The position numbers were made by a program, and so were the translations under genes. Positions 1 through 64,000 of a stretch of DNA of 64,000 nucleotides are shown piece after piece (the stretch's first letter is position 1; every line of letters starts with the position of its first letter). The stretch covers positions 186,001 through 250,000 of IMG/VR virus record IMGVR_UViG_3300020178_000002. One strand, 5' to 3'. A model generated the notes under the pieces. The model ran no database searches. It was not told the DNA's origin and saw nothing but the letters and a program-made list of their open reading frames with translations.

Positions 1-267
1 CAGGCACAGATAGCCCTGTCACATGATTCTTCTAGGACTACAAAACAATCTTACATAAACCCAGAAGTCATTCTTCACTTCTTAAGCACGGCAAACTTGA
101 AAGGGTCTTTAAAAGACACTATTCTAAAAGGAAAGACGAAACTACACTTTGATCCTCAAATGTTTTTAAGGCAGTCTCAAAGAGTAGCTTCGTCTTTTAA
201 ATTTTCTGGTGAAGTATCAGGGTTCACCCTACATAACATGGTAGAATTGTTAGAACACATTATTTAA
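1..267 (+). CDS. 5'-truncated CDS: C-terminus of a DNA topoisomerase IB / tyrosine-recombinase-superfamily protein
   Basis: Frame 1 is open from base 1 to TAA at 265-267 (not in the ORF track). It reads ...QIALSHDSSRTTKQSYINPEVILHFL..., like the TopIB catalytic segment (H/N...SYIHP), and also contains RVAS. Confidence 0.55.
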   Translation, partial: QAQIALSHDSSRTTKQSYINPEVILHFLSTANLKGSLKDTILKGKTKLHFDPQMFLRQSQRVASSFKFSGEVSGFTLHNMVELLEHII

Positions 268-277
268 GGGGTTTTTT

Positions 278-838
278 ATGAGTAATGACTTTGGTGGGGG
301 TAATGAAAGATCTCTCTATATTCCAATGAGTGAAATAGAGATGGAGTTTATCCATAGACTTGTAGAGGCAAAAGAAATCTATGTAGAGATACATGGCTGG
401 GGTCACATCAACCAACCAACTATTACCTTTGGAGATAAGAATCTTCATGTTGGTTTTAAGATGTTCTTTGACAGACCAAACTTTCCAATGCCTGTTTACT
501 TCTTTGATATGGAACTTAAGACTAGATCAAACATTACTCTTTTTAGGGAGAAGATGTCTGCCATGTATGGGGGAGAGCCTTTGAGTGTAATGGAGGGCTT
601 AGAGCTTGATATGGTCTGGGATATATCTATCAAATACATAGACCCTAAACTAATAAAAGCCTTGATGCCAAACACTTTAGGTTTAACAACAAGGCTTCAA
701 GATACTGCCACTCATGATATTACAGTGACAGGTAATATGTCTCTGAATCGAGACTTAAAAGAAAAGGCTTACCATTTAGATCAAATGGAAAAACTAATAA
801 AGGCCGATAACATGCGAAAGATAAAGACTAACTCTTAA
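278..838 (+). CDS. hypothetical protein (186 aa)
   Basis: ORF follows the upstream CDS with an AAGGGG RBS; no recognisable motif. Confidence 0.7.
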   Translation: MSNDFGGGNERSLYIPMSEIEMEFIHRLVEAKEIYVEIHGWGHINQPTITFGDKNLHVGFKMFFDRPNFPMPVYFFDMELKTRSNITLFREKMSAMYGGEPLSVMEGLELDMVWDISIKYIDPKLIKALMPNTLGLTTRLQDTATHDITVTGNMSLNRDLKEKAYHLDQMEKLIKADNMRKIKTNS

Positions 839-3017
839 AGAGACTTGGATAGTACAGTACTAACTGTCTCCCATACTTTCTTAGGGTAGACCAAACATAC
901 TTTTGAAGATCCACATCGTTTTCAAGTAGTCCACTAATACGAATATGTCTCATATTGTGAGAGTCTGGCTTATTGAAACCAACATTATCTTTCAAGGAAG
1001 CACCATCGCAACGCTCTAGCATTAGATTTAATGCGTCAAAAATATCTTGAGCTTGCTGAGAGTCTGGTGTAGGCAATAGCTTCGAATCGCCAAGAGATTT
1101 CTTAATAGATTTAACTTTCAATGAAGCTTGAGCTTTCATGAGCTTATCAGAAGCTCTTTTAATTGCTTTTTCTCGAGCTTTCATTCTAGCTTCTCTATCT
1201 AAAACACTCTCTTCTTTGATTTGAGAACTAAGGCCATTCTGGTTGCTATTTGGTGTATATTCAATAGAGCCTTCTGCATCAATTGCAGCGTGGATCATTT
1301 TAGCCTTACTATCTAAGATGTTGTATAAGTGAACATCAAGAGAGCAGTTGCTTACTAATCTGATATATTGAAGATTAGAAGCAGTCTGACCGATACGACA
1401 AATTCGATCTTCAGCTTGTAGATTAAGAGCAGGATTCCACTCTAGGTCTACAAAAATCATCTTACTTGCATTTGTAAGAGTAAGACCAACACCACCAGCT
1501 TTGATTGTTAAGGCAATGCCTTTTAGAAATCCATCTTGAAATTTATGAACAAGGTTATTTCTTTCTACAAGACTAGTATCAGATGTAATCACACCCCATC
1601 CATCTCTGACAGAAAGAGCTTCTACAGGTGCTTTATGTGCAGAGAAAACAACTAGAGGTTCATCAGCTTCTTCAAAACTCTCAACAAGATTTAACAAAGC
1701 TGGGATCTTATCTTTAGCAAGCTTTGCCCTTGCTTCTGAGAACTCTTGGAAGTCTGGCAAGCTATCTTGGACTCGAACATCTTTAATCTTCTCATATGCA
1801 ATCTCTAGCATCTGGAAAAGACTTTGATCTTTCACTTCTACAAGCATATCTTGATATTGCTTAGGTGGCAAGTCAGTTAAAACATCAGACTTGAGTCTGC
1901 GTTTCATAACTTTCTTTAACAATAAAGGAACTTCATTAGTAGGTGTTCCAAATTTCCAGCCATACATTCCTTTAGAAGCATTCATGCTAGAGGTGAAGTG
2001 ATTCCAGCTTGTAAAGACCTCTCTTTCCATATCGAAAGAGCTTAGAATACCCCATAGATCCATACCCTTTGATAAGATTGGAGTACCTGTCATTGCCCAA
2101 ACTTTACCACATAGCTTTGATAGCACTTTTGTTCTTTGGCTTTTCTTTGCCTTTGGGTTTTTACAAACATGTGCTTCATCAGCAATGAGGATTGTTTCTT
2201 TCAAGAGAGGCTTCCATGCCTCTGGGCAATTACTTGAATTACCATACTTATCAAGAGGGTCAAATACTTGTGGTAAGATGTCGTAGTTGAGGATAACAAC
2301 CTCACCTTTATCAGGTGGGAAGAATGAGTTCTTCCCATTACAAGTGACAGAAACTAAATCTGGTCGCCATTGTCTTACTTCCTTAGCTACATTAGCTTTA
2401 AGGGTAGCAGGGCAAAGGAATATTGCTCTAGCATCCTTTGGTAGAGCTAAAATAGACTGCATTGTCTTACCCAAGCCCATATCATCTCCAAGAAGTGCCT
2501 TTTTCTTTCCAGCAAGAAACTCAATACCCTCAAGTTGGTAAGGGTAAGCACCTACTGATTGTGCATTATCAATAGTGTCTTGGTAGTCTGGGCTTACGCT
2601 AACTTGATCAAAGCCCTCTGGCATCTTCAAGTTTAGCTTCTTGCAAGACTCTACTACAATCTTTCGATCTTCAGGCTCAATAGAAACAGACCAGATTTTA
2701 GTATCTGGATTAAACTTAGCACCTGGAATTGTTCTAATTACAGGGATTGCATCCCAATCCACAGGGTTGATTAAGATATTACCCTCTGGAGTAATCTCTC
2801 TTTTTGGCTCTAAAAACTCTCTAAGCCCTTCAACCATGTCTACACAAATACTGCTGCTACATACAGCTTTATAACCTTCGTTGAAGTACTTGTATGCAAA
2901 TCCTTGGCCTTCGGCAAGTGGTGTCTTACATTTCGCACAAAAAGAGTTGTACTTATTCAGAAAAGCCTTTTCTAATTTTCCATTCTGAGAAACATTTTGT
3001 GATCCCCATTTAAACAT
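828..3017 (-). CDS. SNF2/SWI2-family (SF2) helicase, HARP/SMARCAL1-like
   Basis: Motifs LGDDMGLGKT, IADEAH, AMTGTP, GGVGLTLT and QAEDRICRIGQ. Confidence 0.9.
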   Translation of the reverse strand: MFKWGSQNVSQNGKLEKAFLNKYNSFCAKCKTPLAEGQGFAYKYFNEGYKAVCSSSICVDMVEGLREFLEPKREITPEGNILINPVDWDAIPVIRTIPGAKFNPDTKIWSVSIEPEDRKIVVESCKKLNLKMPEGFDQVSVSPDYQDTIDNAQSVGAYPYQLEGIEFLAGKKKALLGDDMGLGKTMQSILALPKDARAIFLCPATLKANVAKEVRQWRPDLVSVTCNGKNSFFPPDKGEVVILNYDILPQVFDPLDKYGNSSNCPEAWKPLLKETILIADEAHVCKNPKAKKSQRTKVLSKLCGKVWAMTGTPILSKGMDLWGILSSFDMEREVFTSWNHFTSSMNASKGMYGWKFGTPTNEVPLLLKKVMKRRLKSDVLTDLPPKQYQDMLVEVKDQSLFQMLEIAYEKIKDVRVQDSLPDFQEFSEARAKLAKDKIPALLNLVESFEEADEPLVVFSAHKAPVEALSVRDGWGVITSDTSLVERNNLVHKFQDGFLKGIALTIKAGGVGLTLTNASKMIFVDLEWNPALNLQAEDRICRIGQTASNLQYIRLVSNCSLDVHLYNILDSKAKMIHAAIDAEGSIEYTPNSNQNGLSSQIKEESVLDREARMKAREKAIKRASDKLMKAQASLKVKSIKKSLGDSKLLPTPDSQQAQDIFDALNLMLERCDGASLKDNVGFNKPDSHNMRHIRISGLLENDVDLQKYVWSTLRKYGRQLVLYYPSLFKS

Positions 3018-3087
3018 AACATACCTCTTTCTAATAACTCGTAATATATACTAGTATTATCGAAAGAAGCTAAGGGGGGGCATATAT

Positions 3088-4737
3088 TTATAGTCTTAAG
3101 AACCTTTTCCATCCACCCATTGCTTTTTCAGAACCGACAACAAGAAGGGAGATCAGCCAAGCAACCAGCATCGCTTGATACTGACCTGCTGTGAGGTAAT
3201 CTTTAAAAGTAAATAAAGCAAACAGAGAACCTAGTGTGCTGTGGTCAAAGAACATGAAAACTGTTTTAACCAAAAGCTTTGCTTTACTCGCACTTAGTTT
3301 TAATAGGCGAACCATTGTTTTTACAAATGTAGCTTCTGCTTTTTCATAATCTAAAGGGGTCTCTCCTATAATCCTTTGTAATCTCCCCCCATGAAAGAAC
3401 ATCCATTCATCAATAGTAAAGATCAAATCCTTGTAGTAGTTCTCTGGGCTTGTTTTAACTTCTTCCGCTTTAGCTTTCTTCTTTGCCCATGTCATCAAAC
3501 TATTCAAAGTATATTTTCTGCCGTTCTCATTTCGAATTGTAATATTTGATTTTAGTTTTTTACAGGCAGTGAATCTCACAAGCGTTAAGTTGTACCTTTC
3601 CAGATCTTTAGCTAGAGCTTCTTCTGCTTTGTCGAAAGCAATATCTTTCCAATAGTCAAGTTTAGTTTCTAATCCCTTTCTCATCTTTTCTTTATCTGCA
3701 GCAGGGATTTCTTTTTTCTCAAGCTTCTTAAGAAGTTCCATAAGGTAATCAGATTTATTAAAGAGAGCAGAGATTGTAGCATTGTTCAATAAAGATGCTT
3801 CTCTTACATTTGAAGGTATTGGCATTGGGTTGAACTTTGAAGCTAATTCAACCATCTCCCTATCTTCATGGACTAACCTTTGCCTATACCAATCACCACC
3901 CATAGTAATGAGAGCATAATTGGTTCTATCAAGATTTCTTTCTAACTTAGCTAAGTTCTTTGGCAGGGCTTGTAAGTTATCACCGATGTGCTTATAGACT
4001 TCTTCCCTCAAAGGAGATTTCTCTAGTGAGCTAAGAAGCTGGTTGACAGTTAATCTGATAATGTGTGCTTCAACCCTAGCTTGAGAGACACCACTTGATA
4101 AGATTGACCAGCTAGCTTGGCTTGAACCAACTCTCTTAAGTCTTTGTAAATCACTTTGGGCAGACTCCCAGAAAAGGTTCGGAGCTTCCATTGTCTTGAA
4201 AAAAAGAAAAAAGAATCCAGACCCGAAGATCTTTAAGCCAATCTTTAATAGGAGAGCACCTACTTTCCCATACCTCTTAAGCTTGTTTTTCACATATCGA
4301 ATCTCTGACCCTTTCTGTGGGTATTTAGGTTCTTCACCTAAGAGAGACTGCAAAAAGCTACCATGCTTAATCATCCATGCGTCAAAAATATCATAGAGAT
4401 CCTCAGCCCACTCTTTTGCATCTTCATCATTTCCAGGTGCAGAGAAGTTAGTTTCATGTCTATATAAGAATGTTTGTATTGAAAATACTTCACCAGTTAA
4501 GAAGGGAAAGTCACTCTGATCCGCATAGGGTACAAAGAAAGGCTTTTTTAGCCTTAGCTTTATATTCCAGAGCAAGCTCTTTTTCAGATCAAAACTAACT
4601 AAATCTATACCTAAGGGCTTTAACGCTTTCTTCAAATCTTCCTTAGCAATTTGGATTTCAGAAGCTTTCAACTTCTTCATTTCTTCTAGTATCTTCTTTG
4701 CTTTCTCGATTTCAGTGTTCATAATAACTCCTACCAC
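3088..4737 (-). CDS. hypothetical protein with C-terminal hydrophobic helices (549 aa), probable virion protein
   Basis: Long ORF with hydrophobic segments near the C-terminus and an internal REAS motif. Confidence 0.7.
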   Translation of the reverse strand: MVGVIMNTEIEKAKKILEEMKKLKASEIQIAKEDLKKALKPLGIDLVSFDLKKSLLWNIKLRLKKPFFVPYADQSDFPFLTGEVFSIQTFLYRHETNFSAPGNDEDAKEWAEDLYDIFDAWMIKHGSFLQSLLGEEPKYPQKGSEIRYVKNKLKRYGKVGALLLKIGLKIFGSGFFFLFFKTMEAPNLFWESAQSDLQRLKRVGSSQASWSILSSGVSQARVEAHIIRLTVNQLLSSLEKSPLREEVYKHIGDNLQALPKNLAKLERNLDRTNYALITMGGDWYRQRLVHEDREMVELASKFNPMPIPSNVREASLLNNATISALFNKSDYLMELLKKLEKKEIPAADKEKMRKGLETKLDYWKDIAFDKAEEALAKDLERYNLTLVRFTACKKLKSNITIRNENGRKYTLNSLMTWAKKKAKAEEVKTSPENYYKDLIFTIDEWMFFHGGRLQRIIGETPLDYEKAEATFVKTMVRLLKLSASKAKLLVKTVFMFFDHSTLGSLFALFTFKDYLTAGQYQAMLVAWLISLLVVGSEKAMGGWKRFLRL

Positions 4738-5465
4738 TTAATCTTGAACTTGATTTTTATTTGAGTGTCTTCACTGACGACACTTTCGGGAGGTCGAGTA
4801 TCGAAGTTATAGTTCAGCTCATTTACTACTGAAAATACCTTATTGATCTTGAACTCAATAGACCCTGTAGTCAGTATTCTGTAGTCTGAAAAGTTGTTAA
4901 ACAAAGGCTGATAATAGGTGATAATCTGACCTTTGATGTGATCATCCCAACTTTTTCCAATCTTCAAATAAGAAGTCCCTCTCGGGTTTAAAGATTTTTT
5001 ATTTGAACCTTTAATCTTCTCATAATCAGACATTCCCCCTATGCCCACAGCTATTAATTCTTTCAAGAAAGTAAATCTTAAACCACAACCTGTGAGCTGT
5101 CTCAAAGTAAGGAGTTTAAAATCATCTTTCTGGAATTGAGTGAATACCTCTGTTCCTAAATTACTCCACCACATTGCTGTCCATCTTAAGTGAGAATAAG
5201 ACTCGTTTTGAAAGGTACTCTCTTGGTTTTCACCATGAGAAGTAGAGCCTATAATCAAACCATGATGGATATCTCCTACAAAGTCTAACCTAAGACCTGC
5301 TTGGTATTGAAAGACACTTACGTTCCCTCTTTGAAGGAAGAGACTAGATTCCACAGACCCATGAGATCCTTTAGGTTTAGAACCTCGATCACTTTCAATA
5401 TTAACGACCTGCCCATAAGAATATAAAGGCAGAGAAAGTAAGATAGACAGCAACAAGTTTCTCAT
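4731..5465 (-). CDS. outer-membrane beta-barrel protein, DUF481/YdiY-like
   Basis: Signal peptide MRNLLLSILLSLPLYSYG-Q, alternating beta-strand pattern, C-terminal beta-signal ending IKIKFKIKW. Confidence 0.7.
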   Translation of the reverse strand: MRNLLLSILLSLPLYSYGQVVNIESDRGSKPKGSHGSVESSLFLQRGNVSVFQYQAGLRLDFVGDIHHGLIIGSTSHGENQESTFQNESYSHLRWTAMWWSNLGTEVFTQFQKDDFKLLTLRQLTGCGLRFTFLKELIAVGIGGMSDYEKIKGSNKKSLNPRGTSYLKIGKSWDDHIKGQIITYYQPLFNNFSDYRILTTGSIEFKINKVFSVVNELNYNFDTRPPESVVSEDTQIKIKFKIKW

Positions 5466-5953
5466 AGCAAATCTACTTCAACTACAGGAGGGTGGTTTTC
5501 TAAAAGTAGCTTTGCAAAAGGACATCTTTTTCTTTTAGCATAGGCTTTCAAAAAAGGAAGATGTTCTCTATCTCTTGTGTGTAAAGAGTGTGCAATCTCT
5601 CCAGCATATAAAATGAGGTCTGAAATTGACTTGTGACAAGCTTTTACACAAGAAGGTTTATATCCCATAGGTCCTTTCAAAACCCTAACAGGGGCTTTAT
5701 TTATGAGACATTGACCAGAGAGTGCTTTTGCAGCAGGACATCTACTAACATTCCCTCTCATGGCAAGATAAGAACCAGATTCTTGGTGCTTATTCTCTAG
5801 AGACCTAGACATAGACTCAGTTTTCTTCTGCAACTTGCGTATTGCAGATTCGACATCTCTTTGCACAGCTTTACTAAAACCAAACATTCCAGAGGCTGCT
5901 TGCTTTTCCATGTGTAGAGAGGCAACTCTTTGAATACGATTCATTATAGCCAC
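5462..5953 (-). CDS. hypothetical protein with RVASL...EKQAA leader
   Basis: 163 aa ORF coupled to both neighbours; Cys-containing internal repeat (RCPAAKAL / RCPFAKLL). Confidence 0.7.
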   Translation of the reverse strand: MAIMNRIQRVASLHMEKQAASGMFGFSKAVQRDVESAIRKLQKKTESMSRSLENKHQESGSYLAMRGNVSRCPAAKALSGQCLINKAPVRVLKGPMGYKPSCVKACHKSISDLILYAGEIAHSLHTRDREHLPFLKAYAKRKRCPFAKLLLENHPPVVEVDLL

Positions 5954-6897
5954 CTTGCTTTCTTTTTTTTAACAAAGCGACCTTTGGCCATACCATCTTG
6001 AAGATTATGCTCCTGGATGTTCTGATTTAATCTGGCTGGGTTGAGTTTGCCTTTATTATATGCACCCTCATAGTAAGCCATTTCAGGATGTTTCTCTAAG
6101 TGATCTTCCCATTCTTTTTTAGTCCACTTACGACCAGCCATTCTTTCCTCTTCTTCTGAAAAGAGGTCGAATGCAGACTTGTGCTTTTCTTTAACATCTT
6201 TATACTTTTCAGTATTGGCATCAAAGATTTCTGCGTCTTCTGGATTTTCCTCTTTCCACTTTAACCACTCTTTTCTTCCTTTAGGACCTTCATGGAAGCG
6301 ATTGGTCTTGTAGAACTCAGAAAAGTGTTCATCAGCAAAGCGATGTGACCCTTCATGGAAACCATCTTCGTGGTGATGATGGTGATCATGATGGTGGTCG
6401 TGATGGTCATCATGATGGTGTGTTTTATGAGTATCTCTATACCCAAAGTATCTCGCAACATCAGTAAGAGCAGCGTGTGCGTGAGAGATTTTGTCTTCTA
6501 CCCAATCATCTAAGTGGGGAGAATCTTCCATCATCTCCATCAACATATCAAGTTGGTCATGCATCTCCCTAAGATTTTGCCTACTCATGTAAGAGTGGTC
6601 ATGCTCATCATGTCCAGCATATTTCGAAAGATCACTATCTTCTGCCCAGAAGTGATCTTCGCCATCATATAAAAGGTAAGATGCATTTTTCTTGTTAATG
6701 CCCTCAACTAAACAAGAGCTGTCACCATAGCTAACAACATCTCCTTCAGAAAAAGCCATTCTTGAGGGGAGTGTGCTGTCCTCATAGTCTTCTTCTAAGT
6801 AATCATCTTCAATCAGCTCATCCTCAGCGAGGAAGTCAGCAGCTCTTTTATCGTGAAAGTATTCTCTTTCAATTTGGTCAAAAATATCATCTCTCAT
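5944..6897 (-). CDS. acidic, His-rich putative virion polyprotein
   Basis: AAGGAG RBS; poly-His/Asp tract HHHDDHHDHHHDHHHHH; six [KR]-x-A sites (KRA, RMA, KYA, RFA, KSA, RMA). Confidence 0.75.
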   Translation of the reverse strand: MRDDIFDQIEREYFHDKRAADFLAEDELIEDDYLEEDYEDSTLPSRMAFSEGDVVSYGDSSCLVEGINKKNASYLLYDGEDHFWAEDSDLSKYAGHDEHDHSYMSRQNLREMHDQLDMLMEMMEDSPHLDDWVEDKISHAHAALTDVARYFGYRDTHKTHHHDDHHDHHHDHHHHHEDGFHEGSHRFADEHFSEFYKTNRFHEGPKGRKEWLKWKEENPEDAEIFDANTEKYKDVKEKHKSAFDLFSEEEERMAGRKWTKKEWEDHLEKHPEMAYYEGAYNKGKLNPARLNQNIQEHNLQDGMAKGRFVKKKKARWL

Positions 6898-6932
6898 AAT
6901 TCACTCCTTAATATTAAGTGACTATGTAGAGA

Positions 6933-6947
6933 TATAAACAAACTATA
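6933..6947 (-). promoter_or_regulatory. putative phage late promoter motif (TATAGTTTGTTTATA)
   Basis: Matches the recurring T(A/T)(A/G)TA(G/A/C)-N5-TTATA motif; lies 36 nt upstream of the 6897 start. Confidence 0.55.
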
Positions 6948-6948
6948 A

Positions 6949-7227
6949 TCAGAGAATTAAAGATCTAGGTTTCTGTTCTTTGACCAGATTTAAGATTTCT
7001 TCTAGGGATTCGGATTCTATTACAGAAGAACCATCAGACCTTAAGATATAGGTTTTGGTTTTCGGAGAGTAAGAAATACAAAGATCTATCTCTTTCTCTG
7101 TTTCGGTTATCTTTTGAAACATGAATAGGAATTCACCAAAGAAAGCTTCACCAGAAGAGACTACCTTATATTTTGCAGTGTTCTCGGACAAGAACTTTCT
7201 AATTTTGAAATCTATCTCTGGAAACAT
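6949..7227 (-). CDS. hypothetical protein (92 aa)
   Basis: ORF in the minus-strand gene run. Confidence 0.6.
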   Translation of the reverse strand: MFPEIDFKIRKFLSENTAKYKVVSSGEAFFGEFLFMFQKITETEKEIDLCISYSPKTKTYILRSDGSSVIESESLEEILNLVKEQKPRSLIL

Positions 7228-7300
7228 AACTAAAGACCATATGTTAAAACCTATTTCTTTAACATATGACCTAAAGGAAAGGGTCTGTCAAATATTTTTA

Positions 7301-7519
7301 TTAAAGACCCATCTCTACTTCCATGATCATACATTCTATTCTTCTGATCTCTTCATCTATCAAGCCTAATTTAAGGGTTTCCATGATATGCTGTTTGTTT
7401 GGTCTCTTATTCGAACCAATCATCTCATAGTATTCCTTATACAGGTTAAAAAGTTTAACTGCTTTAGATTGGGCATTGATGTATCTTGAACATACTTTCT
7501 TAGCTAGTTTATTTACCAT
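7301..7519 (-). CDS. hypothetical protein with KLAKKVCSRY leader
   Basis: Track ORF 7301..7552; the ATG at 7519 follows an AAGGAA RBS and is the likelier start. Confidence 0.6.
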   Translation of the reverse strand: MVNKLAKKVCSRYINAQSKAVKLFNLYKEYYEMIGSNKRPNKQHIMETLKLGLIDEEIRRIECMIMEVEMGL

Positions 7520-7520
7520 T

Positions 7521-7937
7521 TTAAAATTCCTTATCAAAAATAGGTCGGACATTAGGTCTGGGGTATTTTAGTTTGATCTCTGCCTTCACAGGAAGGTAGT
7601 CTCCTACAGAGAGTTTATCGAAAAGAAGGTATGCCCTGTTATATTCTTCGTAAAACCATTTTTGGATTTTCTTTTTCCCTCTGACTTCACTTACAACAAC
7701 AGACACAAGTGTTTCATCATCATGTATAAAATAAACGAATCCCCCAGCCTCTCCTCTTTTGACACCATTTATAAGAGGCTCTATTAAACCCACTGTTTTG
7801 AAATCAAGCATAAGACCATCCCAATTTTTAGATTGGGGTTTTTTTGCCAAAGCTCTCGCCTTGTCTTTAGCCCTACTATTTGATTGTCTCTCAAGACTAG
7901 CAACTCTAATTTCGAGATTCTTTAATATTTCTCTCAT
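7521..7937 (-). CDS. hypothetical protein with LEIRVASLERQS leader
   Basis: 138 aa; start coupled to the upstream gene's stop. Confidence 0.7.
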   Translation of the reverse strand: MREILKNLEIRVASLERQSNSRAKDKARALAKKPQSKNWDGLMLDFKTVGLIEPLINGVKRGEAGGFVYFIHDDETLVSVVVSEVRGKKKIQKWFYEEYNRAYLLFDKLSVGDYLPVKAEIKLKYPRPNVRPIFDKEF

Positions 7938-8278
7938 AATGTACCATCAAAGTCTTCATCTGGCTCTGGTTGACCTAAAGGTTTGGTTGGACTTTTAGGT
8001 GCAGGTGGTTTACCTCCACTGTTTTGCTCAAGAGCTGTTGTTGCTACATGAGTGTATTTGTCTAATGCTGCTTGACCTAATATATAGCCAATCTGTATGA
8101 AGCCACTTGTGACTATCATGGTAACTAGAACCATAAAGGCATAATGGTCAATTTGGGTTTTATATTCCCAGACAACATAAAACATGAGGATCTTCCAACC
8201 GATGTCTGCAATCAGATAGGCTAGGAACTTCTTGCTTTTAAGGGGGAGCTTCATTACATCTTCAACTTCTTTATTCAT
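7934..8278 (-). CDS. two-TM membrane protein (holin-like topology)
   Basis: Two hydrophobic helices and a Pro-rich charged tail. Confidence 0.6.
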   Translation of the reverse strand: MNKEVEDVMKLPLKSKKFLAYLIADIGWKILMFYVVWEYKTQIDHYAFMVLVTMIVTSGFIQIGYILGQAALDKYTHVATTALEQNSGGKPPAPKSPTKPLGQPEPDEDFDGTL

Positions 8279-8628
8279 AATCTCACCTTCAACTTAGATT
8301 TAGGGTTGCTTTGGTTTGCTTGCTGGTTAATTAAGTTTCGATTAGGGTTTCGAATTGCCAGCTTGTTCATAGATTTTTGGAAGTCATCTTCAACAGCTTG
8401 GTCATACTTTTGAGGTGCTCTGCTGAATGCATATATTTCATTCAGCCTTTCCTGCTCAAGTTCAGTCATTGAGGGCAAGAGAGCTAAGAAATCATCTCTT
8501 GCTTTCTGGTTACCATCAGAAAGAAATTCCATGATGAGGTATGCAGGCAATATAGGAGGGTTATCAGGGTCTCCCTCTATACCCTTAAGGGTATTAACCC
8601 CTGTTTTTCTTATCCAATAATTCATCAC
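8275..8628 (-). CDS. hypothetical protein (117 aa)
   Basis: ORF coupled to its neighbours. Confidence 0.65.
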   Translation of the reverse strand: MMNYWIRKTGVNTLKGIEGDPDNPPILPAYLIMEFLSDGNQKARDDFLALLPSMTELEQERLNEIYAFSRAPQKYDQAVEDDFQKSMNKLAIRNPNRNLINQQANQSNPKSKLKVRL

Positions 8629-9088
8629 CAGACTCTTTTTCTTTCTTAGATTTTGGAATCCACTCTGCTACTACACCTTTAAGTTCCACATCTTCCTCTG
8701 TCTTTGTCTTAATAACCCCACCATAGTTGACAAAGACAGAGAGCTTCTCAATAACAGCAGTCTGGAGTTCAAAGATTTGTTCCCGAAGCATTTGCATTTG
8801 GATCTGGGCATCTCTTAACCTTCCAATAAGTGCTTCTCTATCTGCATTTGCTTTTGCCAGCTTATCCTTCAAATCTTCAACTTCAGAAGGATCACGACCA
8901 GATGCAATAGCCATCATTGATGAAATAGAGCCTGTGATAACACCCAAGATACCAACAAGGACATCTCTATTTTGATCAACAATCTGCACATAGCTTAGGA
9001 AAACTATAAGCATAACTACTATAACTAAAAAGAATACAGAGAACCACCATCCTCTTTTGACTTTCAAATCTTCTTTATTGTCATTCAT
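8594..9088 (-). CDS. two-TM protein with coiled-coil tail
   Basis: WWFSVFFLVIVVMLIVFL and VLVGILGVITGSISSMMAIA helices, then a heptad-rich segment. Confidence 0.7.
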   Translation of the reverse strand: MNDNKEDLKVKRGWWFSVFFLVIVVMLIVFLSYVQIVDQNRDVLVGILGVITGSISSMMAIASGRDPSEVEDLKDKLAKANADREALIGRLRDAQIQMQMLREQIFELQTAVIEKLSVFVNYGGVIKTKTEEDVELKGVVAEWIPKSKKEKESGDELLDKKNRG

Positions 9089-9103
9089 GCCTAAACTCTT
9101 TTC

Positions 9104-9958
9104 TCAAGACGCTATTGTCTTGCTGAAAGCTTCTTTAATCATCTCAATAAAAAAAGAGATATAGTCCACCCACCAAAAATAATGGTCTACTCCCCATAGT
9201 TTTCGAGCACTTGGGTTGCTTAGGAATGGATACACCAATGCAATCATATATATAAGGTTTATGACAGCAAGTCTCTGCATAACCCACCACAGGTGTTCTT
9301 TTAACTTCCTATCTCTCATCCTGCTTTTAATTTTTCTTGGGCCACCTATCCTCTTTACTTTTTCAGAAGATGGGGGAGGCTGTAAAGACTCAATAGTTTT
9401 TCCCACAGCGTATACCTCTTGTGGTTCTCTTACACCCTTAAACCTATACAAGCCAACACAAACATACCTTGTTCCTTTAGGAAGAATTCCATTGATACGC
9501 TTTCTTAAATTAATAACGGCTTCTTTTGTTAAAAGAATCTGCTTTGCTTGACATAAGCTCATAGTACGAGCAGCTATGTTTTTTGATAAGCCTTCCAACT
9601 CCACTCTTTTAGCACCAGCACCTACAAACAGGTCATCTTGTTTAACTTCAACAATCTTTCCCCAGTGGATACCTATTCTACTGTTAAGATTCAATTTGGC
9701 AGGTATCATATCTTGATATGCCAGAGCGAAATTTACAGCATCTATAGTCCTCTCAAAAGAAAGTAGAAAGCCATCAGACCTATCAATCTCTCTTCCTTGA
9801 TACTTATAAACTAGAGATCTTGTCATTCGGTCATGTACTTGAAACCATTGAGCAGCGACATGAGCACCATTTTTTTGAACAAAAGCAGTAGACCCTATTA
9901 TATCTAACAAGACTATAGCTAAATATCTTTCTTTCATGTCTACTGTAATAGGTCTCAT
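9104..9958 (-). CDS. class III nucleotide (adenylate/guanylate-type) cyclase with C-terminal TM helix
   Basis: LLDIIGST (first metal Asp), RSDGFLLSF (second Asp), RIGIHWG, GLSKNIAAR (Asn/Arg), YRFKGV. Confidence 0.85.
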   Translation of the reverse strand: MRPITVDMKERYLAIVLLDIIGSTAFVQKNGAHVAAQWFQVHDRMTRSLVYKYQGREIDRSDGFLLSFERTIDAVNFALAYQDMIPAKLNLNSRIGIHWGKIVEVKQDDLFVGAGAKRVELEGLSKNIAARTMSLCQAKQILLTKEAVINLRKRINGILPKGTRYVCVGLYRFKGVREPQEVYAVGKTIESLQPPPSSEKVKRIGGPRKIKSRMRDRKLKEHLWWVMQRLAVINLIYMIALVYPFLSNPSARKLWGVDHYFWWVDYISFFIEMIKEAFSKTIAS

Positions 9959-9962
9959 CAGT

Positions 9963-10166
9963 CTACTCCCACATATCTCTTATTTCATCACAGGGAGTAT
10001 TTAAAACTTCGTTGGCATTCTTAATGGTGCATTTAATCAAACGAGGTCTAAAGCCTAAGCAACTTTCAATATGATCTAAAGCTTGGTCGCAAGGGCTTCT
10101 ATAAGAATCTGTATTTAAACTTCCTTCACAGGACAACAATAATAGGGATATAAGTATCTTTCGCAT
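9963..10166 (-). CDS. small Cys-rich lipoprotein
   Basis: GAGGAG RBS before ATG 10166; MRKILISLLLLS-C lipobox-like signal and four further Cys. Confidence 0.65.
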   Translation of the reverse strand: MRKILISLLLLSCEGSLNTDSYRSPCDQALDHIESCLGFRPRLIKCTIKNANEVLNTPCDEIRDMWE

Positions 10167-10176
10167 CCTAAGCTCC

Positions 10177-10497
10177 TCACACTGATATGAAAGCAAATTC
10201 TTGCTCTTTGACGATCTCTAAAGGAGAAGTTGGGTCTCTTTGAATAACCCATCTTATTCGATAACTGCCAGGTATGAAGCCTGCTGAAAGTCTTTCTGAA
10301 ACATAATAGATGCCAGCTTGATCTTGAAAAGGTATTCTATTTCCCAGACCTACTCTCCACTCTCCCCTGATAGGGTCTTTCCCATAGAACTCGTAATAAA
10401 TAAGATGAGGTTCAAAAGGATTACCTAATTGGTCAAATAGGATAATGGTTAGGTCATTTGGGCCTAGTTGCTGGCCTTGTGTGAAGACAACAGACAT
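10177..10497 (-). CDS. hypothetical beta-rich protein, probable virion component
   Basis: 106 aa ORF in an operon. Confidence 0.65.
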   Translation of the reverse strand: MSVVFTQGQQLGPNDLTIILFDQLGNPFEPHLIYYEFYGKDPIRGEWRVGLGNRIPFQDQAGIYYVSERLSAGFIPGSYRIRWVIQRDPTSPLEIVKEQEFAFISV

Positions 10498-10498
10498 A

Positions 10499-10852
10499 TC
10501 AAATCACCGATATGATATTATTTGAGGGTAAGGTTTGAGCTGGTGGTCTTACTGATATTGTCTGCTCGGCAAAAACCTCACTATCGTCTGCAACCAACAG
10601 AGCCTTATATTCAACAAAGAGTGTCTTCCCAGAGCTATCACTTGGAATCTCTAGTTTAGTGACATACCTATGTGTCTGGTCTGTCTGTTGCATTAAGACA
10701 GGACCGCTTAAAATGGTTCTTACAACCCCATTGTAAAGAAAGAGGGTCGCAGTCACATCTTTAACAGCTAAGGGCTTCGAGTCAGAGTTTAGCCATGAAA
10801 CTTGACAAGGGTGCGATTCACTTGCGGTTGCATTTGAGAAGTAAGTTATCAT
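10499..10852 (-). CDS. hypothetical beta-rich protein, probable virion component
   Basis: AGGAGG RBS; preceded by a promoter-like motif. Confidence 0.7.
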   Translation of the reverse strand: MITYFSNATASESHPCQVSWLNSDSKPLAVKDVTATLFLYNGVVRTILSGPVLMQQTDQTHRYVTKLEIPSDSSGKTLFVEYKALLVADDSEVFAEQTISVRPPAQTLPSNNIISVI

Positions 10853-10879
10853 TAGACCTCCTTTTTAGAAGTCTAATGA

Positions 10880-10893
10880 TATAATAACTATTA
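10880..10893 (-). promoter_or_regulatory. putative late promoter motif (TAATAGTTATTATA, short variant)
   Basis: Same bipartite motif with the spacer shortened by 2 nt. Confidence 0.4.
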
Positions 10894-10898
10894 ACCGA

Positions 10899-11150
10899 CT
10901 ATTCTTCCTTAGCCATATAAGTCAAAGACTTCATGGACCTTATCTCATCAACAAAAGTGAGAGCAGGAACTCTTGAGGTTCTGTTAAAGTACTCTCTCTT
11001 TAGGTCTTTGAAAGATTCTTTTTTCTCAAAGACAAAGATGACCTTGCGACCTTCCTTTTCAGTCTTCAACAAAACCATACCCACAGTTTTTAAATAAGCT
11101 GCAAAGTAAAGGTCTGAAGTCTTGTAGATAGGCTCTGGTGCAAAGTCCAT
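10899..11150 (-). CDS. DUF5659-like small protein
   Basis: YKTSDLYFAAYL...KVIFVF...F...I..MK pattern, recognised from memory. Confidence 0.6.
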   Translation of the reverse strand: MDFAPEPIYKTSDLYFAAYLKTVGMVLLKTEKEGRKVIFVFEKKESFKDLKREYFNRTSRVPALTFVDEIRSMKSLTYMAKEE

Positions 11151-11153
11151 AGT

Positions 11154-11369
11154 TTAACTTCCAGGGAGAAGGGATTGAACTCGTTTAGCCCCTTTGTCGT
11201 CAGAAGGTATCTTTACCAACTTTCCTTTTTTATCCCACTTAGCGACAAGTTTCCCACCGCCCCAAGAGGCTCTGAGTTCTTGCCCATCTGTAGTGAGGAC
11301 TCTACCCTCAAAGGGTTTTTTGTCAAGGAAAGCTCCAATAGTCTTCTTATCTAAAAGAGTGATTTTCAA
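11154..11369 (-). CDS. hypothetical protein (71 aa)
   Basis: AGGAAG RBS; in operon. Confidence 0.6.
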   Translation of the reverse strand: MKITLLDKKTIGAFLDKKPFEGRVLTTDGQELRASWGGGKLVAKWDKKGKLVKIPSDDKGAKRVQSLLPGS

Positions 11370-11399
11370 TTTCTCTTCTTCCTAGTTTAATGGTTATGG

Positions 11400-12071
11400 T
11401 TAAAGTACGTTACCTTCACCATCATATACTACCACATAAGGGTCAAGGTTGACACCATTAACTGTGCGAGTACTCTTCATAAGAAGAAGATCACCTTGAG
11501 CTACAGAAATCCAAAAGCTTGAGTCTTCTTCTAGGACTGGTGACATGATGCTATAGTCAAAGAAGCTTGTAGTCAAAGGCTGGAATGCACCCCCAACTTC
11601 AACTACATGACCTGCTGGAACAGTGTATCTTGCACCTGCAACGATTTGAAGAACATCTTCAACAGTTGCAGTAGAAGTAGCTACTCCAATACCTGCTGTA
11701 GCTACTTCAGCAGCAATCAAAGCATTGATCTGTGCAAGCGTGAGTGAGTTACCTGCAACCATTCTAGCAATGATAGCATCAGCAATATCTTTTGCATTTG
11801 CAGGGGTAATTGCAGCACCTACTGCTGGGTCAGCAGAACCATCATCAAGGTTCACTAAAAGATAACCAGCTAAACCACTAACTTCTTGAGTCACGACACC
11901 ACCAACTACTACAGGAAGAGTCGCAGTCTCAACTACTCGTAAGTAGCGAGGACCTTGAGCAACAGGGTCTAAAACAGGGTTAGCTTGTGATCTATTAGGC
12001 CAAAGGTCTTTAACCATAAGCTGACCATTACTGATTGAAGCATCACGAATACAAATTGCTGGACTTGCCAT
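11400..12071 (-). CDS. virion-like structural protein, paralog 3 of a tandem triplet
   Basis: Ala/Val/Gly-rich; shares DL.P..SQ.N...GP.Y, IADAIIAR...SLTLA.IN and VYDG motifs with the next two genes. Confidence 0.75.
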   Translation of the reverse strand: MASPAICIRDASISNGQLMVKDLWPNRSQANPVLDPVAQGPRYLRVVETATLPVVVGGVVTQEVSGLAGYLLVNLDDGSADPAVGAAITPANAKDIADAIIARMVAGNSLTLAQINALIAAEVATAGIGVATSTATVEDVLQIVAGARYTVPAGHVVEVGGAFQPLTTSFFDYSIMSPVLEEDSSFWISVAQGDLLLMKSTRTVNGVNLDPYVVVYDGEGNVL

Positions 12072-12089
12072 AATTTATTCTCCTTTATA

Positions 12090-12797
12090 TTAAATGTAGA
12101 GTGAACCGTCGTCACCATAGATGACGACTAAAGGTGCTGCAGTGCCAGCAACTGTTCTTTCTTGGGCTTTTCTAAGCTGACCTCTTTTAGCAGAGATCCA
12201 GAAAGAAGGGTTGTTGTCAAAGTCAGTCCAAAGGCTAGAAGCGTCAGCAGGGTCTGAGAAGAAGCCTGCTTGAGCTGGAGCACCTAAAGCTACAAAAACA
12301 CCACCATTTTGGATGTCTTGCCCTGCTGGGACAGTAAATACTTTATATCCAGATACAATTTGAAGAACTTCTTCAACTGTGCCTGTTGAGTTTCCTAAAG
12401 TACCATCAAGATCATTACCAGCACCGATTTCATCTACAATAGCAGAATTGATATCAGCTAATGTTAAAGATTGAGCTGATTCCATTCTAGCAATGATAGC
12501 GTCAGCTATTGCTTGTGCCTCAGGAGCAGTAAGAGCTACAGTTGCAGCATCTGTATTCTCGACAGTAGTCAAGATATATACTGCTAAACCTGAGAAATTA
12601 GCTGTGGTGGCAAAGTTACCATCGAGAGCAACATCTTCAGTTATATCACGACTATGTGCATAAAGGTATGCAGGACCTTTAAAGTTAGGTGTGATTGTAG
12701 CATTAGATTGAGTTTTGTGAGGGTGTAGGTCTGTAATCTGAACAGAAACACGACCATCTGTAGAGTTAAGAACTCTAGGTGTACACATGAAAGGCAT
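12090..12797 (-). CDS. virion-like structural protein, paralog 2 of a tandem triplet
   Basis: Same shared motifs; AGGAG RBS. Confidence 0.75.
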   Translation of the reverse strand: MPFMCTPRVLNSTDGRVSVQITDLHPHKTQSNATITPNFKGPAYLYAHSRDITEDVALDGNFATTANFSGLAVYILTTVENTDAATVALTAPEAQAIADAIIARMESAQSLTLADINSAIVDEIGAGNDLDGTLGNSTGTVEEVLQIVSGYKVFTVPAGQDIQNGGVFVALGAPAQAGFFSDPADASSLWTDFDNNPSFWISAKRGQLRKAQERTVAGTAAPLVVIYGDDGSLYI

Positions 12798-12808
12798 ATT
12801 AATTCTCC

Positions 12809-13522
12809 TTAGCTGTAGATTGAGCCATCGTTATTGTAAACAGTGAGAAGTGGAGAGGTTGAGCGAACCCCAGCGAACAGATCGCCATTTACAGCATCTC
12901 TAACTGTGGTCAAGCCTCTTAAAGAACCCTCTGAGAAAGAGATTTTCCAAGAAGCATCATTTGGAACAAGGTTACGCATGGTTGAGCCTAAAGTACCTGG
13001 AGAGATAACAGCAGAGAATGTGCCATTAGCAGCTTGAACAGGAATACCACCTGCAACAGTGTACTCCTCACCAGCAAGAATTGAAAGAATGTCAGTAAGA
13101 ACAGCAGTTGAGTTGCCCTCACCGATACCTGAACCTGCACTCACACCATTACATACACCATTAACAGCAGCAACAGTAAGACTTTGACCAGCACGAACTC
13201 TTGCAAGTAGGCCATCAGCGATCTCTTCAGCTTCAGCTATTGTCAAAGCATCTGCAGCACCATTAGGAACTGCTTCAATGTTTGCAACTAAGTAAGCTAC
13301 AAGACCCTTCGCTTCACGAAGAAACTCTGTTGATGTATCAGCGTTTACTTTAATAATAGGTCTTGAAGCACCTGTAGAGCCTATGTTAGCTACACGAACA
13401 TAGAAAGGACCTTGACCTTTAGGGTCATTCACAAGGTTTCTTTGTGAGTCATTTGGAAAAAGATCTGTAACTTGAACAGACCCATTTTGAATTTCACTTC
13501 TTCGAGCAATTATGAAAGGCAT
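12809..13522 (-). CDS. virion-like structural protein, paralog 1 of a tandem triplet
   Basis: Same shared motifs; AAGGAG RBS; promoter-like motif upstream. Confidence 0.75.
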   Translation of the reverse strand: MPFIIARRSEIQNGSVQVTDLFPNDSQRNLVNDPKGQGPFYVRVANIGSTGASRPIIKVNADTSTEFLREAKGLVAYLVANIEAVPNGAADALTIAEAEEIADGLLARVRAGQSLTVAAVNGVCNGVSAGSGIGEGNSTAVLTDILSILAGEEYTVAGGIPVQAANGTFSAVISPGTLGSTMRNLVPNDASWKISFSEGSLRGLTTVRDAVNGDLFAGVRSTSPLLTVYNNDGSIYS

Positions 13523-13562
13523 AATAGTTCTCCTTATATCTAGTTTTCTATTTAAGGCTAGA

Positions 13563-13578
13563 TATAAAACAACTATTA
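13563..13578 (-). promoter_or_regulatory. putative late promoter motif (TAATAGTTGTTTTATA)
   Basis: Full 16-bp match upstream of the paralog triplet. Confidence 0.6.
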
Positions 13579-13580
13579 GA

Positions 13581-14300
13581 CTACTTTTGATTTACCACTG
13601 AGCATCTTATTGTAAATTGTGGGGTAGAGTCTTTTCCTGCAAAGAAGAACTCACCTACAGCACTTGAGTTGAGAGAAAAGTCAGCACCTGGCTTAACTAC
13701 AGTAGGTGGCATTCCAACAGCACAAGAAACATAGAGATCTTCACCAGCAACTTCTGAAAGGTTTACAACTTCAACAGATTGACTAAAGCTAGGAAGATGT
13801 AAATTAACTGCATTATTTGTGAGGGTGTCTGGTAAATCAGCACCAATATCAGGTGCAGTGCCTATCATTGTGAATATTGGGGAAGTCACACTAAAGAAGT
13901 CATAAGGGACAACAACAACAATAGGACCTAAGTTTGTAAACTCCCCTGTACCCTTAATCCGACCTCTAATTCTTAGATAGCAAGTCTCATCATCTGTAGG
14001 GACTCGAGTCGTATTTGCTTTAGGTGTCGTTGCATATTCATCTAGGTTAAAAACAAATCTAGTCAGATCTCTACTATTTTGTTCAAAGTTAACCCCAGAC
14101 TTACGAATAAAAGGACTTTCGAAAGTAAAGTCATACCTAACTTCAAAAATCTTAATGGGATCTGTTTTAGCGTCATCAAAGTTTGAAGCTACTAAGACCT
14201 CAATAAGATCTAAACCTCTAAGGTTTTTGTTCGGCAGGCTCATATCAATCAAGCCTTTACTTCTGTAATTTAAACTTGGTATTAAACGACCTCTACTCAT
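13581..14300 (-). CDS. hypothetical protein (239 aa)
   Basis: Long ORF, beta-rich C-terminal part. Confidence 0.7.
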   Translation of the reverse strand: MSRGRLIPSLNYRSKGLIDMSLPNKNLRGLDLIEVLVASNFDDAKTDPIKIFEVRYDFTFESPFIRKSGVNFEQNSRDLTRFVFNLDEYATTPKANTTRVPTDDETCYLRIRGRIKGTGEFTNLGPIVVVVPYDFFSVTSPIFTMIGTAPDIGADLPDTLTNNAVNLHLPSFSQSVEVVNLSEVAGEDLYVSCAVGMPPTVVKPGADFSLNSSAVGEFFFAGKDSTPQFTIRCSVVNQK

Positions 14301-14683
14301 TTCTTACTCTCTTTCTCTTTTGCAATAAGTGGCTCATAGGATTCTGTGCTCTTACCCTTAGACTTAGCTAGTTTTTGAGCATCTGACCAAGAGTCTACAC
14401 GCTCACCATCTACATTTGGTGCTAGGGTAACACTCGGAGCATCTTTCTTCATTTCATTCTGTCTAACATCAAGCTTTTCATTCTTTTTACGCATTTGCTT
14501 TTTAATGCGTTCATTTTTAGTACTCCAACCATCTCCTTTGAAGACATGGTTTATACATGGTTTAAAAAGCTTCATGTTTTCAGTAGAGCATTCTGGACAA
14601 GGTTGTGGTGTCTTATGTTCAGACATAGAGATATAGCAAACATAGTCATGGCTGCAATTTGAACATTGGTAATAGTATTTCAT
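14297..14683 (-). CDS. FmdB-family zinc-ribbon protein
   Basis: YYYQCSNC...CPEC...FKGDGW. Confidence 0.8.
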   Translation of the reverse strand: MKYYYQCSNCSHDYVCYISMSEHKTPQPCPECSTENMKLFKPCINHVFKGDGWSTKNERIKKQMRKKNEKLDVRQNEMKKDAPSVTLAPNVDGERVDSWSDAQKLAKSKGKSTESYEPLIAKEKESKK

Positions 14684-15081
14684 AGGTTAGCTCCAAAGTA
14701 GTCTCTCAGAACCACATAAACATGCTTACACACCTTATGTGTCCCATCAGGATCTTTTTTATCTGGCTTAGTTGCCGTACCCTTTGTTTTACCATGCAAA
14801 TACTCATTATTGATAGCATGGTACTCAGAGCCTTGATACTTCCAATAGTTGCAAGTACAGGAGAGATATAAGTCTGGAAACTCTTTATCCCCTTTGGCCT
14901 CTACTATAACTTCGTATTCTCCAACCTTAAACACTATGGGCTTCTTAAATACATTTTTCTCGAATTGAGTAGTCACAGCTTTAATAGAGCTTGCGTTATC
15001 TACTACCTTTTTATCTAAGTTTTCTAGTATTTTCGATAGTGTAGCTGAAGTCTTTCTCATATATCCTCCATTATATTTCAA
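14680..15081 (-). CDS. SWIM-type zinc-finger protein
   Basis: LSCTC ... CKH motif. Confidence 0.65.
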   Translation of the reverse strand: MKYNGGYMRKTSATLSKILENLDKKVVDNASSIKAVTTQFEKNVFKKPIVFKVGEYEVIVEAKGDKEFPDLYLSCTCNYWKYQGSEYHAINNEYLHGKTKGTATKPDKKDPDGTHKVCKHVYVVLRDYFGANL

Positions 15082-15090
15082 TGGTGCATA

Positions 15091-15106
15091 TATAAAGGAC
15101 TTATTA
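15091..15106 (-). promoter_or_regulatory. putative late promoter motif (TAATAAGTCCTTTATA)
   Basis: 16-bp match upstream of the 14680..15081 gene. Confidence 0.55.
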
Positions 15107-15943
15107 AACTTTAGAGAGCCTTTCTACCAGTGTCATAATAAACTTGCGATACTCACCCTCGCCTAGAGCTCTGTACTTAGGGCTTGAAGAATAGACAACA
15201 TCTCCAAATACATCCCCACCCCAGAAAGAAGCAGCTACTTCCCTACAAGAAAAGCCTTCTATGTGCCTATCGGAGGATACGGATATGATTCTTCTTTTAA
15301 CATCATAAACACACATAACACGATTATCTCTATACAGACCGCTAACATCTTCGCCTTTTGTCTTTCTACAGATAAGACCACAAGGGTATTCTTTATAGAA
15401 AGACTCCTCGTCTAGCTTTTCTTGTAAGTAAATATAGGCAGATCCCATACGAGTAGCTACATGACCATCTAGTAATGCTTCTTTAATAAAGCTAAAAGCT
15501 TCTTCACAGAAGTCTCCTATCTCAACATAAGAGAACCCCTCTGCTTCAGAGAGTGGGTCGTTCTCTATCACCCATGCTTTAATCCCATTATAGATAGTCC
15601 AATATTTGCTTTCTGGGTCTTTTTTATCGCTTGCGATATATTTCCAGAAGTCCATGTCAATCATGCTAAGACCCTTAGCCCTCATCAGGCCACCTAGCGT
15701 ATCTAGGTTTAGGTTTTTAACCAGCACAACTTCTTCTTCTTGAAGGACAGGGATTTTATCATCAAGACAAGGAGTAGGTAAATTGTAAAATTTAGTGTTC
15801 TTTGGGGAGTCGTTAATACTTGTGTGTTTTACACCCTCACATATATAAGCCCCATACCTTGTGTTTATTGTTAAGCTAGGTGGGTGTTTTAATGAGTGAG
15901 AAGTAGAAGCACCTTGTGCTGTTAGTGAAGCTATCACTATCAT
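15104..15943 (-). CDS. hypothetical protein, possibly a degenerate DHH-like phosphoesterase
   Basis: VLVKNLNLDTLGG resembles the H-x-D-x-D-T-L-G-G motif with the metal ligands lost; weak. Confidence 0.45.
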   Translation of the reverse strand: MIVIASLTAQGASTSHSLKHPPSLTINTRYGAYICEGVKHTSINDSPKNTKFYNLPTPCLDDKIPVLQEEEVVLVKNLNLDTLGGLMRAKGLSMIDMDFWKYIASDKKDPESKYWTIYNGIKAWVIENDPLSEAEGFSYVEIGDFCEEAFSFIKEALLDGHVATRMGSAYIYLQEKLDEESFYKEYPCGLICRKTKGEDVSGLYRDNRVMCVYDVKRRIISVSSDRHIEGFSCREVAASFWGGDVFGDVVYSSSPKYRALGEGEYRKFIMTLVERLSKV

Positions 15944-15997
15944 TTTTATTCCTTTAATAATAATATATCCCCTAAAGATAATATTTTCGGAGATGCC

Positions 15998-18900
15998 ATG
16001 AAAAATCTAAGTCTGAGACCTGAGATCGAGTTATTTAAATTCTACCTAGCCATATATGGTTTTAAAAGAAAAGGGGGTTCTGAAAGAACTTTAAAAGCTG
16101 GAGCTGATTTATTGAAGAGAAGAACTGACATCAGAAACAATATTATAAAGTCTATTGTTTCGCCTCTTACAGAAGATGTACAGGTTTTTAAAACACTCCC
16201 TAACGTATTAAGAAATAGATTAAGAGGTTCGGCTGGGTCAGAGGAACAAGCTGTTGGCTTAGGTGAAATATTTTATAGTATCTGTTTATACTACTCAAGC
16301 AGAACAACCAAGGTAAAAGAAACCCTCACAGACTCAAAAGAGAGGGGCTATTTTCTGTCTGCTCTCCAAGCCTGTTCTAAAGAAGGTGTTTCACTAAATA
16401 TCTTAATGGGAGACAACCTAAAGGACAAGAGACTTAAGAAATGGGTTGAGAAAGCAAGTGTTGAAGTTAAAGAGTCTACACTTACAGAAGTAAAGGTAAA
16501 TCAACTTAAAGAAATTGAGACTATCTCTAAAGCAATTAAACTTATAGAGAGCAGAATAAAGTCTCCTGATACAACAGACATTGAAAGAATTTCTTTACTT
16601 AAGGAAAAAGAAAAGAGGATGCAATCGCTAGAATCTGCAACTGAAAAAATGGGAGAGGATTCTCCAGCAGCTCTTGCGGTTGTGACTTCTATCTTGAGTA
16701 AGAAATCTGACCACTTAACAGATACAGGTAAAAAGCAAGGTCTGAGCACCGAACAAGAAGACGTTCTTGTTTCAAAGGGAGAGCTAGAAGTTTCTGCTGG
16801 TGCAGGCTCGGGTAAAACTAAAGTGATTGCTAGTAAGGTAGCTTACACAATCCAAGAATTAAATGTCCCATCTGATAAAATGATTGTAGTGTCTTCAACA
16901 AAAGAAAGTTCAGATAACCTAAGAGAAAAGGTTATAAGCTACAGTGGTGCTAATTCAACAGGAAGATTTGTTGGGGTCACCCCAGAGTCCGTTGCATTCA
17001 GTATTCTTGATGAATCTGGTTATTTAAGAGACAAGAACCTTATTTTAGAAGAAGACTTGAGCGAGTGGGTGGATGCATCCATTGAGCAAGTAAGACAGGG
17101 CGAAGGCTCTGAAGCACCTGTAAAGCAAGCAATGTTAAGGAAAGCTTCTATTGGAGAAGATCCAAGACTAAAACCTCTCCTTATTAAAGTTGCAAGAGTC
17201 ATTGCTGAAAAGGCATATCTAACAGAAGCCCCTAATCTCCTGTCCTTAGTTTCTCCTGCTGTTAAAGAAATTTCAGATGGTGAGATTAAGCTTGCTGATG
17301 GCTCAGACTCTATATGGGATGATTTGAACTTTAGGTCTTCTATAAATGATTATATCTCTACCTCTCAAGGAAAAGAAATTCTCAAGTCTGCAAAACCATA
17401 CTCTCAGTTTAGTAGGTTTGCATCTATAGGTTCTAAACCACCTAAGTTAGCTTCTGGTAGGAATGAATGGTTTAACTTAGGTTTTGACCCTATGAGCAAT
17501 GTTTCTAAACCCAATACAAATGAGATGAAAAAGTATATCCTCCAGAAGCAAAAGCAAATGGTATCTGCTTCTGACCTCTGGGCTAAGAGAGATAAAAACC
17601 CACCTCTATCTATCAATCAACTCGAAAAGAGAATTGAAGAAGATATGAAGATAGCGACTTATGGTGCTTTTGAATATCTTAAGAAAGAACAAGGGTCTGT
17701 GGATAGGAGAGATTATGCATTACTTGCAAGTCAAGCTTTGATTGACAATCCTAAGATCTTGGAAAAGATGAATGAAAAGTATTCTCATATCTTTATAGAC
17801 GAAGCTCAGGATTTAAGTAAATCTGAAAAGACTATGTTTGACTTAATCGCAGGCTCTTTAGACCCTAAGACCTTAACTCCCAAAACAGCTTCTGCTGAAA
17901 GCTATTTGTTAATAGGTGACTCTAACCAAAAGAATACTAAAACTGCAAGTGAAGCCAAAAAAGCTGTTCTTACTACTAACTATAGGTCAAGACTGAATAT
18001 AGTAGAAGCAGCTAATAATATCATATCTCCAAGTCTCTTGAGTTGTGAAGCTAGTCCTTACAAAGATGGTGGAGAGATCTACTACAAGATATGTGAGGAA
18101 GGTCTTAGTCCAGGTAAAGAAGAAATAACTCAAGAGATCAAGCAAAAAGTTGAGTTTGAGGGTTGGGTTCACGACAATGAAAACCACAAGTTTGGAATTG
18201 TATGTAGATCCGAAAAAGAAGTAGTAGGGTATGCTTTAGAACTGATGATCAACAAAGTATCTTGTAGTACCAAACATGATATTTTAGATACAGGTTCTGT
18301 TAATGCTCTCACACATATTCTTGGCATAAAGTCTAACAACCCTCTTACTCAATATAAGTCTGTTTGTAATATACACAAATACTTAGACTTTAACCTGCCT
18401 GAAGACTTCAACGACTACCTTAACCCAGAGGGCGAAAGTGTATTAGATGCCCTCTTAAATGAAAGCTTTGCTTTCTCTAAGAGTAAAGAAGTGAAAAGCT
18501 ATGTAGATTACTTAATGAAAGTAATTGAGTATGAAGGAGATTTAGAAAGTCTTTTAGAGTATCTGGCTTTTGAAATCAAAGATGCAGATGACGAAGAGCT
18601 TTTCAAAAAGAATCTTTTAACAAAAGAGGAAAAGCTCTTTTTAGAGAAAGAAGCAATGGGAGAAAAAGTTAGCTCTTATGAGAAGCTTGAATACTTAAAG
18701 TCTGGTTTAGGATTAGTTGCTAGAATCTTCTCAGAGAAAGATTGGATGATTGAAGAAGGTCTTGATTATATGGAGAGCATGAAGAAAGTTTCTAAAATGT
18801 CTTCAAAAGAAAGAGACTTAAATAGAGTCTTAATCAGAACTTGTGAGCAGTGGAAAGGCTTAGAGTGTAGAGATATTTATGTTTCTATGACTCCCACAAG

Positions 18901-19123
18901 ATTCCCTAGAATAGGCTTAGATCTTCAAGGTGAAGAAAAGCTGGGTTATTTAGCTATCACAAGAGGGCAGGACAAAGTTAAAGTCCTTTGTGGAGGAGAC
19001 ACACCTTACTTAGTAGAGAAAGCCTGTTTACTCTCAGAAGAAGAATTCTTAAATAAAACCTCTCAACCAAAGAGTGCAAGCTTTGTTGATGCTATGACTC
19101 TTTGGTTAGAGGAGAATCAGTGA
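15998..19123 (+). CDS. divergent UvrD/PcrA-like SF1 helicase with N-terminal extension
   Basis: AGAGSGKT, DEAQD, LIGDSNQ, TNYRS, KGLE and YLAITRG motifs. Confidence 0.8.
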   Translation: MKNLSLRPEIELFKFYLAIYGFKRKGGSERTLKAGADLLKRRTDIRNNIIKSIVSPLTEDVQVFKTLPNVLRNRLRGSAGSEEQAVGLGEIFYSICLYYSSRTTKVKETLTDSKERGYFLSALQACSKEGVSLNILMGDNLKDKRLKKWVEKASVEVKESTLTEVKVNQLKEIETISKAIKLIESRIKSPDTTDIERISLLKEKEKRMQSLESATEKMGEDSPAALAVVTSILSKKSDHLTDTGKKQGLSTEQEDVLVSKGELEVSAGAGSGKTKVIASKVAYTIQELNVPSDKMIVVSSTKESSDNLREKVISYSGANSTGRFVGVTPESVAFSILDESGYLRDKNLILEEDLSEWVDASIEQVRQGEGSEAPVKQAMLRKASIGEDPRLKPLLIKVARVIAEKAYLTEAPNLLSLVSPAVKEISDGEIKLADGSDSIWDDLNFRSSINDYISTSQGKEILKSAKPYSQFSRFASIGSKPPKLASGRNEWFNLGFDPMSNVSKPNTNEMKKYILQKQKQMVSASDLWAKRDKNPPLSINQLEKRIEEDMKIATYGAFEYLKKEQGSVDRRDYALLASQALIDNPKILEKMNEKYSHIFIDEAQDLSKSEKTMFDLIAGSLDPKTLTPKTASAESYLLIGDSNQKNTKTASEAKKAVLTTNYRSRLNIVEAANNIISPSLLSCEASPYKDGGEIYYKICEEGLSPGKEEITQEIKQKVEFEGWVHDNENHKFGIVCRSEKEVVGYALELMINKVSCSTKHDILDTGSVNALTHILGIKSNNPLTQYKSVCNIHKYLDFNLPEDFNDYLNPEGESVLDALLNESFAFSKSKEVKSYVDYLMKVIEYEGDLESLLEYLAFEIKDADDEELFKKNLLTKEEKLFLEKEAMGEKVSSYEKLEYLKSGLGLVARIFSEKDWMIEEGLDYMESMKKVSKMSSKERDLNRVLIRTCEQWKGLECRDIYVSMTPTRFPRIGLDLQGEEKLGYLAITRGQDKVKVLCGGDTPYLVEKACLLSEEEFLNKTSQPKSASFVDAMTLWLEENQ

Positions 19124-20232
19124 TCGAGTCCTCTTTCACAAAGAGGGCAAATCTCACCCATAGAAGAAAGAAGACCCTCAAGATCTGCTACAATAGTAGC
19201 AAGGTTATCTTCTAGGGTAGAGATACTAGAGGCAAGAGCCTTTCTCTCTTTTGTGATATCTAAAGAGTCATCTGCTTTAATATCAGGAAGCTCTAAAGAT
19301 AAAACAGGTTCAATCTCTGAAATAGCCCCTAGAAGATCTTTTCTTTTAGACTGAACACTTTCTAAGGAAGAAGTGTCTGGGATTGATTCAGGGAGATCTG
19401 GGAAGCTTTCTAAGCCTACTCCTATAGACATTGTAGTCATGAAGTGTTTGTTTCTTTCAATATTTAATGCAGTCAGCTCTTTAAGAGATTCTTGCAAAGA
19501 AAGATCCACATTAGGGAGTTCTACATCACCAAGATCCTCTAGAATTTGAATGCTCCTTAGATACTGATTTCTCGCATCCCTAACTCTTGAAAGAGAGTCG
19601 GCTTGAGAAAGAAAGGTTTCTGCTTCTTCCTCAAGTAGGTTCTTTTCTTCTAAGATAGACTCTAAATCAGAAATACCTTCAAAGTTAGCTTCCTTTTCTT
19701 TTTCAAGAAGAAGATCTTCATTCTTAACTTTGAGTCTGGTCTTAGCTTTTCGAGTATCAGAGTTAGCTAGGTCAGAAGCCTTTTCAAGAGCCTGTATCTT
19801 TTCTACATCTGAAAGAGCAGAAGATAAGACACTTGGGGGCATATCTAAAAGAAAGATTTGCTCAAACTGTTTAGCAACTTGAGGCCAAACCTCTTTCCCA
19901 GAAACATCAACAGAGACTACACCAGATGCTTTTACCTCATCTGGAACAGAAGAACCTACCTTGTCTATGAGTTCTCCATCTACAAGGTAGTTGTTTACAC
20001 CCTTGCCTTTTCTCCATTCGATAGTCTTAGAGTCTCCAAAGTCAACAAGGACAGAAGAAAACTTCTCACCTATGCGAACATGAGAGTGCCCTCTAGTGTT
20101 AGAAAAGACTCCAGTTAAAGCTCTAGCACAGGCTGACTTACCTGTGTTATTAGCACCTGAGATAACAGTAAGTCCTTTTACCTCAAATTCTGCTTCTTTG
20201 ATGGACTGATAGTTTTCTATTTTCACTTTCAT
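19117..20232 (-). CDS. SbcC/Rad50/gp46-like ATPase, N-terminal half ending at the zinc hook
   Basis: IENYQSI...GANNTGKS Walker A, coiled coil, terminal CPLC; no signature or Walker B motif. Confidence 0.8.
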   Translation of the reverse strand: MKVKIENYQSIKEAEFEVKGLTVISGANNTGKSACARALTGVFSNTRGHSHVRIGEKFSSVLVDFGDSKTIEWRKGKGVNNYLVDGELIDKVGSSVPDEVKASGVVSVDVSGKEVWPQVAKQFEQIFLLDMPPSVLSSALSDVEKIQALEKASDLANSDTRKAKTRLKVKNEDLLLEKEKEANFEGISDLESILEEKNLLEEEAETFLSQADSLSRVRDARNQYLRSIQILEDLGDVELPNVDLSLQESLKELTALNIERNKHFMTTMSIGVGLESFPDLPESIPDTSSLESVQSKRKDLLGAISEIEPVLSLELPDIKADDSLDITKERKALASSISTLEDNLATIVADLEGLLSSMGEICPLCERGLDH

Positions 20233-20268
20233 ATGACACCTCTAAACTATCATACCTAGAAGATAGGG

Positions 20269-21480
20269 TTAGCTTCCAAAAATCTCATTGATTTCATCTA
20301 GAGCGTCACAAGCGTCACCTTCAAGAGCATTTGCATCAGAGGCATCTTCCACATCTTTGGTCTTAGAAGTGAGGTATGGCTTTACTTGTGCAAACATAGT
20401 AGACAACCAATCCTCTGGGAGAAGATTTCGGAAGTTATCAAGACCTTGACCTTTATACTCTTGACCACTCTTAGGGTCTGACCATGTATACCATGCACCA
20501 CCTTTTTTAATCAAGCCCACAGTGATTGCAAGCTCAAGGACAGTACGCTCATTGTCTACACCAATACCATTTACAAGGTAGAAGTCTGCTTCATGCTTAT
20601 AGGCATCTGAAACCTTACACTTATCCAGAACAGCACGAACAAGATTACCTTTTACAGTATCAATCATCTTATTTTGAAGACCATCCCACTCTTTACCTCT
20701 ATCCTTACCTACAACTTTAAGCATCATCTTTAGTGTAGAGTAGTAAGTCCAAGCTTGACCACCTTGTGGCTTGCGAGTAGGTCCGCCACCAAAGCCACCC
20801 ATACCACCAATCGCTTCACGCAACTGAGATATACCAATGACAGCAGTGCCTGTTTTAGAAATCACACGCTTGAATAAAGGTAAGAACTGAGACCATTGAC
20901 GAGCAAGCAAACCAACGGCTGCTTGGTCTCCAGCTTCTTTTTGAGCCATCTTCTCGGGCACACCTGCACCCACAGAGTCAACAACAATAAGATCAACCCC
21001 AGCTTGTGCAAACTTAACCATGAGCTTAAATCCTTGCTCAAGGGTTTCAGGCTGAAGAAGCATGAACTTGCTTTTGTCTGTGACAGGAACACCGAGTTTA
21101 GAAGCATAACGAGGTTCTACTTCATTTTCCCAGTCGATATACACACATGTACCACCTTCAGAACAAGCAGTTGCTGCTGTCTGTAAAGCGATAGTGGTTT
21201 TACCTGCACCAGCCAAACCATAAATGTTTGTAATGCGACCTCTTGGAATACCTGGACAAGGGCGAACACCTTGTGAGTTTTCTTTACCACCAATGAGGTA
21301 GTCAAGGGCAACAGAACCTGTGCTGATATGTGCCATAGAGCTTGACAGTGAGTCAATGTCGAGTTCAACAAGAGAGCTTTCGCTTTGTCCTTTTTCTGCT
21401 TCTTTTAGCACAGCAGAGAGGTCAATCCCTTTTTTTGTTTTAGCACTTGTACTTTTTTTGCTTGTGGCTTTCTTTGCCAT
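20269..21480 (-). CDS. recA: RecA recombinase
   Basis: GIPRGRIT.IYGLAGAGKTT, VVDSVGA, SQLREAIG, GG.A..YYST, NGIG, GAWY. Confidence 0.95.
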   Translation of the reverse strand: MAKKATSKKSTSAKTKKGIDLSAVLKEAEKGQSESSLVELDIDSLSSSMAHISTGSVALDYLIGGKENSQGVRPCPGIPRGRITNIYGLAGAGKTTIALQTAATACSEGGTCVYIDWENEVEPRYASKLGVPVTDKSKFMLLQPETLEQGFKLMVKFAQAGVDLIVVDSVGAGVPEKMAQKEAGDQAAVGLLARQWSQFLPLFKRVISKTGTAVIGISQLREAIGGMGGFGGGPTRKPQGGQAWTYYSTLKMMLKVVGKDRGKEWDGLQNKMIDTVKGNLVRAVLDKCKVSDAYKHEADFYLVNGIGVDNERTVLELAITVGLIKKGGAWYTWSDPKSGQEYKGQGLDNFRNLLPEDWLSTMFAQVKPYLTSKTKDVEDASDANALEGDACDALDEINEIFGS

Positions 21481-21604
21481 GTTTTAATCTCCTTATTAAA
21501 TACAGTAATACTCACCTTATAAAATTAAGGTAAGACCTCAATAGTTTTTGTGTTCTTTTTAGGTGGGTGTTGCTTAACCTATAGAAATGTAAAGGACTTT
21601 CAAG

Positions 21605-21823
21605 ATGAAAAACGAAGACACCGATGAAATCATAGATTCCATACTCAACATACCTGATGTGGAAGGATTGCGTGAATGGAAGACTACACCGACACCTAGC
21701 AAGGTTGTTAAAGAAGTGAACATCATAGATTTGAAAGGCAAGAGATTTAAGTTTCCAGGTCATTTTTTAATGACAGAGGAAAATGGGTCTATTACCTTTC
21801 AAGCAAAGAAATTAAAAGAATAG
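21605..21823 (+). CDS. hypothetical protein (72 aa)
   Basis: AAGGA RBS; fills the gap between two minus-strand genes. Confidence 0.55.
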   Translation: MKNEDTDEIIDSILNIPDVEGLREWKTTPTPSKVVKEVNIIDLKGKRFKFPGHFLMTEENGSITFQAKKLKE

Positions 21824-21826
21824 TCT

Positions 21827-22306
21827 CTAGCGATTGTCCCCAGAACCACCAATAACACCCCTAGCTTTCCTATCTAACAGCTTGTCCATATTCTCCTCTG
21901 CAATCTGAGAGAGATTCAGACCAAGTTCATCAGCAAGACGAGCAGCATACCAAAGTACATCTCCGATTTCAGAGGACATAGCTTGTACCCATTCTTCTCT
22001 GGTCATTTTGCTATCTCCATCTCGAATCCATTTCTTCATCTTACCTGCAACCTCACCTGCTTCAGAAGCAATGCCTAGTGAAAGGTAGACCATAGCAAAT
22101 TCTTGTGGGTACTTTGCAGTCTGAGCTGTGGCTTTCTGATAGCCACTAAAAGTCTCGTTAGAGAAGGGAACAAGATTGTTCTCTTTGATATATGCTTCCA
22201 CACTCTCTACACTGCCAGCAGATTCAATAATATCTTTGAGAGTTAGAATTGTTTCAGATTTGTTTACAAATTTCATTTTTAGATCCTTGTATCTCTTAAA
22301 ACTCAA
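21827..22306 (-). CDS. MazG-like nucleoside triphosphate pyrophosphohydrolase
   Basis: LGIASEAGEV..K.KK, EIGDVLWY, EN..KL..R..RGVI.GSGDNR. Confidence 0.9.
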   Translation of the reverse strand: MSFKRYKDLKMKFVNKSETILTLKDIIESAGSVESVEAYIKENNLVPFSNETFSGYQKATAQTAKYPQEFAMVYLSLGIASEAGEVAGKMKKWIRDGDSKMTREEWVQAMSSEIGDVLWYAARLADELGLNLSQIAEENMDKLLDRKARGVIGGSGDNR

Positions 22307-22313
22307 ACAAGTC

Positions 22314-22781
22314 TTACAGGATTGGAGTTTGCTCAGAGTCAGAGGCTTCTTCTTCCTCTTCTTCAGGGTTCAAGTTAACATCAACTCTCCAATTACCATT
22401 ACGCTCAATCTCTTGAGAGAAGTAGAAGACATCTGGGGTTTGGATAAAGTATTTCATTTCTCCAGTCTTTTCATCTTCGACACCACCAATAAAGCAAAGA
22501 AGATGATCAAGCAAAGCTCTGCGGTGCTCATCATTCAACAATGCCCAACAGTCATTAGCGAGGGTGATTACAAACTTGTATTCACGTTCTCCAAGAACTG
22601 AAAGAATTGCAGGTGCTTTTGCAGTAGTACCCATGATTGGAGTCTCTCCCTTACGACTTGCTTTATCTTTGAAGATAATAGCAATGTCATCCATCACATC
22701 AACAAGGTGAGGATGGCAGTTTCCAACCAGATCGTGAAGAAGTTCATTTGTTAGGCTTGATGCTTTCCATTTTTCGGACAT
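22314..22781 (-). CDS. putative phage metallopeptidase-like protein (HExxH degenerate)
   Basis: FVITLA..CW..L....R.ALLDHLLCFI pattern; the expected HExxH reads HLLCF. Confidence 0.55.
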   Translation of the reverse strand: MSEKWKASSLTNELLHDLVGNCHPHLVDVMDDIAIIFKDKASRKGETPIMGTTAKAPAILSVLGEREYKFVITLANDCWALLNDEHRRALLDHLLCFIGGVEDEKTGEMKYFIQTPDVFYFSQEIERNGNWRVDVNLNPEEEEEEASDSEQTPIL

Positions 22782-22828
22782 AAATATTTCCTTTTTTAAG
22801 AGTTAAAGATGTTTCTTGTTATATGATT

Positions 22829-23074
22829 TCAATCTTCATCCTTGAAAAACTTGGACAAAGACTCTCTGACCTTTATATCTACCATTGTGAGTATACTTTC
22901 AATGTATAAAAATATGAGCATCATAAAACTAGGGTCTACACAAAGATATATTCTAGTAAACAGTTTCATCTGTTCAACACTTGCTTCATTGTCTTCACTG
23001 AAAATAAAAGTAGTGTCTCCATCTTTGTGTACTACTATTATAATATCTTCTTTGCTGATGTTTTCATCTTCCAT
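22829..23074 (-). CDS. hypothetical protein (81 aa)
   Basis: ORF in operon. Confidence 0.55.
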   Translation of the reverse strand: MEDENISKEDIIIVVHKDGDTTFIFSEDNEASVEQMKLFTRIYLCVDPSFMMLIFLYIESILTMVDIKVRESLSKFFKDED

Positions 23075-23404
23075 TCAAATACCACTTTCTAAGTAACTCT
23101 CTCGAATAAGATGGAGTACCTTATTTCCCACTTCATGGTATTTTGTTTTACCATTGTAAACCACACCCCACATCTTATCTTTACAAATAATGTTGTGATA
23201 CCATGATCTCTCATTTTGTAGAGTAACAATAACCCTCATTTGATTGCACTCTCTATGAACGAATTCAAATAGCTTATCTGGGGGGTTTAAGTAAACAAGC
23301 TCATACCCTGCTTCCTCTAAAAGAACAATAAGATAAGTAGGGTAAGAAAAATCCCCTATATATTCCAGACACACACGCTTTCCATTTTTGATTTCAGATA
23401 ACAC
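23075..23404 (-). CDS. hypothetical protein (109 aa)
   Basis: AGGAGG RBS. Confidence 0.6.
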   Translation of the reverse strand: MLSEIKNGKRVCLEYIGDFSYPTYLIVLLEEAGYELVYLNPPDKLFEFVHRECNQMRVIVTLQNERSWYHNIICKDKMWGVVYNGKTKYHEVGNKVLHLIRESYLESGI

Positions 23405-23456
23405 AACATCTTGCCTCCTGTTTCTTTGACTACAGGAGGAGAGTATCTAACCTATA

Positions 23457-23723
23457 TTAATCTGAATCTGTGACTAGGAAGCCCATCTTTCTTAGTCTTA
23501 GAGATAAGTCTGCTAGCTTTAAAGGGTCATTTGAAGTAACTATCAATCTGTTTTCATTAACAATTTGAACAGACCAGCCTTCATAGATTAAAGACCTAAC
23601 AAATTTCTCTGGGAATGGGGAGTCTTTTGCATGCACAGTAATATCATATTGATGTTGCATCACACTCTCTATCCACTTTTTGACAATATTCTTGGGCAGA
23701 ACAGCTTTTTCTTCTTTATTCAT
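23457..23723 (-). CDS. hypothetical protein (88 aa)
   Basis: ATGA coupling to the upstream gene. Confidence 0.6.
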   Translation of the reverse strand: MNKEEKAVLPKNIVKKWIESVMQHQYDITVHAKDSPFPEKFVRSLIYEGWSVQIVNENRLIVTSNDPLKLADLSLRLRKMGFLVTDSD

Positions 23724-24289
23724 ATGATAACCTTCTTTTGAACAAAAGAATCAGGGTCTGTTCTGAGTAATGTAAGATTGTCCCCAACTATCTTCATAGA
23801 CAGATAAACATCTTCTAAGTTTGGGGCTTGAGATAAGCTTTGCATACATTTTAGAAACCTGTACCTGACTTTCCCTTGAGTGTCTCCAAGCATTCGAGCA
23901 ACATGGCTCTGACTAGAGTACAGGTATAAATAAACAAGAACATCTATGTCTTTTTGGTCAGTGAAGAATCCCCTAAGACGCTTCCTAAGCTCTTCTTCTG
24001 TGTATAGGGAAATTTGAAGATAGATTTTGAGTCTTTCTATACCTCTATTGATACGATAATGAACATTAGGCTGGGTATATCCAAAGATTTTACCTAAGAG
24101 AGCTTGGCTAACACCTTTCAACAAATGAAGCTCTACCATATCTGCTTCTACTGGAGATATTAAACTCATGTGACCTAGTATCTCTTGAACTTGGTAATCC
24201 GTTTCTGGTGCTACATATGTGCTATATGAGGGAAGGCTATTAAGACCTTGATCCGAAGAGAAGATTTCTTCCATTAGTTTAGCATCCAT
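23720..24289 (-). CDS. tandem HTH protein, sigma-70 region-4-like
   Basis: Two HTH-like units: GVSQALLGKIFGYTQPNVHYRINR and SSQSHVARMLGDTQGKVRYRF. Confidence 0.65.
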   Translation of the reverse strand: MDAKLMEEIFSSDQGLNSLPSYSTYVAPETDYQVQEILGHMSLISPVEADMVELHLLKGVSQALLGKIFGYTQPNVHYRINRGIERLKIYLQISLYTEEELRKRLRGFFTDQKDIDVLVYLYLYSSQSHVARMLGDTQGKVRYRFLKCMQSLSQAPNLEDVYLSMKIVGDNLTLLRTDPDSFVQKKVII

Positions 24290-24815
24290 AATCTACAGCC
24301 TCCACAGATAAGCAATTTGCACTTGTTATGATTTCCACACTTCTCATCTTTATGAGTAGCGTATACATTCTTAGGTTTTCTTTTTTAAAGAGAGAGACAA
24401 CTTCAGCTTCAAAGCCCATAAACTCTCCCTCTACAATCTTAACCCTATCCCCAACATCAAACTTAGCACCTAACTCATCTGCTTTTTTTAACATATGGTT
24501 AAGGTCTTTACTCTCAATAACACCTACACTAATAAGACCTGTTCTACTATCTACCTGACTTACTATATTCGAGACTAGATAAGTTCTTTTCAAGTCATAG
24601 TAGTCAGAAGTACTATATCCAGACTTAATGAAGATATATCCTTCCATCATCCAAATGGAACGACTCCCATGTTTAACTATAGGGATAAATATATCTGATT
24701 CTTTAAAAGGAGAGTTCTCAAGCAACAGATCTTTTAAAAGACCATTTGTTGCTGCTTCCTCTCCTTTTGAGGTTATCTCTAGAATAACCCAAGAGGAAAC
24801 TTCCTTCTTTGGCAT
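24279..24815 (-). CDS. NusG/RfaH-family transcription elongation factor
   Basis: N-terminal NGN-like domain (W.IL.....E, EGYIFI) and KOW motif FDVGDRVKIVEGEFMGFEAEV. Confidence 0.8.
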   Translation of the reverse strand: MPKKEVSSWVILEITSKGEEAATNGLLKDLLLENSPFKESDIFIPIVKHGSRSIWMMEGYIFIKSGYSTSDYYDLKRTYLVSNIVSQVDSRTGLISVGVIESKDLNHMLKKADELGAKFDVGDRVKIVEGEFMGFEAEVVSLFKKENLRMYTLLIKMRSVEIITSANCLSVEAVDYGC

Positions 24816-24849
24816 AGACGATACTCGCTAGTTTGTAAGTTTTATTTTT

Positions 24850-26046
24850 TTATTTCTCTAACTTACTTTTTACCAACGAAGCGAACATTGACAAGGACAT
24901 TGATTGATTTTCTTTAACATTTCCCTCTTTTGGTGTCTCTACGGGCAAATCTTTTTTCACAAATACGCTCTCTTGCCTTTGTGGTATTTGACCCCCATAC
25001 ATACTCCATTTCAAGAAATCCACTTTAAACATTGCACCCGTTGGTCTTAAAGGGGCAGTCGCTAATGCGTCAGCTAACACTAATAAATTAGTCTGATGCA
25101 TATCCCATGCTTTCTCTAAAATGTCTTTTTTCCAAAAAGGTGGTGGGTTGCCAGCATTTAAGCCAATAGTAATTGCCCATGATGTTGCAGTAAGCAATCT
25201 GTCATACAAAACACCCACAGGAGAACTGCCCAAGAGATCATCAATAATGCCTAAAGCATTAGGAGTGTCTTCAATAAGAAGCTGGGAGATTTGGTCATTC
25301 CTATCAACATGAAGATATGCCCTTACTCCATCAAGACCTACATTACCATCATTTGAACTAGCTACACCCTCAATTGCTTTTAGGGCATCTCTAATATGCC
25401 CCTCTGTGAAGTCTGCAATTAATAAAAGAGCCTCTCTTTCATATGTAAAGCTTTCTTCCTCACAAACCTTAGCAAGTCGGTCTGCAATCTCATCGGACTT
25501 AACATGTTTGATTATAAAAGCAGGGGCACACCTTGAGAGAACAGTCTGTCTCATTTTCTCTGGTTCAGTAGTAGCAAAGATACAAACAAGCTTTTTGTTA
25601 AAGCTACCTTTGTCATTCTCTTCCATCGGTTTCAAAAGAGCATCTAGGGCATCTTTTGAAAGCTGATGAGCTTCGTCAAAAAGATATAGCTTCTTAGATC
25701 CTGAAAATGATGTATATGCGAGATCTTCCAATAGCTTTTTCACATCTGCTTTACCACTATTTGTGGCAGCATCTACTTCAATAAAGCTATCATGTGAGCC
25801 ATCTAACATAGATTTACATGAAACACATTCATCACAAGGTTCACCATCCACAGTAGAAGAACATAACAATGCTCTTGCCATAATCCTACCTAAGGTTGTT
25901 TTACCAGAACCATAAGGTCCTGCAAAAAGGTAAGACTGTCTCCACCCTGCATCTGACTTAATAAACCCTTTAAGGGTCTTAATTGTTTCTTTCTGACCTA
26001 GAACATCACTGTACTTGTAAGGTCTGTACTTTGTATCTAAAGACAT
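24850..26046 (-). CDS. dnaX: DNA polymerase III gamma/tau clamp-loader subunit
   Basis: KYRP...DVLGQ, GPYGSGKTT, Zn module CDECVSC, EVDAA, DEAH.LS, LLK..EE, ATTEP, SRC. Confidence 0.92.
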   Translation of the reverse strand: MSLDTKYRPYKYSDVLGQKETIKTLKGFIKSDAGWRQSYLFAGPYGSGKTTLGRIMARALLCSSTVDGEPCDECVSCKSMLDGSHDSFIEVDAATNSGKADVKKLLEDLAYTSFSGSKKLYLFDEAHQLSKDALDALLKPMEENDKGSFNKKLVCIFATTEPEKMRQTVLSRCAPAFIIKHVKSDEIADRLAKVCEEESFTYEREALLLIADFTEGHIRDALKAIEGVASSNDGNVGLDGVRAYLHVDRNDQISQLLIEDTPNALGIIDDLLGSSPVGVLYDRLLTATSWAITIGLNAGNPPPFWKKDILEKAWDMHQTNLLVLADALATAPLRPTGAMFKVDFLKWSMYGGQIPQRQESVFVKKDLPVETPKEGNVKENQSMSLSMFASLVKSKLEK

Positions 26047-26109
26047 TCAATTCTCCAATCCTATATTTATATACTTACCTTTATAGGATTAGAGCGACAG
26101 ATCGAATAT

Positions 26110-26463
26110 CTATTTCTTCTTCTTTTTCCTGTCTGGGTTTCTTTTTTCATAGTCAGCCCTTGCTTTCCTCAATCTACACCTATCAGAACAATACTTCTTC
26201 CTTGAAGATGCAATTTTCTCGGAACAGCCATAGTGGTTGCAAATGTCCTTAGCTTCTGGTTTAACAGGTTCTGAAATGTCAACTAGCTTTCCTATTCTTC
26301 CAGGACATGATCCAAGCCAGCAATGGGTTTTATCCATTTTAAAACCATAAGAGGATAGTTGGTTTCTACAAGCCCACCTCTCAAAGCCTTGCTTGTCCTG
26401 AAACCACAATACATTGCATTTAGGTTTCCTGATTACTGTAGGGACTTCTTCTTCATCAATCAT
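26110..26463 (-). CDS. Cys-rich zinc-binding hypothetical protein
   Basis: CNHYGC...KKYCSDRC motif. Confidence 0.6.
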   Translation of the reverse strand: MIDEEEVPTVIRKPKCNVLWFQDKQGFERWACRNQLSSYGFKMDKTHCWLGSCPGRIGKLVDISEPVKPEAKDICNHYGCSEKIASSRKKYCSDRCRLRKARADYEKRNPDRKKKKK

Positions 26464-26547
26464 TTTTTCAAGCCTTAAACTTTTTTCTGCTTTTCATTAG
26501 CCACTAGGTAATATTACCACATTGGTGGTTATTCAAAGGATTAAACT

Positions 26548-27300
26548 ATGTCAACAGATTTTCAAAACAACAGAGTCAACATTTATAATGATAACATCGG
26601 GGGTGTCTCTCTTATCCAAAGTATGGGAGATGATCTTACCATCGTAAACGCTGCAAGGGCTTCTTTAGATAAAGTAAGTACAGAATGGTCAGACAGAGAA
26701 GAAAGATTATCCAGCTTCCTCATCAGAGAAGGCCATACCTCTACCACAGAACACAATGTTTTAACATTCTGGATTAAAGTTCCTATGTTTGTTGCTCGTC
26801 AACAAATGAGACACAGAACATTCTCTTACAATGAAATATCTCGCAGATACACTTCAGATAAGATCGAGTTTTATTACCCACAAGAAATGAGAATGCAGGA
26901 CACTAAGAACAGACAAGCGAGTCTCGATGAGACTTTCAACCCTGTGATTGAGTTCGATCCTTACGACCACCCACAGTTCTTAAAGCTGGACAGTGTATCT
27001 GCTATCAAGAACCATGTAAAAGAGTCTGTGAAGCTCTATGACAAGATGATTGATAAAGGGATTGCTAGAGAGCAGGCTAGAATGATCTTGCCACAAAACC
27101 TATATACAACCTATTGGGCTACAGGTTCATTGCACAACTGGGTGAATAGCTTTGTTGCTAAAAGAGACCACCCAGATGCTCAATGGGAGATTAAACTACT
27201 AGCTAGAGAAATCAGTAGACAGATTCAAGCTCTCTGGCCTAAGGCACATGAGAACTTTGTTAAGCATGGAAAGATTCCAGACCTTAACTCCCCTATTTAG
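26548..27300 (+). CDS. thyX: FAD-dependent thymidylate synthase
   Basis: IVNAARAS, GHTS..EH, RQ.MRHRTFSYNEISRRY, EQAR..LP, HAQ-type DAQWEI. Confidence 0.93.
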   Translation: MSTDFQNNRVNIYNDNIGGVSLIQSMGDDLTIVNAARASLDKVSTEWSDREERLSSFLIREGHTSTTEHNVLTFWIKVPMFVARQQMRHRTFSYNEISRRYTSDKIEFYYPQEMRMQDTKNRQASLDETFNPVIEFDPYDHPQFLKLDSVSAIKNHVKESVKLYDKMIDKGIAREQARMILPQNLYTTYWATGSLHNWVNSFVAKRDHPDAQWEIKLLAREISRQIQALWPKAHENFVKHGKIPDLNSPI

Positions 27301-27961
27301 AGTAAATAAACTCACCATCCTCCATTGCATTAGGAAGAGTGTCTACAAGAATTTCAATCACTTTTTGTTTAAATCCTGTACTCATTCTTGATGGAAGGTC
27401 TGGGTCTTTTCTTTTTCTCAGGTTAAATGTCCAAACCCTAAGAAGCTCTTCAGCGTACCACTTTTTCTGGTCTAAAGAAGTAATAGGTTTTCTTCTTAAT
27501 ATTCTATCAAGGCTTTCAAGACCTCCCTTGTCAAGAATCAATTGAGCAACTTCTTGAGGGGTCTTCTTAACTACAGGTACTTTAGGAGCTTTTCGTATCC
27601 TACCCTTAGTTATCTTAACTTTGCCTGATTTCTTGAAATACGTTAAAGTTGCCTTGAAAGTTGGCTTGAAGACGGTTTTGCTGAAAACAAAAACAACCTT
27701 TACCTGAGTTGGCTTGTTAAGTGCTTCTAAGATATCATAATGACTGACATTCAACATATTTGCGTATGTGTGGAGAAGCGTTCCCTCTATATCTTCAACA
27801 ACATCTAAATAAACTGTGTCTACGACACCTGGCTGATCAACAATCCATTGTGCAATGTCCTCGAGAGTAGCTTTCTCCATAGGAAGCTGAAACCCTGATT
27901 TCTTCTCAAGGCTAGATGTTCTGGTTTCTAATTCTGCTATTTTTTCTTGTATTGTTTTCAT
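27293..27961 (-). CDS. hypothetical protein with KIAELETRTSSLEKKS leader
   Basis: AAGGAG RBS; promoter-like motif upstream. Confidence 0.7.
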   Translation of the reverse strand: MKTIQEKIAELETRTSSLEKKSGFQLPMEKATLEDIAQWIVDQPGVVDTVYLDVVEDIEGTLLHTYANMLNVSHYDILEALNKPTQVKVVFVFSKTVFKPTFKATLTYFKKSGKVKITKGRIRKAPKVPVVKKTPQEVAQLILDKGGLESLDRILRRKPITSLDQKKWYAEELLRVWTFNLRKRKDPDLPSRMSTGFKQKVIEILVDTLPNAMEDGEFIYSK

Positions 27962-27985
27962 ATCTATATCTCCTTAGTTTTATAA

Positions 27986-28153
27986 CTATAGAAAACTTAT
28001 TATCATGGTCGCTATCCCAAAGAGGGTATAGAAAGCCACTTCTGAGTTTGTTTCTTCTTCTGTCAGGTTTTCAGAACCATAGTTAGTGAGCCTATAGGCA
28101 TAGTAGTAGCAGGCAAAACTAACAAGTGCTGAGAATAAGCTGGCATTGTCCAT
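27986..28153 (-). CDS. small two-TM protein (55 aa, not in ORF track)
   Basis: ATG 28153 to TAG 27986 reads MDNASLFSALVSFACYYYAY...AFYTLFGIATMIISFL. Confidence 0.5.
   Translation of the reverse strand: MDNASLFSALVSFACYYYAYRLTNYGSENLTEEETNSEVAFYTLFGIATMIISFL
27987..28002 (-). promoter_or_regulatory. putative late promoter motif (TAATAAGTTTTCTATA)
   Basis: Match upstream of the 27293..27961 gene. Confidence 0.5.
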
Positions 28154-28183
28154 GTATTATCCATTTCTAAGTGTCTAAAAACG

Positions 28184-28224
28184 AAAAAAGCCACATACTC
28201 GTAATGTGAATATGTGGCTTTTTT
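28184..28224. terminator. intrinsic terminator, potentially bidirectional
   Basis: AAAAAAGCCACATA...TATGTGGCTTTTTT inverted repeat downstream of the 28252 gene. Confidence 0.8.
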
Positions 28225-28251
28225 AAAAGAACCAAAGAACCAATTTAGATT

Positions 28252-29667
28252 TTATGCTTGAGTGGTTAGTCGGAATAGACCCTCAGCGGTGTCTTGGACA
28301 TCTCCAGAGTTTCTATATACAAAGCTATAAAATAGACCTAGACGATTGAGTTTAGCTCCAGAATTCTGTCTAAGGAATCTATCTAAGTTACCCTTAGTTA
28401 AGTGGAGTTGGTCTTTGAAAAGTTTTCGAGGAATCAATACAGCAGCAACGACCTCTCCATTTTTCATAGCAAGTTTGATTTTTGCTTTAGTAAATGTTTC
28501 CCCTACAACACTCCCATCCTTTTGTAGCTTAACTTTGTTAAGACGTTCAACTTGAGCTACTTTGAGAAGCCTCTCTGTAGACTTCTTTACATTTAAGGCT
28601 TTCTTTGCTTCATCATGAACGAAATTGATAATTTGCGTAAGCATGCGAGCAAAAAGTTTTGGATCAGACTCCATCTCAGACTCATCGTACTTTTTATACA
28701 GAGCCTTATAAACTTCTTCCAAAGCAATGCTTTGATTATCCTCAATAGTGTAAATAAAGTTGTTTCTAGGACTTAGCTCTACATAAATATTAAGGTATGC
28801 AGAACGAATAGTACTCGTACTAAAAGTTTCTGAGCCATCTGTGTATGTTTCAGGAATATCATAATCAATGTCAATGCCATTAATTTTTAATGAGGCATAG
28901 ATGGATTCCAATACTGAATCTAACTTATCATTCATCTCTTTTTTGGCCAATTCATGTTTAACATTCTTGTATGCTTTAATTGCATCTCTAATTTTAGATC
29001 TAAAATCACGATTTGAAATTAAACCCTCTTCCATATATCGTAAAGAGCCACTTGTGAAAGTCACATCAAAAGATTCACCTACAACATAGAATGTGATTGA
29101 TCCCTCTTGACCTTCCACAGAGAAGTCAATCTCATATTTTACGCTGAAATTAAGACCCCAATCAGTTTTAATAGCGTGAGTCTCTGAGTCATCAGAAACT
29201 TCAACATCTACACTGACAACCTCAGCCATATTTCTGACCCATTTAATATGGTTATCTTCCAATAACTTAAGAAGATCGTCTTTTGCTTTGTTAAGTTTAT
29301 CAGCTTTACCATCTTCTATTTCTTTAGCTGTGTTCTTGATTCCAGAAACAGCCTCTGCCACAGAGTTATATTCAAGATTCTTCCCCCAAGAGTTGAAAGA
29401 CCCCTTCAAAATAGTATCTTTCTTATCTTCAAGTTCAAAAGTTACTTCGATAGTCTCTGGGTCAATAGATTCAACTGCAACTTCAATCCTATAATCCAGA
29501 GGATTGTCTCCATCTCTATGATGGAGTTTTAGCTCTACAGCCCAATCATCATCTGCAATGCCCTCTTCAAGAGAAACAGCGAGTGAGTTATAGATGTTGA
29601 GACTTCGATCTTCTTCGATCTTGTTGCCAATGGCCTTTAGTGCTTCATAAGCTTCATTTTTAGTCAT
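28252..29667 (-). CDS. hypothetical protein (471 aa)
   Basis: Long acidic ORF with no recognised motif. Confidence 0.75.
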   Translation of the reverse strand: MTKNEAYEALKAIGNKIEEDRSLNIYNSLAVSLEEGIADDDWAVELKLHHRDGDNPLDYRIEVAVESIDPETIEVTFELEDKKDTILKGSFNSWGKNLEYNSVAEAVSGIKNTAKEIEDGKADKLNKAKDDLLKLLEDNHIKWVRNMAEVVSVDVEVSDDSETHAIKTDWGLNFSVKYEIDFSVEGQEGSITFYVVGESFDVTFTSGSLRYMEEGLISNRDFRSKIRDAIKAYKNVKHELAKKEMNDKLDSVLESIYASLKINGIDIDYDIPETYTDGSETFSTSTIRSAYLNIYVELSPRNNFIYTIEDNQSIALEEVYKALYKKYDESEMESDPKLFARMLTQIINFVHDEAKKALNVKKSTERLLKVAQVERLNKVKLQKDGSVVGETFTKAKIKLAMKNGEVVAAVLIPRKLFKDQLHLTKGNLDRFLRQNSGAKLNRLGLFYSFVYRNSGDVQDTAEGLFRLTTQA

Positions 29668-29789
29668 GATATTTCATCTCTTTCTTTGATTAAGTGTTTA
29701 CCTTATTATCAATAACGTGCGAGGGGGCATGTAATTTTTTAGCTGGGCTAAAGTATTATTTTATAAAGAAACTAAAAAAGGATTTGAAC

Positions 29790-30761
29790 ATGATAAAGCT
29801 AATCTGGAGAACAGATGTACACATGGCAGATAAGACACCAAGAAGAAGGACAGGTTCTTGGACTGATGATGTCTGCAATAAACTTAAATGGATTGGGAAT
29901 CTCTCAAATGAGATAAAGGCAGACTTTGTTCTGGATGGGGGTGACTTCTTTGACGTTAAGTCTCCAACCAAGAACTCACATAGTCTTGTTAAGAACACCT
30001 TTGATGCACATGAGAATTACAACTGTCCTATATACTGCTTAGTAGGAAACCATGATGTTAAATATGGTAAATACGAATACTTGCCAGAACAGCCCTTAGG
30101 GGTTCTTTTCTCATCAGGTCTGTTCAAAGAGTTAGGTGATGAAAAAGAACTCGTTATAGAGCAATCTGGAGTTAAACTGAGGGTAGTAGGTATTCCTTAT
30201 CATGGAACAGTCTATGACTTTGACCGACTCTCTAACATTAAGAAGAAAGATGAAGACATTCTCTTAGTTGCTTGCCACCTCTTAGCTAGGAAAGGCAAGA
30301 CAGGTTCTATGTTTGAATCTGAAGATATAGTAGGCTATGACTTCTTAAATACCATTCCAGATGTAGATGGTTGGTTCTTTGGGCATTGGCATAAGGATCA
30401 AGGGATCACACAACTCCCTAATGGTTCAACAGTTGTTAATGTCGGTTCTTTAACAAGAGGTTCTTTGCACCTAGATGATATGGATAGAGAGCCTTGTGTT
30501 GTAGAAGTTCAAGTCCAGAAAAATAAAGTAGACTTCATTCGACACAATCTCCCTGTGAAACCTGCTTCTGTTGCTTTCAAAGTAGAAGAAGCAATCAGAG
30601 AAAAGGGAGAGGAACAAAGAATGAGTGAGATTGTAGATAAAATGAAAAAGGTCGCTACTTCTGGTTGGTCTGAGTTGACCCTTAAAGAAAGAGTTATGGA
30701 AGTAGATGCATCAAATGAGGCTAGAGAGTTAGCCATTAATTATTTAGAAAAGGTAGAATAA
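29790..30761 (+). CDS. SbcD/Mre11-like metallophosphoesterase nuclease
   Basis: DVH, GGDFFD, GNHD, H and GHWH motifs plus NVGSL; the likely start is ATG 29790 (AAGGA RBS). Confidence 0.88.
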   Translation: MIKLIWRTDVHMADKTPRRRTGSWTDDVCNKLKWIGNLSNEIKADFVLDGGDFFDVKSPTKNSHSLVKNTFDAHENYNCPIYCLVGNHDVKYGKYEYLPEQPLGVLFSSGLFKELGDEKELVIEQSGVKLRVVGIPYHGTVYDFDRLSNIKKKDEDILLVACHLLARKGKTGSMFESEDIVGYDFLNTIPDVDGWFFGHWHKDQGITQLPNGSTVVNVGSLTRGSLHLDDMDREPCVVEVQVQKNKVDFIRHNLPVKPASVAFKVEEAIREKGEEQRMSEIVDKMKKVATSGWSELTLKERVMEVDASNEARELAINYLEKVE

Positions 30762-31277
30762 ATGAGTTTTAATATCCCTAATGAAAACAAAGATCTCGTA
30801 CTCAAGAAGCTCTCTGAGTATATGAGTGAATACACAAACCTAAGTCAAATGTTTAGCTTCTCTGGAACAAAAGAAGACAGAAGCAATTTGAATGAGTATG
30901 CAGCAACTATTTTAGACCAACTCTTTAATGCTTCTTTTGAGGGGGCAGAGAATGATTGGAACTGGCAGGCTTTCCAAGAGGTGAAAAGTAATTGGCAAGG
31001 CCAGAACCATACAAATACGAAAGAAGAGATTATAGAGTATGTTGTATACAATGTTGGGAACTATGATTCTTCAATGCACACAGGAGAAAAGTGGGAATAC
31101 TTAAGAGAAGAAGACAACTGTCTAATCTTCGAGCCTATGAGAGATCACTTCTCTCTTTCAATGAAAGAGGCTCTTGAGTTAAAAGAGCAATTTAGCAACA
31201 TTAAAGATATAGAGTTAAAGACTGTTGGCTTAAACAGCCAAGTGAGGCTCTATATTAGCTTGTATGTCCTTAACTAA
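30762..31277 (+). CDS. hypothetical protein (171 aa)
   Basis: Directly coupled to the SbcD-like gene. Confidence 0.65.
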   Translation: MSFNIPNENKDLVLKKLSEYMSEYTNLSQMFSFSGTKEDRSNLNEYAATILDQLFNASFEGAENDWNWQAFQEVKSNWQGQNHTNTKEEIIEYVVYNVGNYDSSMHTGEKWEYLREEDNCLIFEPMRDHFSLSMKEALELKEQFSNIKDIELKTVGLNSQVRLYISLYVLN

Positions 31278-32756
31278 ACTAGGTCTGGACTTTATGATCT
31301 CAAGAATTTGAGGGTTCACTTTTTCCTCACCTTTTAGAATATTAAAGAAGACAGAACTAAATTCACCGCCCTTCAAAGAAGATTCTAATTTCTCTGTCAT
31401 CTTCATTGTCATATCTTTTTCGATGTATCTAAAGAGGAAAGAGCTTTCTTCATTAGAAGTCTTAAGACCCTTAACATACTCTACACCTTTACCCATCCAT
31501 TTAGGGAGAAGGTCTTGCCAGCTTTGGTCATCTAAGCCCTTTATGTTTGCAAGGCTTTTTTCAATAGCAGGTCTAACATTATCTTGAAAATCCTTATGGA
31601 CATCTACCATCTTCTTCTTCATCTCGTCATAGGTAAGACTATCATCATCCATAATGGCATCGAGCTTTTTGTTGTATTCTTTTTCTAGTTTTTCTGGTGT
31701 TGCAATACCTATAAAAATCTGCTCCGCAATTTCTTCGTACTCATTCTCTAAAGGCAAAACTATATCGACAACCTTCCAGATTGCTAGAACAATAACGTAA
31801 GCTACTGCATAGCTAATTGCAAAAGAGAGAGCAAAGCCAGTAAGCCCAACAAGTTTCAAGCCTAGTACTTTCACAGCATATTTCGTAATAAAACCATTTA
31901 AGGTACTAGCATGCCCTCCAAAGAACATTGATACTAAACCCAGCACAAGAGGAAGTGCCTGTCTAAGGATAAAATCTGTGAACAACTTAATCATAGGTCG
32001 CATGATTTCCAAGCCAAGCCTTCGAAACGACTGGTTAATGCTCTTGCCGATAGTTTGAAATAAAACTATCGTTGTAGTAACCAGCTTTTCACCAACACTT
32101 CTGCTTTTATCAGTGTTAAAAATTTTGAGGGTGTCAAATCCATCTTTAATACCCTCAATCAAAGGGTCTCCTACTACTGCAACCGAGTGAATCATTTGTA
32201 GAGGTAGCTTTTTTGCAACAGCCTCATACTTTTGTTGTGTCCATGTTCTTTGATAGCCTTCTGTTTTGAAAGACTTACGAATACCCTCTGAAACCTGAAT
32301 AATGTCAGCTTCATAAATCTCTCTTTCAAATCTAACAGGTTTGATCTTATTGTCCTCATAAAAGAGGATTTCCAACTCATGGAAGTCTTTATCTTCTTGG
32401 GCTTGTACAGTTTCTTTTGTTCTCTCCCCTGTCCTTATTTCCATGAGCCACTTTTGAAACATTATTGAAGCATAAGAGTACTTCTGTTGTAGACAATAGT
32501 TACTCTCCCTTCTCAGCTCTGAGATTTCGTGCCACCCATGAAGAACCCAATAACCAATCATTTTACCTTTTTCATAAGGGTGTGGTCCTCTCCAAACTTG
32601 ATTGATATCTTCAAACTCTTTCCAATCTTGGTCAGACATATCTTTGAGGACAGTAATATTTGAGTCTCTGAGATTAACCCTTTTCTTTAGAGGGTTAATC
32701 TCCTGAATCTGTTTTTTAACATCTTCATATAAACCACTTGTTTTCTCAGACTTCAT
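31230..32756 (-). CDS. large protein with internal hydrophobic hairpin (508 aa)
   Basis: Long apolar stretch ALPLVLGLVSMFF...YVIVLAIWKVV; no signal peptide. Confidence 0.75.
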   Translation of the reverse strand: MKSEKTSGLYEDVKKQIQEINPLKKRVNLRDSNITVLKDMSDQDWKEFEDINQVWRGPHPYEKGKMIGYWVLHGWHEISELRRESNYCLQQKYSYASIMFQKWLMEIRTGERTKETVQAQEDKDFHELEILFYEDNKIKPVRFEREIYEADIIQVSEGIRKSFKTEGYQRTWTQQKYEAVAKKLPLQMIHSVAVVGDPLIEGIKDGFDTLKIFNTDKSRSVGEKLVTTTIVLFQTIGKSINQSFRRLGLEIMRPMIKLFTDFILRQALPLVLGLVSMFFGGHASTLNGFITKYAVKVLGLKLVGLTGFALSFAISYAVAYVIVLAIWKVVDIVLPLENEYEEIAEQIFIGIATPEKLEKEYNKKLDAIMDDDSLTYDEMKKKMVDVHKDFQDNVRPAIEKSLANIKGLDDQSWQDLLPKWMGKGVEYVKGLKTSNEESSFLFRYIEKDMTMKMTEKLESSLKGGEFSSVFFNILKGEEKVNPQILEIIKSRPSLVKDIQANIEPHLAV

Positions 32757-32797
32757 ATCCAGACCGCCTTTTAGCTTGAGTTTACTTTTAAAGATAG

Positions 32798-32813
32798 TAT
32801 AAAGAGACTATTA
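32798..32813 (-). promoter_or_regulatory. putative late promoter motif (TAATAGTCTCTTTATA)
   Basis: Full match upstream of the 31230..32756 gene. Confidence 0.6.
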
Positions 32814-32828
32814 GTATAAGGAGAAGCA

Positions 32829-33254
32829 ATGGACTTTGATAATGTTCTGACATCAAATGCGATGTTTATAAAAGAGTACTTGGCTCATAAGGAAATACCG
32901 ATTGAAGAAGCAGAGCCTATGGTGACTTACTTTAGGATTTATGAGAAAGAAGGCAAACTTCTTGCACATCATAGTATTCCTCCATTAGAGCTTGGCGATG
33001 AAGATCCAGAGATGTGGTCTACTTTAATCAACCATAAGCTACACAATCAAGATCTACCCAACTTTATGTTCTTCGGTATCTGTGAGATTGAAGAAGAAGA
33101 CTTACTGTTTGTAGTCTGCTATTTTGGAGGCGAGGGTAAAATTGAAAGCCGATTATTTGACTTAGAGCTTAAGGACATGTCTGAGTTTGATGTTAAAGAT
33201 GCTTTCCCTAACTTTGACATCATTGACTTTAGTAAAGCCGATATCGCCCACTGA
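32829..33254 (+). CDS. hypothetical acidic protein (141 aa)
   Basis: AAGGAG RBS. Confidence 0.7.
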   Translation: MDFDNVLTSNAMFIKEYLAHKEIPIEEAEPMVTYFRIYEKEGKLLAHHSIPPLELGDEDPEMWSTLINHKLHNQDLPNFMFFGICEIEEEDLLFVVCYFGGEGKIESRLFDLELKDMSEFDVKDAFPNFDIIDFSKADIAH

Positions 33255-34242
33255 AAACCATTCTTAGGTATCTTGAAGCAACTCTGGAAGCAGTCTTTCC
33301 TTTTTCTTCTTTTTCCTTAGAGCCTTTGTTTATAACCTCAACATACTTTTTAGCTCTGTCTTTTACTTCATTCAGAGCTTTCTCCATCTCTTTTTCATAG
33401 GCTTCTTGATCAAAGACCCCATCCTTAATAAAAGAGGATAGGGCTTTTACTTCATCTTTTGATGGAACACTATAGATTCCTTTGTAAAGTTGATCGAGAA
33501 GATCTTGGCTGGTGACTTCCTTTGCAGATTTCTTTTTATACTGCTTGGCTTCAGCTTCATTTCTACTTTTAACATATTTCTCATGCTTATCTATTTTATT
33601 TAGATCTAAGAGATTCACTCCCGCTTCAAAAAGGAAAGGAATTGCATAAATACCACCTGCAATAGCCTTACCAGAAACAGACAAAGCTGCCCCAGCTAAT
33701 CCTGTCATTGCAGAAATGCCGTACCTGCCAACCTCTTTGCCGATTTCTTTAGAAGCTTCTGAAAGATGTTCCATAGCAGTAGTCTTACTTTTCATAAGGC
33801 TATCTGTCATCTTTTCTTCTTCACCTTCTTTAAGGTCTTTCTTAAAGACTTTCTTGAAGAATTGACCCATCTCTTTTTTGATCTTCTCTTGGCTTTTAGG
33901 GTCAGGGTTTGCAAAAAGGTTGAAGCCTTTTTCAAAAGCAGTTGAGGGATTGTCTATTTTAGCTGAAAGGCTTCTAGGGATTCTTTTAAGTACCTTGACC
34001 GCACCTCCAGCCATAGTGGAGTTCCAATCTTTGAGTGCCCTTGCAGCAGACTCGTCATAATTCTCCATAATCCTATCGGTGAAGAACTCTTTCTTATTAT
34101 AGTACTTTTCTTTTTTCTTCTTATAGCTCTCCAAGAACTTTTTAGCATCTTCATGCTGGGCACTATCAGGGTCAGAGGCATAAGACTCAACAGTATCTAA
34201 GTAGATTTTCTTCTTTTTATAATAGACTACCTTTTTAGCCAT
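33229..34242 (-). CDS. hypothetical protein with hydrophobic segment and KTASRVASRYLR tail
   Basis: 337 aa; Gly/Ala-rich apolar segment. Confidence 0.75.
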   Translation of the reverse strand: MAKKVVYYKKKKIYLDTVESYASDPDSAQHEDAKKFLESYKKKKEKYYNKKEFFTDRIMENYDESAARALKDWNSTMAGGAVKVLKRIPRSLSAKIDNPSTAFEKGFNLFANPDPKSQEKIKKEMGQFFKKVFKKDLKEGEEEKMTDSLMKSKTTAMEHLSEASKEIGKEVGRYGISAMTGLAGAALSVSGKAIAGGIYAIPFLFEAGVNLLDLNKIDKHEKYVKSRNEAEAKQYKKKSAKEVTSQDLLDQLYKGIYSVPSKDEVKALSSFIKDGVFDQEAYEKEMEKALNEVKDRAKKYVEVINKGSKEKEEKGKTASRVASRYLRMVFSGRYRLY

Positions 34243-34247
34243 CTTAT

Positions 34248-35831
34248 TTACCTTCTCTCAAGCTCAATAATTTGTTTTGTGTTGTAGATACTTGCAGGGT
34301 AGGGGCTTAGAGAGATGTTGAAGAAGAGATAATGAGAACCATACTCTGACTCCTTCTTTAAGTCACCTGCCTCAATAGTGTAAGTGCCCTCTGAAAGAGA
34401 CCTACTTTGCATGGAGTTGTATCTTTGGATGGCACTTTGAAAAAACTTTAAGATAGTCTCCATCTTCCTTTCTTGACTGCTAGTAAAAGGAGTGCTTGAT
34501 TCTACTTCAAATCTAAATTGAACAGGGGAATCTGGGAGTGTTTTAGGTGTTTCAGATACAACATGGTTTGCGAAAGAGCTTCTTGTCTGCGTTTCCATTT
34601 TTTTAATAAGTTGTAATGGGATGGTCTTTTTAATAGAGGCTTGTTTCTCGGGACTCCTTTTCTTATGCTTAATCTTCCTAGAGCTACCTTTAGCAACATC
34701 TCTTTCTCTGTTCTGGTGTACACCTTTTCCAGAGCTGCCTACTCCATCTTCAAACATACCAGAGGTGTTAGGGTCTCTGAACTTAGGCATCTTGTTAGAA
34801 GGTTTACGCTTCTTTTTCTTTTTTTTCCCTGCAAGCCTAGACATGTTGTCTAGGTCTCTGAGGGCGAGGTCTATCATACTAAACCTACCTGTAATCGCAT
34901 GACCATCAAGTAAGTTAGCAAGCATTATAGCTTTCTCTCTCCTTGAGATGCCCTCAGGTAAAGACTCAAGAGCTAATCTAGCTTCTTCATCACCTACTGT
35001 AGTTTGAGATTGAATGCAGGGTAATACAGAAGCCATTCTTGAAGTTTGCTTAGGTAGGTGTCTGATAATCTCTGGAAATCTTGAGATTTCTTTAATGGTT
35101 CTTACAACTCTCCTACCCTCAATAAGCCTTACAGAGGGGATAGGGCTTCTTTCAAATTCGAGAGTGTAGTCTTCAATGCCAGGCACAGAGATTTTGTAAG
35201 TAGGGTTTTCATCAGTAGTTGACCATTGGTTTTCTACAATCAAGAAACCGAGGTGTCTTATGTTAGAAACTATTTCTCTAACTGCTTGAGGGAATGTTGT
35301 CCCTAAGCTAGCCATGATTTGTCTGCCATCAGGAGTAACTTCTCTGTCTATCATAAGAGCAGGTCTTCTAACTAAAAAGTTAGGCCATTTCTCAAACCAC
35401 TTGTTGTAGAAGTCATCTTCCCCAACAACTCTTACAGTTTTATCTGGGTTAGGGATATTGGGGTCTGCAACATGTACTTCATAACTTCCCTTTTCACCTG
35501 TCACATCATAAATCAGAGATGCGTGACTCCAATCACGACCCTCAGGATTCCATGCAATGAGAACAGGTCTACCTGAATCTGTCCATTCTTTAACTTGAGT
35601 GAGGGTAGCTGGTGTGGTGAGGGTAGCTCTACAACCGAAGTATTGGCAGCAGGCAAGTACTTCTTCCCACCTTGATCCTCTTAGTGCTTGAGCACCAATG
35701 ATCTCATTAACAGTTTCCTCATCACACTTTACACCTAGTGCTTGTAAAGCCATGCATGTAGAGGTTGCAACACAAGTGAACTGTGTTCTTTGTCTAATTG
35801 GCTTAACATCAGCTTTTGCTTTTCTTCTCAT
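34248..35831 (-). CDS. C39-like (papain-fold) cysteine peptidase fused to additional modules
   Basis: Q..Q.TC (catalytic Cys), PV.I.W...WSHA.L (His), V.VADP (Asp), followed by about 350 aa of unrelated segments. Confidence 0.8.
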   Translation of the reverse strand: MRRKAKADVKPIRQRTQFTCVATSTCMALQALGVKCDEETVNEIIGAQALRGSRWEEVLACCQYFGCRATLTTPATLTQVKEWTDSGRPVLIAWNPEGRDWSHASLIYDVTGEKGSYEVHVADPNIPNPDKTVRVVGEDDFYNKWFEKWPNFLVRRPALMIDREVTPDGRQIMASLGTTFPQAVREIVSNIRHLGFLIVENQWSTTDENPTYKISVPGIEDYTLEFERSPIPSVRLIEGRRVVRTIKEISRFPEIIRHLPKQTSRMASVLPCIQSQTTVGDEEARLALESLPEGISRREKAIMLANLLDGHAITGRFSMIDLALRDLDNMSRLAGKKKKKKRKPSNKMPKFRDPNTSGMFEDGVGSSGKGVHQNRERDVAKGSSRKIKHKKRSPEKQASIKKTIPLQLIKKMETQTRSSFANHVVSETPKTLPDSPVQFRFEVESSTPFTSSQERKMETILKFFQSAIQRYNSMQSRSLSEGTYTIEAGDLKKESEYGSHYLFFNISLSPYPASIYNTKQIIELERR

Positions 35832-35858
35832 AGGTCTACTCCTTTTTTTCCAGCTAAC

Positions 35859-35874
35859 TATAAAAGGAGTATAA
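35859..35874 (-). promoter_or_regulatory. putative late promoter motif (TTATACTCCTTTTATA)
   Basis: Variant match upstream of the C39 gene. Confidence 0.45.
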
Positions 35875-35882
35875 ATAGAAAG

Positions 35883-37139
35883 CTATCTCAGATACCTGGA
35901 CACAACTCTTTGTATAGAAGACTTTCTTCTTCTAAAGAGCCTATCCAATAAGCTACCCTCTTCTTTTTTCAACTCTTCGATTTTTGTTTTAGCAAATTCT
36001 TTAATTTCATCCACCTTAGCTGTAAGGCTTGGGTTTCTAGATTCTGAATTTTTTGACATACTATCAAGATCTATTAAGAGGTCTTTGACCTGCCTTATAG
36101 ACCTTGAACTTTTAATCTCATCTTCTCTTTTTAGAACATTGCTTGCGAACTCTACAGTTTGCTTAAAGGCTTCGACCTCTAAGAAGAAAGCTGATTCTTT
36201 TCTGATATCCTTCCCAAGTACTTTCTTCATTTCAACAATCCAAGAGTTAACAATTCTTAGAGACTCTTTTAGTTTTGAGTTAGAGATCATAGAGGGGTCT
36301 TTTTTTACTCGAAGTATAATCTTAGCAACTTTTCCTTTAATCTCAGTAACTCTGTTTCCTTTTTGCTTTTTTGCAATCTCCCTCATCTCATCAGTCATGC
36401 CCTTAACATCTCTCATTTGAAAGATTCTGTAGGGGTCTATTCCTTTAAGACCATTTACATTTCGACCTGATAAAGAAAAGGATCTAGGGAAATATGTATT
36501 TTTAAACTCAAAGCCATTAAGATTATAGTTTTTAATGTGGGCACAGAATGTACCTCCCTCAAAATAAAAACTGCCCTCTGATTGAATTCTAAGCTGGTCA
36601 CAATTAACATCACCCATTTTTGTATCTTTAAAAGTACAGTTCTTGAAGATGAGTGTGAAGCTTGAGCCTAATGTCCCGAACCTACAGCTTTTAAAGTGAC
36701 AGTTCACAAACTCAAAAGAACCACCTCTCTCCTTTAACCTCTCAGCTCTCTGGAAAGAATTTTCAAGACCCAAAGAGTGTGAAAAATAGGTATCTTCAAA
36801 TATTTCTCCACTAACTTCACCACTGTCTCTCTTTCTTTCTTTTCTCTCACTCGCATTGTCGAAATCATAGAAAATTGCTTCAAAGACAGTTGAGTTTTTT
36901 ACTTGGTCAACCCATTCCTGAGAAGACTCTTCTTCTTTGTTGTAGAAATCTTCATTGAGGTCTTCAAAATGGGTAGAAGCATCATCATAGCTGTCGAATT
37001 CAAATTTCTCTACTTCTCTAGACAGCTCTACCTTACTCCCCTTTATAATTTGATAGGTTATGACAGGTACATAATACACTATAGATTTATCATGTGAGGG
37101 ATTGCTGAAATTGAAATGCTTATGTGAATTTTTTCTCAT
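35883..37139 (-). CDS. pentapeptide-repeat-like protein with IQRVVSRYLR tail
   Basis: FVNCHFKSCRF...FKNCTFKDTKM beta-helix-like pentads; 418 aa. Confidence 0.65.
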   Translation of the reverse strand: MRKNSHKHFNFSNPSHDKSIVYYVPVITYQIIKGSKVELSREVEKFEFDSYDDASTHFEDLNEDFYNKEEESSQEWVDQVKNSTVFEAIFYDFDNASERKERKRDSGEVSGEIFEDTYFSHSLGLENSFQRAERLKERGGSFEFVNCHFKSCRFGTLGSSFTLIFKNCTFKDTKMGDVNCDQLRIQSEGSFYFEGGTFCAHIKNYNLNGFEFKNTYFPRSFSLSGRNVNGLKGIDPYRIFQMRDVKGMTDEMREIAKKQKGNRVTEIKGKVAKIILRVKKDPSMISNSKLKESLRIVNSWIVEMKKVLGKDIRKESAFFLEVEAFKQTVEFASNVLKREDEIKSSRSIRQVKDLLIDLDSMSKNSESRNPSLTAKVDEIKEFAKTKIEELKKEEGSLLDRLFRRRKSSIQRVVSRYLR

Positions 37140-37169
37140 AGTCCGATACTCCTTTTTTTTTGAGGGTTT

Positions 37170-37185
37170 TATAAATAAGGTATTA
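37170..37185 (-). promoter_or_regulatory. putative late promoter motif (TAATACCTTATTTATA)
   Basis: Match upstream of the 35883..37139 gene. Confidence 0.55.
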
Positions 37186-37214
37186 GCTTTTTATAGACTA
37201 TATATAAAATCACC

Positions 37215-37235
37215 TATATGGTCATTGACCATATA
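37215..37235. promoter_or_regulatory. perfect 10-1-10 inverted repeat (operator-like) overlapping a TATAAT box
   Basis: TATATGGTCA-T-TGACCATATA, with TATAAT at 37232-37237. Confidence 0.55.
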
Positions 37236-37258
37236 ATCCCCACAAAGAAAGGAATTGT

Positions 37259-38074
37259 ATGTTAGATACATTCGGATACCACCACACTTTATTAAAAGCT
37301 CGAGAGTTCTTCCTATCAAAAGGACTTATCGAAGTACCTGTTCAATCAAGACTTTCTATTCTCGCTGCTTGCGAAGATCCAAAAACAGTCAGAACTTTTG
37401 AATATGATAACATTATTTGGCCTCTTCCCCAGACTGGTCAAATGTGGCTTGAGCATGAATTGTTAAAAAACCCGACACAAGTTGGGTTTTTTTGTGTCTC
37501 CACATCATACAGAAATGAGCCAAACCCTATACCAGGTCGTCATGAAAAGATCTTCCCAATGCTTGAGTTTGAAATGAAGGGTAATCAGGAAGACCTTATT
37601 CAGTTTGAAATCGACTTTGTTGAGTTTTTACTTGGTGAGAAGTCTATTGAAGTAGACTATGAGGACATGAGTGCAAAGTATGGTGTTTCTATTTTAGAGA
37701 ATGAGCATGAGGAGCAAATCTGCAAAGACCATTCTGCTTCTACTATCCTAAAAGATTTCCCTAGAAGAACCAGCCCTTTCTGGAATATGAGAAGACATGA
37801 TGGGACAAAAGAACACTACAAGAAAGTAGATGTTCTTATTGATGGTATTGAAACCATAGGTTCAGCAGAGAGAGCAGTAAGTGTTGAAGAAATGAAAGAG
37901 GACTTCTACACAATTTCTGATGGTGAATATGCAGAGCTTCTATTTGAGAAGTTTGGCAAAGAGCGTGTAGAAGCAGAACTTAATGAGTATCTATCAAACG
38001 ATTTCTTTGAGCGTTTTGGTGGTGGTATTGGCATGACCAGATTAGCTCAAGCATATAACAGAAGATTCCTCTAA
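37259..38074 (+). CDS. class II aminoacyl-tRNA synthetase catalytic-core-only protein (Asn/Asp/Lys type; AsnA- or EpmA-like)
   Basis: Motif 1 (FF...G.IEV), motif 2 (SYRNE...GRH..IF.MLEFE), ETIGSAER, motif 3 (GGGIG.TRL); no OB-fold anticodon domain; 271 aa. Confidence 0.85.
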   Translation: MLDTFGYHHTLLKAREFFLSKGLIEVPVQSRLSILAACEDPKTVRTFEYDNIIWPLPQTGQMWLEHELLKNPTQVGFFCVSTSYRNEPNPIPGRHEKIFPMLEFEMKGNQEDLIQFEIDFVEFLLGEKSIEVDYEDMSAKYGVSILENEHEEQICKDHSASTILKDFPRRTSPFWNMRRHDGTKEHYKKVDVLIDGIETIGSAERAVSVEEMKEDFYTISDGEYAELLFEKFGKERVEAELNEYLSNDFFERFGGGIGMTRLAQAYNRRFL

Positions 38075-38146
38075 TACTTTATTTGTCCTTTTCTACTCTC
38101 TGAATCATATAAGAAATGATATATACAGAGACAAAGGATAAACTAA

Positions 38147-38899
38147 ATGGAACAGAAAATTGCTTGTGAAGCCATTGTAGAGGCAATTAAGAAAGACAAT
38201 GCTCGTAAAGGGTCGAAGAGGAAAAAAGTAGACCATTGGAAAAAGGCTGCTTGTGCTTCTTTAGAAATCAAGAAGATGGGCAATGCAAGATGGACAGCGA
38301 TCTTGGAGTATGGCTATAAGAACCAATACTTCAAAAAAGATATGTATGGAGATAAAGAGATTCTCTCTCTTGCTGATAAAGCTCCTATTCTGGACTTCTT
38401 ATCTTCTGAGAAGCCTATTGTAGAAGAACCTAAACCACCTGCTAATGAGAAAAGAGATTCTAAGGGATATAAGCCCTCAGATTATCTTTCAGGGAATATT
38501 CTCAAGACTTCTGCCACTAGACCTAAATCTATCAAAGAAAACAGCCACAGAGCAGATTACGCACCCAGAGAGGGTGATCTTATGTGGGCTATCTATCCAG
38601 ATGGAAAATTAGTCCATGTTGAAATCCAAGAGGTCAGCTTTGGGCTTCATGTAGTACCTATGAACAAAAAAGATGGTCATTGGAGCTACCTTACCTCAAA
38701 TGATGTATTTGAAGATAAAGACTCTGCAAAGAATGCCCAGAGCGAGAGAGTTATATCCAGAGACAAAAAAGGTATCTATTGGTCAAAAGACGCAATGGGT
38801 CAGGAAGAATATGCCTTGTTCAAAGAGTATGAGGAACACAGGGAAGAGTTTAAAAGATTTTTAGAAAGTAAGAGCAATGAATCTAACGAAAATAGTTAA
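38147..38899 (+). CDS. hypothetical protein (250 aa)
   Basis: AAGGA RBS. Confidence 0.7.
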   Translation: MEQKIACEAIVEAIKKDNARKGSKRKKVDHWKKAACASLEIKKMGNARWTAILEYGYKNQYFKKDMYGDKEILSLADKAPILDFLSSEKPIVEEPKPPANEKRDSKGYKPSDYLSGNILKTSATRPKSIKENSHRADYAPREGDLMWAIYPDGKLVHVEIQEVSFGLHVVPMNKKDGHWSYLTSNDVFEDKDSAKNAQSERVISRDKKGIYWSKDAMGQEEYALFKEYEEHREEFKRFLESKSNESNENS

Positions 38900-39329
38900 T
38901 GGTAAAAGGTCTATAAAGAAACTACCTCATTGGTATTGTCTTCAAAAAAGCACTCCAGAAAGCTGGTTTGAAAGGTGGATTACTTTCACCTGCCATTTAA
39001 TGGTAGAGCTTGGGTTTAAAGTTCAAAAAGATACAGGAACTGTAAAGTTAAAAGGTATTGGATATAGTCAATACGTTATTTTTGAACACAAAGATATAGG
39101 AGAACTCTCTTTCTATTTTGAAAGGAAAAGAGTTCAAGAAGGTGGGATTATCACCATTAAAGACGTTATTAATGCAGGAGATGATTTTACCATTGAGGTA
39201 GAAATTAACACAGTCGCTAATTGTAAACTAAACCCTAATTCTTCCCCATACATGAGCAGGATAGATGTGGGAAGTTCAATGATTGAGACAATCAGAAAAT
39301 TTTGGATAGAAAAGTCAAAAAAGCAATGA
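38877..39329 (+). CDS. hypothetical protein, tandem paralog A
   Basis: MNLTKIVNGKRSIKKLPHWY...; homologous to the next gene. Confidence 0.75.
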   Translation: MNLTKIVNGKRSIKKLPHWYCLQKSTPESWFERWITFTCHLMVELGFKVQKDTGTVKLKGIGYSQYVIFEHKDIGELSFYFERKRVQEGGIITIKDVINAGDDFTIEVEINTVANCKLNPNSSPYMSRIDVGSSMIETIRKFWIEKSKKQ

Positions 39330-39769
39330 ATATAACGGAAATAGTTAATGGTAAAAGGTCTATAAAGAAACTGCCTCGTTGGTACTCCTGTAATAAAAGT
39401 ACCCCAGAAAGATGGTTTGAAAGGTGGGCTAAATTCACTGATGATTTAATGATAGAGCTTGGATTTGAATCCTTACAAGATTCAGACATTATGAAGTTTG
39501 GTAAAGGCAAGGCATGGAGCAGAGTTCTTAATTTTGAACATAAAGAAATAGGCTCAATTGAAATCACTCTTGAAAGAAAGAGGTCTCAAGATGGAGGATT
39601 GATCATCGTTAGGAACACAGCCATACCAACAGATGGTGCTGTTGAGGTAGATATTAACACAGTCCTCAAGAATCCATCTATTAACCACAACAATCCCTAT
39701 ATGAGTAGGGTAGATGTTGGAAATGCAATAATCAGCTCTATTAGACTCATCTGGCGAAAAAACCAATAA
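39326..39769 (+). CDS. hypothetical protein, tandem paralog B
   Basis: MNITEIVNGKRSIKKLPRWY...; ATGA overlap at 39326-39329. Confidence 0.75.
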   Translation: MNITEIVNGKRSIKKLPRWYSCNKSTPERWFERWAKFTDDLMIELGFESLQDSDIMKFGKGKAWSRVLNFEHKEIGSIEITLERKRSQDGGLIIVRNTAIPTDGAVEVDINTVLKNPSINHNNPYMSRVDVGNAIISSIRLIWRKNQ

Positions 39770-39807
39770 GACTATTTTAGGTGGAGTATAAATAGACTAC
39801 AAAGACC

Positions 39808-40434
39808 TTAGATCTTTGTAAGAAGAAGCCTCTCAAAGTGGAGTCTGTCTCCTCTGTTTAGTTTCTGCTCAAGCAGGTTCTTTATCTGCTTCTCAGTCAG
39901 AGCTTCTTGATTCTCTATCTTTCTTAAATTCTTTGCTTTAGAGAAGTCGCAGTTGTCGAATCGACCAGAGATAAGCCTAACACCTGTGAAGTCTGTCATC
40001 CAGAATGTAGTGTTCCTGAAAACACAACTTGCAAAGATACTGTTCTTTAGAGAGCCTTTAGAGTAATGAACACCTATGAACTGACATTGGAGAAAGTCAC
40101 AGTTAATGAAATAGTTGTCTTTAAAACGCTGGCTTATGAACTTTACTTTTTCAAAGCTCTTGCCATCAATTTTCAGTCCTATATTTTCTTCTGCTTCATA
40201 TTCTTTATTTGAGAATGAATCAGTAAGAGCTATTTCTTGTTTCTTTTCTAATTTAGACAAGGCTGCATCGAATTCTTCTTTAGTAATCTTACCTCCCATG
40301 TAGATTTTATTTAGAAATTTATACTCTCTATAAAAAACCTTATCCATTTCTTTTTCCAATTGGTTGAATGGGATTGAAGATGCTTTTTCAAGTCTGGCGA
40401 TTCTGATCTCAAGGGATTGTATTTTATCTTTCAT
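39808..40434 (-). CDS. pentapeptide-repeat protein with LEIRIARLEK leader
   Basis: Pentads FINCD FLQCQ FIGVH...FASCV FRNTT; C-terminus nearly identical to the next gene's. Confidence 0.8.
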   Translation of the reverse strand: MKDKIQSLEIRIARLEKASSIPFNQLEKEMDKVFYREYKFLNKIYMGGKITKEEFDAALSKLEKKQEIALTDSFSNKEYEAEENIGLKIDGKSFEKVKFISQRFKDNYFINCDFLQCQFIGVHYSKGSLKNSIFASCVFRNTTFWMTDFTGVRLISGRFDNCDFSKAKNLRKIENQEALTEKQIKNLLEQKLNRGDRLHFERLLLTKI

Positions 40435-40476
40435 CTTGTTTCTTTCTAAGTTTAGAATACAAAAAAATATAGGGTC

Positions 40477-41127
40477 TTAGATCTTTGTAAGAAGAAGCTT
40501 CTCAAAGTGGAGTCTGTCTCCTCTACTAAGTTCCTGGTCAAGCAAATTACTTATCTGTTTATTAGATAATACGTCTTTATTTAATAGTTTTAAATTCCTT
40601 GCTTTTCTAAGGTCGCATCTCTCAAATCTGACTGATTGAAGTCTAGCACCCTTAAAGTCTGTCATGTAAGCTGTGTAGTCTTTAAAAACACAAGCTAAAA
40701 TAAAAGAATCTACGAAAGACCCTTTAGAATCGGATGTTTGATAAAAATTACATTCAGACAAAATACAGTTTAAGAAATGAGTATTCTTAAGTCGCATTCT
40801 TCTAAATGTGACCTTTTCAAGATCTGATCCCTCAAACAGATTATTTGTAAACTTGCCACCTTCAAATTCATAATTTTTGATGTCATGCTTCCCTGTCACA
40901 CCACCGATAGAGTCATCCATATTCTCAAGATAGTCATGAGAATAATATTTCGTAGAATCCAAATAGTAATCATCTTCCCTAGTCAAATCATAGAAGGTCT
41001 GCTCCTTTGGGATCTTCTTATTGTACTGTTTCCTGATTATCTTTCTTAGTTCCATTTCGTCCTTTGATGGCTTCCTGTATTTATATTCATTGAGATTATA
41101 TGGGAGTGGATATTTATTTTTTGACAT
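40477..41127 (-). CDS. pentapeptide-repeat protein (paralog)
   Basis: FEGSD LEKVT FRRMR LKNTH FLNCI LSECN; the likely start is ATG 41127. Confidence 0.8.
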   Translation of the reverse strand: MSKNKYPLPYNLNEYKYRKPSKDEMELRKIIRKQYNKKIPKEQTFYDLTREDDYYLDSTKYYSHDYLENMDDSIGGVTGKHDIKNYEFEGGKFTNNLFEGSDLEKVTFRRMRLKNTHFLNCILSECNFYQTSDSKGSFVDSFILACVFKDYTAYMTDFKGARLQSVRFERCDLRKARNLKLLNKDVLSNKQISNLLDQELSRGDRLHFEKLLLTKI

Positions 41128-41184
41128 TTCTATCTCTTTCTTTAAGTTGGTTTTGTCTACATAGAGTGTGTGTATATAAATAAT

Positions 41185-41225
41185 AAAAAAAAGGGCTGAC
41201 CCCAAACAAATGGAAGCCAGCCCTT
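41185..41225 (-). terminator. intrinsic terminator
   Basis: AAGGGCTG...CAGCCCTT stem followed by a U-tract on the minus strand, after the 41271 gene. Confidence 0.65.
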
Positions 41226-41270
41226 AGAGCGTAGGCGAAACACCTACTTGACGAAACCAGAGTTTATAGC

Positions 41271-42026
41271 TTAGAGCATATCCTCTAGGATGTCATCTGC
41301 ATCAAAAGATGCTTGGAAACCACTGTTATTAGTAGCTGGGCTACCAACAGAGCTGTTATTTGAAGAGAACTTCTCAACAAGCTCCTCATAAGTGTAAACA
41401 TTTACAGAGTCTTGGATAGTGCTATGCACAAACTGTGCTCGTTTTACAATGCTGTTAAAGAGTTCTGGCTTCTTCTCTGAAAGAGTTTTCAACAAGCTCT
41501 CTTTACGAGGTGTAAAAGTCATTTGGTGCATATCATTAGTAACAGAAATACTTAGATCATGCTGTGAGAAAGGATAATCTCGAACAAGTGCACCAAGTTG
41601 TGCAAATTTAGTCTTAGTAAAGCCGTAAGACTTTACTTCAAACTCGCCATTCTGAACTCGGTTCATATCAACTTGACCCTTATGGTCTAAAGGCCAAAGG
41701 ACAAGAGTTGTATACGCTTTTGTACTTGCCTTTGCAGGAGAGCCATCTCGATTTGCAGGGATCCCAGGAATCTTAGCGAATCGTGGTTCACTTACAAGGA
41801 ACTTACCAACACCTTTACCACCCCACATTGAAGTAATAGGGATAAGCTCTGGGTTAGTCTCATTACCATCAGCATCTACAAATTGTAGATTACCTTCTTT
41901 TAGACCTGGCAATGCCACAAAAGAAACTCGATAGTTGTCACCCTTCTTGGGCTTAAGTTCAGTACCTTCAGTTGAAAGCTCAGAGGGAGTAGACCCTCCT
42001 AGTGTGAATGATGAAAATGACATCAT
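41271..42026 (-). CDS. putative single-stranded DNA-binding / recombination protein (gp32-like layout)
   Basis: 251 aa, low-complexity linker and acidic tail FDADDILEDML; inferred from architecture only. Confidence 0.45.
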   Translation of the reverse strand: MMSFSSFTLGGSTPSELSTEGTELKPKKGDNYRVSFVALPGLKEGNLQFVDADGNETNPELIPITSMWGGKGVGKFLVSEPRFAKIPGIPANRDGSPAKASTKAYTTLVLWPLDHKGQVDMNRVQNGEFEVKSYGFTKTKFAQLGALVRDYPFSQHDLSISVTNDMHQMTFTPRKESLLKTLSEKKPELFNSIVKRAQFVHSTIQDSVNVYTYEELVEKFSSNNSSVGSPATNNSGFQASFDADDILEDML

Positions 42027-42143
42027 TGTCTCCTTACGTTATATGTTTAAAAAAAGAGCTTTGGGTTTTCAGAACTATCTGCTTTCCCTTTGCTCATAGG
42101 TCTTATACAATATATGAATAAGGAGTGAAATTATTTTTCACCT

Positions 42144-42611
42144 CTAAGAGAAATAATCAAATACCTTGAGGATGAGTTGCTTTAATTTCAAGAAGCCACC
42201 AAAGATAGACTTAAAAATAGTCTGCAAGAAAATAACTACAACAGCTAAAGTAGCAATAGCTAACATAGTAATCTCAGGCAAGTAGTATCCTATTGCAACT
42301 AAGTCAAAGTCAGAGAGTGGAGCTGCTACTTTGGTTTTATGGCTATCTAAAATATATTCAATCTGATTTACAGGGTTTGAACCAGCTTTGGCTTTAACCA
42401 TTTTAAGATACTTTTTAAAACCAGAAGATCGAGTGACTGATGGGAAGTGCTTAAGGATATTCTTCTTTCCTGCACTATGAAATACATCTGAGACTCTTTC
42501 TTTAATCCTCACAAACTTTTTAAAGTGTTTTGAAGTGATTAAATCTATCTCAAGCATTGCCACCTTGTCCTCAAGGATAGCGATTTTCTCTGATGCTGTT
42601 AAGATCTTCAT
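42144..42611 (-). CDS. membrane-anchored protein with LTASEKIAILE leader (paralog B)
   Basis: Start MKILTASEK at 42611; C-terminal TM helix. Confidence 0.7.
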   Translation of the reverse strand: MKILTASEKIAILEDKVAMLEIDLITSKHFKKFVRIKERVSDVFHSAGKKNILKHFPSVTRSSGFKKYLKMVKAKAGSNPVNQIEYILDSHKTKVAAPLSDFDLVAIGYYLPEITMLAIATLAVVVIFLQTIFKSIFGGFLKLKQLILKVFDYFS

Positions 42612-42612
42612 G

Positions 42613-43167
42613 TTAGCTTCCAGACTTGCCCATGAACCAGCCAACAATAAATGTCACTAAACTCATCCAGAAAGCAGTTCCAATTGAGACATCAAAGAAA
42701 GCTTCTTTGTTTTGAGAACCTAGCTTCTTAATACCTGTCACATTAAGCACCCATACAACAATAGAACCTACAAGAAGGCAAGCAACAATAAGAATCTCTG
42801 GGTTTAAAATAAACTCCATCAAGTCAAAGCTTACACGATTCATTGAAGCCATTCTTCTCTGAGCGTTATTTCTCTCTTCAAGAATAAACTTAACTTGCTT
42901 TACAGGATTAGAACCTACTTCCTTACGAAGTGCAGCTAAAGCTTTTTTAAACTCAGGTGTCTTTGAAACACGACCATACTCTTTTGCAACTCTTTTTGGA
43001 CCGCCTGCTTTCTTGAAAACTTGACCTACTTTACTTTGAACACCTTTGAAAGCTTGAAGGCCTTCTGAAACCTGTTGTCTCATTTCATCAAGAATGGCTT
43101 GCTTTTCAAGTTGAGCAACTCTGTTCTCAAGAATTGCAATTTTCTCTGATGCCGTTAAATGTCTCAT
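42613..43167 (-). CDS. membrane-anchored protein with LTASEKIAILE leader (paralog A)
   Basis: MRHLTASEKIAILENRVAQLEKQA; shares the GSNPV.Q..(F/Y)IL core with paralog B; two C-terminal TM helices. Confidence 0.75.
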   Translation of the reverse strand: MRHLTASEKIAILENRVAQLEKQAILDEMRQQVSEGLQAFKGVQSKVGQVFKKAGGPKRVAKEYGRVSKTPEFKKALAALRKEVGSNPVKQVKFILEERNNAQRRMASMNRVSFDLMEFILNPEILIVACLLVGSIVVWVLNVTGIKKLGSQNKEAFFDVSIGTAFWMSLVTFIVGWFMGKSGS

Positions 43168-43208
43168 TGCTTTTTCCTTTTGTTAAAGATTATAAAGGAC
43201 AGCGTAGG

Positions 43209-43224
43209 TATAAATAGACTATAA
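43209..43224 (-). promoter_or_regulatory. putative late promoter motif (TTATAGTCTATTTATA)
   Basis: Match upstream of the 42613..43167 gene. Confidence 0.6.
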
Positions 43225-43252
43225 ACGTAATATATTTTAAACAGGAGGCTGC

Positions 43253-43825
43253 ATGAGAGTTATTGTAGAGGGGTTGATTGGAGTAGGCAAAAGCACATTC
43301 ACAACGGAGTTTGCAAGAATACATAAGCTAAACCCAATGTATGAGTCTGTTGATGATAATCCTTTTCTCTCAAAGTTCTATTCAGACCCAGAGAGATGGG
43401 CTTACACTCTTCAAATGCATTTCCTCTACGACAGATACTCAAAGCACCTTCCAGAGAACATCATCTTAGACAGGTCTATCTGGGGTGACCTTTGCTTTGC
43501 AAACATACTAAGAGAAGATGGTACTCTGACAGAAGAAGAGTATGAGTCTTATTTGAGCCATTCAAAAGTTTTAACAAACCATGTCCCTAAAGTAGACTTG
43601 TGTATACACCTTGATGTACCTGTCTATAAAGCAATGGACAGGATTAGTAAAAGGGGGAGAGGTTTTGAGACTTCTATTTCAGAAGATTACTTGGTTAGGC
43701 TCAAGAAAGAAATAGACTCACTCCCCTCTTTCTTACCCTCTGACATTAAGTATGTTAAAATTGATTGGGAAGACATGAGCCTAGATGAAATATCTAGATA
43801 TATTTCAAATATAGATTTAAAATAA
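43253..43825 (+). CDS. deoxynucleoside kinase
   Basis: IVEGLIGVGKST P-loop, E.V..NPFL..FY.DP.RWA...Q, DRS, RI..RGR. Confidence 0.9.
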   Translation: MRVIVEGLIGVGKSTFTTEFARIHKLNPMYESVDDNPFLSKFYSDPERWAYTLQMHFLYDRYSKHLPENIILDRSIWGDLCFANILREDGTLTEEEYESYLSHSKVLTNHVPKVDLCIHLDVPVYKAMDRISKRGRGFETSISEDYLVRLKKEIDSLPSFLPSDIKYVKIDWEDMSLDEISRYISNIDLK

Positions 43826-45355
43826 GGATACTTGACCTTTCTCATCTAGCTTTAGTCTTTCTTCTTTATATATTTCGCAGCTATTTTCGTTTACTTGTTC
43901 CCTTAAGTTTGAAGGTGCTGATCTGCCTTTCCTCGTTGTATTCGCTTGTCTTCTTAGTGCTTCATCAGACCTTAAAGGTAAGGAATCCATAGTGTTAGGG
44001 GTTGCCCATATAGATTCCTCTATATCTACACCCCTCTCCTCAGCTTCAACTTGAACCTGTAGAGTAGGTGCGAAGGTCTCTTTGCCCTGCTCTAAGCGAC
44101 TCTTCATTCTTGAGATATAATGACGTAGGTTCTCACCCCTCTGTGAAGCTGGAGGAGTTGACCAATTCTCTCCATAAATCAACGAAGGCTCTTCTTGCAG
44201 TATCTGGAACAACTCCATTTCCAAGCATTCTGAGCTCATCCGTTCTATTATCAAAGGACTCGTACAGCTTGGTTGCACCCACCCTATTGGAAGCCCCATC
44301 AAGGTCTCTACCCACCTCGGGTTCAACTTCATTGCAGCGTCCTTGCCCATGCTCACACGATCTGCGAAGTTCAGAGAGTGTGACTCCCCCACCCCTTTCG
44401 CTTTCCTTCGACCCGTCATTGTCAGAGTTATCTCTTTGTGGTGTATTTCCTGCGTTGTTGGAGTTGGCCACCCATATAAAGGGATGCTCGCTTCCTTCTC
44501 TTGAGTCTCCTTCAGGAGATCCTGATATATCTCTATTGCGTGAGGGTTCACCTGCTCCCGTAGATTGCCTGGATGGGAGCGTCTTTTCCTCCCCCCTGCT
44601 CTTGCTAGTCTTCTCAATGCCTCGTCGCTCCTCTGGTCTAGATGATCGAGAGTATTGGGAGTCCCCCAGAGTGACTCTTGGAGGCTCCCATGAGTATTGG
44701 TCTCTTCCTCTTGAGGATGGGTATATAGAGCCACTTGTGTCTCGGTTTCGGTCAAGGAGTCCATTGACCCATTCCAAGCTTTCTCTTTCGGTACCTCTTT
44801 TAATACCAAGAATGAAGACTCGCTTCCTTCTATGTGGAGCACCGACTTCTCTCGCTGAGAATATACCTGCCGTTGCTTCGTAACCCACCCTCTCCAATTC
44901 TCTAAGAACATGGAGCAAAACCGATGTTCCTTTTGGATCTGACCAATCATCTGATTTGAGTTCTGCTGAGAGGATTCCTTCGACATTCTCAAGGAAAATA
45001 ACGGAAGGTTGAGATACTTTAACTCCTCTGATGATATGTGGGAAGAGGTGTCTTGGGTCTGAGTCTGCTTTTCTTTTTCCTGCTGAACTAAAGGGCTGAC
45101 AAGGGAAGCCTCCTGACAAGATATCCACTTTTCCACGAAAGATTTCCCAGTCGAGGGTTTTAAGATTCGACCAGATAGGTGCTGGCTCAATAAACCCTTT
45201 TTCCATCTTTGCAACCAAGTTGCAGATTGGGAAGCTTTCGATCTCCACATAAGTGATTGTTCTGACATCTCCGAGAGCTTTTTTAAGTCCGATGTCGATT
45301 CCCCCATAACCTGCACAGAGTGATAGGTGTTTAAGTTCTTTGGTACTATCCACAT
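43817..45355 (-). CDS. alternative-frame C5-methyltransferase beta subunit (motif IX plus TRD-like repeats)
   Basis: 512 aa open frame fully overlapping the MTase gene; contains LNPRWVETLMGLPIGW (motif IX-like) and four W-x-T-P modules; ATG 6 nt after AGGAG. Confidence 0.7.
   Translation of the reverse strand: MWIVPKNLNTYHSVQVMGESTSDLKKLSEMSEQSLMWRSKASQSATWLQRWKKGLLSQHLSGRILKPSTGKSFVEKWISCQEASLVSPLVQQEKEKQTQTQDTSSHISSEELKYLNLPLFSLRMSKESSQQNSNQMIGQIQKEHRFCSMFLENWRGWVTKQRQVYSQREKSVLHIEGSESSFLVLKEVPKEKAWNGSMDSLTETETQVALYTHPQEEETNTHGSLQESLWGTPNTLDHLDQRSDEALRRLARAGGRKRRSHPGNLREQVNPHAIEIYQDLLKETQEKEASIPLYGWPTPTTQEIHHKEITLTMTGRRKAKGVGESHSLNFADRVSMGKDAAMKLNPRWVETLMGLPIGWVQPSCTSPLIIERMSSECLEMELFQILQEEPSLIYGENWSTPPASQRGENLRHYISRMKSRLEQGKETFAPTLQVQVEAEERGVDIEESIWATPNTMDSLPLRSDEALRRQANTTRKGRSAPSNLREQVNENSCEIYKEERLKLDEKGQVSLF
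44133..45353 (-). CDS. DNA cytosine-5 methyltransferase, alpha subunit
   Basis: CAGYGG (I), GGFPCQPFS (IV), LENV (VI), PHRRKRVF (VIII), LGNGVVP (X); GTG start 8 nt after AGGAG. Confidence 0.9.
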   Translation of the reverse strand: MDSTKELKHLSLCAGYGGIDIGLKKALGDVRTITYVEIESFPICNLVAKMEKGFIEPAPIWSNLKTLDWEIFRGKVDILSGGFPCQPFSSAGKRKADSDPRHLFPHIIRGVKVSQPSVIFLENVEGILSAELKSDDWSDPKGTSVLLHVLRELERVGYEATAGIFSAREVGAPHRRKRVFILGIKRGTERESLEWVNGLLDRNRDTSGSIYPSSRGRDQYSWEPPRVTLGDSQYSRSSRPEERRGIEKTSKSRGEEKTLPSRQSTGAGEPSRNRDISGSPEGDSREGSEHPFIWVANSNNAGNTPQRDNSDNDGSKESERGGGVTLSELRRSCEHGQGRCNEVEPEVGRDLDGASNRVGATKLYESFDNRTDELRMLGNGVVPDTARRAFVDLWRELVNSSSFTEG

Positions 45356-45411
45356 TAATTTCTCCTATAATAACATGCTACACTTATATATTATACCTAA
45401 ACCCCCCAGAC

Positions 45412-45450
45412 AAAAAAGCCCCACTTCCCAGTTAAGGGAAGCAGGGCTTA
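45412..45450 (-). terminator. intrinsic terminator
   Basis: AAGCCC.ACTTCCC / GGGAAG.AGGGCTT stem with a U-tract on the minus strand. Confidence 0.7.
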
Positions 45451-45476
45451 AAAAGATACCAACATAGAACTTTTAA

Positions 45477-45773
45477 TTAGTTTGTTGGAGGACTTGTTCT
45501 CTTACACTTTTTATGGAAGTCAATGCTGTGGTATGACTCTCCATTAGATAGTGTCCATCTCTTCTTTGAAGTGTTTTTTGCTGTCTGGACTCCATCAATG
45601 CCTTCACAAATGTATGTTTTGTGCTCTTGCATCTCTGATACAGAAGCAACACACAAGTACATCATGAAGAAGCCAATGAGGAGTCTAATATCATCTCTTA
45701 AAAGACCATACATAAAGGTCGCAAGAGACATTAGGAAGAACACACAAAAAATAATTGTCTGACCATCTTTCAT
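45477..45773 (-). CDS. small membrane protein (98 aa)
   Basis: Two N-terminal hydrophobic helices. Confidence 0.6.
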   Translation of the reverse strand: MKDGQTIIFCVFFLMSLATFMYGLLRDDIRLLIGFFMMYLCVASVSEMQEHKTYICEGIDGVQTAKNTSKKRWTLSNGESYHSIDFHKKCKRTSPPTN

Positions 45774-45907
45774 TTTAAAAACCTTTCTTAATAATTTAAT
45801 CTACTTAAAGTTATCTGTCCAGAGAGGGGGGGTGAAAAAACTTAACCTCCGCTTGCTGGTAATAAGGCTATTATCTAAAAAATGAAGAAATTGTTAAAAA
45901 TCTTATG

Positions 45908-46282
45908 CTAGCCATTCCATTCAAAATTAAAGAATGGGCTATGGAACATCCCTTTAACTTTCCATTCCAGAAGCCAGCTTTCGTCAAGCCTATCTGAATA
46001 TATTTTTATAGGCTCTTTGTTTTTAATAGCTCTAGCAAACTCATTTTTCTTGACATAGAGCTTCTCATTCTTAGTGACCCTAGTAGGTACACCCGTGCCT
46101 CCTAATGGTCTTAGAAGCAAGTTTGTTGTATTTGGGAAATAAACCCCATCCCCCATATTTTTTCTAAGGAATGTTCTAATGTGCTTGTACCTGAAGTACG
46201 CTTTGTTTTTATTCCCACCAAAGAAAAAAGCTTGCTTCTCTAATCTGGCAATACGACTTTCAAGGTTTGCGATGCTGTCCAT
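45908..46282 (-). CDS. hypothetical protein with LESRIARLEKQA leader
   Basis: GAGGAG RBS before ATG 46282. Confidence 0.7.
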   Translation of the reverse strand: MDSIANLESRIARLEKQAFFFGGNKNKAYFRYKHIRTFLRKNMGDGVYFPNTTNLLLRPLGGTGVPTRVTKNEKLYVKKNEFARAIKNKEPIKIYSDRLDESWLLEWKVKGMFHSPFFNFEWNG

Positions 46283-46330
46283 GATCTCTCCTCTTCTTTT
46301 ATTCAATAAGGAGATGCCATAAAGAGGTTA

Positions 46331-47047
46331 TTAACTAGAAGCCCAGCCAAAGAAAACAAAGCCTTTGGTCTTGTTGCTTAACTTACTTTGAACCAATTTA
46401 CCTCTTACAGTGTAGGTAGCAAGTTTAGAGGAATCTTGATAAGACATACCTCCTTGGTCTTGAACCTTTAAAATACGAATAACTTCGTCTGGGTCTATTC
46501 TGTTTGTAACTTGCATAAGCTCTTTCAAACGAGCAACAGCTTCTTTCTTTGTAGAAAACTTCTCAGAGGTGTTACTAGACCTCACAAAGTAAACATCACC
46601 TGTTGGTTTATGTGTTACAATCTTCCTTTTCCCTGCTGGTGTTGTCAGAACAACACCATCCCTCCAAGAAATCTCAACCTCAAGGATAGCTCCTGCTCTT
46701 TTTCTTTTGAGTTTCATCTTCTCTTCGACAATCCTTCGTGCTTCATTCCCATCTTTAGCTTTAACTTTCACTTCAAAGTCCTTTTCAACAAGCACTTTTT
46801 TTTCAGCGAAAGCTACACAACTAGCGGGATCCCACTTTGTAATTTTAAAATTATTATCCTCAGCATACTGATGAGCTTGTTCTTCAGTCATAACTTGACT
46901 AGTAGCCATGACAAAACTGTCTTTTTCAGCAATAGTTCCAGTATAGCCTCTGCTTCCATACTCATACCTTGCATCCTCCACAAGGGAATTAAATACTTTT
47001 CGAGCATCTGACCCATAGCCAACTTCGATAAATGATTGTGCACCCAT
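46331..47047 (-). CDS. hypothetical phage protein (238 aa)
   Basis: AGGAG RBS; GYTGTIAEK...KW...FFGWASS pattern. Confidence 0.75.
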   Translation of the reverse strand: MGAQSFIEVGYGSDARKVFNSLVEDARYEYGSRGYTGTIAEKDSFVMATSQVMTEEQAHQYAEDNNFKITKWDPASCVAFAEKKVLVEKDFEVKVKAKDGNEARRIVEEKMKLKRKRAGAILEVEISWRDGVVLTTPAGKRKIVTHKPTGDVYFVRSSNTSEKFSTKKEAVARLKELMQVTNRIDPDEVIRILKVQDQGGMSYQDSSKLATYTVRGKLVQSKLSNKTKGFVFFGWASS

Positions 47048-47089
47048 AATAGTTTCTCCTATTCTATTGTTTCTTATATACTATTTTTA

Positions 47090-47105
47090 TATAAATAGAC
47101 TACAA
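47090..47105 (-). promoter_or_regulatory. putative late promoter motif (TTGTAGTCTATTTATA)
   Basis: Match upstream of the 46331..47047 gene; the 18-mer is identical to that at 39787. Confidence 0.55.
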
Positions 47106-47117
47106 AGTAGGAAAAAT

Positions 47118-47260
47118 AAATGCCCACTATGCCGAGATATTTGACCAATCCCAAGGTTGCACTGAGTCATGCAATCAAAGAACTGAGCGATTAATGGGGA
47201 ATCTTCTGTAAGAACTTACATTTAAGATTGAATAAACAATCTACCACTTACGAATACCGA
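47118..47260 (-). pseudogene. degenerate duplicate of the nrdB 3' end
   Basis: Encodes ...WDWSNISA* versus nrdB ...WDWDKITA*; shares AAATGCCCACTATGC (15 nt), CCAATCCCA in register, and ACCACTTACGA. Confidence 0.65.
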
Positions 47261-47329
47261 AACACTTGACACTAACTTGTTGAGTACTTAGATTTGAAAT
47301 ATGTAAAACTTTCCTCAAAGGAATCAGAC

Positions 47330-47575
47330 ATGAAGAAAACTATTCTTATCGCAACTCTTTTTATGTTCATCTCGTCAGTTGCTGTCGCCCAAAGCCCTAT
47401 GGCTCGTTGGAACGGACTCGCAGGAAGTGGTCATCAGGGTGGAAGCTCAAAGAGCAGTGGAAGCTCAAAGAGCAGTGGTGGCTCAAAGAGCAGTGGAAGC
47501 TCTAAGAGTGGTGGCTCAAAGGGTGGTGGAAGCTCTAAGAGTGGTGGCTCAAAGGGTGGGAAGAAAGGGAAATAA
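47330..47575 (+). CDS. small secreted Gly/Ser/Lys-repeat protein
   Basis: AAGGA RBS; signal peptide MKKTILIATLFMFISSVAVA-Q; SSKSSG/GSKGGG repeats. Confidence 0.6.
   Translation: MKKTILIATLFMFISSVAVAQSPMARWNGLAGSGHQGGSSKSSGSSKSSGGSKSSGSSKSGGSKGGGSSKSGGSKGGKKGK
47438..47570 (+). repeat. coding minisatellite (GGAAGCTC[A/T]AAGAG / GGTGGCTCAAAG units)
   Basis: About seven imperfect 15-18 nt tandem units. Confidence 0.85.
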
Positions 47576-47583
47576 GAATTTTC

Positions 47584-48663
47584 TTATAGGGACTTGGTAC
47601 TCACAGCTTCATAACCTCGCTTGCTGCCAAGCTCCCAATCTCCCCTCTTCAGCAACAAACTCTTAGCCTTACCCTTGCCTAAGATGCAAGTCTGCTTGAG
47701 AGTGTGGTTTCTCACCTGTAAGTTCGCACTCTTAAAGGTATAGCCCTCCTCTAACTTGTCCAAGTAAACCTCACGAGGCACAAGCTCTACCTCACCCTCT
47801 AAGTTAATCAACTTCACAGGCTTCAAAGACCAATTCCCCATCTGACCCTTAGACTTGGCCTCCCGAACACCCTCTAACTTAGAGATCACATCATAGTTGA
47901 CCCTCTCTAAGTCATAGTGAGTTCCAAACTTGAACCCATGCTCCAAAACAAGATGCTTCACCACATCATGCTGACCACAACTATATATCCCAATGTCCAT
48001 ATGGTGAATGTTCACAACACCCTTAGAGCAAAGCGACCAACCCAGCCTAAAGTACTCCGCTAACTGCTCTCTTGGTATCTCGATCTCAACTCCGTCTTTC
48101 TCTACCTTGATCGGTTTCATATTTCCGTCCCTACATTTACCTTTCCACTCGATATTGTCATACATAACATCTCTTTGCTTCTTCTTAAACGAGGGGTCCT
48201 TTATAGTCTTAGTATAAGACTCATGCCACCTCTGTCGTGCTTCTCCCTCTCTTGAAGCAAGAACCTTCTCACGATAGCCCTCATCCTCCCATAAGGATTT
48301 CGTCCTCTCACTCATCTCCATCCTAACGATAGAGTCCGAGCAATAATGCTTCAAAGCGTTAGATGAAGAACCCATACCCCCACTGTTCATGTTCAAACAA
48401 AGTGGGTCGTGGTCATCACCACCGATATACTTCTCGCCCACAATATCTGCCTCATAAGCGTAAGCTTCACTCTCCTCATCAAACTCCTTTAAGATTTCTT
48501 TCTCAAACTCATTAGGGTGAGCTTTCATCTTACGCAAAAGCAAGATGCCAGAGCCTTGATACTTACTTCCATCTGGATCTCGATCAGAGTAAGTACCCTT
48601 GCCGATGTAATACTCGCCTGTCCTCTTGTTAAACTGACGATAAACATAATAACCTTTAGCCAT
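47584..48663 (-). mobile_element. free-standing GIY-YIG homing endonuclease
   Basis: YYVY...YYIG...Y.GSG N-terminal nuclease motif; immediately downstream of nrdB. Confidence 0.85.
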
Positions 48664-48737
48664 CTCAAATGCCCTTTCAAAGTATTTATTGAAAAGTGTA
48701 CTTGAGTGCTAAGATTTAGTCAATCCTAAAATGCCCA

Positions 48738-49712
48738 CTATGCTGTGATTTTATCCCAATCCCACTCGCCCGAAAGACCATTATTTGAATAATCTGAGAC
48801 AACCCCCTCAAAGAAGTTCTTAAAGCTATCACCACTTACGACCCAATCGAGCCATTTTAGGGGATTATTTTTCTGACCGAAGACAGGTTTGAGTCCGAGT
48901 TGTAGGAGTCTTCTATCTGCAAGGTATCGAACATAAGTCTTAACCTCTTGAGAGGTGAGACCTTGAAGTTCTACACCTTGGAAAACAAGATCTACAAGAG
49001 CATCCTCAAGCTCAACGGCTTTTTCATAGTTTGTGTAGATGTAGCTCTTGAGCTTATCTGTCACAACTCTGGGGTGTTCCTTGCAGTATTCCTGAAAGAG
49101 CTTAGTCATACCTTCTACATGAGTGCTTTCATCTCTAATGCTCCATTCAACAATCTCACACATGCCTTTCATCTTCCCAAAGCGTTGGAAGTTGAGCAGC
49201 ATAACAAAAGCAGAGAAGAGACTCATGCCCTCATTGCAGACAGAACGTGCAAGTTCAAATGCAAGGTGAGTGGCCTTCCCCAGACCCTCAGGAGCTTCTG
49301 TCATGAATTCAATCTTCTCACGCATCTCATCAAACTTGAGAAATGCGGAGTATTCTTTTTCTGCAAGACCCAGAGTATCATTAAGTAAAGCATATGCTCT
49401 CTGGTGAGTACCCTCTCTATTTGCGAAAGAGAGAAGCATATTCCTAATCTCATTGTTCTTAAACTCTTTAATAAAAACATCACAGTAGTTGCCACCGACT
49501 GCAACATCACTCTGGGTGAAGATTCTTAGGATTTGAGTAATGAAATCTCTTTCTTGGTCTGTAAGACCTTGACCTTTCCATTGGTTTACATCATCTTGAA
49601 GCTTTGCTTCCCAAGTACCCCAATGGATTTTTTCATGTTCTTCACTGATCTGCATAGCCCAAGGGTATTGGAATGGTTTAAATGCTTTACTGAAACTTGT
49701 TAATCCTGACAT
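48738..49712 (-). CDS. nrdB: ribonucleotide reductase class Ia beta subunit
   Basis: FTQSDV.V, REGTH..AY, EG..LFS.F, RDES.H di-iron motifs; the likely start is ATG 49712. Confidence 0.95.
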   Translation of the reverse strand: MSGLTSFSKAFKPFQYPWAMQISEEHEKIHWGTWEAKLQDDVNQWKGQGLTDQERDFITQILRIFTQSDVAVGGNYCDVFIKEFKNNEIRNMLLSFANREGTHQRAYALLNDTLGLAEKEYSAFLKFDEMREKIEFMTEAPEGLGKATHLAFELARSVCNEGMSLFSAFVMLLNFQRFGKMKGMCEIVEWSIRDESTHVEGMTKLFQEYCKEHPRVVTDKLKSYIYTNYEKAVELEDALVDLVFQGVELQGLTSQEVKTYVRYLADRRLLQLGLKPVFGQKNNPLKWLDWVVSGDSFKNFFEGVVSDYSNNGLSGEWDWDKITA

Positions 49713-49956
49713 ATATCTTTTCCTTTTGATGAACACAGCTCAAAACAAAGCTGCTTAATACTGCCTTTAAAGGCATCTTACCTGTGTGCTAATAACTCTA
49801 AATCTTTGAAACAATATTCTTGCACTTTAGAGTTGGTAACAATACTAGCAAAATCAATATAAGGTCTAGCAGAAGCTAGATCATTATCCTTACATTATTC
49901 CTCAATGAAATTAAATCCCTAAAGCCAGATTTAAATTTTGAGTTTTTTTTAGACAT

Positions 49957-49994
49957 AAAAAAAGGCAGAGGGCTGTGAAGCCTCTCTACCTTTT
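49957..49994 (-). terminator. intrinsic terminator
   Basis: AAAAGGCAGAGGGCT / GCCTCTCTACCTTTT hairpin after the 50058 gene. Confidence 0.65.
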
Positions 49995-50057
49995 CTAACT
50001 CTTCCTACTACAACAAGAAGTAATCTACACTCATTATAGGGTGATGGCAAGCATAAA

Positions 50058-50810
50058 TTATGTCCATTCATCAAATAATTCATCTAGGTTTACATCATCA
50101 ACATTTGTGTTGACCTTATCTAATGAAATCTTTTCAATCACAGCAATAGATGCGGTGTTATTTGTAGGTAGTTCTTTTCTCTTGGTAGAAGATAGAAGAT
50201 TGACAATCTCCTCTCCAGAGGTATTTTCTTCTTTTTCAACTCCCTGAGAAACAAAGTTATCTATAATATCATTTAAGCCAGTGCTTGATTCTCGGTTAAT
50301 ATTAAACGACTTAGACCCCCATCGTTGACCTAAAGCAATTTGCTCTTGGCAAAGCTTAAGCTGATCTCTGAGTCGGCCTTGAATGTCTTTTAAGTCTGAC
50401 CTTTTTGCTTTGATAACAACAAGCAGGTCTTCAAGGTCGTGTACAGAGAGACTAAAGTCATTAATCTTACTTTGAATATGTACTAGTCGAGTAGCTGCTA
50501 GAGCTTCACGTTCTTTTTGACTTCTACCAGACCTAACATGAGGGTCATTTGCAATAAGCTGAGTCTGCTCGAGAGTATATTCAGTTTGCTTTACAAGCAG
50601 AGATCTCTTTAGCTTTTGCTGGTTATGACTTACTTCCATAAAGATCTTCTCTGTGGCAGAGAGAAATCCTCTAACTTCACTAACTTTATAGTTTAGTCTA
50701 CTTGGACCAAACTCAATAGGGTCAGCATCTAGCTGTACATCCATTTCAGATAGTTTTGTATATATGCGATCAATGTACTCTTGTGTAATCATAGCTCTCT
50801 CCATCATCAT
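50058..50810 (-). CDS. coiled-coil hypothetical protein (possibly a UvsY-like recombination mediator)
   Basis: Helical 250 aa protein with an acidic tail; the functional call is weak. Confidence 0.5.
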   Translation of the reverse strand: MMMERAMITQEYIDRIYTKLSEMDVQLDADPIEFGPSRLNYKVSEVRGFLSATEKIFMEVSHNQQKLKRSLLVKQTEYTLEQTQLIANDPHVRSGRSQKEREALAATRLVHIQSKINDFSLSVHDLEDLLVVIKAKRSDLKDIQGRLRDQLKLCQEQIALGQRWGSKSFNINRESSTGLNDIIDNFVSQGVEKEENTSGEEIVNLLSSTKRKELPTNNTASIAVIEKISLDKVNTNVDDVNLDELFDEWT

Positions 50811-51136
50811 TACTTTTCTCCTGCAAGCAAGAGTTGTTTGTAGTTGGCTTTAGTTCCTGCAACCGCTTCGTTCATTTCATTAACAGAAATAATACCTGAT
50901 GCACAGGCTTGTCTAAAAGCTAGCACATTAACTTCTAAAGACAACAGGTTTGAAGCAATCCTTGCTTCATCTGTTGAGAGACCCTCGTCATAGTTTGACA
51001 CCATAGATAAGAAAACATCACCACCATTACGGGGTACTTTCACTATACGACTTGCAGTGATCTGCGTAATCTTACCTTTTTCTCGAATCGTTTCAATTTT
51101 TGTTTTTAAGTTATCCAAATCAATATCCTTTCTCAT
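50810..51136 (-). CDS. hypothetical protein (108 aa)
   Basis: TAATG coupling to the downstream gene. Confidence 0.7.
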   Translation of the reverse strand: MRKDIDLDNLKTKIETIREKGKITQITASRIVKVPRNGGDVFLSMVSNYDEGLSTDEARIASNLLSLEVNVLAFRQACASGIISVNEMNEAVAGTKANYKQLLLAGEK

Positions 51137-51178
51137 TATTCTATGTGTATTATAGGATTGACTTGGACTCCTCTTAAT

Positions 51179-51313
51179 TTAATCTTCTTCTCTGCTGTAA
51201 TATTTGCCGTTTATATACTTGTGATGCTGGTGTAAAACCATGAAGCAAAAAACAACAGCACTTGTTACCAATAAGATTAAGATAACAAGCAATACAAGAA
51301 TCGCATATGTCAT
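51179..51313 (-). CDS. small single-TM protein (44 aa, not in ORF track)
   Basis: MTYAILVLLVILILLVTSAVVFCFMV...EED*. Confidence 0.5.
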   Translation of the reverse strand: MTYAILVLLVILILLVTSAVVFCFMVLHQHHKYINGKYYSREED

Positions 51314-51318
51314 AAAAT

Positions 51319-52638
51319 TCACTTAAGCCTCTTTACAGTCAAAACAGGGTCTGACCCCTCTACTTTAATCGCTATTCTAAATCGTTCCTTATAAACCAAA
51401 TCCCCATATTTGTTTCTTCTGCCTTTTGCTGAATCATGATCTAAGACTTGGCAATCAGGAATTTCATGGGTATCTAAGTACTCTTTAAGTACCCACACTC
51501 TCCTATAGTGTGAAGAATAATATCTGGGGTCTACTTCTTTTCTATTTCTCTTAACAGAAGAAGCCCATTCTGGCTCACCTCCAGAGATATATGTGATCTT
51601 ATAGTATTCACCATTTGATTTCTTCACTTTTCCATAGAAAGGTGTTTGAGCGTTTTTCTTTCTTGAGGCCACTCTAGTTTTCTTAGTAGTGACTTCTTTT
51701 GATCTTGCATACAGAAGAGTCTTAATCCCTATATCCATAGCTTCTCCCATTCTGGAGAGTTCCAGATTGAAGCTATCAGAAGTCTCTGCTTTGAAAGAGT
51801 AGTTTCTATCAACACTAATATCAAACTCGAAACCAAGACTCTCTCCGAGTCCGAGTTGAATAAACTCTATCTTCTCTTTCAGATCTGACATATCTTTTGC
51901 ATACAGTCTAGCAAGAGAAAAGGTACTTTCATGATTTGGTTCAGATACTAGATGAACAGCAATAGGATTTCTAGTTCCTAAATACCTTTCAAAGTGATCT
52001 TTTGAAACTTCCCATTCCTGACCATTCATCTTTTCAAAGTTAACAATCAGGACACCACCTACTTTTGATTCGTTCGCAGAAAACTTGTATCCACTTTTGG
52101 TTTGAAAAGACTCATTACTATCAGAGAAAGCAATTGCAGATTTAACATACAGAGAAGAGTTGCTTGTACTCACCCAACTAATAGCAGGTAGATCAACCAG
52201 ATCTTCATAAGGAGTTTTATCTACAGGGATAGCTTTCAGTGATTCTATTAACTCATCTTTGATAGAATACTCATCAGCACCTTTAACGTAGTAGTTTAGC
52301 AAGTAGTTTATTTCTTGAGGAATCATCAACAGGTAGTTGAGAGCTAACTCAACAACATCTGTTTCTATTTCTCCTACATAAACTTTTACATCTTGCCATG
52401 CAGTATCTTTATTTTCTTCCAGATCTATTTCATCTTTTTGATGAGCAATCAAACCATATGCTCTATCATTCAGAGATTGAGTAACTACTTGAATCAATCT
52501 CTCATGTAAGTCTTTCCTATACACAGGAAGACTTACTTTTCTTAATTCATTCTTAAGGGAGTTAAAGAAATCTTTAGTCATAGAATCAGATTCTATACGT
52601 TTTAGAAGACTATCTTTAGGAATAGTTGTTGTTATCAT
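51319..52638 (-). CDS. hypothetical protein (439 aa)
   Basis: Long ORF with a basic C-terminal region. Confidence 0.75.
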   Translation of the reverse strand: MITTTIPKDSLLKRIESDSMTKDFFNSLKNELRKVSLPVYRKDLHERLIQVVTQSLNDRAYGLIAHQKDEIDLEENKDTAWQDVKVYVGEIETDVVELALNYLLMIPQEINYLLNYYVKGADEYSIKDELIESLKAIPVDKTPYEDLVDLPAISWVSTSNSSLYVKSAIAFSDSNESFQTKSGYKFSANESKVGGVLIVNFEKMNGQEWEVSKDHFERYLGTRNPIAVHLVSEPNHESTFSLARLYAKDMSDLKEKIEFIQLGLGESLGFEFDISVDRNYSFKAETSDSFNLELSRMGEAMDIGIKTLLYARSKEVTTKKTRVASRKKNAQTPFYGKVKKSNGEYYKITYISGGEPEWASSVKRNRKEVDPRYYSSHYRRVWVLKEYLDTHEIPDCQVLDHDSAKGRRNKYGDLVYKERFRIAIKVEGSDPVLTVKRLK

Positions 52639-52639
52639 A

Positions 52640-53110
52640 TTTGTAAAACCATTTGTTGTATGAGTTGTATTAGAACTACTACTATTAGCTGAAGCTATAT
52701 TAGTATTGGTATGTGTTATATGATTAGTTGTAGAAGAAGAACTAGATTATGTTTTCTTTTTTTTCGTAAACCTTAGACGATACAAGTATCTTACTAACCT
52801 TTACTCAAACTATTAGAGTCTTACATCCTCTAATAGATATATACTTAAGTAATGTTATCTTTGTAGATACTAGAAGAGACTAGTTAGAGATAGTTGCCTA
52901 TCAGATATCTCAACGGAGTAATGAGACTAACCTTCTCCCAGAAAGCATATCCTCTAAAGTTTATTTTTAGAGGATACCTATAAGCCTTCATAGCGTATGA
53001 ACAGTTATTTGATAGCTAGGTGCGTACTAACAAGTAGCTTATCCCACCTAGTAGGTATTACCTACCTCTCTACCTGTAAGAGTTGAGAGGGCTGGTTCTC
53101 TTTATACAAT
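52640..53110. other. long non-coding, hairpin-rich divergent intergenic region (candidate origin or structured RNA)
   Basis: No ORF of 60 aa or more; inverted repeats at 52779-52790, 52810-52836, 52948-52976, 52987-53001, 53016-53051, 53051-53065 and 53065-53090. Confidence 0.55.
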
Positions 53111-53178
53111 AATTCATGCTGAGTGCAAGAAAATTTATAAGAGGGGTTGAACAAAGAAAAATAAAAGGAGAGAGATTG

Positions 53179-53769
53179 ATGATTGTTATACATCATGGGA
53201 GTGGAGTAGAAACAGCTTTAGGAGAGCTGCTAGAAGATAAGAATCTTGTTAAGCCACCTTATAAGGATTTAAAAGCAGATGCTGTGAGAGATCTTGTAGC
53301 TACTTATTCACAAGTATGGCCTATTAGGAATCCTGTAATAGTTGCTGGTCCTCTTGATGAAGCTAATCCCTCAACTTTAGATATTCTGTTGAAAAGAATA
53401 GAAGAACCTCTTGAGGGTTCTCCAGAGTTAATTCTGTGGGCTAGAGATTATGGTTCTGTTCCTCCAACTATTAGATCACGCTGTGGTGAACAGTTTCATT
53501 ATCAGTTTGTAGGTCAACATGAACTATATCAGTTAGCAGAAACGCTCTTAAAAGGACTTTTAGAGAAAAACCTAGTGGTTGTATCGGATTCACTAAGAAA
53601 AGTCGATACAGGTCAATACAGAGCTTTTCTTGAAGCTTATGTGGAAGTTGTTTTAGATAAGAAAGAAGTAGATTTGTATACAGAAGATCTGAAGATGGTT
53701 TTAAGAAGACCTAGAGTAAGTCAAATAGCCTTGTATGGATTCTTTTTAGGGGGTCTGAAATGTCAGTAA
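53179..53769 (+). CDS. clamp-loader delta-prime-like subunit (HolB-like)
   Basis: LLKRIEEP...LIL......VPPTIRSRC; the likely start is ATG 53179. Confidence 0.7.
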   Translation: MIVIHHGSGVETALGELLEDKNLVKPPYKDLKADAVRDLVATYSQVWPIRNPVIVAGPLDEANPSTLDILLKRIEEPLEGSPELILWARDYGSVPPTIRSRCGEQFHYQFVGQHELYQLAETLLKGLLEKNLVVVSDSLRKVDTGQYRAFLEAYVEVVLDKKEVDLYTEDLKMVLRRPRVSQIALYGFFLGGLKCQ

Positions 53770-54677
53770 TGGTTTTACATGGGAACTCAAAGAGTTATAT
53801 CCAGATTAGATCTCAAGAGATTCTTGAAGAATACAGAGCGAATGGTTATGAAGTCAGAGATCTTTCCCCAAAGAGTGAACTCTCTCTGGAAGAGTGTTTC
53901 AGCTCTGGTTTGTTTGACACAAGCCCTATTTTAGTTTTTGTTAAGAACCCTATGAAAGTTAAAGGTCTTAGTGCTTACTTGAAAGATACAAGGGGTTGTG
54001 AGGTTCTTGTATGTTATGACAAGGATAAATTGCCGAAGATGTTAACAGGCTATATGTCTCAATGTTTTACAGAGCCTAAATACGACAATCAGAAATTAGA
54101 TTGGTGTGCTAAGTTTGTATCAGACTATGTAGAAAGGCACGGGAAGAAGATTTCGAAAGATCTTTCAAAGGCTGTTGTTTCAAAAGTAGGTACAGATCTT
54201 GGTGTCCTTCGATTTGAGGTCTTGAAATATGTCATGTCAAGCGAGGGGGAAGATATTACTCCACGAACCATTGCAGGGAACTTGGGGGATTTGACAGGGC
54301 CAGAGTCTTCTGATTTGATTGACTCTATCATAAGCAGAGACTCGAGAAGATTTCTTAAGGTATGTGCCAAGATAGAAAAGAGTAGTTCAACAGATCAAAC
54401 GATGGCTGTTTGTAATGGTCTTTTGTTCTACACTTTAAGACAGTTATTTGACGTAGGTGTTTTGCTTGCAGAAAAATATACACCCGATCAGATTGCAAAT
54501 GATTTAGGAAAGAACCCTTGGTTGGTACAAAATATATTAAAGCCTCAAGTTGAGTCATTGGGTCTTGAAAGAATTATTCTTTTAATAGAGTCTCTATATA
54601 ACTCAGAGAATTCTGTTCTGAAAGGTTCACGAAACCCTTGGAGCAAATTCAAGTCAGAAATCTTAAGAAACATTTAA
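53760..54677 (+). CDS. clamp-loader delta-like subunit (HolA-like)
   Basis: VG.DLG.L..E..K lid motif, PWLV...., E..LKG; 305 aa. Confidence 0.7.
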   Translation: MSVMVLHGNSKSYIQIRSQEILEEYRANGYEVRDLSPKSELSLEECFSSGLFDTSPILVFVKNPMKVKGLSAYLKDTRGCEVLVCYDKDKLPKMLTGYMSQCFTEPKYDNQKLDWCAKFVSDYVERHGKKISKDLSKAVVSKVGTDLGVLRFEVLKYVMSSEGEDITPRTIAGNLGDLTGPESSDLIDSIISRDSRRFLKVCAKIEKSSSTDQTMAVCNGLLFYTLRQLFDVGVLLAEKYTPDQIANDLGKNPWLVQNILKPQVESLGLERIILLIESLYNSENSVLKGSRNPWSKFKSEILRNI

Positions 54678-54715
54678 ATGAAGCCCACAAGGTTATAGTG
54701 GGCGAAGGATATGAA

Positions 54716-57391
54716 ATGAAGGTTCAATTCTCAGACCACGCAAATTCTTTGTTGAAATCTTATTACATGAAAGATAGTGATGCTTCTGTTGAAGATGCTT
54801 TTAAAAGAGCCTCTTTTGCATACACACCGAACAAGGAGTTGGCTCAAAGAATATATGAGTATGCTTGTAAGGGCTGGTTTATGTTTAGCTCTCCAATTCT
54901 ATCTAATGCTGAAAGTTCAGGTATGCCTATTTCTTGCTTTCTCTCGTATGTAGAAGACACAGTAGAAGGGTTGATTGAACACACGGAAGAATTAAGATGG
55001 ATGTCTGTGATGGGTGGTGGAGTAGGAGGCCATTGGGATCATGTTCGTTCAGTGAGCAAGAAATCTCCTGGTCCTATTCCTTTCTTAAAGACTGTTGATT
55101 CAGATATGGTTGCATACAGACAAGGATTAACTCGAAAGGGTTCTTATGCAGCATATATGGATGTGAGTCACCCAGACATTATTGAGTTCTTGAACTTGAG
55201 ATTGCCAACAGGTGGAGACCCAGCTAGGAAATGTTTTAATCTTAACAATGCAGTAAATCTGACTGATGAGTTCATGAGTGCAGTTATGGCTGGTGATAAG
55301 TGGGATCTTGTAGACCCTAAGGACAAGACTGTTCGTAATACAGTAGATGCTCGTGAGCTTTGGCAAAGAATCCTTGAGGTTCGCTTTAGGACAGGAGAAC
55401 CTTATCTTAACTTCATTGACGAGGCGAACCGACACCTACCTCAACCTCTCAAAGATAAGGGCTTGAAGATTCATGGTTCAAACCTTTGTGTTCGAGGTGA
55501 CACACAAGTACTTACTCGTGATGGTTATTTCCAGATCTCATCTTTGGATAATCAAGATGTTGAGGTTTGGAACGGAAAAGAATGGTCTATGACCACCGTT
55601 GTCCAAACAGGAGAAGATCAAGAGATCCTTGAGGTTGTTCTTGACAATGGGACTACTCTTTACACAACACCTTATCACAAGTTTTATGACCATAAGGGTC
55701 ATGTGGCAGAGGCCAAAGATTTAACCACTTCCACAAAGCTCTTGAAGTTTGAGATGCCTGTGGTTGAGGGTAGGGGCGATTGGGAGAACGCTTATTCTTG
55801 TGGGTTCTTCACAGGAGACGGGACATACAACCACCTCCATCAACCAATATCTTATCTTTACGGTAAGAAGAAGGCATTACTTGACAGGGTCGCCACACCT
55901 CTTTGTCGAGTCCACACAGGTTCTAAATCGGATCGGTTTTCAGTTCTCCATGACAAGTCCGAAATCAAAGCAAAGTACGAAGTGCCTCTTGGTATGTCCT
56001 TAAGCACTCGCTTAAAGTGGCTCTCGGGACTCTTAGATGCAGATGGTTGCGTGGCTAGGAATGGGCTAAATCAAAGCTTACAGCTTGCGTCTACAAATCG
56101 AGACTTTCTCACCGATCTGTGTCTCATGTTAAATACACTTGGAGTTCAGCCCAGAGTGTCAGACTTCATGCCTGAGAGAACGGTAAACTTTGGCTCGGAG
56201 AGGGGTGGTGAGTATCGTTGTAAGGAAGCATGGAGGATCTTAATCAACTCTAACGATACTCAAAAGCTACTTGGATTGGGCTTGGAAACTCATCGTCTAG
56301 TCTTGAAGGAGCACAAGCCACAAAGGTCAGCTTCAAGGTTTGTTCGTGTCCTTAGTGTCTCTAAGTCACAGGATGCAGACACTTATTGTTTCAACGAACC
56401 GAAGAGACACATGGGGGTGTTTAATGGTGTTCTTACAGGCAACTGTAATGAAATTCATCTCCCAACAGGTAAAGGTAGGTCTGCTGTTTGTTGCCTTTCA
56501 AGCCTTAATGTGGAGATGTTTGATGAGTGGAAAGACACAACTATTGTTGAAGACTTGATTGAGTTTCTTGATGATGTTTTACAGTACTTCATTGAGAATG
56601 CTCCCCCTCAGTTAGGGAAAGCTATCTACAGTGCCAAGAGAGAAAGGTCTTTGGGTCTGGGTACTATGGGTTTCCATGCTTACCTCCAAAAGAAGGGTCT
56701 TCCCTTTGAGTCTGTCTTTGCTGTTTCAGCTAATCGTAAGATTTACTCAACCATTAAGGAAAGGGCAGTTGCTTCTTCAAAGCGTCTAGCAGAAATCAAA
56801 GGTGAGTATCTTGATGGTATTGGATCTGGCATGAGAAATAGCCACCTGCTTGCTATTGCTCCAAATGCTAACTCAGCTATTATTCTTGATACAAGCCCAA
56901 GCATTGAACCTTGGAAGTCAAATGCTTTCACACATAGAACCAGAGCAGGTTCTTTTCTTCAGTTTAATAAGCATCTAATGGCTGTGCTTGAAAAGCATAG
57001 TCCAGAAGAAGATAAGCAAGAGTGGATTGACTCACAGGTTCAGTCTATTATTTTAGCTCAAGGTTCTGTGCAACATTTAGAGTATTTAAGTGACTTTGAG
57101 AAAAATACTTTTAAGACAGCATTTGAGATTGACCAGATGTGGATAGTGGAACACGCTTCTGTAAGACAGGAGTGGGTCTGTCAGGGTCAATCTGTAAACT
57201 TGTTCTTCCCTGCTGGTTCAGACAAGAACTATGTGAACGCTGTTCACCTTTCAGCATGGAAGAAGAAGCTCAAGGGTCTGTATTATCTCCGAACCAATGC
57301 AGGTGTAGTTGCTGACAAGGTTAGTGAGAAGATTGAGCGTAAGGCATTGAAGGATTATGACATTGATGAATGTATGAGCTGTCAGGGTTAG
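54716..57391 (+). CDS. nrdA: ribonucleotide reductase class Ia alpha subunit (intein-containing, no ATP cone)
   Basis: SSPIL, ISCF, GGGVG, R.G..A.Y...HPD, SNL|C NEI, LA.APNA, CQGQS.NL, LYYLR, C-terminal ECMSCQG. Confidence 0.95.
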   Translation: MKVQFSDHANSLLKSYYMKDSDASVEDAFKRASFAYTPNKELAQRIYEYACKGWFMFSSPILSNAESSGMPISCFLSYVEDTVEGLIEHTEELRWMSVMGGGVGGHWDHVRSVSKKSPGPIPFLKTVDSDMVAYRQGLTRKGSYAAYMDVSHPDIIEFLNLRLPTGGDPARKCFNLNNAVNLTDEFMSAVMAGDKWDLVDPKDKTVRNTVDARELWQRILEVRFRTGEPYLNFIDEANRHLPQPLKDKGLKIHGSNLCVRGDTQVLTRDGYFQISSLDNQDVEVWNGKEWSMTTVVQTGEDQEILEVVLDNGTTLYTTPYHKFYDHKGHVAEAKDLTTSTKLLKFEMPVVEGRGDWENAYSCGFFTGDGTYNHLHQPISYLYGKKKALLDRVATPLCRVHTGSKSDRFSVLHDKSEIKAKYEVPLGMSLSTRLKWLSGLLDADGCVARNGLNQSLQLASTNRDFLTDLCLMLNTLGVQPRVSDFMPERTVNFGSERGGEYRCKEAWRILINSNDTQKLLGLGLETHRLVLKEHKPQRSASRFVRVLSVSKSQDADTYCFNEPKRHMGVFNGVLTGNCNEIHLPTGKGRSAVCCLSSLNVEMFDEWKDTTIVEDLIEFLDDVLQYFIENAPPQLGKAIYSAKRERSLGLGTMGFHAYLQKKGLPFESVFAVSANRKIYSTIKERAVASSKRLAEIKGEYLDGIGSGMRNSHLLAIAPNANSAIILDTSPSIEPWKSNAFTHRTRAGSFLQFNKHLMAVLEKHSPEEDKQEWIDSQVQSIILAQGSVQHLEYLSDFEKNTFKTAFEIDQMWIVEHASVRQEWVCQGQSVNLFFPAGSDKNYVNAVHLSAWKKKLKGLYYLRTNAGVVADKVSEKIERKALKDYDIDECMSCQG
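55487..56443 (+). mobile_element. intein with LAGLIDADG homing endonuclease (319 aa)
   Basis: Begins C-V-R-G-D-T; block B TTPYHKF; CGFFTGDG and LSGLLDADG; ends GVLTGN before the +1 Cys. Confidence 0.93.
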
Positions 57392-57452
57392 TATTTTATT
57401 AGTTTCTTTATCTAAAATTCTATAACACATAGAAAAGATAAAGGACTGAAAA

Positions 57453-57863
57453 ATGATAGAAGTAGAATACCAACATGACCAATATGCTAGCATTCCTCAA
57501 CCACCTAGCAAGTCTAAAAAGATGAGTAAGGCTCAACTTATTAAGTTGATCAATGAATACTCAAATAGAGCAGATGAGCTAGCAGAACAGCTTGAATCAA
57601 AAGACCCTCTTTATGAGAGGAGAGATTCAGCTAACTACTCAAACTTCAAAGTAGCTAAAGTACTACATAAGATGAACTTTGAGGATAAACCTAATGCAGC
57701 ATACCCCCCAAGAATCTGGGTAGACATCTATGTTTATTCACTAGAAAATGGTGGTGAAACCTTTTTCCGAAGTTCGATAATCATAAATGCAAAGGATTTC
57801 TTGTTCCACACAGGAGCAAGAACCTTAAGCAACAAGATCAGAGCACTTAAGGGCTTACTTTAG
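57453..57863 (+). CDS. hypothetical protein (136 aa)
   Basis: AAGGA RBS. Confidence 0.65.
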   Translation: MIEVEYQHDQYASIPQPPSKSKKMSKAQLIKLINEYSNRADELAEQLESKDPLYERRDSANYSNFKVAKVLHKMNFEDKPNAAYPPRIWVDIYVYSLENGGETFFRSSIIINAKDFLFHTGARTLSNKIRALKGLL

Positions 57864-59527
57864 AACCTGCCACCCTCTTCAGCAGGCTTGCTGTATTTGA
57901 GAGATAGATTCTTAGCTATTGTTTCAATAACTTCAGTGTTCTCAGCAAGCATACGACCAGCTTCACCATAGATACCTCTAAGTACCTCGTTAAACTGAGA
58001 ATCGTTAAGAGTCCACATGTCTCTTTCCAACTTAGCTTTGGTAGAGATGGGGTCTACATTAAGAAGCTCTAAGATAACATCAATGTCCAAAGAACCTTTT
58101 TGGTAAAGGTTGAACAGAGCATCAAATGTATCTTGGTTGTCTCGAAGCCCAAGGCGAGTAAAGCTAAGGGTTGGGTGTAGAACTATCTCTTCCCCATCTT
58201 CATCTTCTTCGATGAAGCCCATACGCTTACACATAGGCTTTAGGATATTTTCCTCTACCATTTCTTGGAGGACTTCTCTCATAAGCATATAACGTGTATT
58301 GATGACTTCAAGATTGATTCTATCTCCAGAATAGCTTGACTCTCCAGATAGAAGAGACTCTGTGACACCAAGACCAGCATACATTTGTCGGTCTGTCATA
58401 TCATACTCACCAGAGAGTTCAAGCAGACGAGAATCAGCACCCATCTCTTCCCAAGAAACTTGGAAGTTGGCAATGATTGAGTAGTCTGGGTCTTGGAGAG
58501 CAATGTCTACTTGTTCTCTCAATGCTTCAACATCAGCAGCATCCATATCCTCTGCATAGACAAGTCGAATAGGTGTCATGTGTCTTGAAGCGATAGAGGT
58601 TTGTGCCTGTCTGAGTTTGTCTCTGTAAACCAAGATCCTTAAACAACGCTCAAGCATTGAGTGTCCTCTGGGTTCATATTGAGATTTCTTACGAGCCATG
58701 TAGTAAACAAAAGACCCTTGATCTGGATCTGTGTTTAGTCTGATGTTTCTACCTTCTCTAATTGCTTCTACAACATCTTCAGGCATTGACTCTACAACCC
58801 TTAATGCAGAGGGGTCTTGTAAAGTTGCTCTTTCTACAATGTCTTTAGTCTTACTGTCAGGTATAAGCTCTATAATTTTTTCACTTGTGAAAGGAAAGCT
58901 TTCCATATGAACTTGCTCTGGAGGTAGGACTCTTAGACCTGTCCAGCCTTTGTAGTTCTTCTTGAGCCATCTGTAAGCTCTAACATTTGAATCCGAGTAT
59001 TCTTCCCACTCTGTTGCAGCACTGCCATCTTCCCTAAGTACATTTCGTTCTTTATGTGTAACAGACTTAGGCATATCAGGGTTATTATCTTCACAGAACA
59101 CAAAAACTTCACCTAAGAGATTGTATTCATGGAGGATTTCTATGAGTCTGTGCAAGAGACCTGTTCTTTTAGCCCACTTCTCACAGAATCTGAGTGCTTC
59201 ATTGGCCATTTCATGGTTTCTAGCTTTTGGTAATCCAAGTCTGATTTTACTAAGAGGCAATTCAGTGTGCAGGTCAACAGCTTGACCAACAAAGGGGTCT
59301 GTTCTATAGAAGAATCTAAAATAGTTTCTTTGCTCATCTTGGCTTTGGGGTAGTTCTAAAAAGTCGGTAGACAATTCAGGACTGTAGAAGTTTCCCCCAG
59401 AGCCCATCATAGTTCCATTTGTAGTCATAGCAACTTTGACTCTGGACTTCATATCTTTGAGATCAAACTTTCTAGTGGTTGCTTTTGATCTTGATTGAAC
59501 TTTCCCAATAATATCTTCCTCACTCAT
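57860..59527 (-). CDS. probable phage portal protein
   Basis: 555 aa helical protein with DPFV..AVDLH.ELP, L.P..V, ..RG.S.L..C and PIRL segments reminiscent of large-phage portals. Confidence 0.55.
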   Translation of the reverse strand: MSEEDIIGKVQSRSKATTRKFDLKDMKSRVKVAMTTNGTMMGSGGNFYSPELSTDFLELPQSQDEQRNYFRFFYRTDPFVGQAVDLHTELPLSKIRLGLPKARNHEMANEALRFCEKWAKRTGLLHRLIEILHEYNLLGEVFVFCEDNNPDMPKSVTHKERNVLREDGSAATEWEEYSDSNVRAYRWLKKNYKGWTGLRVLPPEQVHMESFPFTSEKIIELIPDSKTKDIVERATLQDPSALRVVESMPEDVVEAIREGRNIRLNTDPDQGSFVYYMARKKSQYEPRGHSMLERCLRILVYRDKLRQAQTSIASRHMTPIRLVYAEDMDAADVEALREQVDIALQDPDYSIIANFQVSWEEMGADSRLLELSGEYDMTDRQMYAGLGVTESLLSGESSYSGDRINLEVINTRYMLMREVLQEMVEENILKPMCKRMGFIEEDEDGEEIVLHPTLSFTRLGLRDNQDTFDALFNLYQKGSLDIDVILELLNVDPISTKAKLERDMWTLNDSQFNEVLRGIYGEAGRMLAENTEVIETIAKNLSLKYSKPAEEGGRF

Positions 59528-59769
59528 TTGCTCTTCCTTTTCTTAATTGCTTTCAGATAGCTCTTAATTATTTTTTTAAGTAAAACAATATGATCTGGGT
59601 TTCCTTCAAAAAAGGCAGCCCAAGACCCACCTTTTTTTTGATATACCAGAGATACCTTCTCCAGAACATCTTGTGAAGGCTTAGAAAAGCCATAGATAGT
59701 GAAGATCTTTTTTATAATCCTAAGATCTGCTCTTTCTTGCTCTCTGAATTCATATCTTTTTTTAGTCAT
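59524..59769 (-). CDS. hypothetical protein (81 aa)
   Basis: GGAGGAG RBS; coupled to the portal-like gene. Confidence 0.65.
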   Translation of the reverse strand: MTKKRYEFREQERADLRIIKKIFTIYGFSKPSQDVLEKVSLVYQKKGGSWAAFFEGNPDHIVLLKKIIKSYLKAIKKRKSK

Positions 59770-59808
59770 ATCTCCTCCTTTATTATACTAGAGGAGATAA
59801 AAACTATA

Positions 59809-60321
59809 TCAAGACTCTACAACTTTTAAGTACAATTTTTTCCACTGACCCATTTTTGGTTCGGGGTGAGAGGAAAGCATATTAAAAGCTTCCCAGAGCT
59901 TAAGGGAATCTTCTAAAGGTATATCTTTCATTTTATAACTGATGGTCATTTCAGTTCTTTTCTTCAATATATCAATGTCAGAAACTGCATCTTGGCTTGT
60001 TTCTTCAAAGATGTCTTCTTTCTTTTTATATACCCAAGGAGTCAAGTTGTACTTGGACTCTAATAGATAACAGGCTTTATTAAACTCAACTCCCTCTATC
60101 TCCATAACAGTAGATATAGAGTCTCTCGTTTTACCACAGGCAAAGCAATACCATGAGTTAGACTCTGGGTATGCTCTGGCACTAGGTGCGTTGTCTGAAC
60201 CATCACCATGCAAGTCACAACGGAACTGTTGTTCTTTCTCAACGTTGATAACATCATAACCATATCCACTAAGCACAGACATGATTGATATTTTTTCTTT
60301 TATACGCTCAGATCTTTTCAA
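59809..60321 (-). CDS. stand-alone CHC2 zinc finger (DnaG primase Zn-binding domain)
   Basis: FRCDLH...PS......WYCFACG...D.I......EG..F..A. Confidence 0.8.
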   Translation of the reverse strand: MKRSERIKEKISIMSVLSGYGYDVINVEKEQQFRCDLHGDGSDNAPSARAYPESNSWYCFACGKTRDSISTVMEIEGVEFNKACYLLESKYNLTPWVYKKKEDIFEETSQDAVSDIDILKKRTEMTISYKMKDIPLEDSLKLWEAFNMLSSHPEPKMGQWKKLYLKVVES

Positions 60322-60454
60322 TACTGAATGCCTTTCTTAGGTTTCTGGAAAAAAGGATAGCTTCCAAGTAAGATTGGAAGGTAAGGCTCTTGTTTTCAAA
60401 TTTAACTATGTACATCTTAAAAATCACTTTCAGCTATGGTGGGCTTAAAGATCT

Positions 60455-60470
60455 TTATAGAAAGTTTATA
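60455..60470 (+). promoter_or_regulatory. putative late promoter motif (TTATAGAAAGTTTATA)
   Basis: Plus-strand match upstream of the 60517 operon. Confidence 0.55.
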
Positions 60471-60516
60471 AGAAGTTCTACTTCAAATATGATTATTTTT
60501 AAGGTGGTTATAAGTT

Positions 60517-60927
60517 ATGAGTAAGAATGTTCCTGTAGACAAAAAGCTCTGGTCTGAAATTCAATCCCTAGCAAAAGGTGAGAGAAAGACACCTGTTTCT
60601 AGGGGCAAAGAAACTGTGAACCCTGTCAACAATGGTTCAGGGTTTAAAGTATTCCCATCTGCTTATGCCAATGGCTGGGCTTTGGCTCAGTACAAAAGAC
60701 TAGGTGGCAAGTGGAAGAAAGAAAGCTCAGAGTTCAAAGAGCCTCGCAAGTGGGACAAAGAACACTGTGAATCTAAGACCTGTGATGAGATGGGCTTTTC
60801 AGAAAAGGCATCTTGTAGACCTTATAAGAACTGCTACAAGAAATCGAGTACTGAAGAATCTCTATTGTATAATGTTGTAAACAGATACATGGAGAAAATA
60901 TATGACAGTCGAAGAGATCGTTTTTAA
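60517..60927 (+). CDS. DUF5872-like phage protein
   Basis: LW......AK...FKVFPSAYANGW....YKRLGGKWK, recognised from memory. Confidence 0.6.
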   Translation: MSKNVPVDKKLWSEIQSLAKGERKTPVSRGKETVNPVNNGSGFKVFPSAYANGWALAQYKRLGGKWKKESSEFKEPRKWDKEHCESKTCDEMGFSEKASCRPYKNCYKKSSTEESLLYNVVNRYMEKIYDSRRDRF

Positions 60928-61915
60928 GATCAAAAGTTTAGAATGGGATATTCAAAATCTTAGCTTGGATAATTCCAGAGTCCAAAAGATTACAATGGCT
61001 CTTTCTTCTTTGAATAACTTAGTCCAGAATAAAGTTTCGGAAGCGGACACAGATTCAGGGGACTTAGAGAAAGACGATAGACAGAGGTCTAGCACATTCA
61101 ATGGTATGTCTGCTAAAGAGTGGGTTCTCAATAGCAGGAATGTCTGGTCTGATGTCTTTCAACCACCAAGAACAAAAGAAGAAGCAGAACATGGAGCAAC
61201 TTACCCTAAAAGCCTAACTGATAGGCTTATCTCCATGTATTCAAAAGAAGGCGATTTAGTTTTCGATCCTTTTTTGGGTACAGGTACTTCCTTAATGTCT
61301 GCCATATTTAAGAACAGAGATGCTGTTGGTATTGAACTTAACCCAGAGTTCTTTGAGTTTGCTCAAAAGAGAGTTAACTCAGAGTATTCAATGTTCAGCA
61401 CATGTGATGTAAAGCTATATAACGATAACTGTATGAACTTGGACAACTACTTAAAAGATGAGTCTGTTCAACTTACAGTGACTTCCCCACCTTACGCTGA
61501 CTTTATCCAGAAGTCTTTAGAGGACAGGGCTAAGGTACACAAGGACTCTATTATAAAGAACAAGAATAACTCATCGGTTCGTCAGTATTCTACATCGAAA
61601 GAAGACTTTGGGAACTTACCTTATGATGAGTTCTTAAAAGAGGCACAGGGTCTCCTAAGTCTTATCCTCAAGAAGACAAAGAGTGGAGGTTATGGTGCTT
61701 GGGTTGTTAAAGATTATAGAGACACGAAGAATGGCATTCCTTATGTAGACTTCCATTCTGACTTAGCTAAGGTTGGAGAGGCAGCAGGTTTTAAATACCA
61801 TGACCTTATTGTTTGGGATCAGAGTAATCAGAGAAGTCTTTTTCTACAGGGATACCCTAGTAAGTTTTACACAAACCAAAACTCTAGCTTCATCGTTGTC
61901 TTTAGGAAAGACTAG
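60902..61915 (+). CDS. amino (N4C/N6A) DNA methyltransferase, motif I before SPPY
   Basis: HGATYP..L..RLI..YS..GD.V.DPFLGTGT, followed by TSPPY. Confidence 0.88.
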   Translation: MTVEEIVFKIKSLEWDIQNLSLDNSRVQKITMALSSLNNLVQNKVSEADTDSGDLEKDDRQRSSTFNGMSAKEWVLNSRNVWSDVFQPPRTKEEAEHGATYPKSLTDRLISMYSKEGDLVFDPFLGTGTSLMSAIFKNRDAVGIELNPEFFEFAQKRVNSEYSMFSTCDVKLYNDNCMNLDNYLKDESVQLTVTSPPYADFIQKSLEDRAKVHKDSIIKNKNNSSVRQYSTSKEDFGNLPYDEFLKEAQGLLSLILKKTKSGGYGAWVVKDYRDTKNGIPYVDFHSDLAKVGEAAGFKYHDLIVWDQSNQRSLFLQGYPSKFYTNQNSSFIVVFRKD

Positions 61916-61966
61916 TTTCTGTTTTGTAGTTTTTTAATGGTCTGCCTTAAAACACAGGAGGTAGTT

Positions 61967-64000
61967 ATGTCCAAAAAAGCTGTCAAAAGAGATGACCCTA
62001 AAAAAAAGAACACAGGTGAAGGTGGTCTTGATACATGGTTTGCAGGGCATGGTGGTGGTAAACCTGATGAAAGAGCAACATGGGGTGATTGGGTTTCTAT
62101 AACTCCTGTTAAGAAAACAATAACTAAAGAAGATGGATCTAAGAAGACATATGAACCAGGTGACATTGTTGGCCCATGTGGGATATCTAGTGACCCAGAG
62201 TGGTCATCCATTACAGAGAATGGAAAAAAGCCCCTCAAATGTATGCCAAGAGAAAAAGCTCATGATATGGCAAAAAAAGACAGAGCAGAACTCGCTAAGA
62301 ACAAGAAAAAACAAGAGAGTGGTGGAAAGAAGCCTACTAACACTCCTACCTTTTCTGAGGAAGCTAAAGAAGTTTTAGACAAGAAGTCTGCTCTAGGGAT
62401 TACTAGAAACTCTAGGGCTGTATCGAAGCTGAAAAAAGCTATCTTACACCTTTTAGCTTTCTATGCAGAAGATCAAGACAAGAAGATTACAGAGTTCTTG
62501 AGCCTTGTTTTGGATAAAGTCGAGTCTAGGCTTCAAAATCAGTTCAATATCAGAAGGTTTTCTTTAGAATCTGCTTCAATAAATAGGTATGACCCTTCTG
62601 CAACTAACATTTCCCTTTACTATGCGATAAATGGGGGGAGTTATAGGGTAGACCTGAACATAGGGTATTCAAACCAATACTCTAGATTTAATAGCAATGT
62701 TCCTTTGAGAAAGAGAATGGGTGTAGCTCTGTACTCCATAAAAAAGGTGGCAAGTAGTTCTATCTTAATCCCACCCCCACCCTCTGAAGAAGAACACCTC
62801 CGAGAGCTTTCTGAAGTATCGTATCAGTATGAAAATAGATATAATGCTCCAGAGTTGCAGGACGCTTTAGATTCAAGTTCAGAACATCTTTTTTCAAATC
62901 TCTTACTAGAACATGGTCATGTTGAGTCACCTGTTAACATCAAATCTATGATGGATGGGATTCTGGGAAGTATAGTTATTCATAAAAGCTTCTTCAATGT
63001 CTCAAGGCCTAATGTTCTAGCTAGCAAACATGGTATTCCATTTAAGTATGACTACTTAGAGTCTGCACAGACACCTAGCTACCCTAGTGGACACACAGCT
63101 CAGGCTTACTATGCTGCTCTCTTACTTGCTGATAAATACCCTCTCCTGAGAGAGGGTTTATTAAATATAGCCAGGATGGTTGAACAATCGAGAGTAGATA
63201 GAGGTGTCCATTACCCTTCAGACAACAAGGCAGGTAAACTACTCGCTACTGTTCTTTATGAGAATAAGAAGCTAGGAAAGAAAGCAGACTTCTTTAGAGA
63301 AGTATCTCCACCAGATTCTTTAACAAGTTTAAATCAAGGAAGTCATGGTAAGGATGAGAACCCCGATGGTGTAAATGACCACAGTTCTTTGCCTAATGGG
63401 GATTCAGCAAGGAATATAGGCAGACCTTCTCCAGATTCTCCTAATCTGAAGTATAAAGATCTTCACAATCAACCTAGACCTACAAATGTTATAGACAGAG
63501 GGTATGTGAATAACAGTGGTAGTGGTTCAGCGAGGGTCATACCTCAGTCTTTAAAACAAGCTGGTTCTCAACCTGCACAAGATTTAGCTGGTGTGAAGAC
63601 ATGGGTGACTAAGACCAGACAAGATCAAATAAATAATGACACTAACCCCGAAAAGACAAGAGCAGATTATGAAGACGGTAAGCCTCAGAGAGACAGAGTT
63701 CTACCTTTACCTAGTGGACACCCAGAGGGGAGAACGGAAGACAGGGCAGCACCGAAAGGATTTAATACTGTGCCCGATTCTAGTGGTCAGGGTGGACAGA
63801 ATAGACCACCGAAAGATCCAAGTGCATTAAAAGACCAACCAGAGGGTAAAGCACTACACGAAAGACCTCGATCTAGTGCTGTTCCAGGAGAGAACTATGG
63901 ACATCCTTATATAGATCAGTCTACTTCTACGGGTCTTAAACGCAGAATTGTGGGAAATACTGAATTCTGGGATGTTGAAGATGGTGAGGTTGTGGCTGGT
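61967..64000 (+). CDS. 3'-truncated multidomain protein: DUF5872-like N-terminus, PAP2 acid-phosphatase domain, low-complexity tail
   Basis: Open from ATG 61967 (AGGAGG RBS) to the window end, 678 codons, absent from the track. PAP2 motifs K-x6-RP (KSFFNVSRP), PSGH and SR-x5-H-x3-D (SRVDRGVHYPSD) at about 62984-63223. Confidence 0.85.
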   Translation, partial: MSKKAVKRDDPKKKNTGEGGLDTWFAGHGGGKPDERATWGDWVSITPVKKTITKEDGSKKTYEPGDIVGPCGISSDPEWSSITENGKKPLKCMPREKAHDMAKKDRAELAKNKKKQESGGKKPTNTPTFSEEAKEVLDKKSALGITRNSRAVSKLKKAILHLLAFYAEDQDKKITEFLSLVLDKVESRLQNQFNIRRFSLESASINRYDPSATNISLYYAINGGSYRVDLNIGYSNQYSRFNSNVPLRKRMGVALYSIKKVASSSILIPPPPSEEEHLRELSEVSYQYENRYNAPELQDALDSSSEHLFSNLLLEHGHVESPVNIKSMMDGILGSIVIHKSFFNVSRPNVLASKHGIPFKYDYLESAQTPSYPSGHTAQAYYAALLLADKYPLLREGLLNIARMVEQSRVDRGVHYPSDNKAGKLLATVLYENKKLGKKADFFREVSPPDSLTSLNQGSHGKDENPDGVNDHSSLPNGDSARNIGRPSPDSPNLKYKDLHNQPRPTNVIDRGYVNNSGSGSARVIPQSLKQAGSQPAQDLAGVKTWVTKTRQDQINNDTNPEKTRADYEDGKPQRDRVLPLPSGHPEGRTEDRAAPKGFNTVPDSSGQGGQNRPPKDPSALKDQPEGKALHERPRSSAVPGENYGHPYIDQSTSTGLKRRIVGNTEFWDVEDGEVVAG

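What the first reader, a model, noticed from the sequence alone, without database searches (positions are those of the whole stretch)
7521..46282. Shared N-terminal coiled-coil leader LE-x-R-(I/V)-A-x-LE-K
Six genes with different bodies begin with the same leader: LEIRVASLERQS (7521), LETRTSSLEKKS (27293), LEIRIARLEKAS (39808), SEKIAILEDKVAMLE (42144), SEKIAILENRVAQLEKQA (42613) and LESRIARLEKQA (45908). Only one of the two pentapeptide paralogs carries it, so it behaves as a portable module. It often ends in a K-x-A/S site, suggesting a cleavable targeting propeptide (inference).
Basis: partly seen in the sequence, partly recalled or inferred. Interest (0 to 1): 0.7.

Follow-up and report, generated by a model that had tools for sequence, protein, structure and literature searches.

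The report
Shared cargo tag on huge-phage proteins
About one gene in eleven of this 312-kb uncultured phage starts with the same 25-residue helical tag, which ends in a motif that otherwise piles up in the phage's scaffold and head protease; it is most likely a removable tag that loads varied proteins into the virus head, and it would mark which proteins the phage injects into its host.

Summary
The window lies in a complete 312,136-bp phage-G-like huge phage. All six window genes (minus strand) start with the leader M-(R/K)x-(T/S)-A-S/A-(E/Q)-x-I-R-x-L-E-x-R-(I/V)-A-R-L-E-(K/R)-x-(A/S)-(S/G). Genome-wide 28 genes carry it, always directly after an ATG, on 21 unrelated bodies. Related phages of 31-47% GC carry 8-31 copies. 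In a 1.84-billion-protein library, 1,127 cluster representatives match, and 148 of the best 150 match at the N-terminus.

Selection acts on the protein, because synonymous codons vary freely. The end motif [KR]-x-A-[SG] is 4-12 times enriched in the scaffold and the head-maturation protease. It is almost absent from major capsid, portal and decoration proteins. A genome-wide ranking puts scaffold and protease among the top four of 331 proteins. The cultured relative Tunturi_5 gives the same kind of ranking.

Best reading (about 0.6): a capsid-targeting propeptide removed by the prohead protease, analogous to the T4 CTS but unrelated in sequence. Cleavage and packaging are inferred, not shown. 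A sister phage uses a different leader with the same ending.

The parts
7521..7937 (-). Leader-bearing gene, 138 aa; leader is encoded at 7875-7937 (MREILKNLEIRVASLERQS)
27293..27961 (-). Leader-bearing gene, 222 aa; leader at 27890-27961 (MKTIQEKIAELETRTSSLEKKS), the most divergent copy
39808..40434 (-). Leader-bearing pentapeptide-repeat protein, 208 aa; leader at 40372-40434
   Evidence: (Pentapeptide_4, E 9e-14)
40477..41205 (-). Paralog of the pentapeptide protein without a working leader; only a decayed remnant aligns with the leader
42144..42611 (-). Leader-bearing gene, 155 aa counted from the ATG at 42611, with two hydrophobic segments; leader at 42534-42611
42613..43167 (-). Leader-bearing gene, 184 aa, paralog of the previous gene, with two hydrophobic segments; leader at 43090-43167
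45908..46282 (-). Leader-bearing gene, 124 aa counted from the ATG at 46282; leader at 46223-46282
5462..5953 (-). Gene with a degenerate leader-like N-terminus (MAIMNRIQRVASLHMEKQAAS)
57860..59527 (-). Portal protein of the same phage; has no [KR]xA[SG] site
   Evidence: (phrog_16240, E 1e-33)

Best explanation
The leader is an N-terminal propeptide that works as a capsid-loading tag. It is a roughly 20-residue amphipathic helix (heptad core I-L-I-L with invariant E, R, A and E beside it), followed by a recognition site of the phage's own head-maturation protease, [KR]-x-A-[SG]. Proteins that carry it would be recruited into the assembling prohead, through a partner not yet identified; scaffold or protease are the natural candidates. 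During maturation the protease, which also chops up the scaffold, would trim off the tag. The matured cargo would stay in the head and be delivered with the DNA. Cargo includes a pentapeptide-repeat DNA mimic, a JmjC/cupin oxygenase and a family with membrane-like segments. Shown: the tag, its N-terminal position, its portability, protein-level selection, and the distribution of the motif. Inferred: cleavage, the exact scissile bond, recruitment and ejection.
For: (1) 28 genes of 331 start with the tag, on 21 unrelated bodies.
(2) It is conserved in relatives of 31, 45 and 47% GC, with 8-31 copies each. Synonymous codons vary freely.
(3) In a logo of 103 distinct leaders, conservation stops right after (K/R)-x-(A/S)-(S/G).
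(4) [KR]xA[SG] in scaffolds: 6/0.9, 4/1.05, 7/1.2, 12/1.6 and 9/1.4 observed/expected. In proteases: 3-5 against about 0.6. In 15 capsid, portal and decoration proteins: 1 against 5.5. 'R.AS' is among the top unbiased patterns in scaffolds.
(5) A genome-wide ranking in G000 places scaffold 2nd, protease 4th and leader proteins 3rd and 5th of 331. In cultured Tunturi_5 the top two of 353 are the annotated DNA ejection protein and the scaffold-position gene.
(6) The site lies where protease domain and C-terminal domain meet, and three times just before the conserved scaffold tail. This is the same logic as the herpesvirus R and M sites (PMC4498786).
(7) 13 of 150 metagenomic members carry an internal half-leader, R-(I/V/T)-A-R-L-E-(K/R)-x-(A/S), between domains, as a cleavage site would.
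(8) Leader genes sit inside or next to the head module in G003, G000 and LR745208.
(9) The sister phage LR745208 (capsid protein 89% identical) lacks this tag but has another on at least 11 genes, mostly ending L-K-E-A-G/A.
(10) Cargo is almost never shared between genomes whose capsid proteins are 94-99% identical, like T4 internal proteins. The T4 CTS precedent, and ejection proteins with membrane segments, are described in PMC5694885.
Against: There is no direct evidence that any of these proteins is in a virion or is cleaved; no member with this tag is cultured. The protease's catalytic class and specificity are unknown: there was no Pfam or PDB match, and the AF2 model failed. Twelve of the 28 G000 leaders end in K-x-S-S/A, K-x-A-A/I/M/F or another variant that misses the strict [KR]xA[SG] motif. 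Half of the cargo has hydrophobic, membrane-like segments, which also fits a membrane role. Twenty-eight to 31 packaged species is many. The scaffold coil I suspected as the partner does not track leader presence cleanly. The co-folding test gave no answer. R-x-x-S also resembles a kinase site.
Confidence: 0.6

Rival explanations
1. It is an address tag for a destination other than the head. The helix would bring varied, often membrane-anchored proteins to the host membrane or to a phage-built structure, for example by docking on a common receptor such as the phage's actin-like protein.
For: 13-14 of the 28 proteins have hydrophobic TM-like segments. Ten leader genes cluster around a Volactin-family actin homolog, and G001 has the same arrangement.
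Against: Volactin is absent from G002, G003 and G004, which keep the leader. The leader has no hydrophobic core or twin-arginine-type signal. This reading does not explain why the end motif concentrates in scaffold and protease, nor why leader genes sit in head modules.
Confidence: 0.13
2. It is only a short self-associating coiled coil that dimerises or trimerises its bearers. It would not target them anywhere and would not be removed.
For: It has a regular a/d heptad with g-e' charge pairs (R15/E20) and is predicted helical.
Against: Two heptads are short for a stable coil. L, E, R, A, L and E are 95-100% invariant over 103 leaders, including the outward-facing Ala, which goes beyond what a coil needs. 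The position is strictly N-terminal (148 of 150). The K/R-x-A-S end is conserved, and internal half-copies lie between domains. No generic coiled coil in three related phages matches the HMM.
Confidence: 0.1
3. It is a protease-dependent switch in the cytoplasm. The tag would keep effectors inactive, or mark them for timed degradation, until the phage protease cuts it, without any packaging.
For: The same cleavage-motif evidence applies. A JmjC enzyme and a DNA mimic could plausibly be latent pro-proteins.
Against: Prohead proteases of this kind act inside the closed shell (PMC5694885, PMC12749128). A helix of about 20 residues conserved upstream of the site is more than a cleavage site needs. 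Leader genes lie in head modules.
Confidence: 0.1
4. The conservation lies in the nucleic acid, as a shared translation-initiation, regulatory or recombination element at the 5' ends of genes.
For: The element always sits at the gene start. A T[TA]TATAG motif is enriched upstream.
Against: Leu, Glu, Arg, Ala and Ile codons vary synonymously between copies. The peptide is conserved across genomes of 31-47% GC.
Confidence: 0.01

Closest known systems
Phage T4 capsid targeting sequence (CTS) of internal proteins IPI-III and Alt
   Same: It is a short N-terminal peptide shared by unrelated, fast-evolving proteins. It ends at the prohead-protease motif, which also riddles the scaffolding core. It loads cargo into the prohead and is then removed (PMC5694885).
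   Different: There is no sequence similarity. The T4 CTS is about 10 residues and is cut after Glu in L/I-x-E by gp21. Here the tag is a helix of about 25 residues, the motif is [KR]-x-A-[SG], the protease has no Pfam match, the copy number is far larger (28-31 genes), and function is untested.
Propeptides of phiKZ / SPN3US / 201phi2-1 head and ejection proteins
   Same: These are giant phages with many processed inner-head proteins. Paralogs share identical N-termini, there are several sites per propeptide, and one ejection protein has a membrane segment (PMC5694885).
   Different: Those propeptides are mostly longer than 100 residues, are cut at A/S/G-x-E, and are not one uniform tag. This phage belongs to the phage-G-like lineage, not the phiKZ-like one.
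Herpesvirus assemblin R and M sites
   Same: A protease is fused to a scaffold-like C-terminal part and released at a site between them, and further sites lie just before the capsid-binding tail of the scaffold (PMC4498786). From my own knowledge, not checked here, those sites are cut between Ala and Ser, which matches x-A-S.
   Different: Neither the scissile bond nor the fold was established here. Herpesviruses do not use the site as a portable cargo tag.
Encapsulin cargo-loading peptides and microcompartment encapsulation peptides
   Same: These are short terminal peptides that deliver unrelated cargo into a protein shell; microcompartment peptides are N-terminal amphipathic helices. The shell protein here is a small HK97-fold protein.
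   Different: Those tags are not removed by a protease, and they bind the shell protein. Here the shell protein is 89-99% identical between phages that use different tags, which argues against the shell as the partner.
HK97 protease C-terminal encapsidation signal
   Same: It is a portable segment that carries a protein into an HK97-type prohead (cited in PMC12749128; details are from my own knowledge).
   Different: It is C-terminal, belongs to a single protein, and is not a family-wide tag.

Membership tests
CTS-type capsid-targeting propeptide (functional class) | Short N-terminal peptide shared by otherwise unrelated proteins of one phage | tested here: met
   28 genes and 21 body families; 148 of 150 representatives carry it at the N-terminus
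CTS-type capsid-targeting propeptide (functional class) | Peptide ends at the prohead-protease motif, which is also concentrated in scaffold or core proteins | tested here: met
   This is sequence statistics only. [KR]xA[SG] is 4-12 times enriched in scaffold and protease and is depleted in capsid, portal and decoration proteins. The pattern was replicated in Tunturi_5.
CTS-type capsid-targeting propeptide (functional class) | Peptide is actually removed by the protease during head maturation | not testable with these tools
   No proteomic data are available, and no cultured member carries the tag
CTS-type capsid-targeting propeptide (functional class) | Peptide is necessary and sufficient for incorporation into proheads | tested here: inconclusive
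   Co-folding of leader and scaffold gave no answer. Gene position in head modules is only suggestive.
T4 CTS / gp21 system (homology) | L/I-x-E cleavage motif and a T4 gp21-type protease | tested here: not met
   The leader consensus differs. The protease matches only phrog_18299 and the Tunturi_5 protease, with no Pfam or PDB hit.
Phage-G-like huge phages | Major capsid protein homologous to phage G gp27, within a protease-scaffold-decoration-capsid module | tested here: met
   PDB 6wkk at E 6e-63; 38% identity to phage G and 47% to Tunturi_5; conserved module
Sec/Tat signal peptide | N-terminal basic region followed by a hydrophobic core of 10-20 residues | tested here: not met
   The leader is an amphipathic, charged helix without a hydrophobic run
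Generic coiled coil | Heptad a/d hydrophobic pattern without further position-specific constraint | tested here: not met
   A heptad pattern is present, but six positions are 95-100% invariant. The HMM finds nothing in three related phages of 300-500 kb.

The most novel reading that the evidence does not exclude
This phage lineage uses interchangeable peptide 'address codes'. Type 1 is the LE-R-IARLE helix. Type 2 is LIRLAHENP-LRP-LLPLLKEA, found in LR745208, with traces in G003 and other relatives. Both would feed a hypervariable arsenal of more than 1,000 cargo families into the head for co-injection. The tag alone would then predict the injected effector proteome of uncultured huge phages. 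The tag plus the [KR]xA[SG] protease would form a self-contained, transplantable protein-packaging system.
Probability: 0.35. Interest if true: 0.8.

Novelty: new variant of a known kind. Interest (0 to 1): 0.62.

Why it matters
If the tag is a head-loading signal, it works as a sequence-only marker. It would identify the packaged and probably injected proteins of a widespread, uncultured clade of 230-375-kb phages (573 capsid-gene relatives in IMG/VR). That gives a catalogue of more than 1,100 mostly unknown cargo families, good candidates for first-strike anti-defence factors such as the tagged DNA-mimic-like pentapeptide protein. It also predicts the specificity of an uncharacterised head-protease family shared with the cultured phage Tunturi_5 and possibly phage G, where it can be tested. 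Finally, it offers a compact tag-plus-protease pair for loading foreign proteins into very large capsids. The concept has a well-known precedent in T4, so this extends a known principle rather than establishing a new one.

Tried and rejected
- Co-folding the scaffold (residues 85-555) with the first 45 residues of a leader protein gave no answer: score 0.00 and low pLDDT. This is evidence neither for nor against binding.
- The AF2 model of the 7-member cargo family (pLDDT 49) and of the protease domain (pLDDT 38) were too poor for fold searches, so none was run.
- Pfam and PDB sequence searches did not classify the protease.
- Pfam and PHROGs gave no function for 26 of the 28 cargo bodies.
- Volactin as the docking partner was rejected, because it is missing in three genomes that carry the leader.
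- The scaffold basic coil (LKAANARL) as partner looked promising, since it is absent from LR745208. However, several loci have leaders and no strict match to that coil, so the idea is not supported.
- The 783-aa protein richest in sites is not detectably related to the Tunturi_5 ejection protein.
- Tunturi_5 has no shared N-terminal tag of its own. Phage G and Tunturi_5 lack this one.
- Literature searches found no earlier description of this leader.
Full report
**Context.** The window is bases 186,001-250,000 of a single 312,136-bp contig (38.4% GC). IMG/VR records it as a complete virus genome with direct terminal repeats. It encodes:
- a portal (window 57860-59527, phrog_16240, E 1e-33);
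- a head-maturation protease (genome 176,745-178,133, phrog_18299, E 1.6e-16; 44% identical to the annotated protease of Tunturiibacter phage Tunturi_5);
- a very acidic scaffold-like protein, a decoration-like protein and a 292-aa major capsid protein, which matches phage G gp27 (PDB 6wkk, E 6e-63);
- RecA, a clamp loader, a UvrD-like helicase, PolA, ribonucleotide reductase and six tRNAs.

It is therefore a phage-G-like huge phage. Its capsid gene has 573 relatives in IMG/VR at 91% identity or more.

**Observation.**
Each begins with the leader directly after an ATG that is preceded by a ribosome-binding site.
- A strict degenerate DNA pattern for the core hits the window four times against 0.02 expected.
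- An HMM built from the leaders finds 28 N-terminal copies in the whole genome (E 1e-6 to 1e-14) and almost nothing internal. That is about 9% of 331 genes.
- With the leader removed, the 28 proteins fall into 21 groups with no detectable similarity: one family of seven, one pair (the window genes 42144 and 42613) and 19 singletons.
- Leu, Glu, Arg, Ala and Ile codons differ freely between copies, so selection acts on the peptide and not on the DNA.

**Distribution.**
- Complete or near-complete relatives with 31%, 45% and 47% GC carry 8, 31 and 16 copies (12 in a partial one), with the same core.
- A logo from 103 distinct leaders reads M-R-R-(T/S)-A-S-E-(V/I)-I-R-x-L-E-x-R-(I/V)-A-R-L-E-(K/R)-(Q/E)-(A/S)-(S/G). 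L, E, R, A, L and E are 95-100% invariant, and there is no conservation after the last position.
- A profile search of 1.84 billion cluster representatives returns 1,127 proteins at E 0.001 or better. Of the best 150, 148 have the leader within the first 20 residues, and their 144 bodies form 119 unrelated clusters.
- The HMM finds nothing in phage G, Tunturi_5 or LR745208.1, which are 300-500 kb each. The match is therefore not generic coiled-coil similarity.

**What the end of the leader is.** The leader ends in [KR]-x-A-[SG]. I tested that motif on proteins that played no part in defining it.
- Scaffold orthologs of five phages have 6, 4, 7, 12 and 9 copies against 0.9-1.6 expected from shuffles.
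- Proteases have 3-5 copies against about 0.6 expected.
- Fifteen capsid, portal and decoration proteins together have 1 copy against 5.5 expected (Poisson p 0.026).
- In an unbiased scan of gapped tri-residue patterns, 'R.AS' (20 against 1.5) is among the most enriched in scaffolds, and 'K.AS' (12 against 1.35) is enriched in proteases.
- Ranking all 331 G000 proteins by enrichment puts an unknown 783-aa protein first (10 against 1.2), the scaffold second, the protease fourth, and leader-bearing proteins third and fifth.
- In cultured Tunturi_5, the same ranking of 353 ORFs puts the annotated 'DNA ejection protein' gp328 first (8 against 1.5) and the scaffold-position gene gp332 second (6 against 1.1). 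Capsid and tail proteins have none.
- The sites sit where one would expect maturation cuts. One lies between the protease domain and its C-terminal domain (WVDKSAS / WLAKAAS). Three lie just before the conserved C-terminal tail of the scaffold (KKAS, RQAS, REAS). This mirrors the release and maturation sites of herpesvirus protease-scaffold proteins (PMC4498786). That those sites are cut between Ala and Ser is my own recollection, not checked here.
- Thirteen of the 150 metagenomic members carry an internal half-leader, R-(I/V/T)-A-R-L-E-(K/R)-x-(A/S), between two domains, as a polyprotein cleavage site would.
- Ten G000 leader proteins also have a K-x-A-S about 20 residues from their C-terminus.

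**Link to the head.**
- In G003 the gene order is portal, leader gene, leader gene, large coiled protein, protease, scaffold, decoration, capsid, leader gene, leader gene.
- In G000 two leader genes, one of them a Cupin_8/JmjC enzyme, lie 2-3 kb downstream of the capsid gene.
- In LR745208 a tagged gene lies between the scaffold and decoration genes.
- A T[TA]TATAG motif 35-60 nt upstream is enriched at leader genes (7 of 27 against 14 of 304, p 6e-4). It also precedes the decoration/capsid operon. It is a possible shared late promoter.

**A second tag.** LR745208.1 has a capsid protein 89% identical and an orthologous head module, but it lacks this leader. Instead, at least 11 genes with unrelated bodies begin with M-T-T-L-R-S-K-L-I-R-L-A-H-E-N-P-x-L-R-P-x-L-L-P-L-L-K-E-A-(G/A). 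The ending L-K-E-A-G is the same as in many G000 leaders. Weak copies of this second tag also occur in G003 and other relatives. Because the capsid protein is nearly identical while the tag differs, the reader of the tag is more likely a variable component (scaffold, 34-41% identity, or protease) than the shell.

**Cargo.**
- Only two of the 28 bodies have Pfam domains: a pentapeptide-repeat protein in the window, and the JmjC/cupin oxygenase.
- About half have hydrophobic segments, as known for some ejection proteins (SPN3US gp47, PMC5694885).
- Bodies are almost never shared between genomes whose capsid proteins are 94-99% identical. This recalls the hypervariable internal-protein loci of T4-like phages.
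- The pentapeptide paralog without the tag is 39% identical and shows only a decayed remnant of it.

**Interpretation.** The simplest account is a T4-CTS-like system that arose independently. The amphipathic helix recruits cargo to the prohead interior, and the maturation protease removes the tag at [KR]-x-A-[SG] while it degrades the scaffold (precedent in PMC5694885). Confidence is about 0.6. The anatomy, the portability and the motif statistics are shown. Cleavage, the scissile bond, the binding partner and ejection are inferred. The rivals each explain less:
- a membrane or compartment address tag (Volactin was excluded as a general partner);
- a plain oligomerisation coil;
- a cytoplasmic pro-protein switch;
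- a nucleic-acid element, which the codon data exclude.

**What failed.** The co-folding test gave no answer. Two AF2 models were unusable. The protease could not be assigned to a catalytic class. The suspected scaffold coil partner does not correlate cleanly with leader presence. I found no earlier description of this leader in the literature.

**Verdict.** It is best filed as a new, sequence-distinct variant of the capsid-targeting propeptide principle. It yields a testable prediction of protease specificity and a large catalogue of candidate packaged effectors.

Noticed in passing
L008:17152-18144 (+) = genome 157152-158144, outside the window: This is a phage-encoded actin homolog of the Volactin family (PF25216, E 5e-74), flanked on both sides by leader genes. 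It is present in G000 and G001 but absent from G002, G003 and G004.
   Followed up: partly
LR745208.1 (loci L148-L172), e.g. 398171-398575(-): A different shared N-terminal tag, MTTLRSKLIRLAHENPxLRPxLLPLLKEA(G/A), sits on at least 11 unrelated proteins. One of these genes lies between the scaffold and decoration genes. Weak copies occur in G003 and in L070-L074.
   Followed up: partly
window 38877-39329 (+) and 39302-39769 (+); also genome 141551-144828: Seven small ORFs share a third N-terminal motif, M(E)MSLTE(I/V)VNGKR. Its function is unknown.
   Followed up: no
L011:7191-9542 (-) = genome 257191-259542: A 783-aa protein with no family match has 10 [KR]xA[SG] sites against 1.2 expected, the strongest enrichment in the genome. 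It is predicted to be a major protease substrate, such as a core or ejection protein.
   Followed up: partly
window 54638-57391 (+): The ribonucleotide reductase large subunit is interrupted by an intein with a LAGLIDADG endonuclease domain.
   Followed up: no
genome 8355-8966, 9039-9935, 21788-22612, 90020-92425, 146213-147049, 151847-156669: Ten leader proteins with hydrophobic segments also share a C-terminal tail: K-x-A-S, then (Y/F)-P, then about 10 residues, then L-E, about 20 residues from the end. This suggests trimming at both termini.
   Followed up: partly
P0028, P0029, P0031, P0040, P0046 and others (metagenomic representatives): These proteins have the N-terminal leader plus an internal half-leader or a second full leader between domains. 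They could be polyproteins or fused gene calls.
   Followed up: partly
upstream of genome 9039, 80556, 91547, 146213, 179922, 181629, 183903, 228613, 311226 and others: A T[TA]TATAG motif lies 35-60 nt upstream of starts. It is enriched at leader genes (odds ratio 7, p 6e-4) and also sits before the decoration/capsid operon. It is a candidate late promoter.
   Followed up: partly
L010:4900-6267 (+) = genome 184900-186267, running into window 1-267: A eukaryotic-type topoisomerase IB (PF01028, E 4e-17) is encoded directly after the two leader genes that lie downstream of the capsid gene.
   Followed up: no
window 34248-35831 (-): A 527-aa protein has a weak Peptidase_C39-like N-terminal domain (E 1.6e-4) and three [KR]xA[SG] sites. 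A T[TA]TATAG motif lies upstream of it.
   Followed up: no

Follow-up and report, generated by a model that had tools for sequence, protein, structure and literature searches.

A phage genome from a marine/salt-marsh source carries a tail-anchored class III nucleotidyl cyclase next to a small two-helix membrane protein, and the two genes, strictly co-inherited across several unrelated phage lineages, probably form a cyclic-nucleotide signaling module made by the phage itself. The pair lies in a window of 64,000 nucleotides, by which we mean the whole stretch of DNA analyzed. The phage origin assumed in a preliminary description of this DNA is borne out by the full record, which is 312,136 bp long with direct terminal repeats, and an ORF check recovered the five open reading frames of that description at the positions it gave, all on the minus strand (Table 1). 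To our knowledge, cyclic-nucleotide signaling in conflicts between phages and bacteria has so far been known mainly from two sides: on the host side are CBASS, Pycsar, type III CRISPR, and Thoeris, and on the phage side are proteins that degrade the host's signals enzymatically or soak them up as sponges. What is distinct here is a cyclase owned by the phage, conserved at 60-70% identity in hundreds of contigs and invariably paired with a single membrane protein. On any model of its action (an effector switch, host reprogramming, or lysis control), this would be a widespread phage way to write second messengers inside infected cells, and the pair is small (284 and 164 aa) and lends itself to direct tests in E. 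coli.

Table 1. Features of the cyclase locus, in window coordinates
Feature	Position	Strand	Basis
Cyclase, 284-aa tail-anchored class III nucleotidyl cyclase	9104..9958	-	PF00211, TIGR04510 N-terminal domain, AF2, Rv1900c fold, homologues
Cyclase homology domain, residues ~10-190	9389..9931	-	HMM alignments to Rv1900c/Ma1120, invariant columns, residue tally
Cyclase near-invariant basic linker, residues 192-224	9287..9385	-	invariant alignment columns
Cyclase single TM helix, residues 229-248	9215..9274	-	hydropathy, AF2 helix 207-247, alignment
Partner, 164 aa: TM hairpin followed by a long helix and a short conserved tail	8594..9088	-	co-occurrence, homologues, AF2
Partner TM1 (~15-36) and TM2 (~42-63)	8900..9046	-	hydropathy, invariant columns
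Partner long helix, residues 67-119	8732..8890	-	AF2, invariant columns
Cys-rich lipoprotein, 67 aa, lineage-specific	9963..10166	-	ORF, N-terminus, loci count
Soluble protein, 117 aa, no TM, lineage-specific	8275..8628	-	loci count
2-TM protein, 114 aa, lineage-specific	7934..8278	-	loci count, hydropathy
Small genes of 106 and 117 aa, conserved upstream within the jumbo-phage lineage	10177..10852	-	15/86 loci
Terminator-like hairpin, would open a transcription block with the pair	10847..10881	-	consensus scan only
Terminator-like hairpin, would close a transcription block with the pair	7234..7272	-	consensus scan only

The class III assignment of the cyclase is not a chance similarity. The protein matches PF00211 above the Pfam cut-off (E 8e-6, 26 bits against 21.9), and its AF2 model (mean pLDDT 82) superposes on the Rv1900c cyclase domain with 171 of 172 residues aligned (Z 22.4, rmsd 2.0 Å). 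Rv1900c (1YBT) and Ma1120 (4WP8), mycobacterial adenylyl cyclases of class IIIc, are both the best sequence matches (E ~2e-10) and the best structural matches (Z 21-22, rmsd ~2 Å over the whole domain); they have the fold, the metal-binding Asp pair, and the Arg in common with the phage protein, although identity is just 22-26%. HMM alignments to these two enzymes place a full catalytic residue set in the class III fold of the phage protein: the metal ligands correspond to D19 and D62, N127 with R131 forms the transition-state pair, and the phosphate-binding K174 is also present, all five being invariant in 19 of 19 homologues. The metal Asp residues and the Asn/Arg pair had been recognized in the preliminary description, which had also seen EIDRSDG where a base-selecting Lys was expected; this too is correct, with an invariant D59 in place of the Lys of '..K..GD'. 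The second specificity position (D395 in Rv1900c) is an invariant E120, so that D59 and E120 stand where adenylyl cyclases have Lys/Asp and guanylyl cyclases Glu/Cys. Ma1120 has Lys according to the alignment (its PDB entry titles mention a KDA residue triad), whereas Rv1900c has Asn/Asp. Because Asp59 and Glu120 hold these positions, the product of the enzyme is unreadable from its sequence.

Unlike in Rv1900c and Ma1120, the cyclase domain of the phage protein is N-terminal and is followed by a membrane anchor; the protein has neither a lipase nor any further regulatory domain. Domain and anchor are joined by a linker with the motif LQPP...KVKR.GG..I...RDR, whose invariant columns are L192, Q193, P194, P195, K200, K202, R203, G205, G206, I210, and D216. 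The C-terminal TM helix of the preliminary description is again found by hydropathy; it is hydrophobic, yet its sequence varies in the alignment, as does that of the tail beyond it. Homologues of equal length number at least 771, with 60-83% identity. The closest cellular relatives are TIGR04510-like cyclases, which have the EIDRSDGF and ELEG motifs, and thus Asp59 and Glu120, in common with the phage proteins. The match to the N-terminal domain of NCBIfam TIGR04510, a putative peptide-modification-system cyclase, is strong (E 2e-43) and confined to profile positions 7-204, and its 148.9 bits fall short of the 400-bit cut-off for full-length members, which have an ~814-aa architecture. In contrast to these cellular proteins, the phage cyclases lack the C-terminal 600-800 aa and have the TM anchor there instead, retain the canonical Asn127 where the cellular sequences have Pro or Ala in the alignment, and stand apart as a single clade (100/100 support) whose stem is very long (2.24 substitutions per site). 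Since the Asp/Glu pocket is common to this large cellular family, an identified product would annotate the phage and the cellular family alike.

A single-protein scan of GTDB genomes with the cyclase returned nothing, whereas an alignment-based scan recovered distant cellular relatives at 33-41% identity over the catalytic domain only (residues 14-204); these are ~1000-aa STAND/TPR or Ser/Thr-kinase cyclases from Rubrivivax and other Burkholderiales, Lysobacteraceae, and Sumerlaeota. Among 50,697 GenBank phages there was neither a protein match to the cyclase nor a DNA match to the region, and our literature search found no characterization of the cyclase-partner family and no mention of TIGR04510 in the papers searched. 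In IMG/VR, by contrast, the pair is found at 291 loci. Its carriers are contigs of uncultured marine and salt-marsh phages that range from ~36 kb to >300 kb, and it occurs in at least five unrelated phage backgrounds or gene contexts, at 28-45% GC. The cyclase family is phage-specific, and the cassette, absent from the cellular genomes searched, is accessory, horizontally mobile cargo of several unrelated phage lineages.

The preliminary description had tied the cyclase to transmembrane neighbors, and for the 8594 protein, hereafter the partner, the tie is complete: it adjoins the cyclase in all 81 informative loci of the 86 surveyed, the other five being uninformative since fewer than 400 bp follow the cyclase before the contig ends. 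The two genes usually overlap by 4 nt (38 pairs) and are as a rule translationally coupled. In a lineage of small phages the pair sits between terminase and portal, and a portal-anchored survey of 63 loci there found both genes in 56, neither in 7, and one alone in none; where the pair is missing, the stretch from terminase to portal is empty or taken up by a C5-methyltransferase, a sigma-like gene, or ThyX with dCMP deaminase. In about 140 loci altogether, the pair is never split.

The partner (1369 homologues) has two TM helices by hydropathy, and its AF2 model has helices at residues 3-33, 41-62, and 67-119. TM2 is rich in Gly, Ser, and Ala and nearly invariant (G46, G49, T52, G53, I55, S56, S57, M58, and A60-P67), and the long third helix has many invariant polar residues. 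With a pLDDT of 66 and a pTM of 0.27 the model is too weak for a fold search, and an ESM Atlas search with the partner gave unnamed viral clusters only and no structural neighbor. The top recurrent match of the family is Pfam SLATT_fungal, the SMODS/SLOG-associated 2TM effector domain: 20 of 20 members match it, all below threshold (best E 2.4e-5), across both TM helices and the beginning of the long helix, and the window partner reaches 15.6 bits against a gathering score of 26.5. A second model of this family, SLATT_fungal in NCBIfam, likewise hits the window partner at a score under its cut-off, and one homologue has a precomputed PF18142 match. This likeness leans largely on the TM helices, where composition can mislead. 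An exhaustive profile search for remote homologues led to short 2TM-plus-helix proteins in other phage contigs, and ten such remote relatives gave no SLATT match. Three neighborhoods of such remote relatives contain no cyclase (a fourth contig is too short to judge), which suggests that proteins of this type have an autonomous membrane activity. In the neighborhood of one remote relative, a faint Peptidase_M15_4 match is found two genes away. A weak PADLOC match of the partner to Drt5 (E 0.0037) was judged uninformative, and a 1:1 complex prediction for cyclase and partner from custom alignments scored 0.00, which is evidence neither way.

The reading we prefer, at a probability of roughly 0.4, is that the pair is a self-contained cassette of cyclic mononucleotide (cNMP) synthase and membrane effector that excludes or punishes competitor phages. 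During infection, both proteins would insert into the inner membrane of the host, their soluble parts facing the cytoplasm, and the cyclase, as a dimer, would make a 3',5'-cyclic mononucleotide whose base the Asp59/Glu120 pocket does not predict. The partner would be the membrane effector or co-subunit of this signal; as a SLATT-like two-helix protein, it would respond to cyclase activity by altering the permeability or polarity of the membrane. In this way the phage could decide what becomes of the infected cell, most plausibly at the expense of superinfecting competitors; the cassette would be a functional analogue of Pycsar and CBASS that is phage-owned and built from different parts. The intact fold and catalytic residues, the obligate pairing, the accessory, mobile, and phage-specific nature of the pair, the recurrent SLATT_fungal match, the remote relatives that occur without a cyclase, and the lack of any other canonical receptor found in the phage all argue for such a cassette. 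On the other hand, the SLATT similarity is below threshold, largely TM-based, and missing from ten remote relatives, and the cytoplasmic part of the partner, one helix and a short tail, is small for a specific nucleotide receptor. A fast-evolving conflict gene would also be expected to diverge more than this cyclase, whose conservation across very different phages is more like that of an enzyme or auxiliary metabolic gene (AMG) under purifying selection, and the gene contexts are replication, nucleotide-metabolism, or packaging regions rather than recognizable defense islands. A bolder proposal, which we consider rather unlikely, is a private form of phage warfare in which a non-canonical cNMP from the Asp59/Glu120 pocket gates a receptor-less 2-TM effector that kills the cell or seals it against competitors; the spread of the cassette between unrelated marine phage lineages is part of that proposal. 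Alternatively, the cyclase product could be a decoy against cNMP-based host defenses.

The likeness to Pycsar lies in the two-gene layout of a class III cyclase with a membrane protein and in the missing purine-selecting Lys, and by this analogy the pair may work in a similar manner. However, the phage module is not part of a host defense island, and its cyclase is itself membrane-anchored. Pycsar effectors are receptors with cNMP-binding domains fused to TM or TIR domains (PMC11224242), and a cNMP-binding domain (PF00027) was found neither in the partner, nor anywhere in this phage genome, nor in four other carrier records, so that the phages encode no canonical cNMP receptor; of 14 control bacterial genomes, 11 contain such domains. 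Neither protein matches a PADLOC Pycsar model at E <= 1, PycC is not among the PDB sequence matches at E <= 10 or the best 50 structural matches, and the family was not found in bacterial genomes. The 'Pycsar-like' label of the preliminary description therefore fails as a statement of membership: judged by its sequences the pair is not a Pycsar system, and a genuine Pycsar system on a phage, or another established abortive-infection system, already contradicted on two defining features, is very improbable. SMODS/SLOG-SLATT systems of the CBASS type are similar in that a nucleotide synthase adjoins a stand-alone 2-TM protein and in the SLATT_fungal match of the partner family, but the phage synthase is a class III cyclase rather than a CD-NTase/SMODS protein, and the SLATT match is unconfirmed. 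A cyclase domain without catalysis, one that only binds nucleotide or has a structural role, is hardly credible: nothing specific speaks for it beyond the modest Pfam score, and the invariance of each catalytic residue across the diverse homologues speaks against it.

A possible though less favored explanation is host takeover, in which a flood of cAMP or cGMP acts on CRP/CNBD regulators of the host and reprograms its metabolism, motility, or receptor expression, with the partner acting as a membrane scaffold, as a subunit for dimerization, or as a regulator of the enzyme. It would then provide in trans the 'TM + coiled coil' module that is normally present in cis in membrane class III cyclases. 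Among relatives of solved structure the nearest are adenylyl cyclases, and Rv1900c, which yields cAMP without the canonical Lys, provides a precedent; the phage has no receptor of its own whereas most of the control bacterial genomes have cNMP-binding domains; and the strong purifying selection, with neighbors such as ThyX, PhoH, RNR, and purine genes, resembles the setting of AMGs. Wittmers et al. (2022, PMC9599517) have described adenylate cyclases among phage AMGs, in the curli (T8SS) clusters of pelagiphages. There the genes neighbor CsgG/CsgF/FecR, and a grouping with alphaproteobacterial cyclases is reported for them; like ours, they are adenylate-cyclase-annotated marine phage genes apparently exchanged between phage families (PMC9599517). 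For the present family, a link to curli clusters was rejected, no CsgG having been found in this genome or four other carrier records. What weighs against host takeover is that a diffusible signal requires neither a membrane anchor nor an invariable membrane partner from which the cyclase is never separated, and that the specificity residues are Asp/Glu rather than Lys/Asp. We doubt more strongly a lysis clock, in which the partner would resemble a holin or antiholin and the cyclase would time or gate its triggering. The predicted N-in/C-in layout of the partner, with a Gly/Ser-rich TM2, is typical of small pore formers, the pair of the small phages sits in a late packaging/head operon, and there is the peptidase match near one remote relative. 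However, the lysis timing raised in the preliminary description has no positional support: of three endolysin families searched, Phage_lysozyme and SLT had no match in the genome, the sole Amidase_2 gene found is ~103 kb away, and no endolysin adjoins the pair in any context examined. The cassette is also absent from some related loci (7 of 63) and therefore dispensable, which would be unexpected of a primary holin.

The association that holds for the partner does not extend to the other neighbors named in the preliminary description. Promoter and terminator calls in the region are consensus matches only. In one salt-marsh RNA library, small contigs of 100% identity lie across the block, including one at 9396-9592 inside the cyclase; we do not count them as proof of expression, because depth is ~3 and DNA carry-over is possible. 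The two small upstream genes have only a weak Ig-like match, and the 117-aa protein, present in 7 of 86 loci, has no family match. The lipoprotein has an ATG start, a lipobox (LLS|C), and six Cys; it is present in 16 of 86 loci, always directly upstream of the cyclase. The 114-aa protein, which also has two TM helices, is present in 6 of 86, and both it and the lipoprotein accompany the cyclase only in close relatives of the window jumbo phage. In a jumbo phage of 30% GC (L126), the 114-aa protein occupies a rearranged position.

What is new here is a phage-specific type of class III nucleotidyl cyclase, anchored in the membrane and tied to an obligate partner, a small protein with two transmembrane (TM) segments. 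Five minus-strand open reading frames occupy 7934-10166 exactly as a preliminary description of the window had placed them, and its class III assignment holds: the cyclase exceeds the cut-off for Pfam PF00211, matches the NCBIfam N-terminal cyclase domain TIGR04510 (E 2e-43), reaches the solved cyclases Rv1900c and Ma1120 at E ~2e-10 with a profile from 19 homologues, and as an AF2 model (pLDDT 82) aligns with Rv1900c at Z 22.4 and rmsd 2.0 A (171/172 residues). Alignments to Rv1900c and Ma1120 assign the metal Asp residues (D19, D62), the transition-state pair (N127/R131), and the terminal Lys (K174), all invariant among homologues; the purine-selecting Lys is indeed absent, with an invariant D59 in its place (motif EIDRSDG), and E120, likewise invariant, stands at the second specificity position, which is D395 in Rv1900c. 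Residues 192-224 make up a nearly invariant basic linker; after it come the single C-terminal TM helix that had been described (229-248) and a variable tail. Judged from its residues, this membrane enzyme is apparently catalytically competent; the evidence for its expression amounts to low-depth, 100%-identical contigs in one salt-marsh metatranscriptome.

Features of the window and of related IMG/VR loci (L-numbers), with the number of 86 cyclase-encoding loci that contain each neighbor
Locus	Position (strand)	Feature	Loci of 86
Window	3088-4737 (-)	549-aa protein ahead of the DUF481 gene; no family match	
Window	4731-5465 (-)	DUF481 outer-membrane beta-barrel-type protein, signal peptide (PF04338, E 4e-10)	
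Window	5944-6897 (-)	Acidic 317-aa protein, long His/Asp run (HHHDDHHDHHHDHHHHHEDG); no family match	
Window	7934-8278 (-)	114-aa 2-TM protein	6
Window	8275-8628 (-)	117-aa protein, no TM	7
Window	8594-9088 (-)	Partner, 164-aa 2-TM protein	81
Window	9104-9958 (-)	Cyclase, 284 aa	
Window	9963-10166 (-)	Lipoprotein, 67 aa	16
Window		Two genes upstream of lipoprotein	15
Window	11400-13522 (-)	Three tandem paralogues, 223-237 aa, common N- and C-terminal motifs	
Window	15998-27300	Dense replication/transcription block: UvrD-like helicase, AAA ATPase, RecA, MazG, phage metallopeptidase, sigma-70 region 4 protein, NusG/KOW protein, clamp-loader subunit, ThyX	
L151	5163-7323	Adenylosuccinate-synthetase-like and -lyase-like genes	
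L156	10753-14271	As L151, plus IMPDH	
L154	13134-16259 (-)	1041-aa gene, intein-splicing and LAGLIDADG domains	
L168	3545-4693	Terminase-portal cargo hot-spot, marine small-phage lineage (cargo by locus: cyclase pair, D12 or C5 DNA methyltransferase, sigma-like protein, or ThyX plus dCMP deaminase)	
L220	4059-4511	Same hot-spot	
L221	1482-2601	Same hot-spot	
L224	4001-4357	Remote partner relative, 118 aa, 2 TM plus helix	

We fetched the 86 IMG/VR loci encoding a cyclase relative and compared all of their open reading frames with the window genes. The five loci in which the partner was not found show the cyclase frame and end less than 400 bp past it, so the partner lies beside the cyclase in 81/81 informative loci. 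A 4-nt overlap joins the two genes in 38 loci; their order is reversed in L088, a methyltransferase gene lies between them in L007 and L131, and a 1.4-kb insertion breaks simple adjacency in L126. The loci with lesser neighbors are all in phages that also have the window phage's RecA or other neighboring genes. The "membrane-protein cluster" of the preliminary description is thus a lineage-specific neighborhood, to which the lipoprotein and the 114-aa protein belong, around a universal core of cyclase and partner.

Pycsar consists of a PycC cyclase and a receptor with a cNMP-binding domain fused to TM or TIR modules (PMC11224242), whereas the phage partner has no cNMP-binding domain. PADLOC Pycsar models matched neither cyclase nor partner, no cNMP-binding domain was found across the window phage genome or in four other carrier records (one complete), and PycC was absent among the cyclase's sequence matches and top structural matches. 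Membership in Pycsar is therefore rejected, while cyclase-plus-membrane-protein logic is a fair description and may capture how the pair works. Some family members already bear the database label "class 3 adenylate cyclase", and adenylate cyclases have been noted in curli clusters of pelagiphages (PMC9599517), but this family, with no CsgG found in the window phage genome or in four other carrier records, does not sit in such clusters; we found no paper on this family or on the pair.

The partner has 1369 homologues at E <= 0.001, the best 120 of them at 63-96% identity. A TM hairpin, with an almost invariant TM2 rich in Gly, Ser, and Ala, precedes a helix of 53 residues and a short tail that is conserved; along the helix many polar residues are invariant, which argues for an interaction surface and against a plain coiled coil. 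The one recurrent family signal is SLATT_fungal, a 2-TM effector domain known from nucleotide-signalling operons of the SMODS/SLOG kind: the NCBIfam model matches the window partner under its cut-off, and the signal is sub-threshold in 20/20 members (best E 2.4e-5). SLATT kinship counts here as a lead rather than a finding. An exhaustive profile search added further relatives, short proteins of 2TM-plus-helix build on other contigs that are phage or Bacteroidota-like; these have no adjacent cyclase and no SLATT match. One such relative (L224) comes from a contig that looks like a temperate phage and encodes an integrase; a faint Peptidase_M15_4 match follows two genes downstream and no cyclase is nearby, which suggests an independent membrane role for the fold in other phages.

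Clustering and annotation of neighboring genes place the pair in at least five unrelated settings: the window phage's jumbo lineage, beside RecA; a 255-kb phage of 30% GC; a ~137-kb phage of 28% GC with PurA/PurB-like genes; 70-250-kb phages, amid RNR, ThyX, PhoH, and dNK genes; and, most frequently, a small-phage lineage (contigs no longer than about 36-38 kb), with the pair flanked by the large terminase and a Mu-type portal. A portal-anchored search of the small-phage lineage, independent of the cyclase, gave 63 loci with enough upstream sequence, of which 56 have both genes, 7 neither, and none one alone. In loci that lack the pair, the gap is occupied by a C5-methyltransferase, by a sigma-like gene, or by ThyX plus dCMP deaminase, or it is empty. 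The pair is therefore dispensable, one of several cargoes at a hot-spot; its two genes come and go together and have reached phages of 28-45% GC. Among pair carriers, the purine genes of L151 and L156 make a PurZ-type modified-base (2-aminoadenine) pathway worth checking, and L154, a contig of a related jumbo phage, has its intein gene close to the pair.

The cyclase has no match among 50,697 GenBank phage records, and across 185,579 species-representative genomes its sole relatives are at most 41% identical and cover residues 14-204 only. Each is the N-terminal domain of a protein of ~1000 aa that also has STAND/TPR (AfsR-like) or Ser/Thr-kinase regions; they come from Rubrivivax and other Burkholderiales, Lysobacteraceae, Vicinamibacterales, and Sumerlaeota. 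Asp59, Glu120, and the remaining catalytic residues recur in them, the exception being Pro/Ala in the Asn127 column of our alignment; the loci compared had been picked by the pattern EIDRSDGF, so the presence of this motif follows from the selection. By maximum likelihood, the phage cyclases form one clade (100/100), weakly sister to Sumerlaeota cyclase-kinase domains; its long stem (2.24 substitutions per site) and short internal branches fit one capture event followed by a burst of change and later strong purifying selection.

Taking as a base the competent-looking membrane cyclase, its inseparable membrane partner, their accessory, mobile, phage-only distribution, and the absence of a phage-encoded canonical receptor, we tentatively propose (probability roughly 0.4) that the pair would be a self-contained signal-plus-membrane-effector module through which the phage may decide what becomes of the infected cell, with superinfecting competitors as the most plausible target. 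In favor of this reading are a pair that is never split, the membrane location of both proteins, the SLATT lead on the partner, and the occurrence of partner-like proteins alone in other phages. Against it count the weak, sub-threshold SLATT match, the very small cytoplasmic part of the partner, conservation so strong that it looks AMG-like, and genomic contexts that are not defence islands. The main rival, somewhat unlikely in our judgment, is that the phage takes over its host by way of the host's CRP/CNBD regulators, the partner then serving as a TM/coiled-coil regulator that acts on the cyclase in trans. The lysis-timing role raised in the preliminary description is improbable: it lacks positional support, since the only Amidase_2 gene found lies ~103 kb off and searches for Phage_lysozyme and SLT gave no match.

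The source record is a 312,136-bp IMG/VR virus with direct terminal repeats, and the gene content of the window (its bases 186,001-250,000) is that of a jumbo phage, with an SNF2 helicase in addition to RecA, a UvrD-like helicase, clamp loader, sigma factor, NusG-like protein, ThyX, MazG, and phage metallopeptidase; the block at 15998-27300 is typical of huge phages that supply much of their own machinery. The closest relative of the RecA (51.5% identity) is in a 485-kb "uncultured phage" record, and near-identical DNA occurs in salt-marsh, marine, and marine-plankton metagenomes (2018 to 2025). Homologues of both the 549-aa and DUF481 proteins occur in L068-L070, and the 255-kb phage (L150) has a similar layout, a 464-aa protein then a DUF481 protein, 3-4 kb from the pair; with the lipoprotein and 2-TM proteins, this layout makes a notable envelope-protein set in the window phage lineage. 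The His/Asp run of the 317-aa protein may bind metal. The tandem paralogues, which match no Pfam or PHROG family, are kept in L068-L070 at 63-76% identity.

Follow-up and report, generated by a model that had tools for sequence, protein, structure and literature searches.

The stretch of DNA examined here (hereafter the window) is 64,000 nucleotides long and corresponds to positions 186,001 to 250,000 of IMG/VR record IMGVR_UViG_3300020178_000002. On its minus strand, two long open reading frames overlap at 43817..45355. The longer frame, which we call beta (43817..45355, 512 amino acids plus stop), contains a conserved N-terminal region, four W-x-T-P modules, a motif IX-like block, and a tail. 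The second frame, alpha (44133..45353, 406 amino acids plus stop, GTG start), is predicted to encode the large domain of a C5 DNA methyltransferase. The putative start codons overlap as ATGTG (45351..45355), with the ATG of beta at 45353-45355 and the GTG of alpha 2 nt downstream at 45351-45353, and ATGTGGATA is nearly invariant across the related viral loci. An AGGAG Shine-Dalgarno-like site (45362..45366), whose function is inferred from sequence, lies 6 nt before the ATG and 8 nt before the GTG.

An earlier note on this sequence described four W-x-T-P cassettes in the beta frame, two on either side of motif IX, with the first and last being duplicates, and this observation is confirmed. Translation of the beta frame gave an uninterrupted protein with W-x-T-P at residues 230 (WGTPNT, nt 44668), 296 (WPTPTT, nt 44470), 398 (WSTPPA, nt 44164), and 450 (WATPNT, nt 44008). 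RWVETLMGLPIGW is found at residues 347-359 (nt 44279-44317), placing two modules before the motif IX-like block and two after it, and the region given in the note (43860-44668) covers module 1 through module 4. Shuffling the protein produced 0.036 W-x-T-P motifs on average, and none of 20,000 shuffles reached four. Module 1 (44504..44668, beta residues 230-284, WGTPNT...NLREQV, termed A-type) and module 4 (43841..44008, beta residues 450-505, WATPNT...NLREQV) are identical at 33 of 55 residues (60%, E 1e-21). Module 2 (44342..44470, beta residues 296-338) and module 3 (44036..44164, beta residues 398-440, WSTPPASQRGE...LQVQVEAEE, termed B-type) show no pairwise similarity, although both link into the same repeat family once homologs are included. 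Module 3 begins 31 nt before the stop of alpha and lies beyond it from nt 44132 down, and module 4 is coded in beta only. Within the motif IX-like block (44270..44329, KLNPRWVETLMGLPIGWVQP), residues L344, E350, L352, M353, and G354 are invariant in 54 sequences.

Alpha matched Pfam PF00145 (6.6e-37) and phrog_363 (1.5e-51) and has recognizable motifs I (LCAGYGG), IV (GFPCQPFS), VI (ENVEG), VIII (HRRKRVF), and X (LGNGVVP). An AlphaFold2 (AF2) model has pLDDT above 90 for residues 1-205 and 378-400, and a Foldseek search with this model matched M.HaeIII and M.HhaI (E 4e-12), consistent with a Rossmann-type large domain. The region 44739..45353 encodes alpha residues 1-205 (motifs I-VIII) over beta residues 1-205. 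It is followed by an alpha linker (44256..44738, residues 206-366) that overlaps beta modules 1 and 2 and motif IX, is kept open but free in sequence, and has a pLDDT of 29-50, with residues 227-377 predicted to be disordered. The motif X region (DELRMLGNGVVP and its helix) is found at 44136..44255. The middle of alpha therefore does not provide the target-recognizing region (TRD) and motif IX that would be expected on the same chain as the catalytic motifs, as both motif IX and the modules are in the other frame. No solved structure or Pfam family covers beta. A Pfam search returned nothing above noise (SPOC_AIPP2, E 0.012, below the cut-off), PDB sequence searches with beta alone and with a beta profile gave only chance hits, and Foldseek of the beta model against PDB gave no match at E ≤ 0.001. 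Beta folds poorly when modelled alone (mean pLDDT 57, with residues 1-140 low), and the model is too uncertain outside residues 141-175, 230-300, 341-360, and 461-505; only modules 1 (pLDDT 68-96) and 4 were modelled with confidence.

To determine if both frames are coding, we compared the locus with its relatives; 1567 database proteins match beta at E ≤ 1e-5 and at least 589 viral stretches encode relatives. Both frames are open over 287-565 codons in 60 of 60 distinct viral loci, while the third frame has 10-36 stops, though it is important to note that these loci were collected with beta as the query, which favours loci with an intact beta frame. Permuting synonymous codons gave 6.8 expected stops in beta and, on permutation of beta, 14.3 in alpha over the whole shared span, against 0 observed, and none of 200 permutations for each of the 60 loci stayed open. 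Among pairs under 50% identical, alpha four-fold sites are 0.60-0.87 identical wherever beta is conserved and 0.35-0.37 where it is not, and beta four-fold sites are 0.56-0.80 identical over the catalytic domain and motif X of alpha and 0.33-0.41 over its linker, with a neutral expectation of 0.27 (0.26 for the beta-frame sites over the linker). In the dual-coded N-terminal region specifically, alpha-frame four-fold sites are 0.60-0.71 identical (0.35 in residues 81-120) against 0.27 expected, and the BLOSUM score in the beta frame is 325 against 127 after synonymous permutation of alpha. The part of beta beyond the stop of alpha has a dN/dS of 0.10 at a dS of 1.37 against its closest relative, and the alpha frame has 8 further stops in this tail. 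Across the family, the alpha frame has 4.7 stops per 100 codons in beta tails and 0 in shared spans.

The same layout was found in phage C75C1, Synechococcus phage Yong-M2-251, and Burkholderia phage phi1026b. The catalytic domain and the modules lie in different frames in 77 of 84 further loci, 80 of them from bacterial and archaeal assemblies. Three loci were typed as single or mixed frame, and one database protein (P0027) switches frames. In three relatives (L116, L143, and L154) motif X lies in the beta frame, and in these alpha stops 8-25 codons after motif VIII.

We next modelled alpha and beta as a complex, which scored 0.82 against a best control of 0.00 (3 controls); this mark was reached by 58 of 80 solved complexes and 2 of 110 mismatched pairs. 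The runs agreed in at least 47% of contacts and the pLDDT of the partner was at least 59. In the model, the conserved N-terminal region of beta contacts alpha, alpha residues 374/377 touch beta residue 349, and of module 1 only residues 229-238 and 265 touch alpha. The model supports binding of alpha to beta, but it used row-paired alignments of overlapping genes, where shared nucleotides can mimic co-variation (for example alpha 38/39 with beta 36), and the interface ranges on the two chains are partly in register. Most of the best pairs, however, are more than 25 residues out of register.

The earlier note interpreted the cassettes as the serial TRDs of a multispecific, modular methylase, by comparison with Bacillus phage enzymes, and this interpretation is only partly supported. 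The modules are real repeats that occupy the position of the TRD, since in the single-chain relative Mycobacterium phage DillTech15 gp66, four 'LLPTPxAxDG' units lie between motifs VIII and IX of one ordinary chain. Of 591 modules from 180 homologs, 531 form one homology cluster, and the number of modules ranges from 0 to 10. Among six relatives that are 72-97% identical, the scaffold is conserved while the cassettes before motif IX, including module 2, are replaced, added, or lost, and one relative has an extra duplicated module in the tail, so "modular" fits. "Multispecific", on the other hand, rests on analogy only, and tblastn of beta against 50,697 phage records matched only phage C75C1, and no Bacillus phage methylase, at E ≤ 1e-5. 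The cassette turnover is compatible with each unit conferring its own target sequence but does not show it. The note also suggested that the second frame could let specificity cassettes be added without rebuilding the catalytic chain, which is half right. The part of alpha overlapping the cassettes is free in sequence and the tail modules lie beyond its stop, but every cassette placed before motif X must keep the alpha frame free of stops.

Taken together, we propose that the region is the recognition part of the second chain of a two-chain cytosine-5 DNA methyltransferase whose chains are read from one mRNA in two overlapping frames, a reading to which we assign a probability of roughly 0.8. 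In this view, ribosomes bound at one Shine-Dalgarno site would start either at the ATG (beta) or at the GTG 2 nt later (alpha). Alpha would fold into the large catalytic domain and then run through about 160 residues of disordered linker, kept free of stops only so that translation reaches the motif X helix, which would fold back onto the large domain. Beta would supply what alpha lacks, with conserved N-terminal segments wrapping the catalytic domain and holding the chains together, modules taking the place of the TRD, and a motif IX block packing against the motif X helix of alpha. The modules, homologous units of about 35-65 residues (W-x-T-P ... L-x-x-Q-V), would be exchanged, duplicated, and lost by recombination, changing what the enzyme recognizes. 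Our analysis shows that both frames are coding and under selection, that the layout is conserved, that the modules sit in the TRD position, and that cassettes turn over. That two separate polypeptides are made, assemble, and are both required for methylation, that both start codons are used, and that the modules determine specificity (which rests on position and turnover only) are inferred from sequence and structure models, and the idea that several modules are active at once remains tentative and, in our view, less likely than not.

A competing view of the modules, which we consider a real possibility though slightly short of even odds, is that they are repeats of one DNA-binding or TRD region that together give a single recognition sequence, or loose, non-specific DNA affinity, with module number tuning affinity or reach, not the number of specificities. 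Nearly all modules belong to one homology cluster, unlike a set of unrelated TRDs, and 110 of 180 homologs have exactly one A-type module, which suggests a single core unit; the confident modelling of only modules 1 and 4 in beta alone and the few module 1 residues touching alpha also agree with this view. However, cassettes of different subtypes replace each other at sharp boundaries among the 72-97% identical relatives, a pattern typical of specificity switching. In addition, 58 of 180 homologs have no A-type module at the threshold used, and the A-type module can sit before or after motif IX, which fits independently docking units.

It is also conceivable that a single canonical methylase is made by two programmed ribosomal frameshifts, +1 after motif VIII and -1 after motif IX, with the long open frames being incidental. 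The order and spacing of motifs I-VIII (alpha), modules plus IX (beta), and X (alpha) match DillTech15 gp66, and phrog_1008 matches beta 79-362 and then alpha 367-398 in profile order. We consider this very unlikely, as a search for -1 slippery heptamers (X_XXY_YYZ) between motifs IX and X found none in 46 of 46 loci, and in most loci only 26 nt separate beta 'LMGLP' from alpha 'GNG', so that conserved beta 'GW' and alpha 'RVDRLRLL' use the same nucleotides and one frameshifted chain cannot carry both. The N-terminal region of beta and the linker of alpha would not need to be open, yet both always are, the former is constrained at the amino acid level, the beta tail is under purifying selection, and alpha closes early exactly where motif X has moved to beta. 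An untranslated beta frame, with openness and similarity as by-products of the conservation and composition of alpha, is refuted. Alternative frames of conserved genes do show some similarity, and beta still scores 127 after synonymous permutation of alpha, but the observed score is 325 and 0 of 12,000 permutations stay open. Four-fold sites of Ala, Gly, Pro, and Thr codons cannot create beta-frame stops, yet four-fold sites (pooled with Val) are 0.6-0.7 identical, the only recognizable modules and motif IX are in beta, and the tail has the low dN/dS given above.

Our literature searches for a description of this family returned nothing relevant. If the two-chain reading is right, this is one of the longest same-strand overlaps under selection in both frames in any prokaryotic virus, at about 400-560 codons, and it would be present in well over a thousand genes from jumbo phages, marine phages, cyanophages, Burkholderia phages, and prophages of many phyla. 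Gene callers keep only one frame, so the recognition chain is either unannotated or stored as an unnamed, Pfam-less protein, and alpha is routinely annotated as a complete methylase although it lacks any recognition domain. The family would offer a system for studying how two proteins evolve in one sequence, with the disordered linker of one frame absorbing the constraints of the other, and how the choice between two overlapping start codons sets subunit ratios. The cassette turnover suggests a route by which phages retarget anti-restriction methylation. It is possible, though we regard it as unlikely, that several cassettes of a string can dock in turn on the one catalytic chain, in which case a phage could protect its DNA against several restriction systems and change targets by cassette shuffling without touching the catalytic residues. 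Naturally split methylases with portable recognition cassettes are also of practical interest for targeted methylation tools, a use already explored with M.EcoHK31I.

The closest known enzymes are M.EcoHK31I and M.AquI. M.EcoHK31I (E. coli HK31, YGGCCR) is a natural two-chain C5-MTase with its beta chain encoded in another frame inside the alpha gene, where both chains are needed for activity and the N-terminal part of beta is needed for association (PMC2836561, PMC3404938). The window gene likewise has a second frame within the gene of the first, motifs I-VIII and X in alpha, and motif IX in beta. In M.EcoHK31I the predicted TRD is assigned to alpha and beta is a small chain embedded within the alpha gene. 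In the window gene the TRD-position modules are in beta, the middle of alpha is sequence-free and predicted to be disordered, and beta, which is inferred to start at the same ribosome-binding site as alpha, overlaps the whole catalytic domain with a conserved N-terminal region and extends beyond the alpha stop. The multispecific Bacillus phage C5-MTases (SPR, H2) and M.phiBssHII (cited through the reference list of PMC8936443) have serial short recognition units between motifs VIII and IX, and TRD-sized units in series are also present here. Those enzymes are single chains. Their TRDs each have a demonstrated specificity, while the units here are homologous repeats marked by W-x-T-P, with a role in specificity that is only inferred. 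Single-chain actinophage enzymes such as DillTech15 gp66 have a homologous catalytic domain, the four 'LLPTPxAxDG' units, a motif IX 'FPEWMMGWPAGW', and a motif X 'RIIGNGVCP' in the same order, but everything is in one frame with no second long ORF on that strand. M.AquI (CYCGRG) is split in the variable region into two polypeptides (PMC3404938), with motifs IX and X both on the small chain. In the window gene, motif X stays on alpha and is reached through a long open linker, whereas L116, L143, and L154 have exactly the M.AquI split, with alpha ending just after motif VIII and beta carrying the modules plus motifs IX and X.

On the minus strand, two long ORFs overlap almost completely. The first, alpha (44133..45353, 406 aa, GTG start), is a C5 cytosine DNA methyltransferase by profile search, matching Pfam PF00145 at 6.6e-37 and phrog_363 at 1.5e-51, with motifs I-VIII in residues 8-190 and motif X (RMLGNGVVP) near residue 380. 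Between them lies a stretch rich in G, E, R, S, D and N that looks like no TRD. The second, beta (43817..45355, 512 aa), has an ATG start 2 nt upstream of alpha's GTG and returned no Pfam family, though it matches phrog_1008 "DNA methyltransferase" over residues 79-362, and alpha 367-398 matches the end of the same profile. An AGGAG is found at 45362-45366 and a TATAAT hexamer at 45390-45395, about 35 nt upstream of the shared start codons, both on the minus strand. The window lies in a 312-kb virus record with terminal repeats, that is, a jumbo phage.

An earlier note had described repeated W-x-T-P, TRD-like cassettes in the beta frame at 43860-44668, and this observation is correct. Beta carries W-x-T-P at residues 230, 296, 398 and 450, and RWVETLMGLPIGW at residues 347-359. 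Four W.TP compare with 0.036 expected when the protein is shuffled, and none of 20,000 shuffles reaches four. Modules 1 and 4 are 60% identical over 55 residues (E 1e-21).

To examine whether the two-frame layout is conserved, we scanned viral contigs with beta and found at least 589 stretches encoding relatives, while a word search of protein databases found 1567 proteins at E <= 1e-5, almost all unnamed and without a Pfam domain. In 60 distinct viral loci both frames are open for the whole gene (287-565 codons), whereas the third frame has 10-36 stops, and the start is almost invariably ATGTGGATA. Permuting synonymous codons of one frame gives 6.8 expected stops in beta and 14.3 in alpha, and none of 12,000 permutations stays open. 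A 271-aa antisense ORF (44068-44883, plus strand) also lies inside the dual-coded region, but antisense frames of homologs carry 3-28 stops, so it is most likely a by-product of the constrained codon choice. One database protein, P0027 (307 aa, ENA metagenome), switches from the beta frame to alpha and back to beta, and is the only close hit with a Pfam PF00145 call; it is probably an assembly indel artefact, but it could be a natural frame-switched variant.

Third-base identity at four-fold sites was then compared among pairs under 50% identical, where the neutral expectation is 0.27. In the alpha frame, identity is 0.60-0.71 over residues 1-80, 0.62-0.69 over 121-200 and 0.65-0.87 over 201-360, all constrained by beta, but near neutral over residues 81-120 (0.35) and 361-400 (0.37). 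In the beta frame, identity is 0.56-0.80 over residues 1-200 and 0.74 over 361-400, both constrained by alpha, and near neutral over 201-360 (0.33-0.41). It follows that both proteins are constrained over the catalytic domain, that only beta is constrained over the modules and motif IX while alpha is merely kept open, and that alpha is constrained over motif X. Since Ala, Gly, Pro and Thr codons cannot create beta-frame stops, the constraint on alpha's wobble positions is selection on beta's amino acids and not only avoidance of stops. Against its closest relative, the beta tail beyond alpha's stop has dN/dS 0.10 at dS 1.37. In such tails the alpha frame has 4.7 stops per 100 codons, eight of them in the window's own tail, even though the tail holds the same kind of module. 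In two viral loci, L011 (2001-5204) and L075 (2001-4232), the beta frame runs on for 1067 and 762 codons, far beyond alpha's stop, into sequence unrelated to the modules, and these may be fusions of beta to other domains.

The same layout occurs in three named phages. In phage C75C1, alpha is annotated as DNA methyltransferase and beta is not annotated; the layout is also found in Synechococcus phage Yong-M2-251 and in Burkholderia phage phi1026b. In phi1026b (locus L084, 290-1855) the beta frame continues without a stop into the annotated ParB-like partition protein gene (gp69), making a beta-ParB fusion protein possible, and a Mom-like modification gene lies just upstream. A scan of bacterial and archaeal assemblies found 153 relatives in many phyla, and HMM typing showed the catalytic domain and the modules or motif IX in different frames in 77 of 84 loci, always with alpha = beta + 2. 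One two-frame gene of this family (locus L112) sits on a contig binned to an archaeon, a Thermoplasmatota MAG, though it could be a viral contig or a binning error. Three states exist. In the window type, alpha carries motifs I-VIII, the linker and motif X, and beta carries the N region, the modules and motif IX. In an M.AquI-like type, seen in the loci L116, L143 and L154, motif X lies in the beta frame and the alpha frame closes 8-25 codons after motif VIII, showing that alpha's long linker is kept open only where it must reach motif X. The third state is the ordinary single chain, such as Mycobacterium phage DillTech15 gp66, which has four LLPTP units between motifs VIII and IX.

A double frameshift could in principle rebuild a canonical single chain from the two frames, but several observations argue against it. 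None of 46 loci has a -1 slippery heptamer between motifs IX and X, and in most loci only 26 nt separate beta's LMGLP from alpha's GNG, meaning the conserved beta "GW" and alpha "RVDRLRLL" are read from the same nucleotides. A frameshift model would not need beta's N region or alpha's linker to be open, yet both are, and it would not explain the selected beta tail.

Structure models agree with two chains, though that two polypeptides are made and assemble is inferred, whereas conservation of and selection on both frames are shown by the sequence comparisons. Modelled alone, alpha has a confident large domain (residues 1-205) and motif X helix (378-400), with residues 227-377 disordered, and it matches M.HaeIII and M.HhaI over about 180 columns, the large domain only. 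Beta alone is confident only in a helix at 151-175, in modules 1 and 4, and in motif IX. For the pair, the model supports binding but does not show it: the score is 0.82 against a best control of 0.00 (3 controls), a mark that was reached by 58 of 80 solved complexes and 2 of 110 mismatched pairs, with the runs agreeing in at least 47% of contacts and a partner pLDDT of at least 59. It is important to note that the alignment rows come from overlapping genes, so shared nucleotides could mimic co-variation for residues in register, but most of the top pairs are far out of register. The best contacts put beta residues 2-7 (the invariant MWIxPK) on alpha 43-62, and beta 349 (motif IX) on alpha 374/377 (the motif X helix), the latter being what a canonical fold would need.

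Of 591 W.TP segments from 180 homologs, 531 fall into one homology cluster, so they form a single repeat family with subtypes. The window carries three kinds: A-type (WATPNTMD...RKGR...NLREQV), B-type (W[SP]TPxASQRGE...LQVxVEA) and one unclassed module (module 2). Module number ranges from 0 to 10 per protein, with 0-8 before motif IX and 0-5 after it. One beta homolog, the 796-aa protein P0008, has nine W.TP modules and two nearly identical copies of the motif IX block (KGKLNPRWVETLMGLPVGWVMPSC). The A-type module is present in 122 of 180 homologs; it lies only before motif IX in 101, only after it in 13, and on both sides in 7, including the window. Six relatives that are 72-97% identical share the scaffold but differ in cassette content between "HGSLQESLW" and "KLNPRWVE", and the closest viral locus has a different cassette in place of module 1 and an extra duplicated B-type module in the tail. 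This pattern fits exchangeable recognition cassettes, but does not distinguish one active cassette per enzyme from several. The earlier note's reading of a modular and multispecific methylase is partly supported: the modular part fits, while multispecificity remains a hypothesis.

What is present is a full-length two-frame methylase gene of a widespread type. Only two two-chain C5-MTases, M.AquI and M.EcoHK31I, are named in the literature searched (PMC3404938). The window gene is inferred to work like M.EcoHK31I, but differs in that the putative recognition modules are on beta, beta shares alpha's start site, beta overlaps the whole catalytic domain with a conserved N region that contacts alpha in the complex model, and beta extends past alpha's stop. 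Our literature searches found no description of this family, although papers outside those searched cannot be excluded. Serial TRDs and TRDs at separated locations are known from the Bacillus phage enzymes and M.phiBssHII (titles cited in PMC8936443), and our sequence search found no relationship to those enzymes.

The genes surrounding the methylase were also noted. Two adjacent small ORFs on the minus strand (42144-42647 and 42613-43167) are paralogs (33% identity, E 5e-21) that share an N-terminal LTASEKIAILExxVAxLE motif and a hydrophobic C-terminal segment. A third small ORF (45908-46306, minus strand), just upstream of the methylase gene at higher window coordinates, has a similar IANLESRIARLEKQA start, and none of the three has a Pfam family. 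On the plus strand, a deoxynucleoside kinase gene (43253-43825; Pfam dNK, 3.1e-38) converges on the methylase gene, and its last 9 nt overlap the end of the beta ORF (43817-43825).
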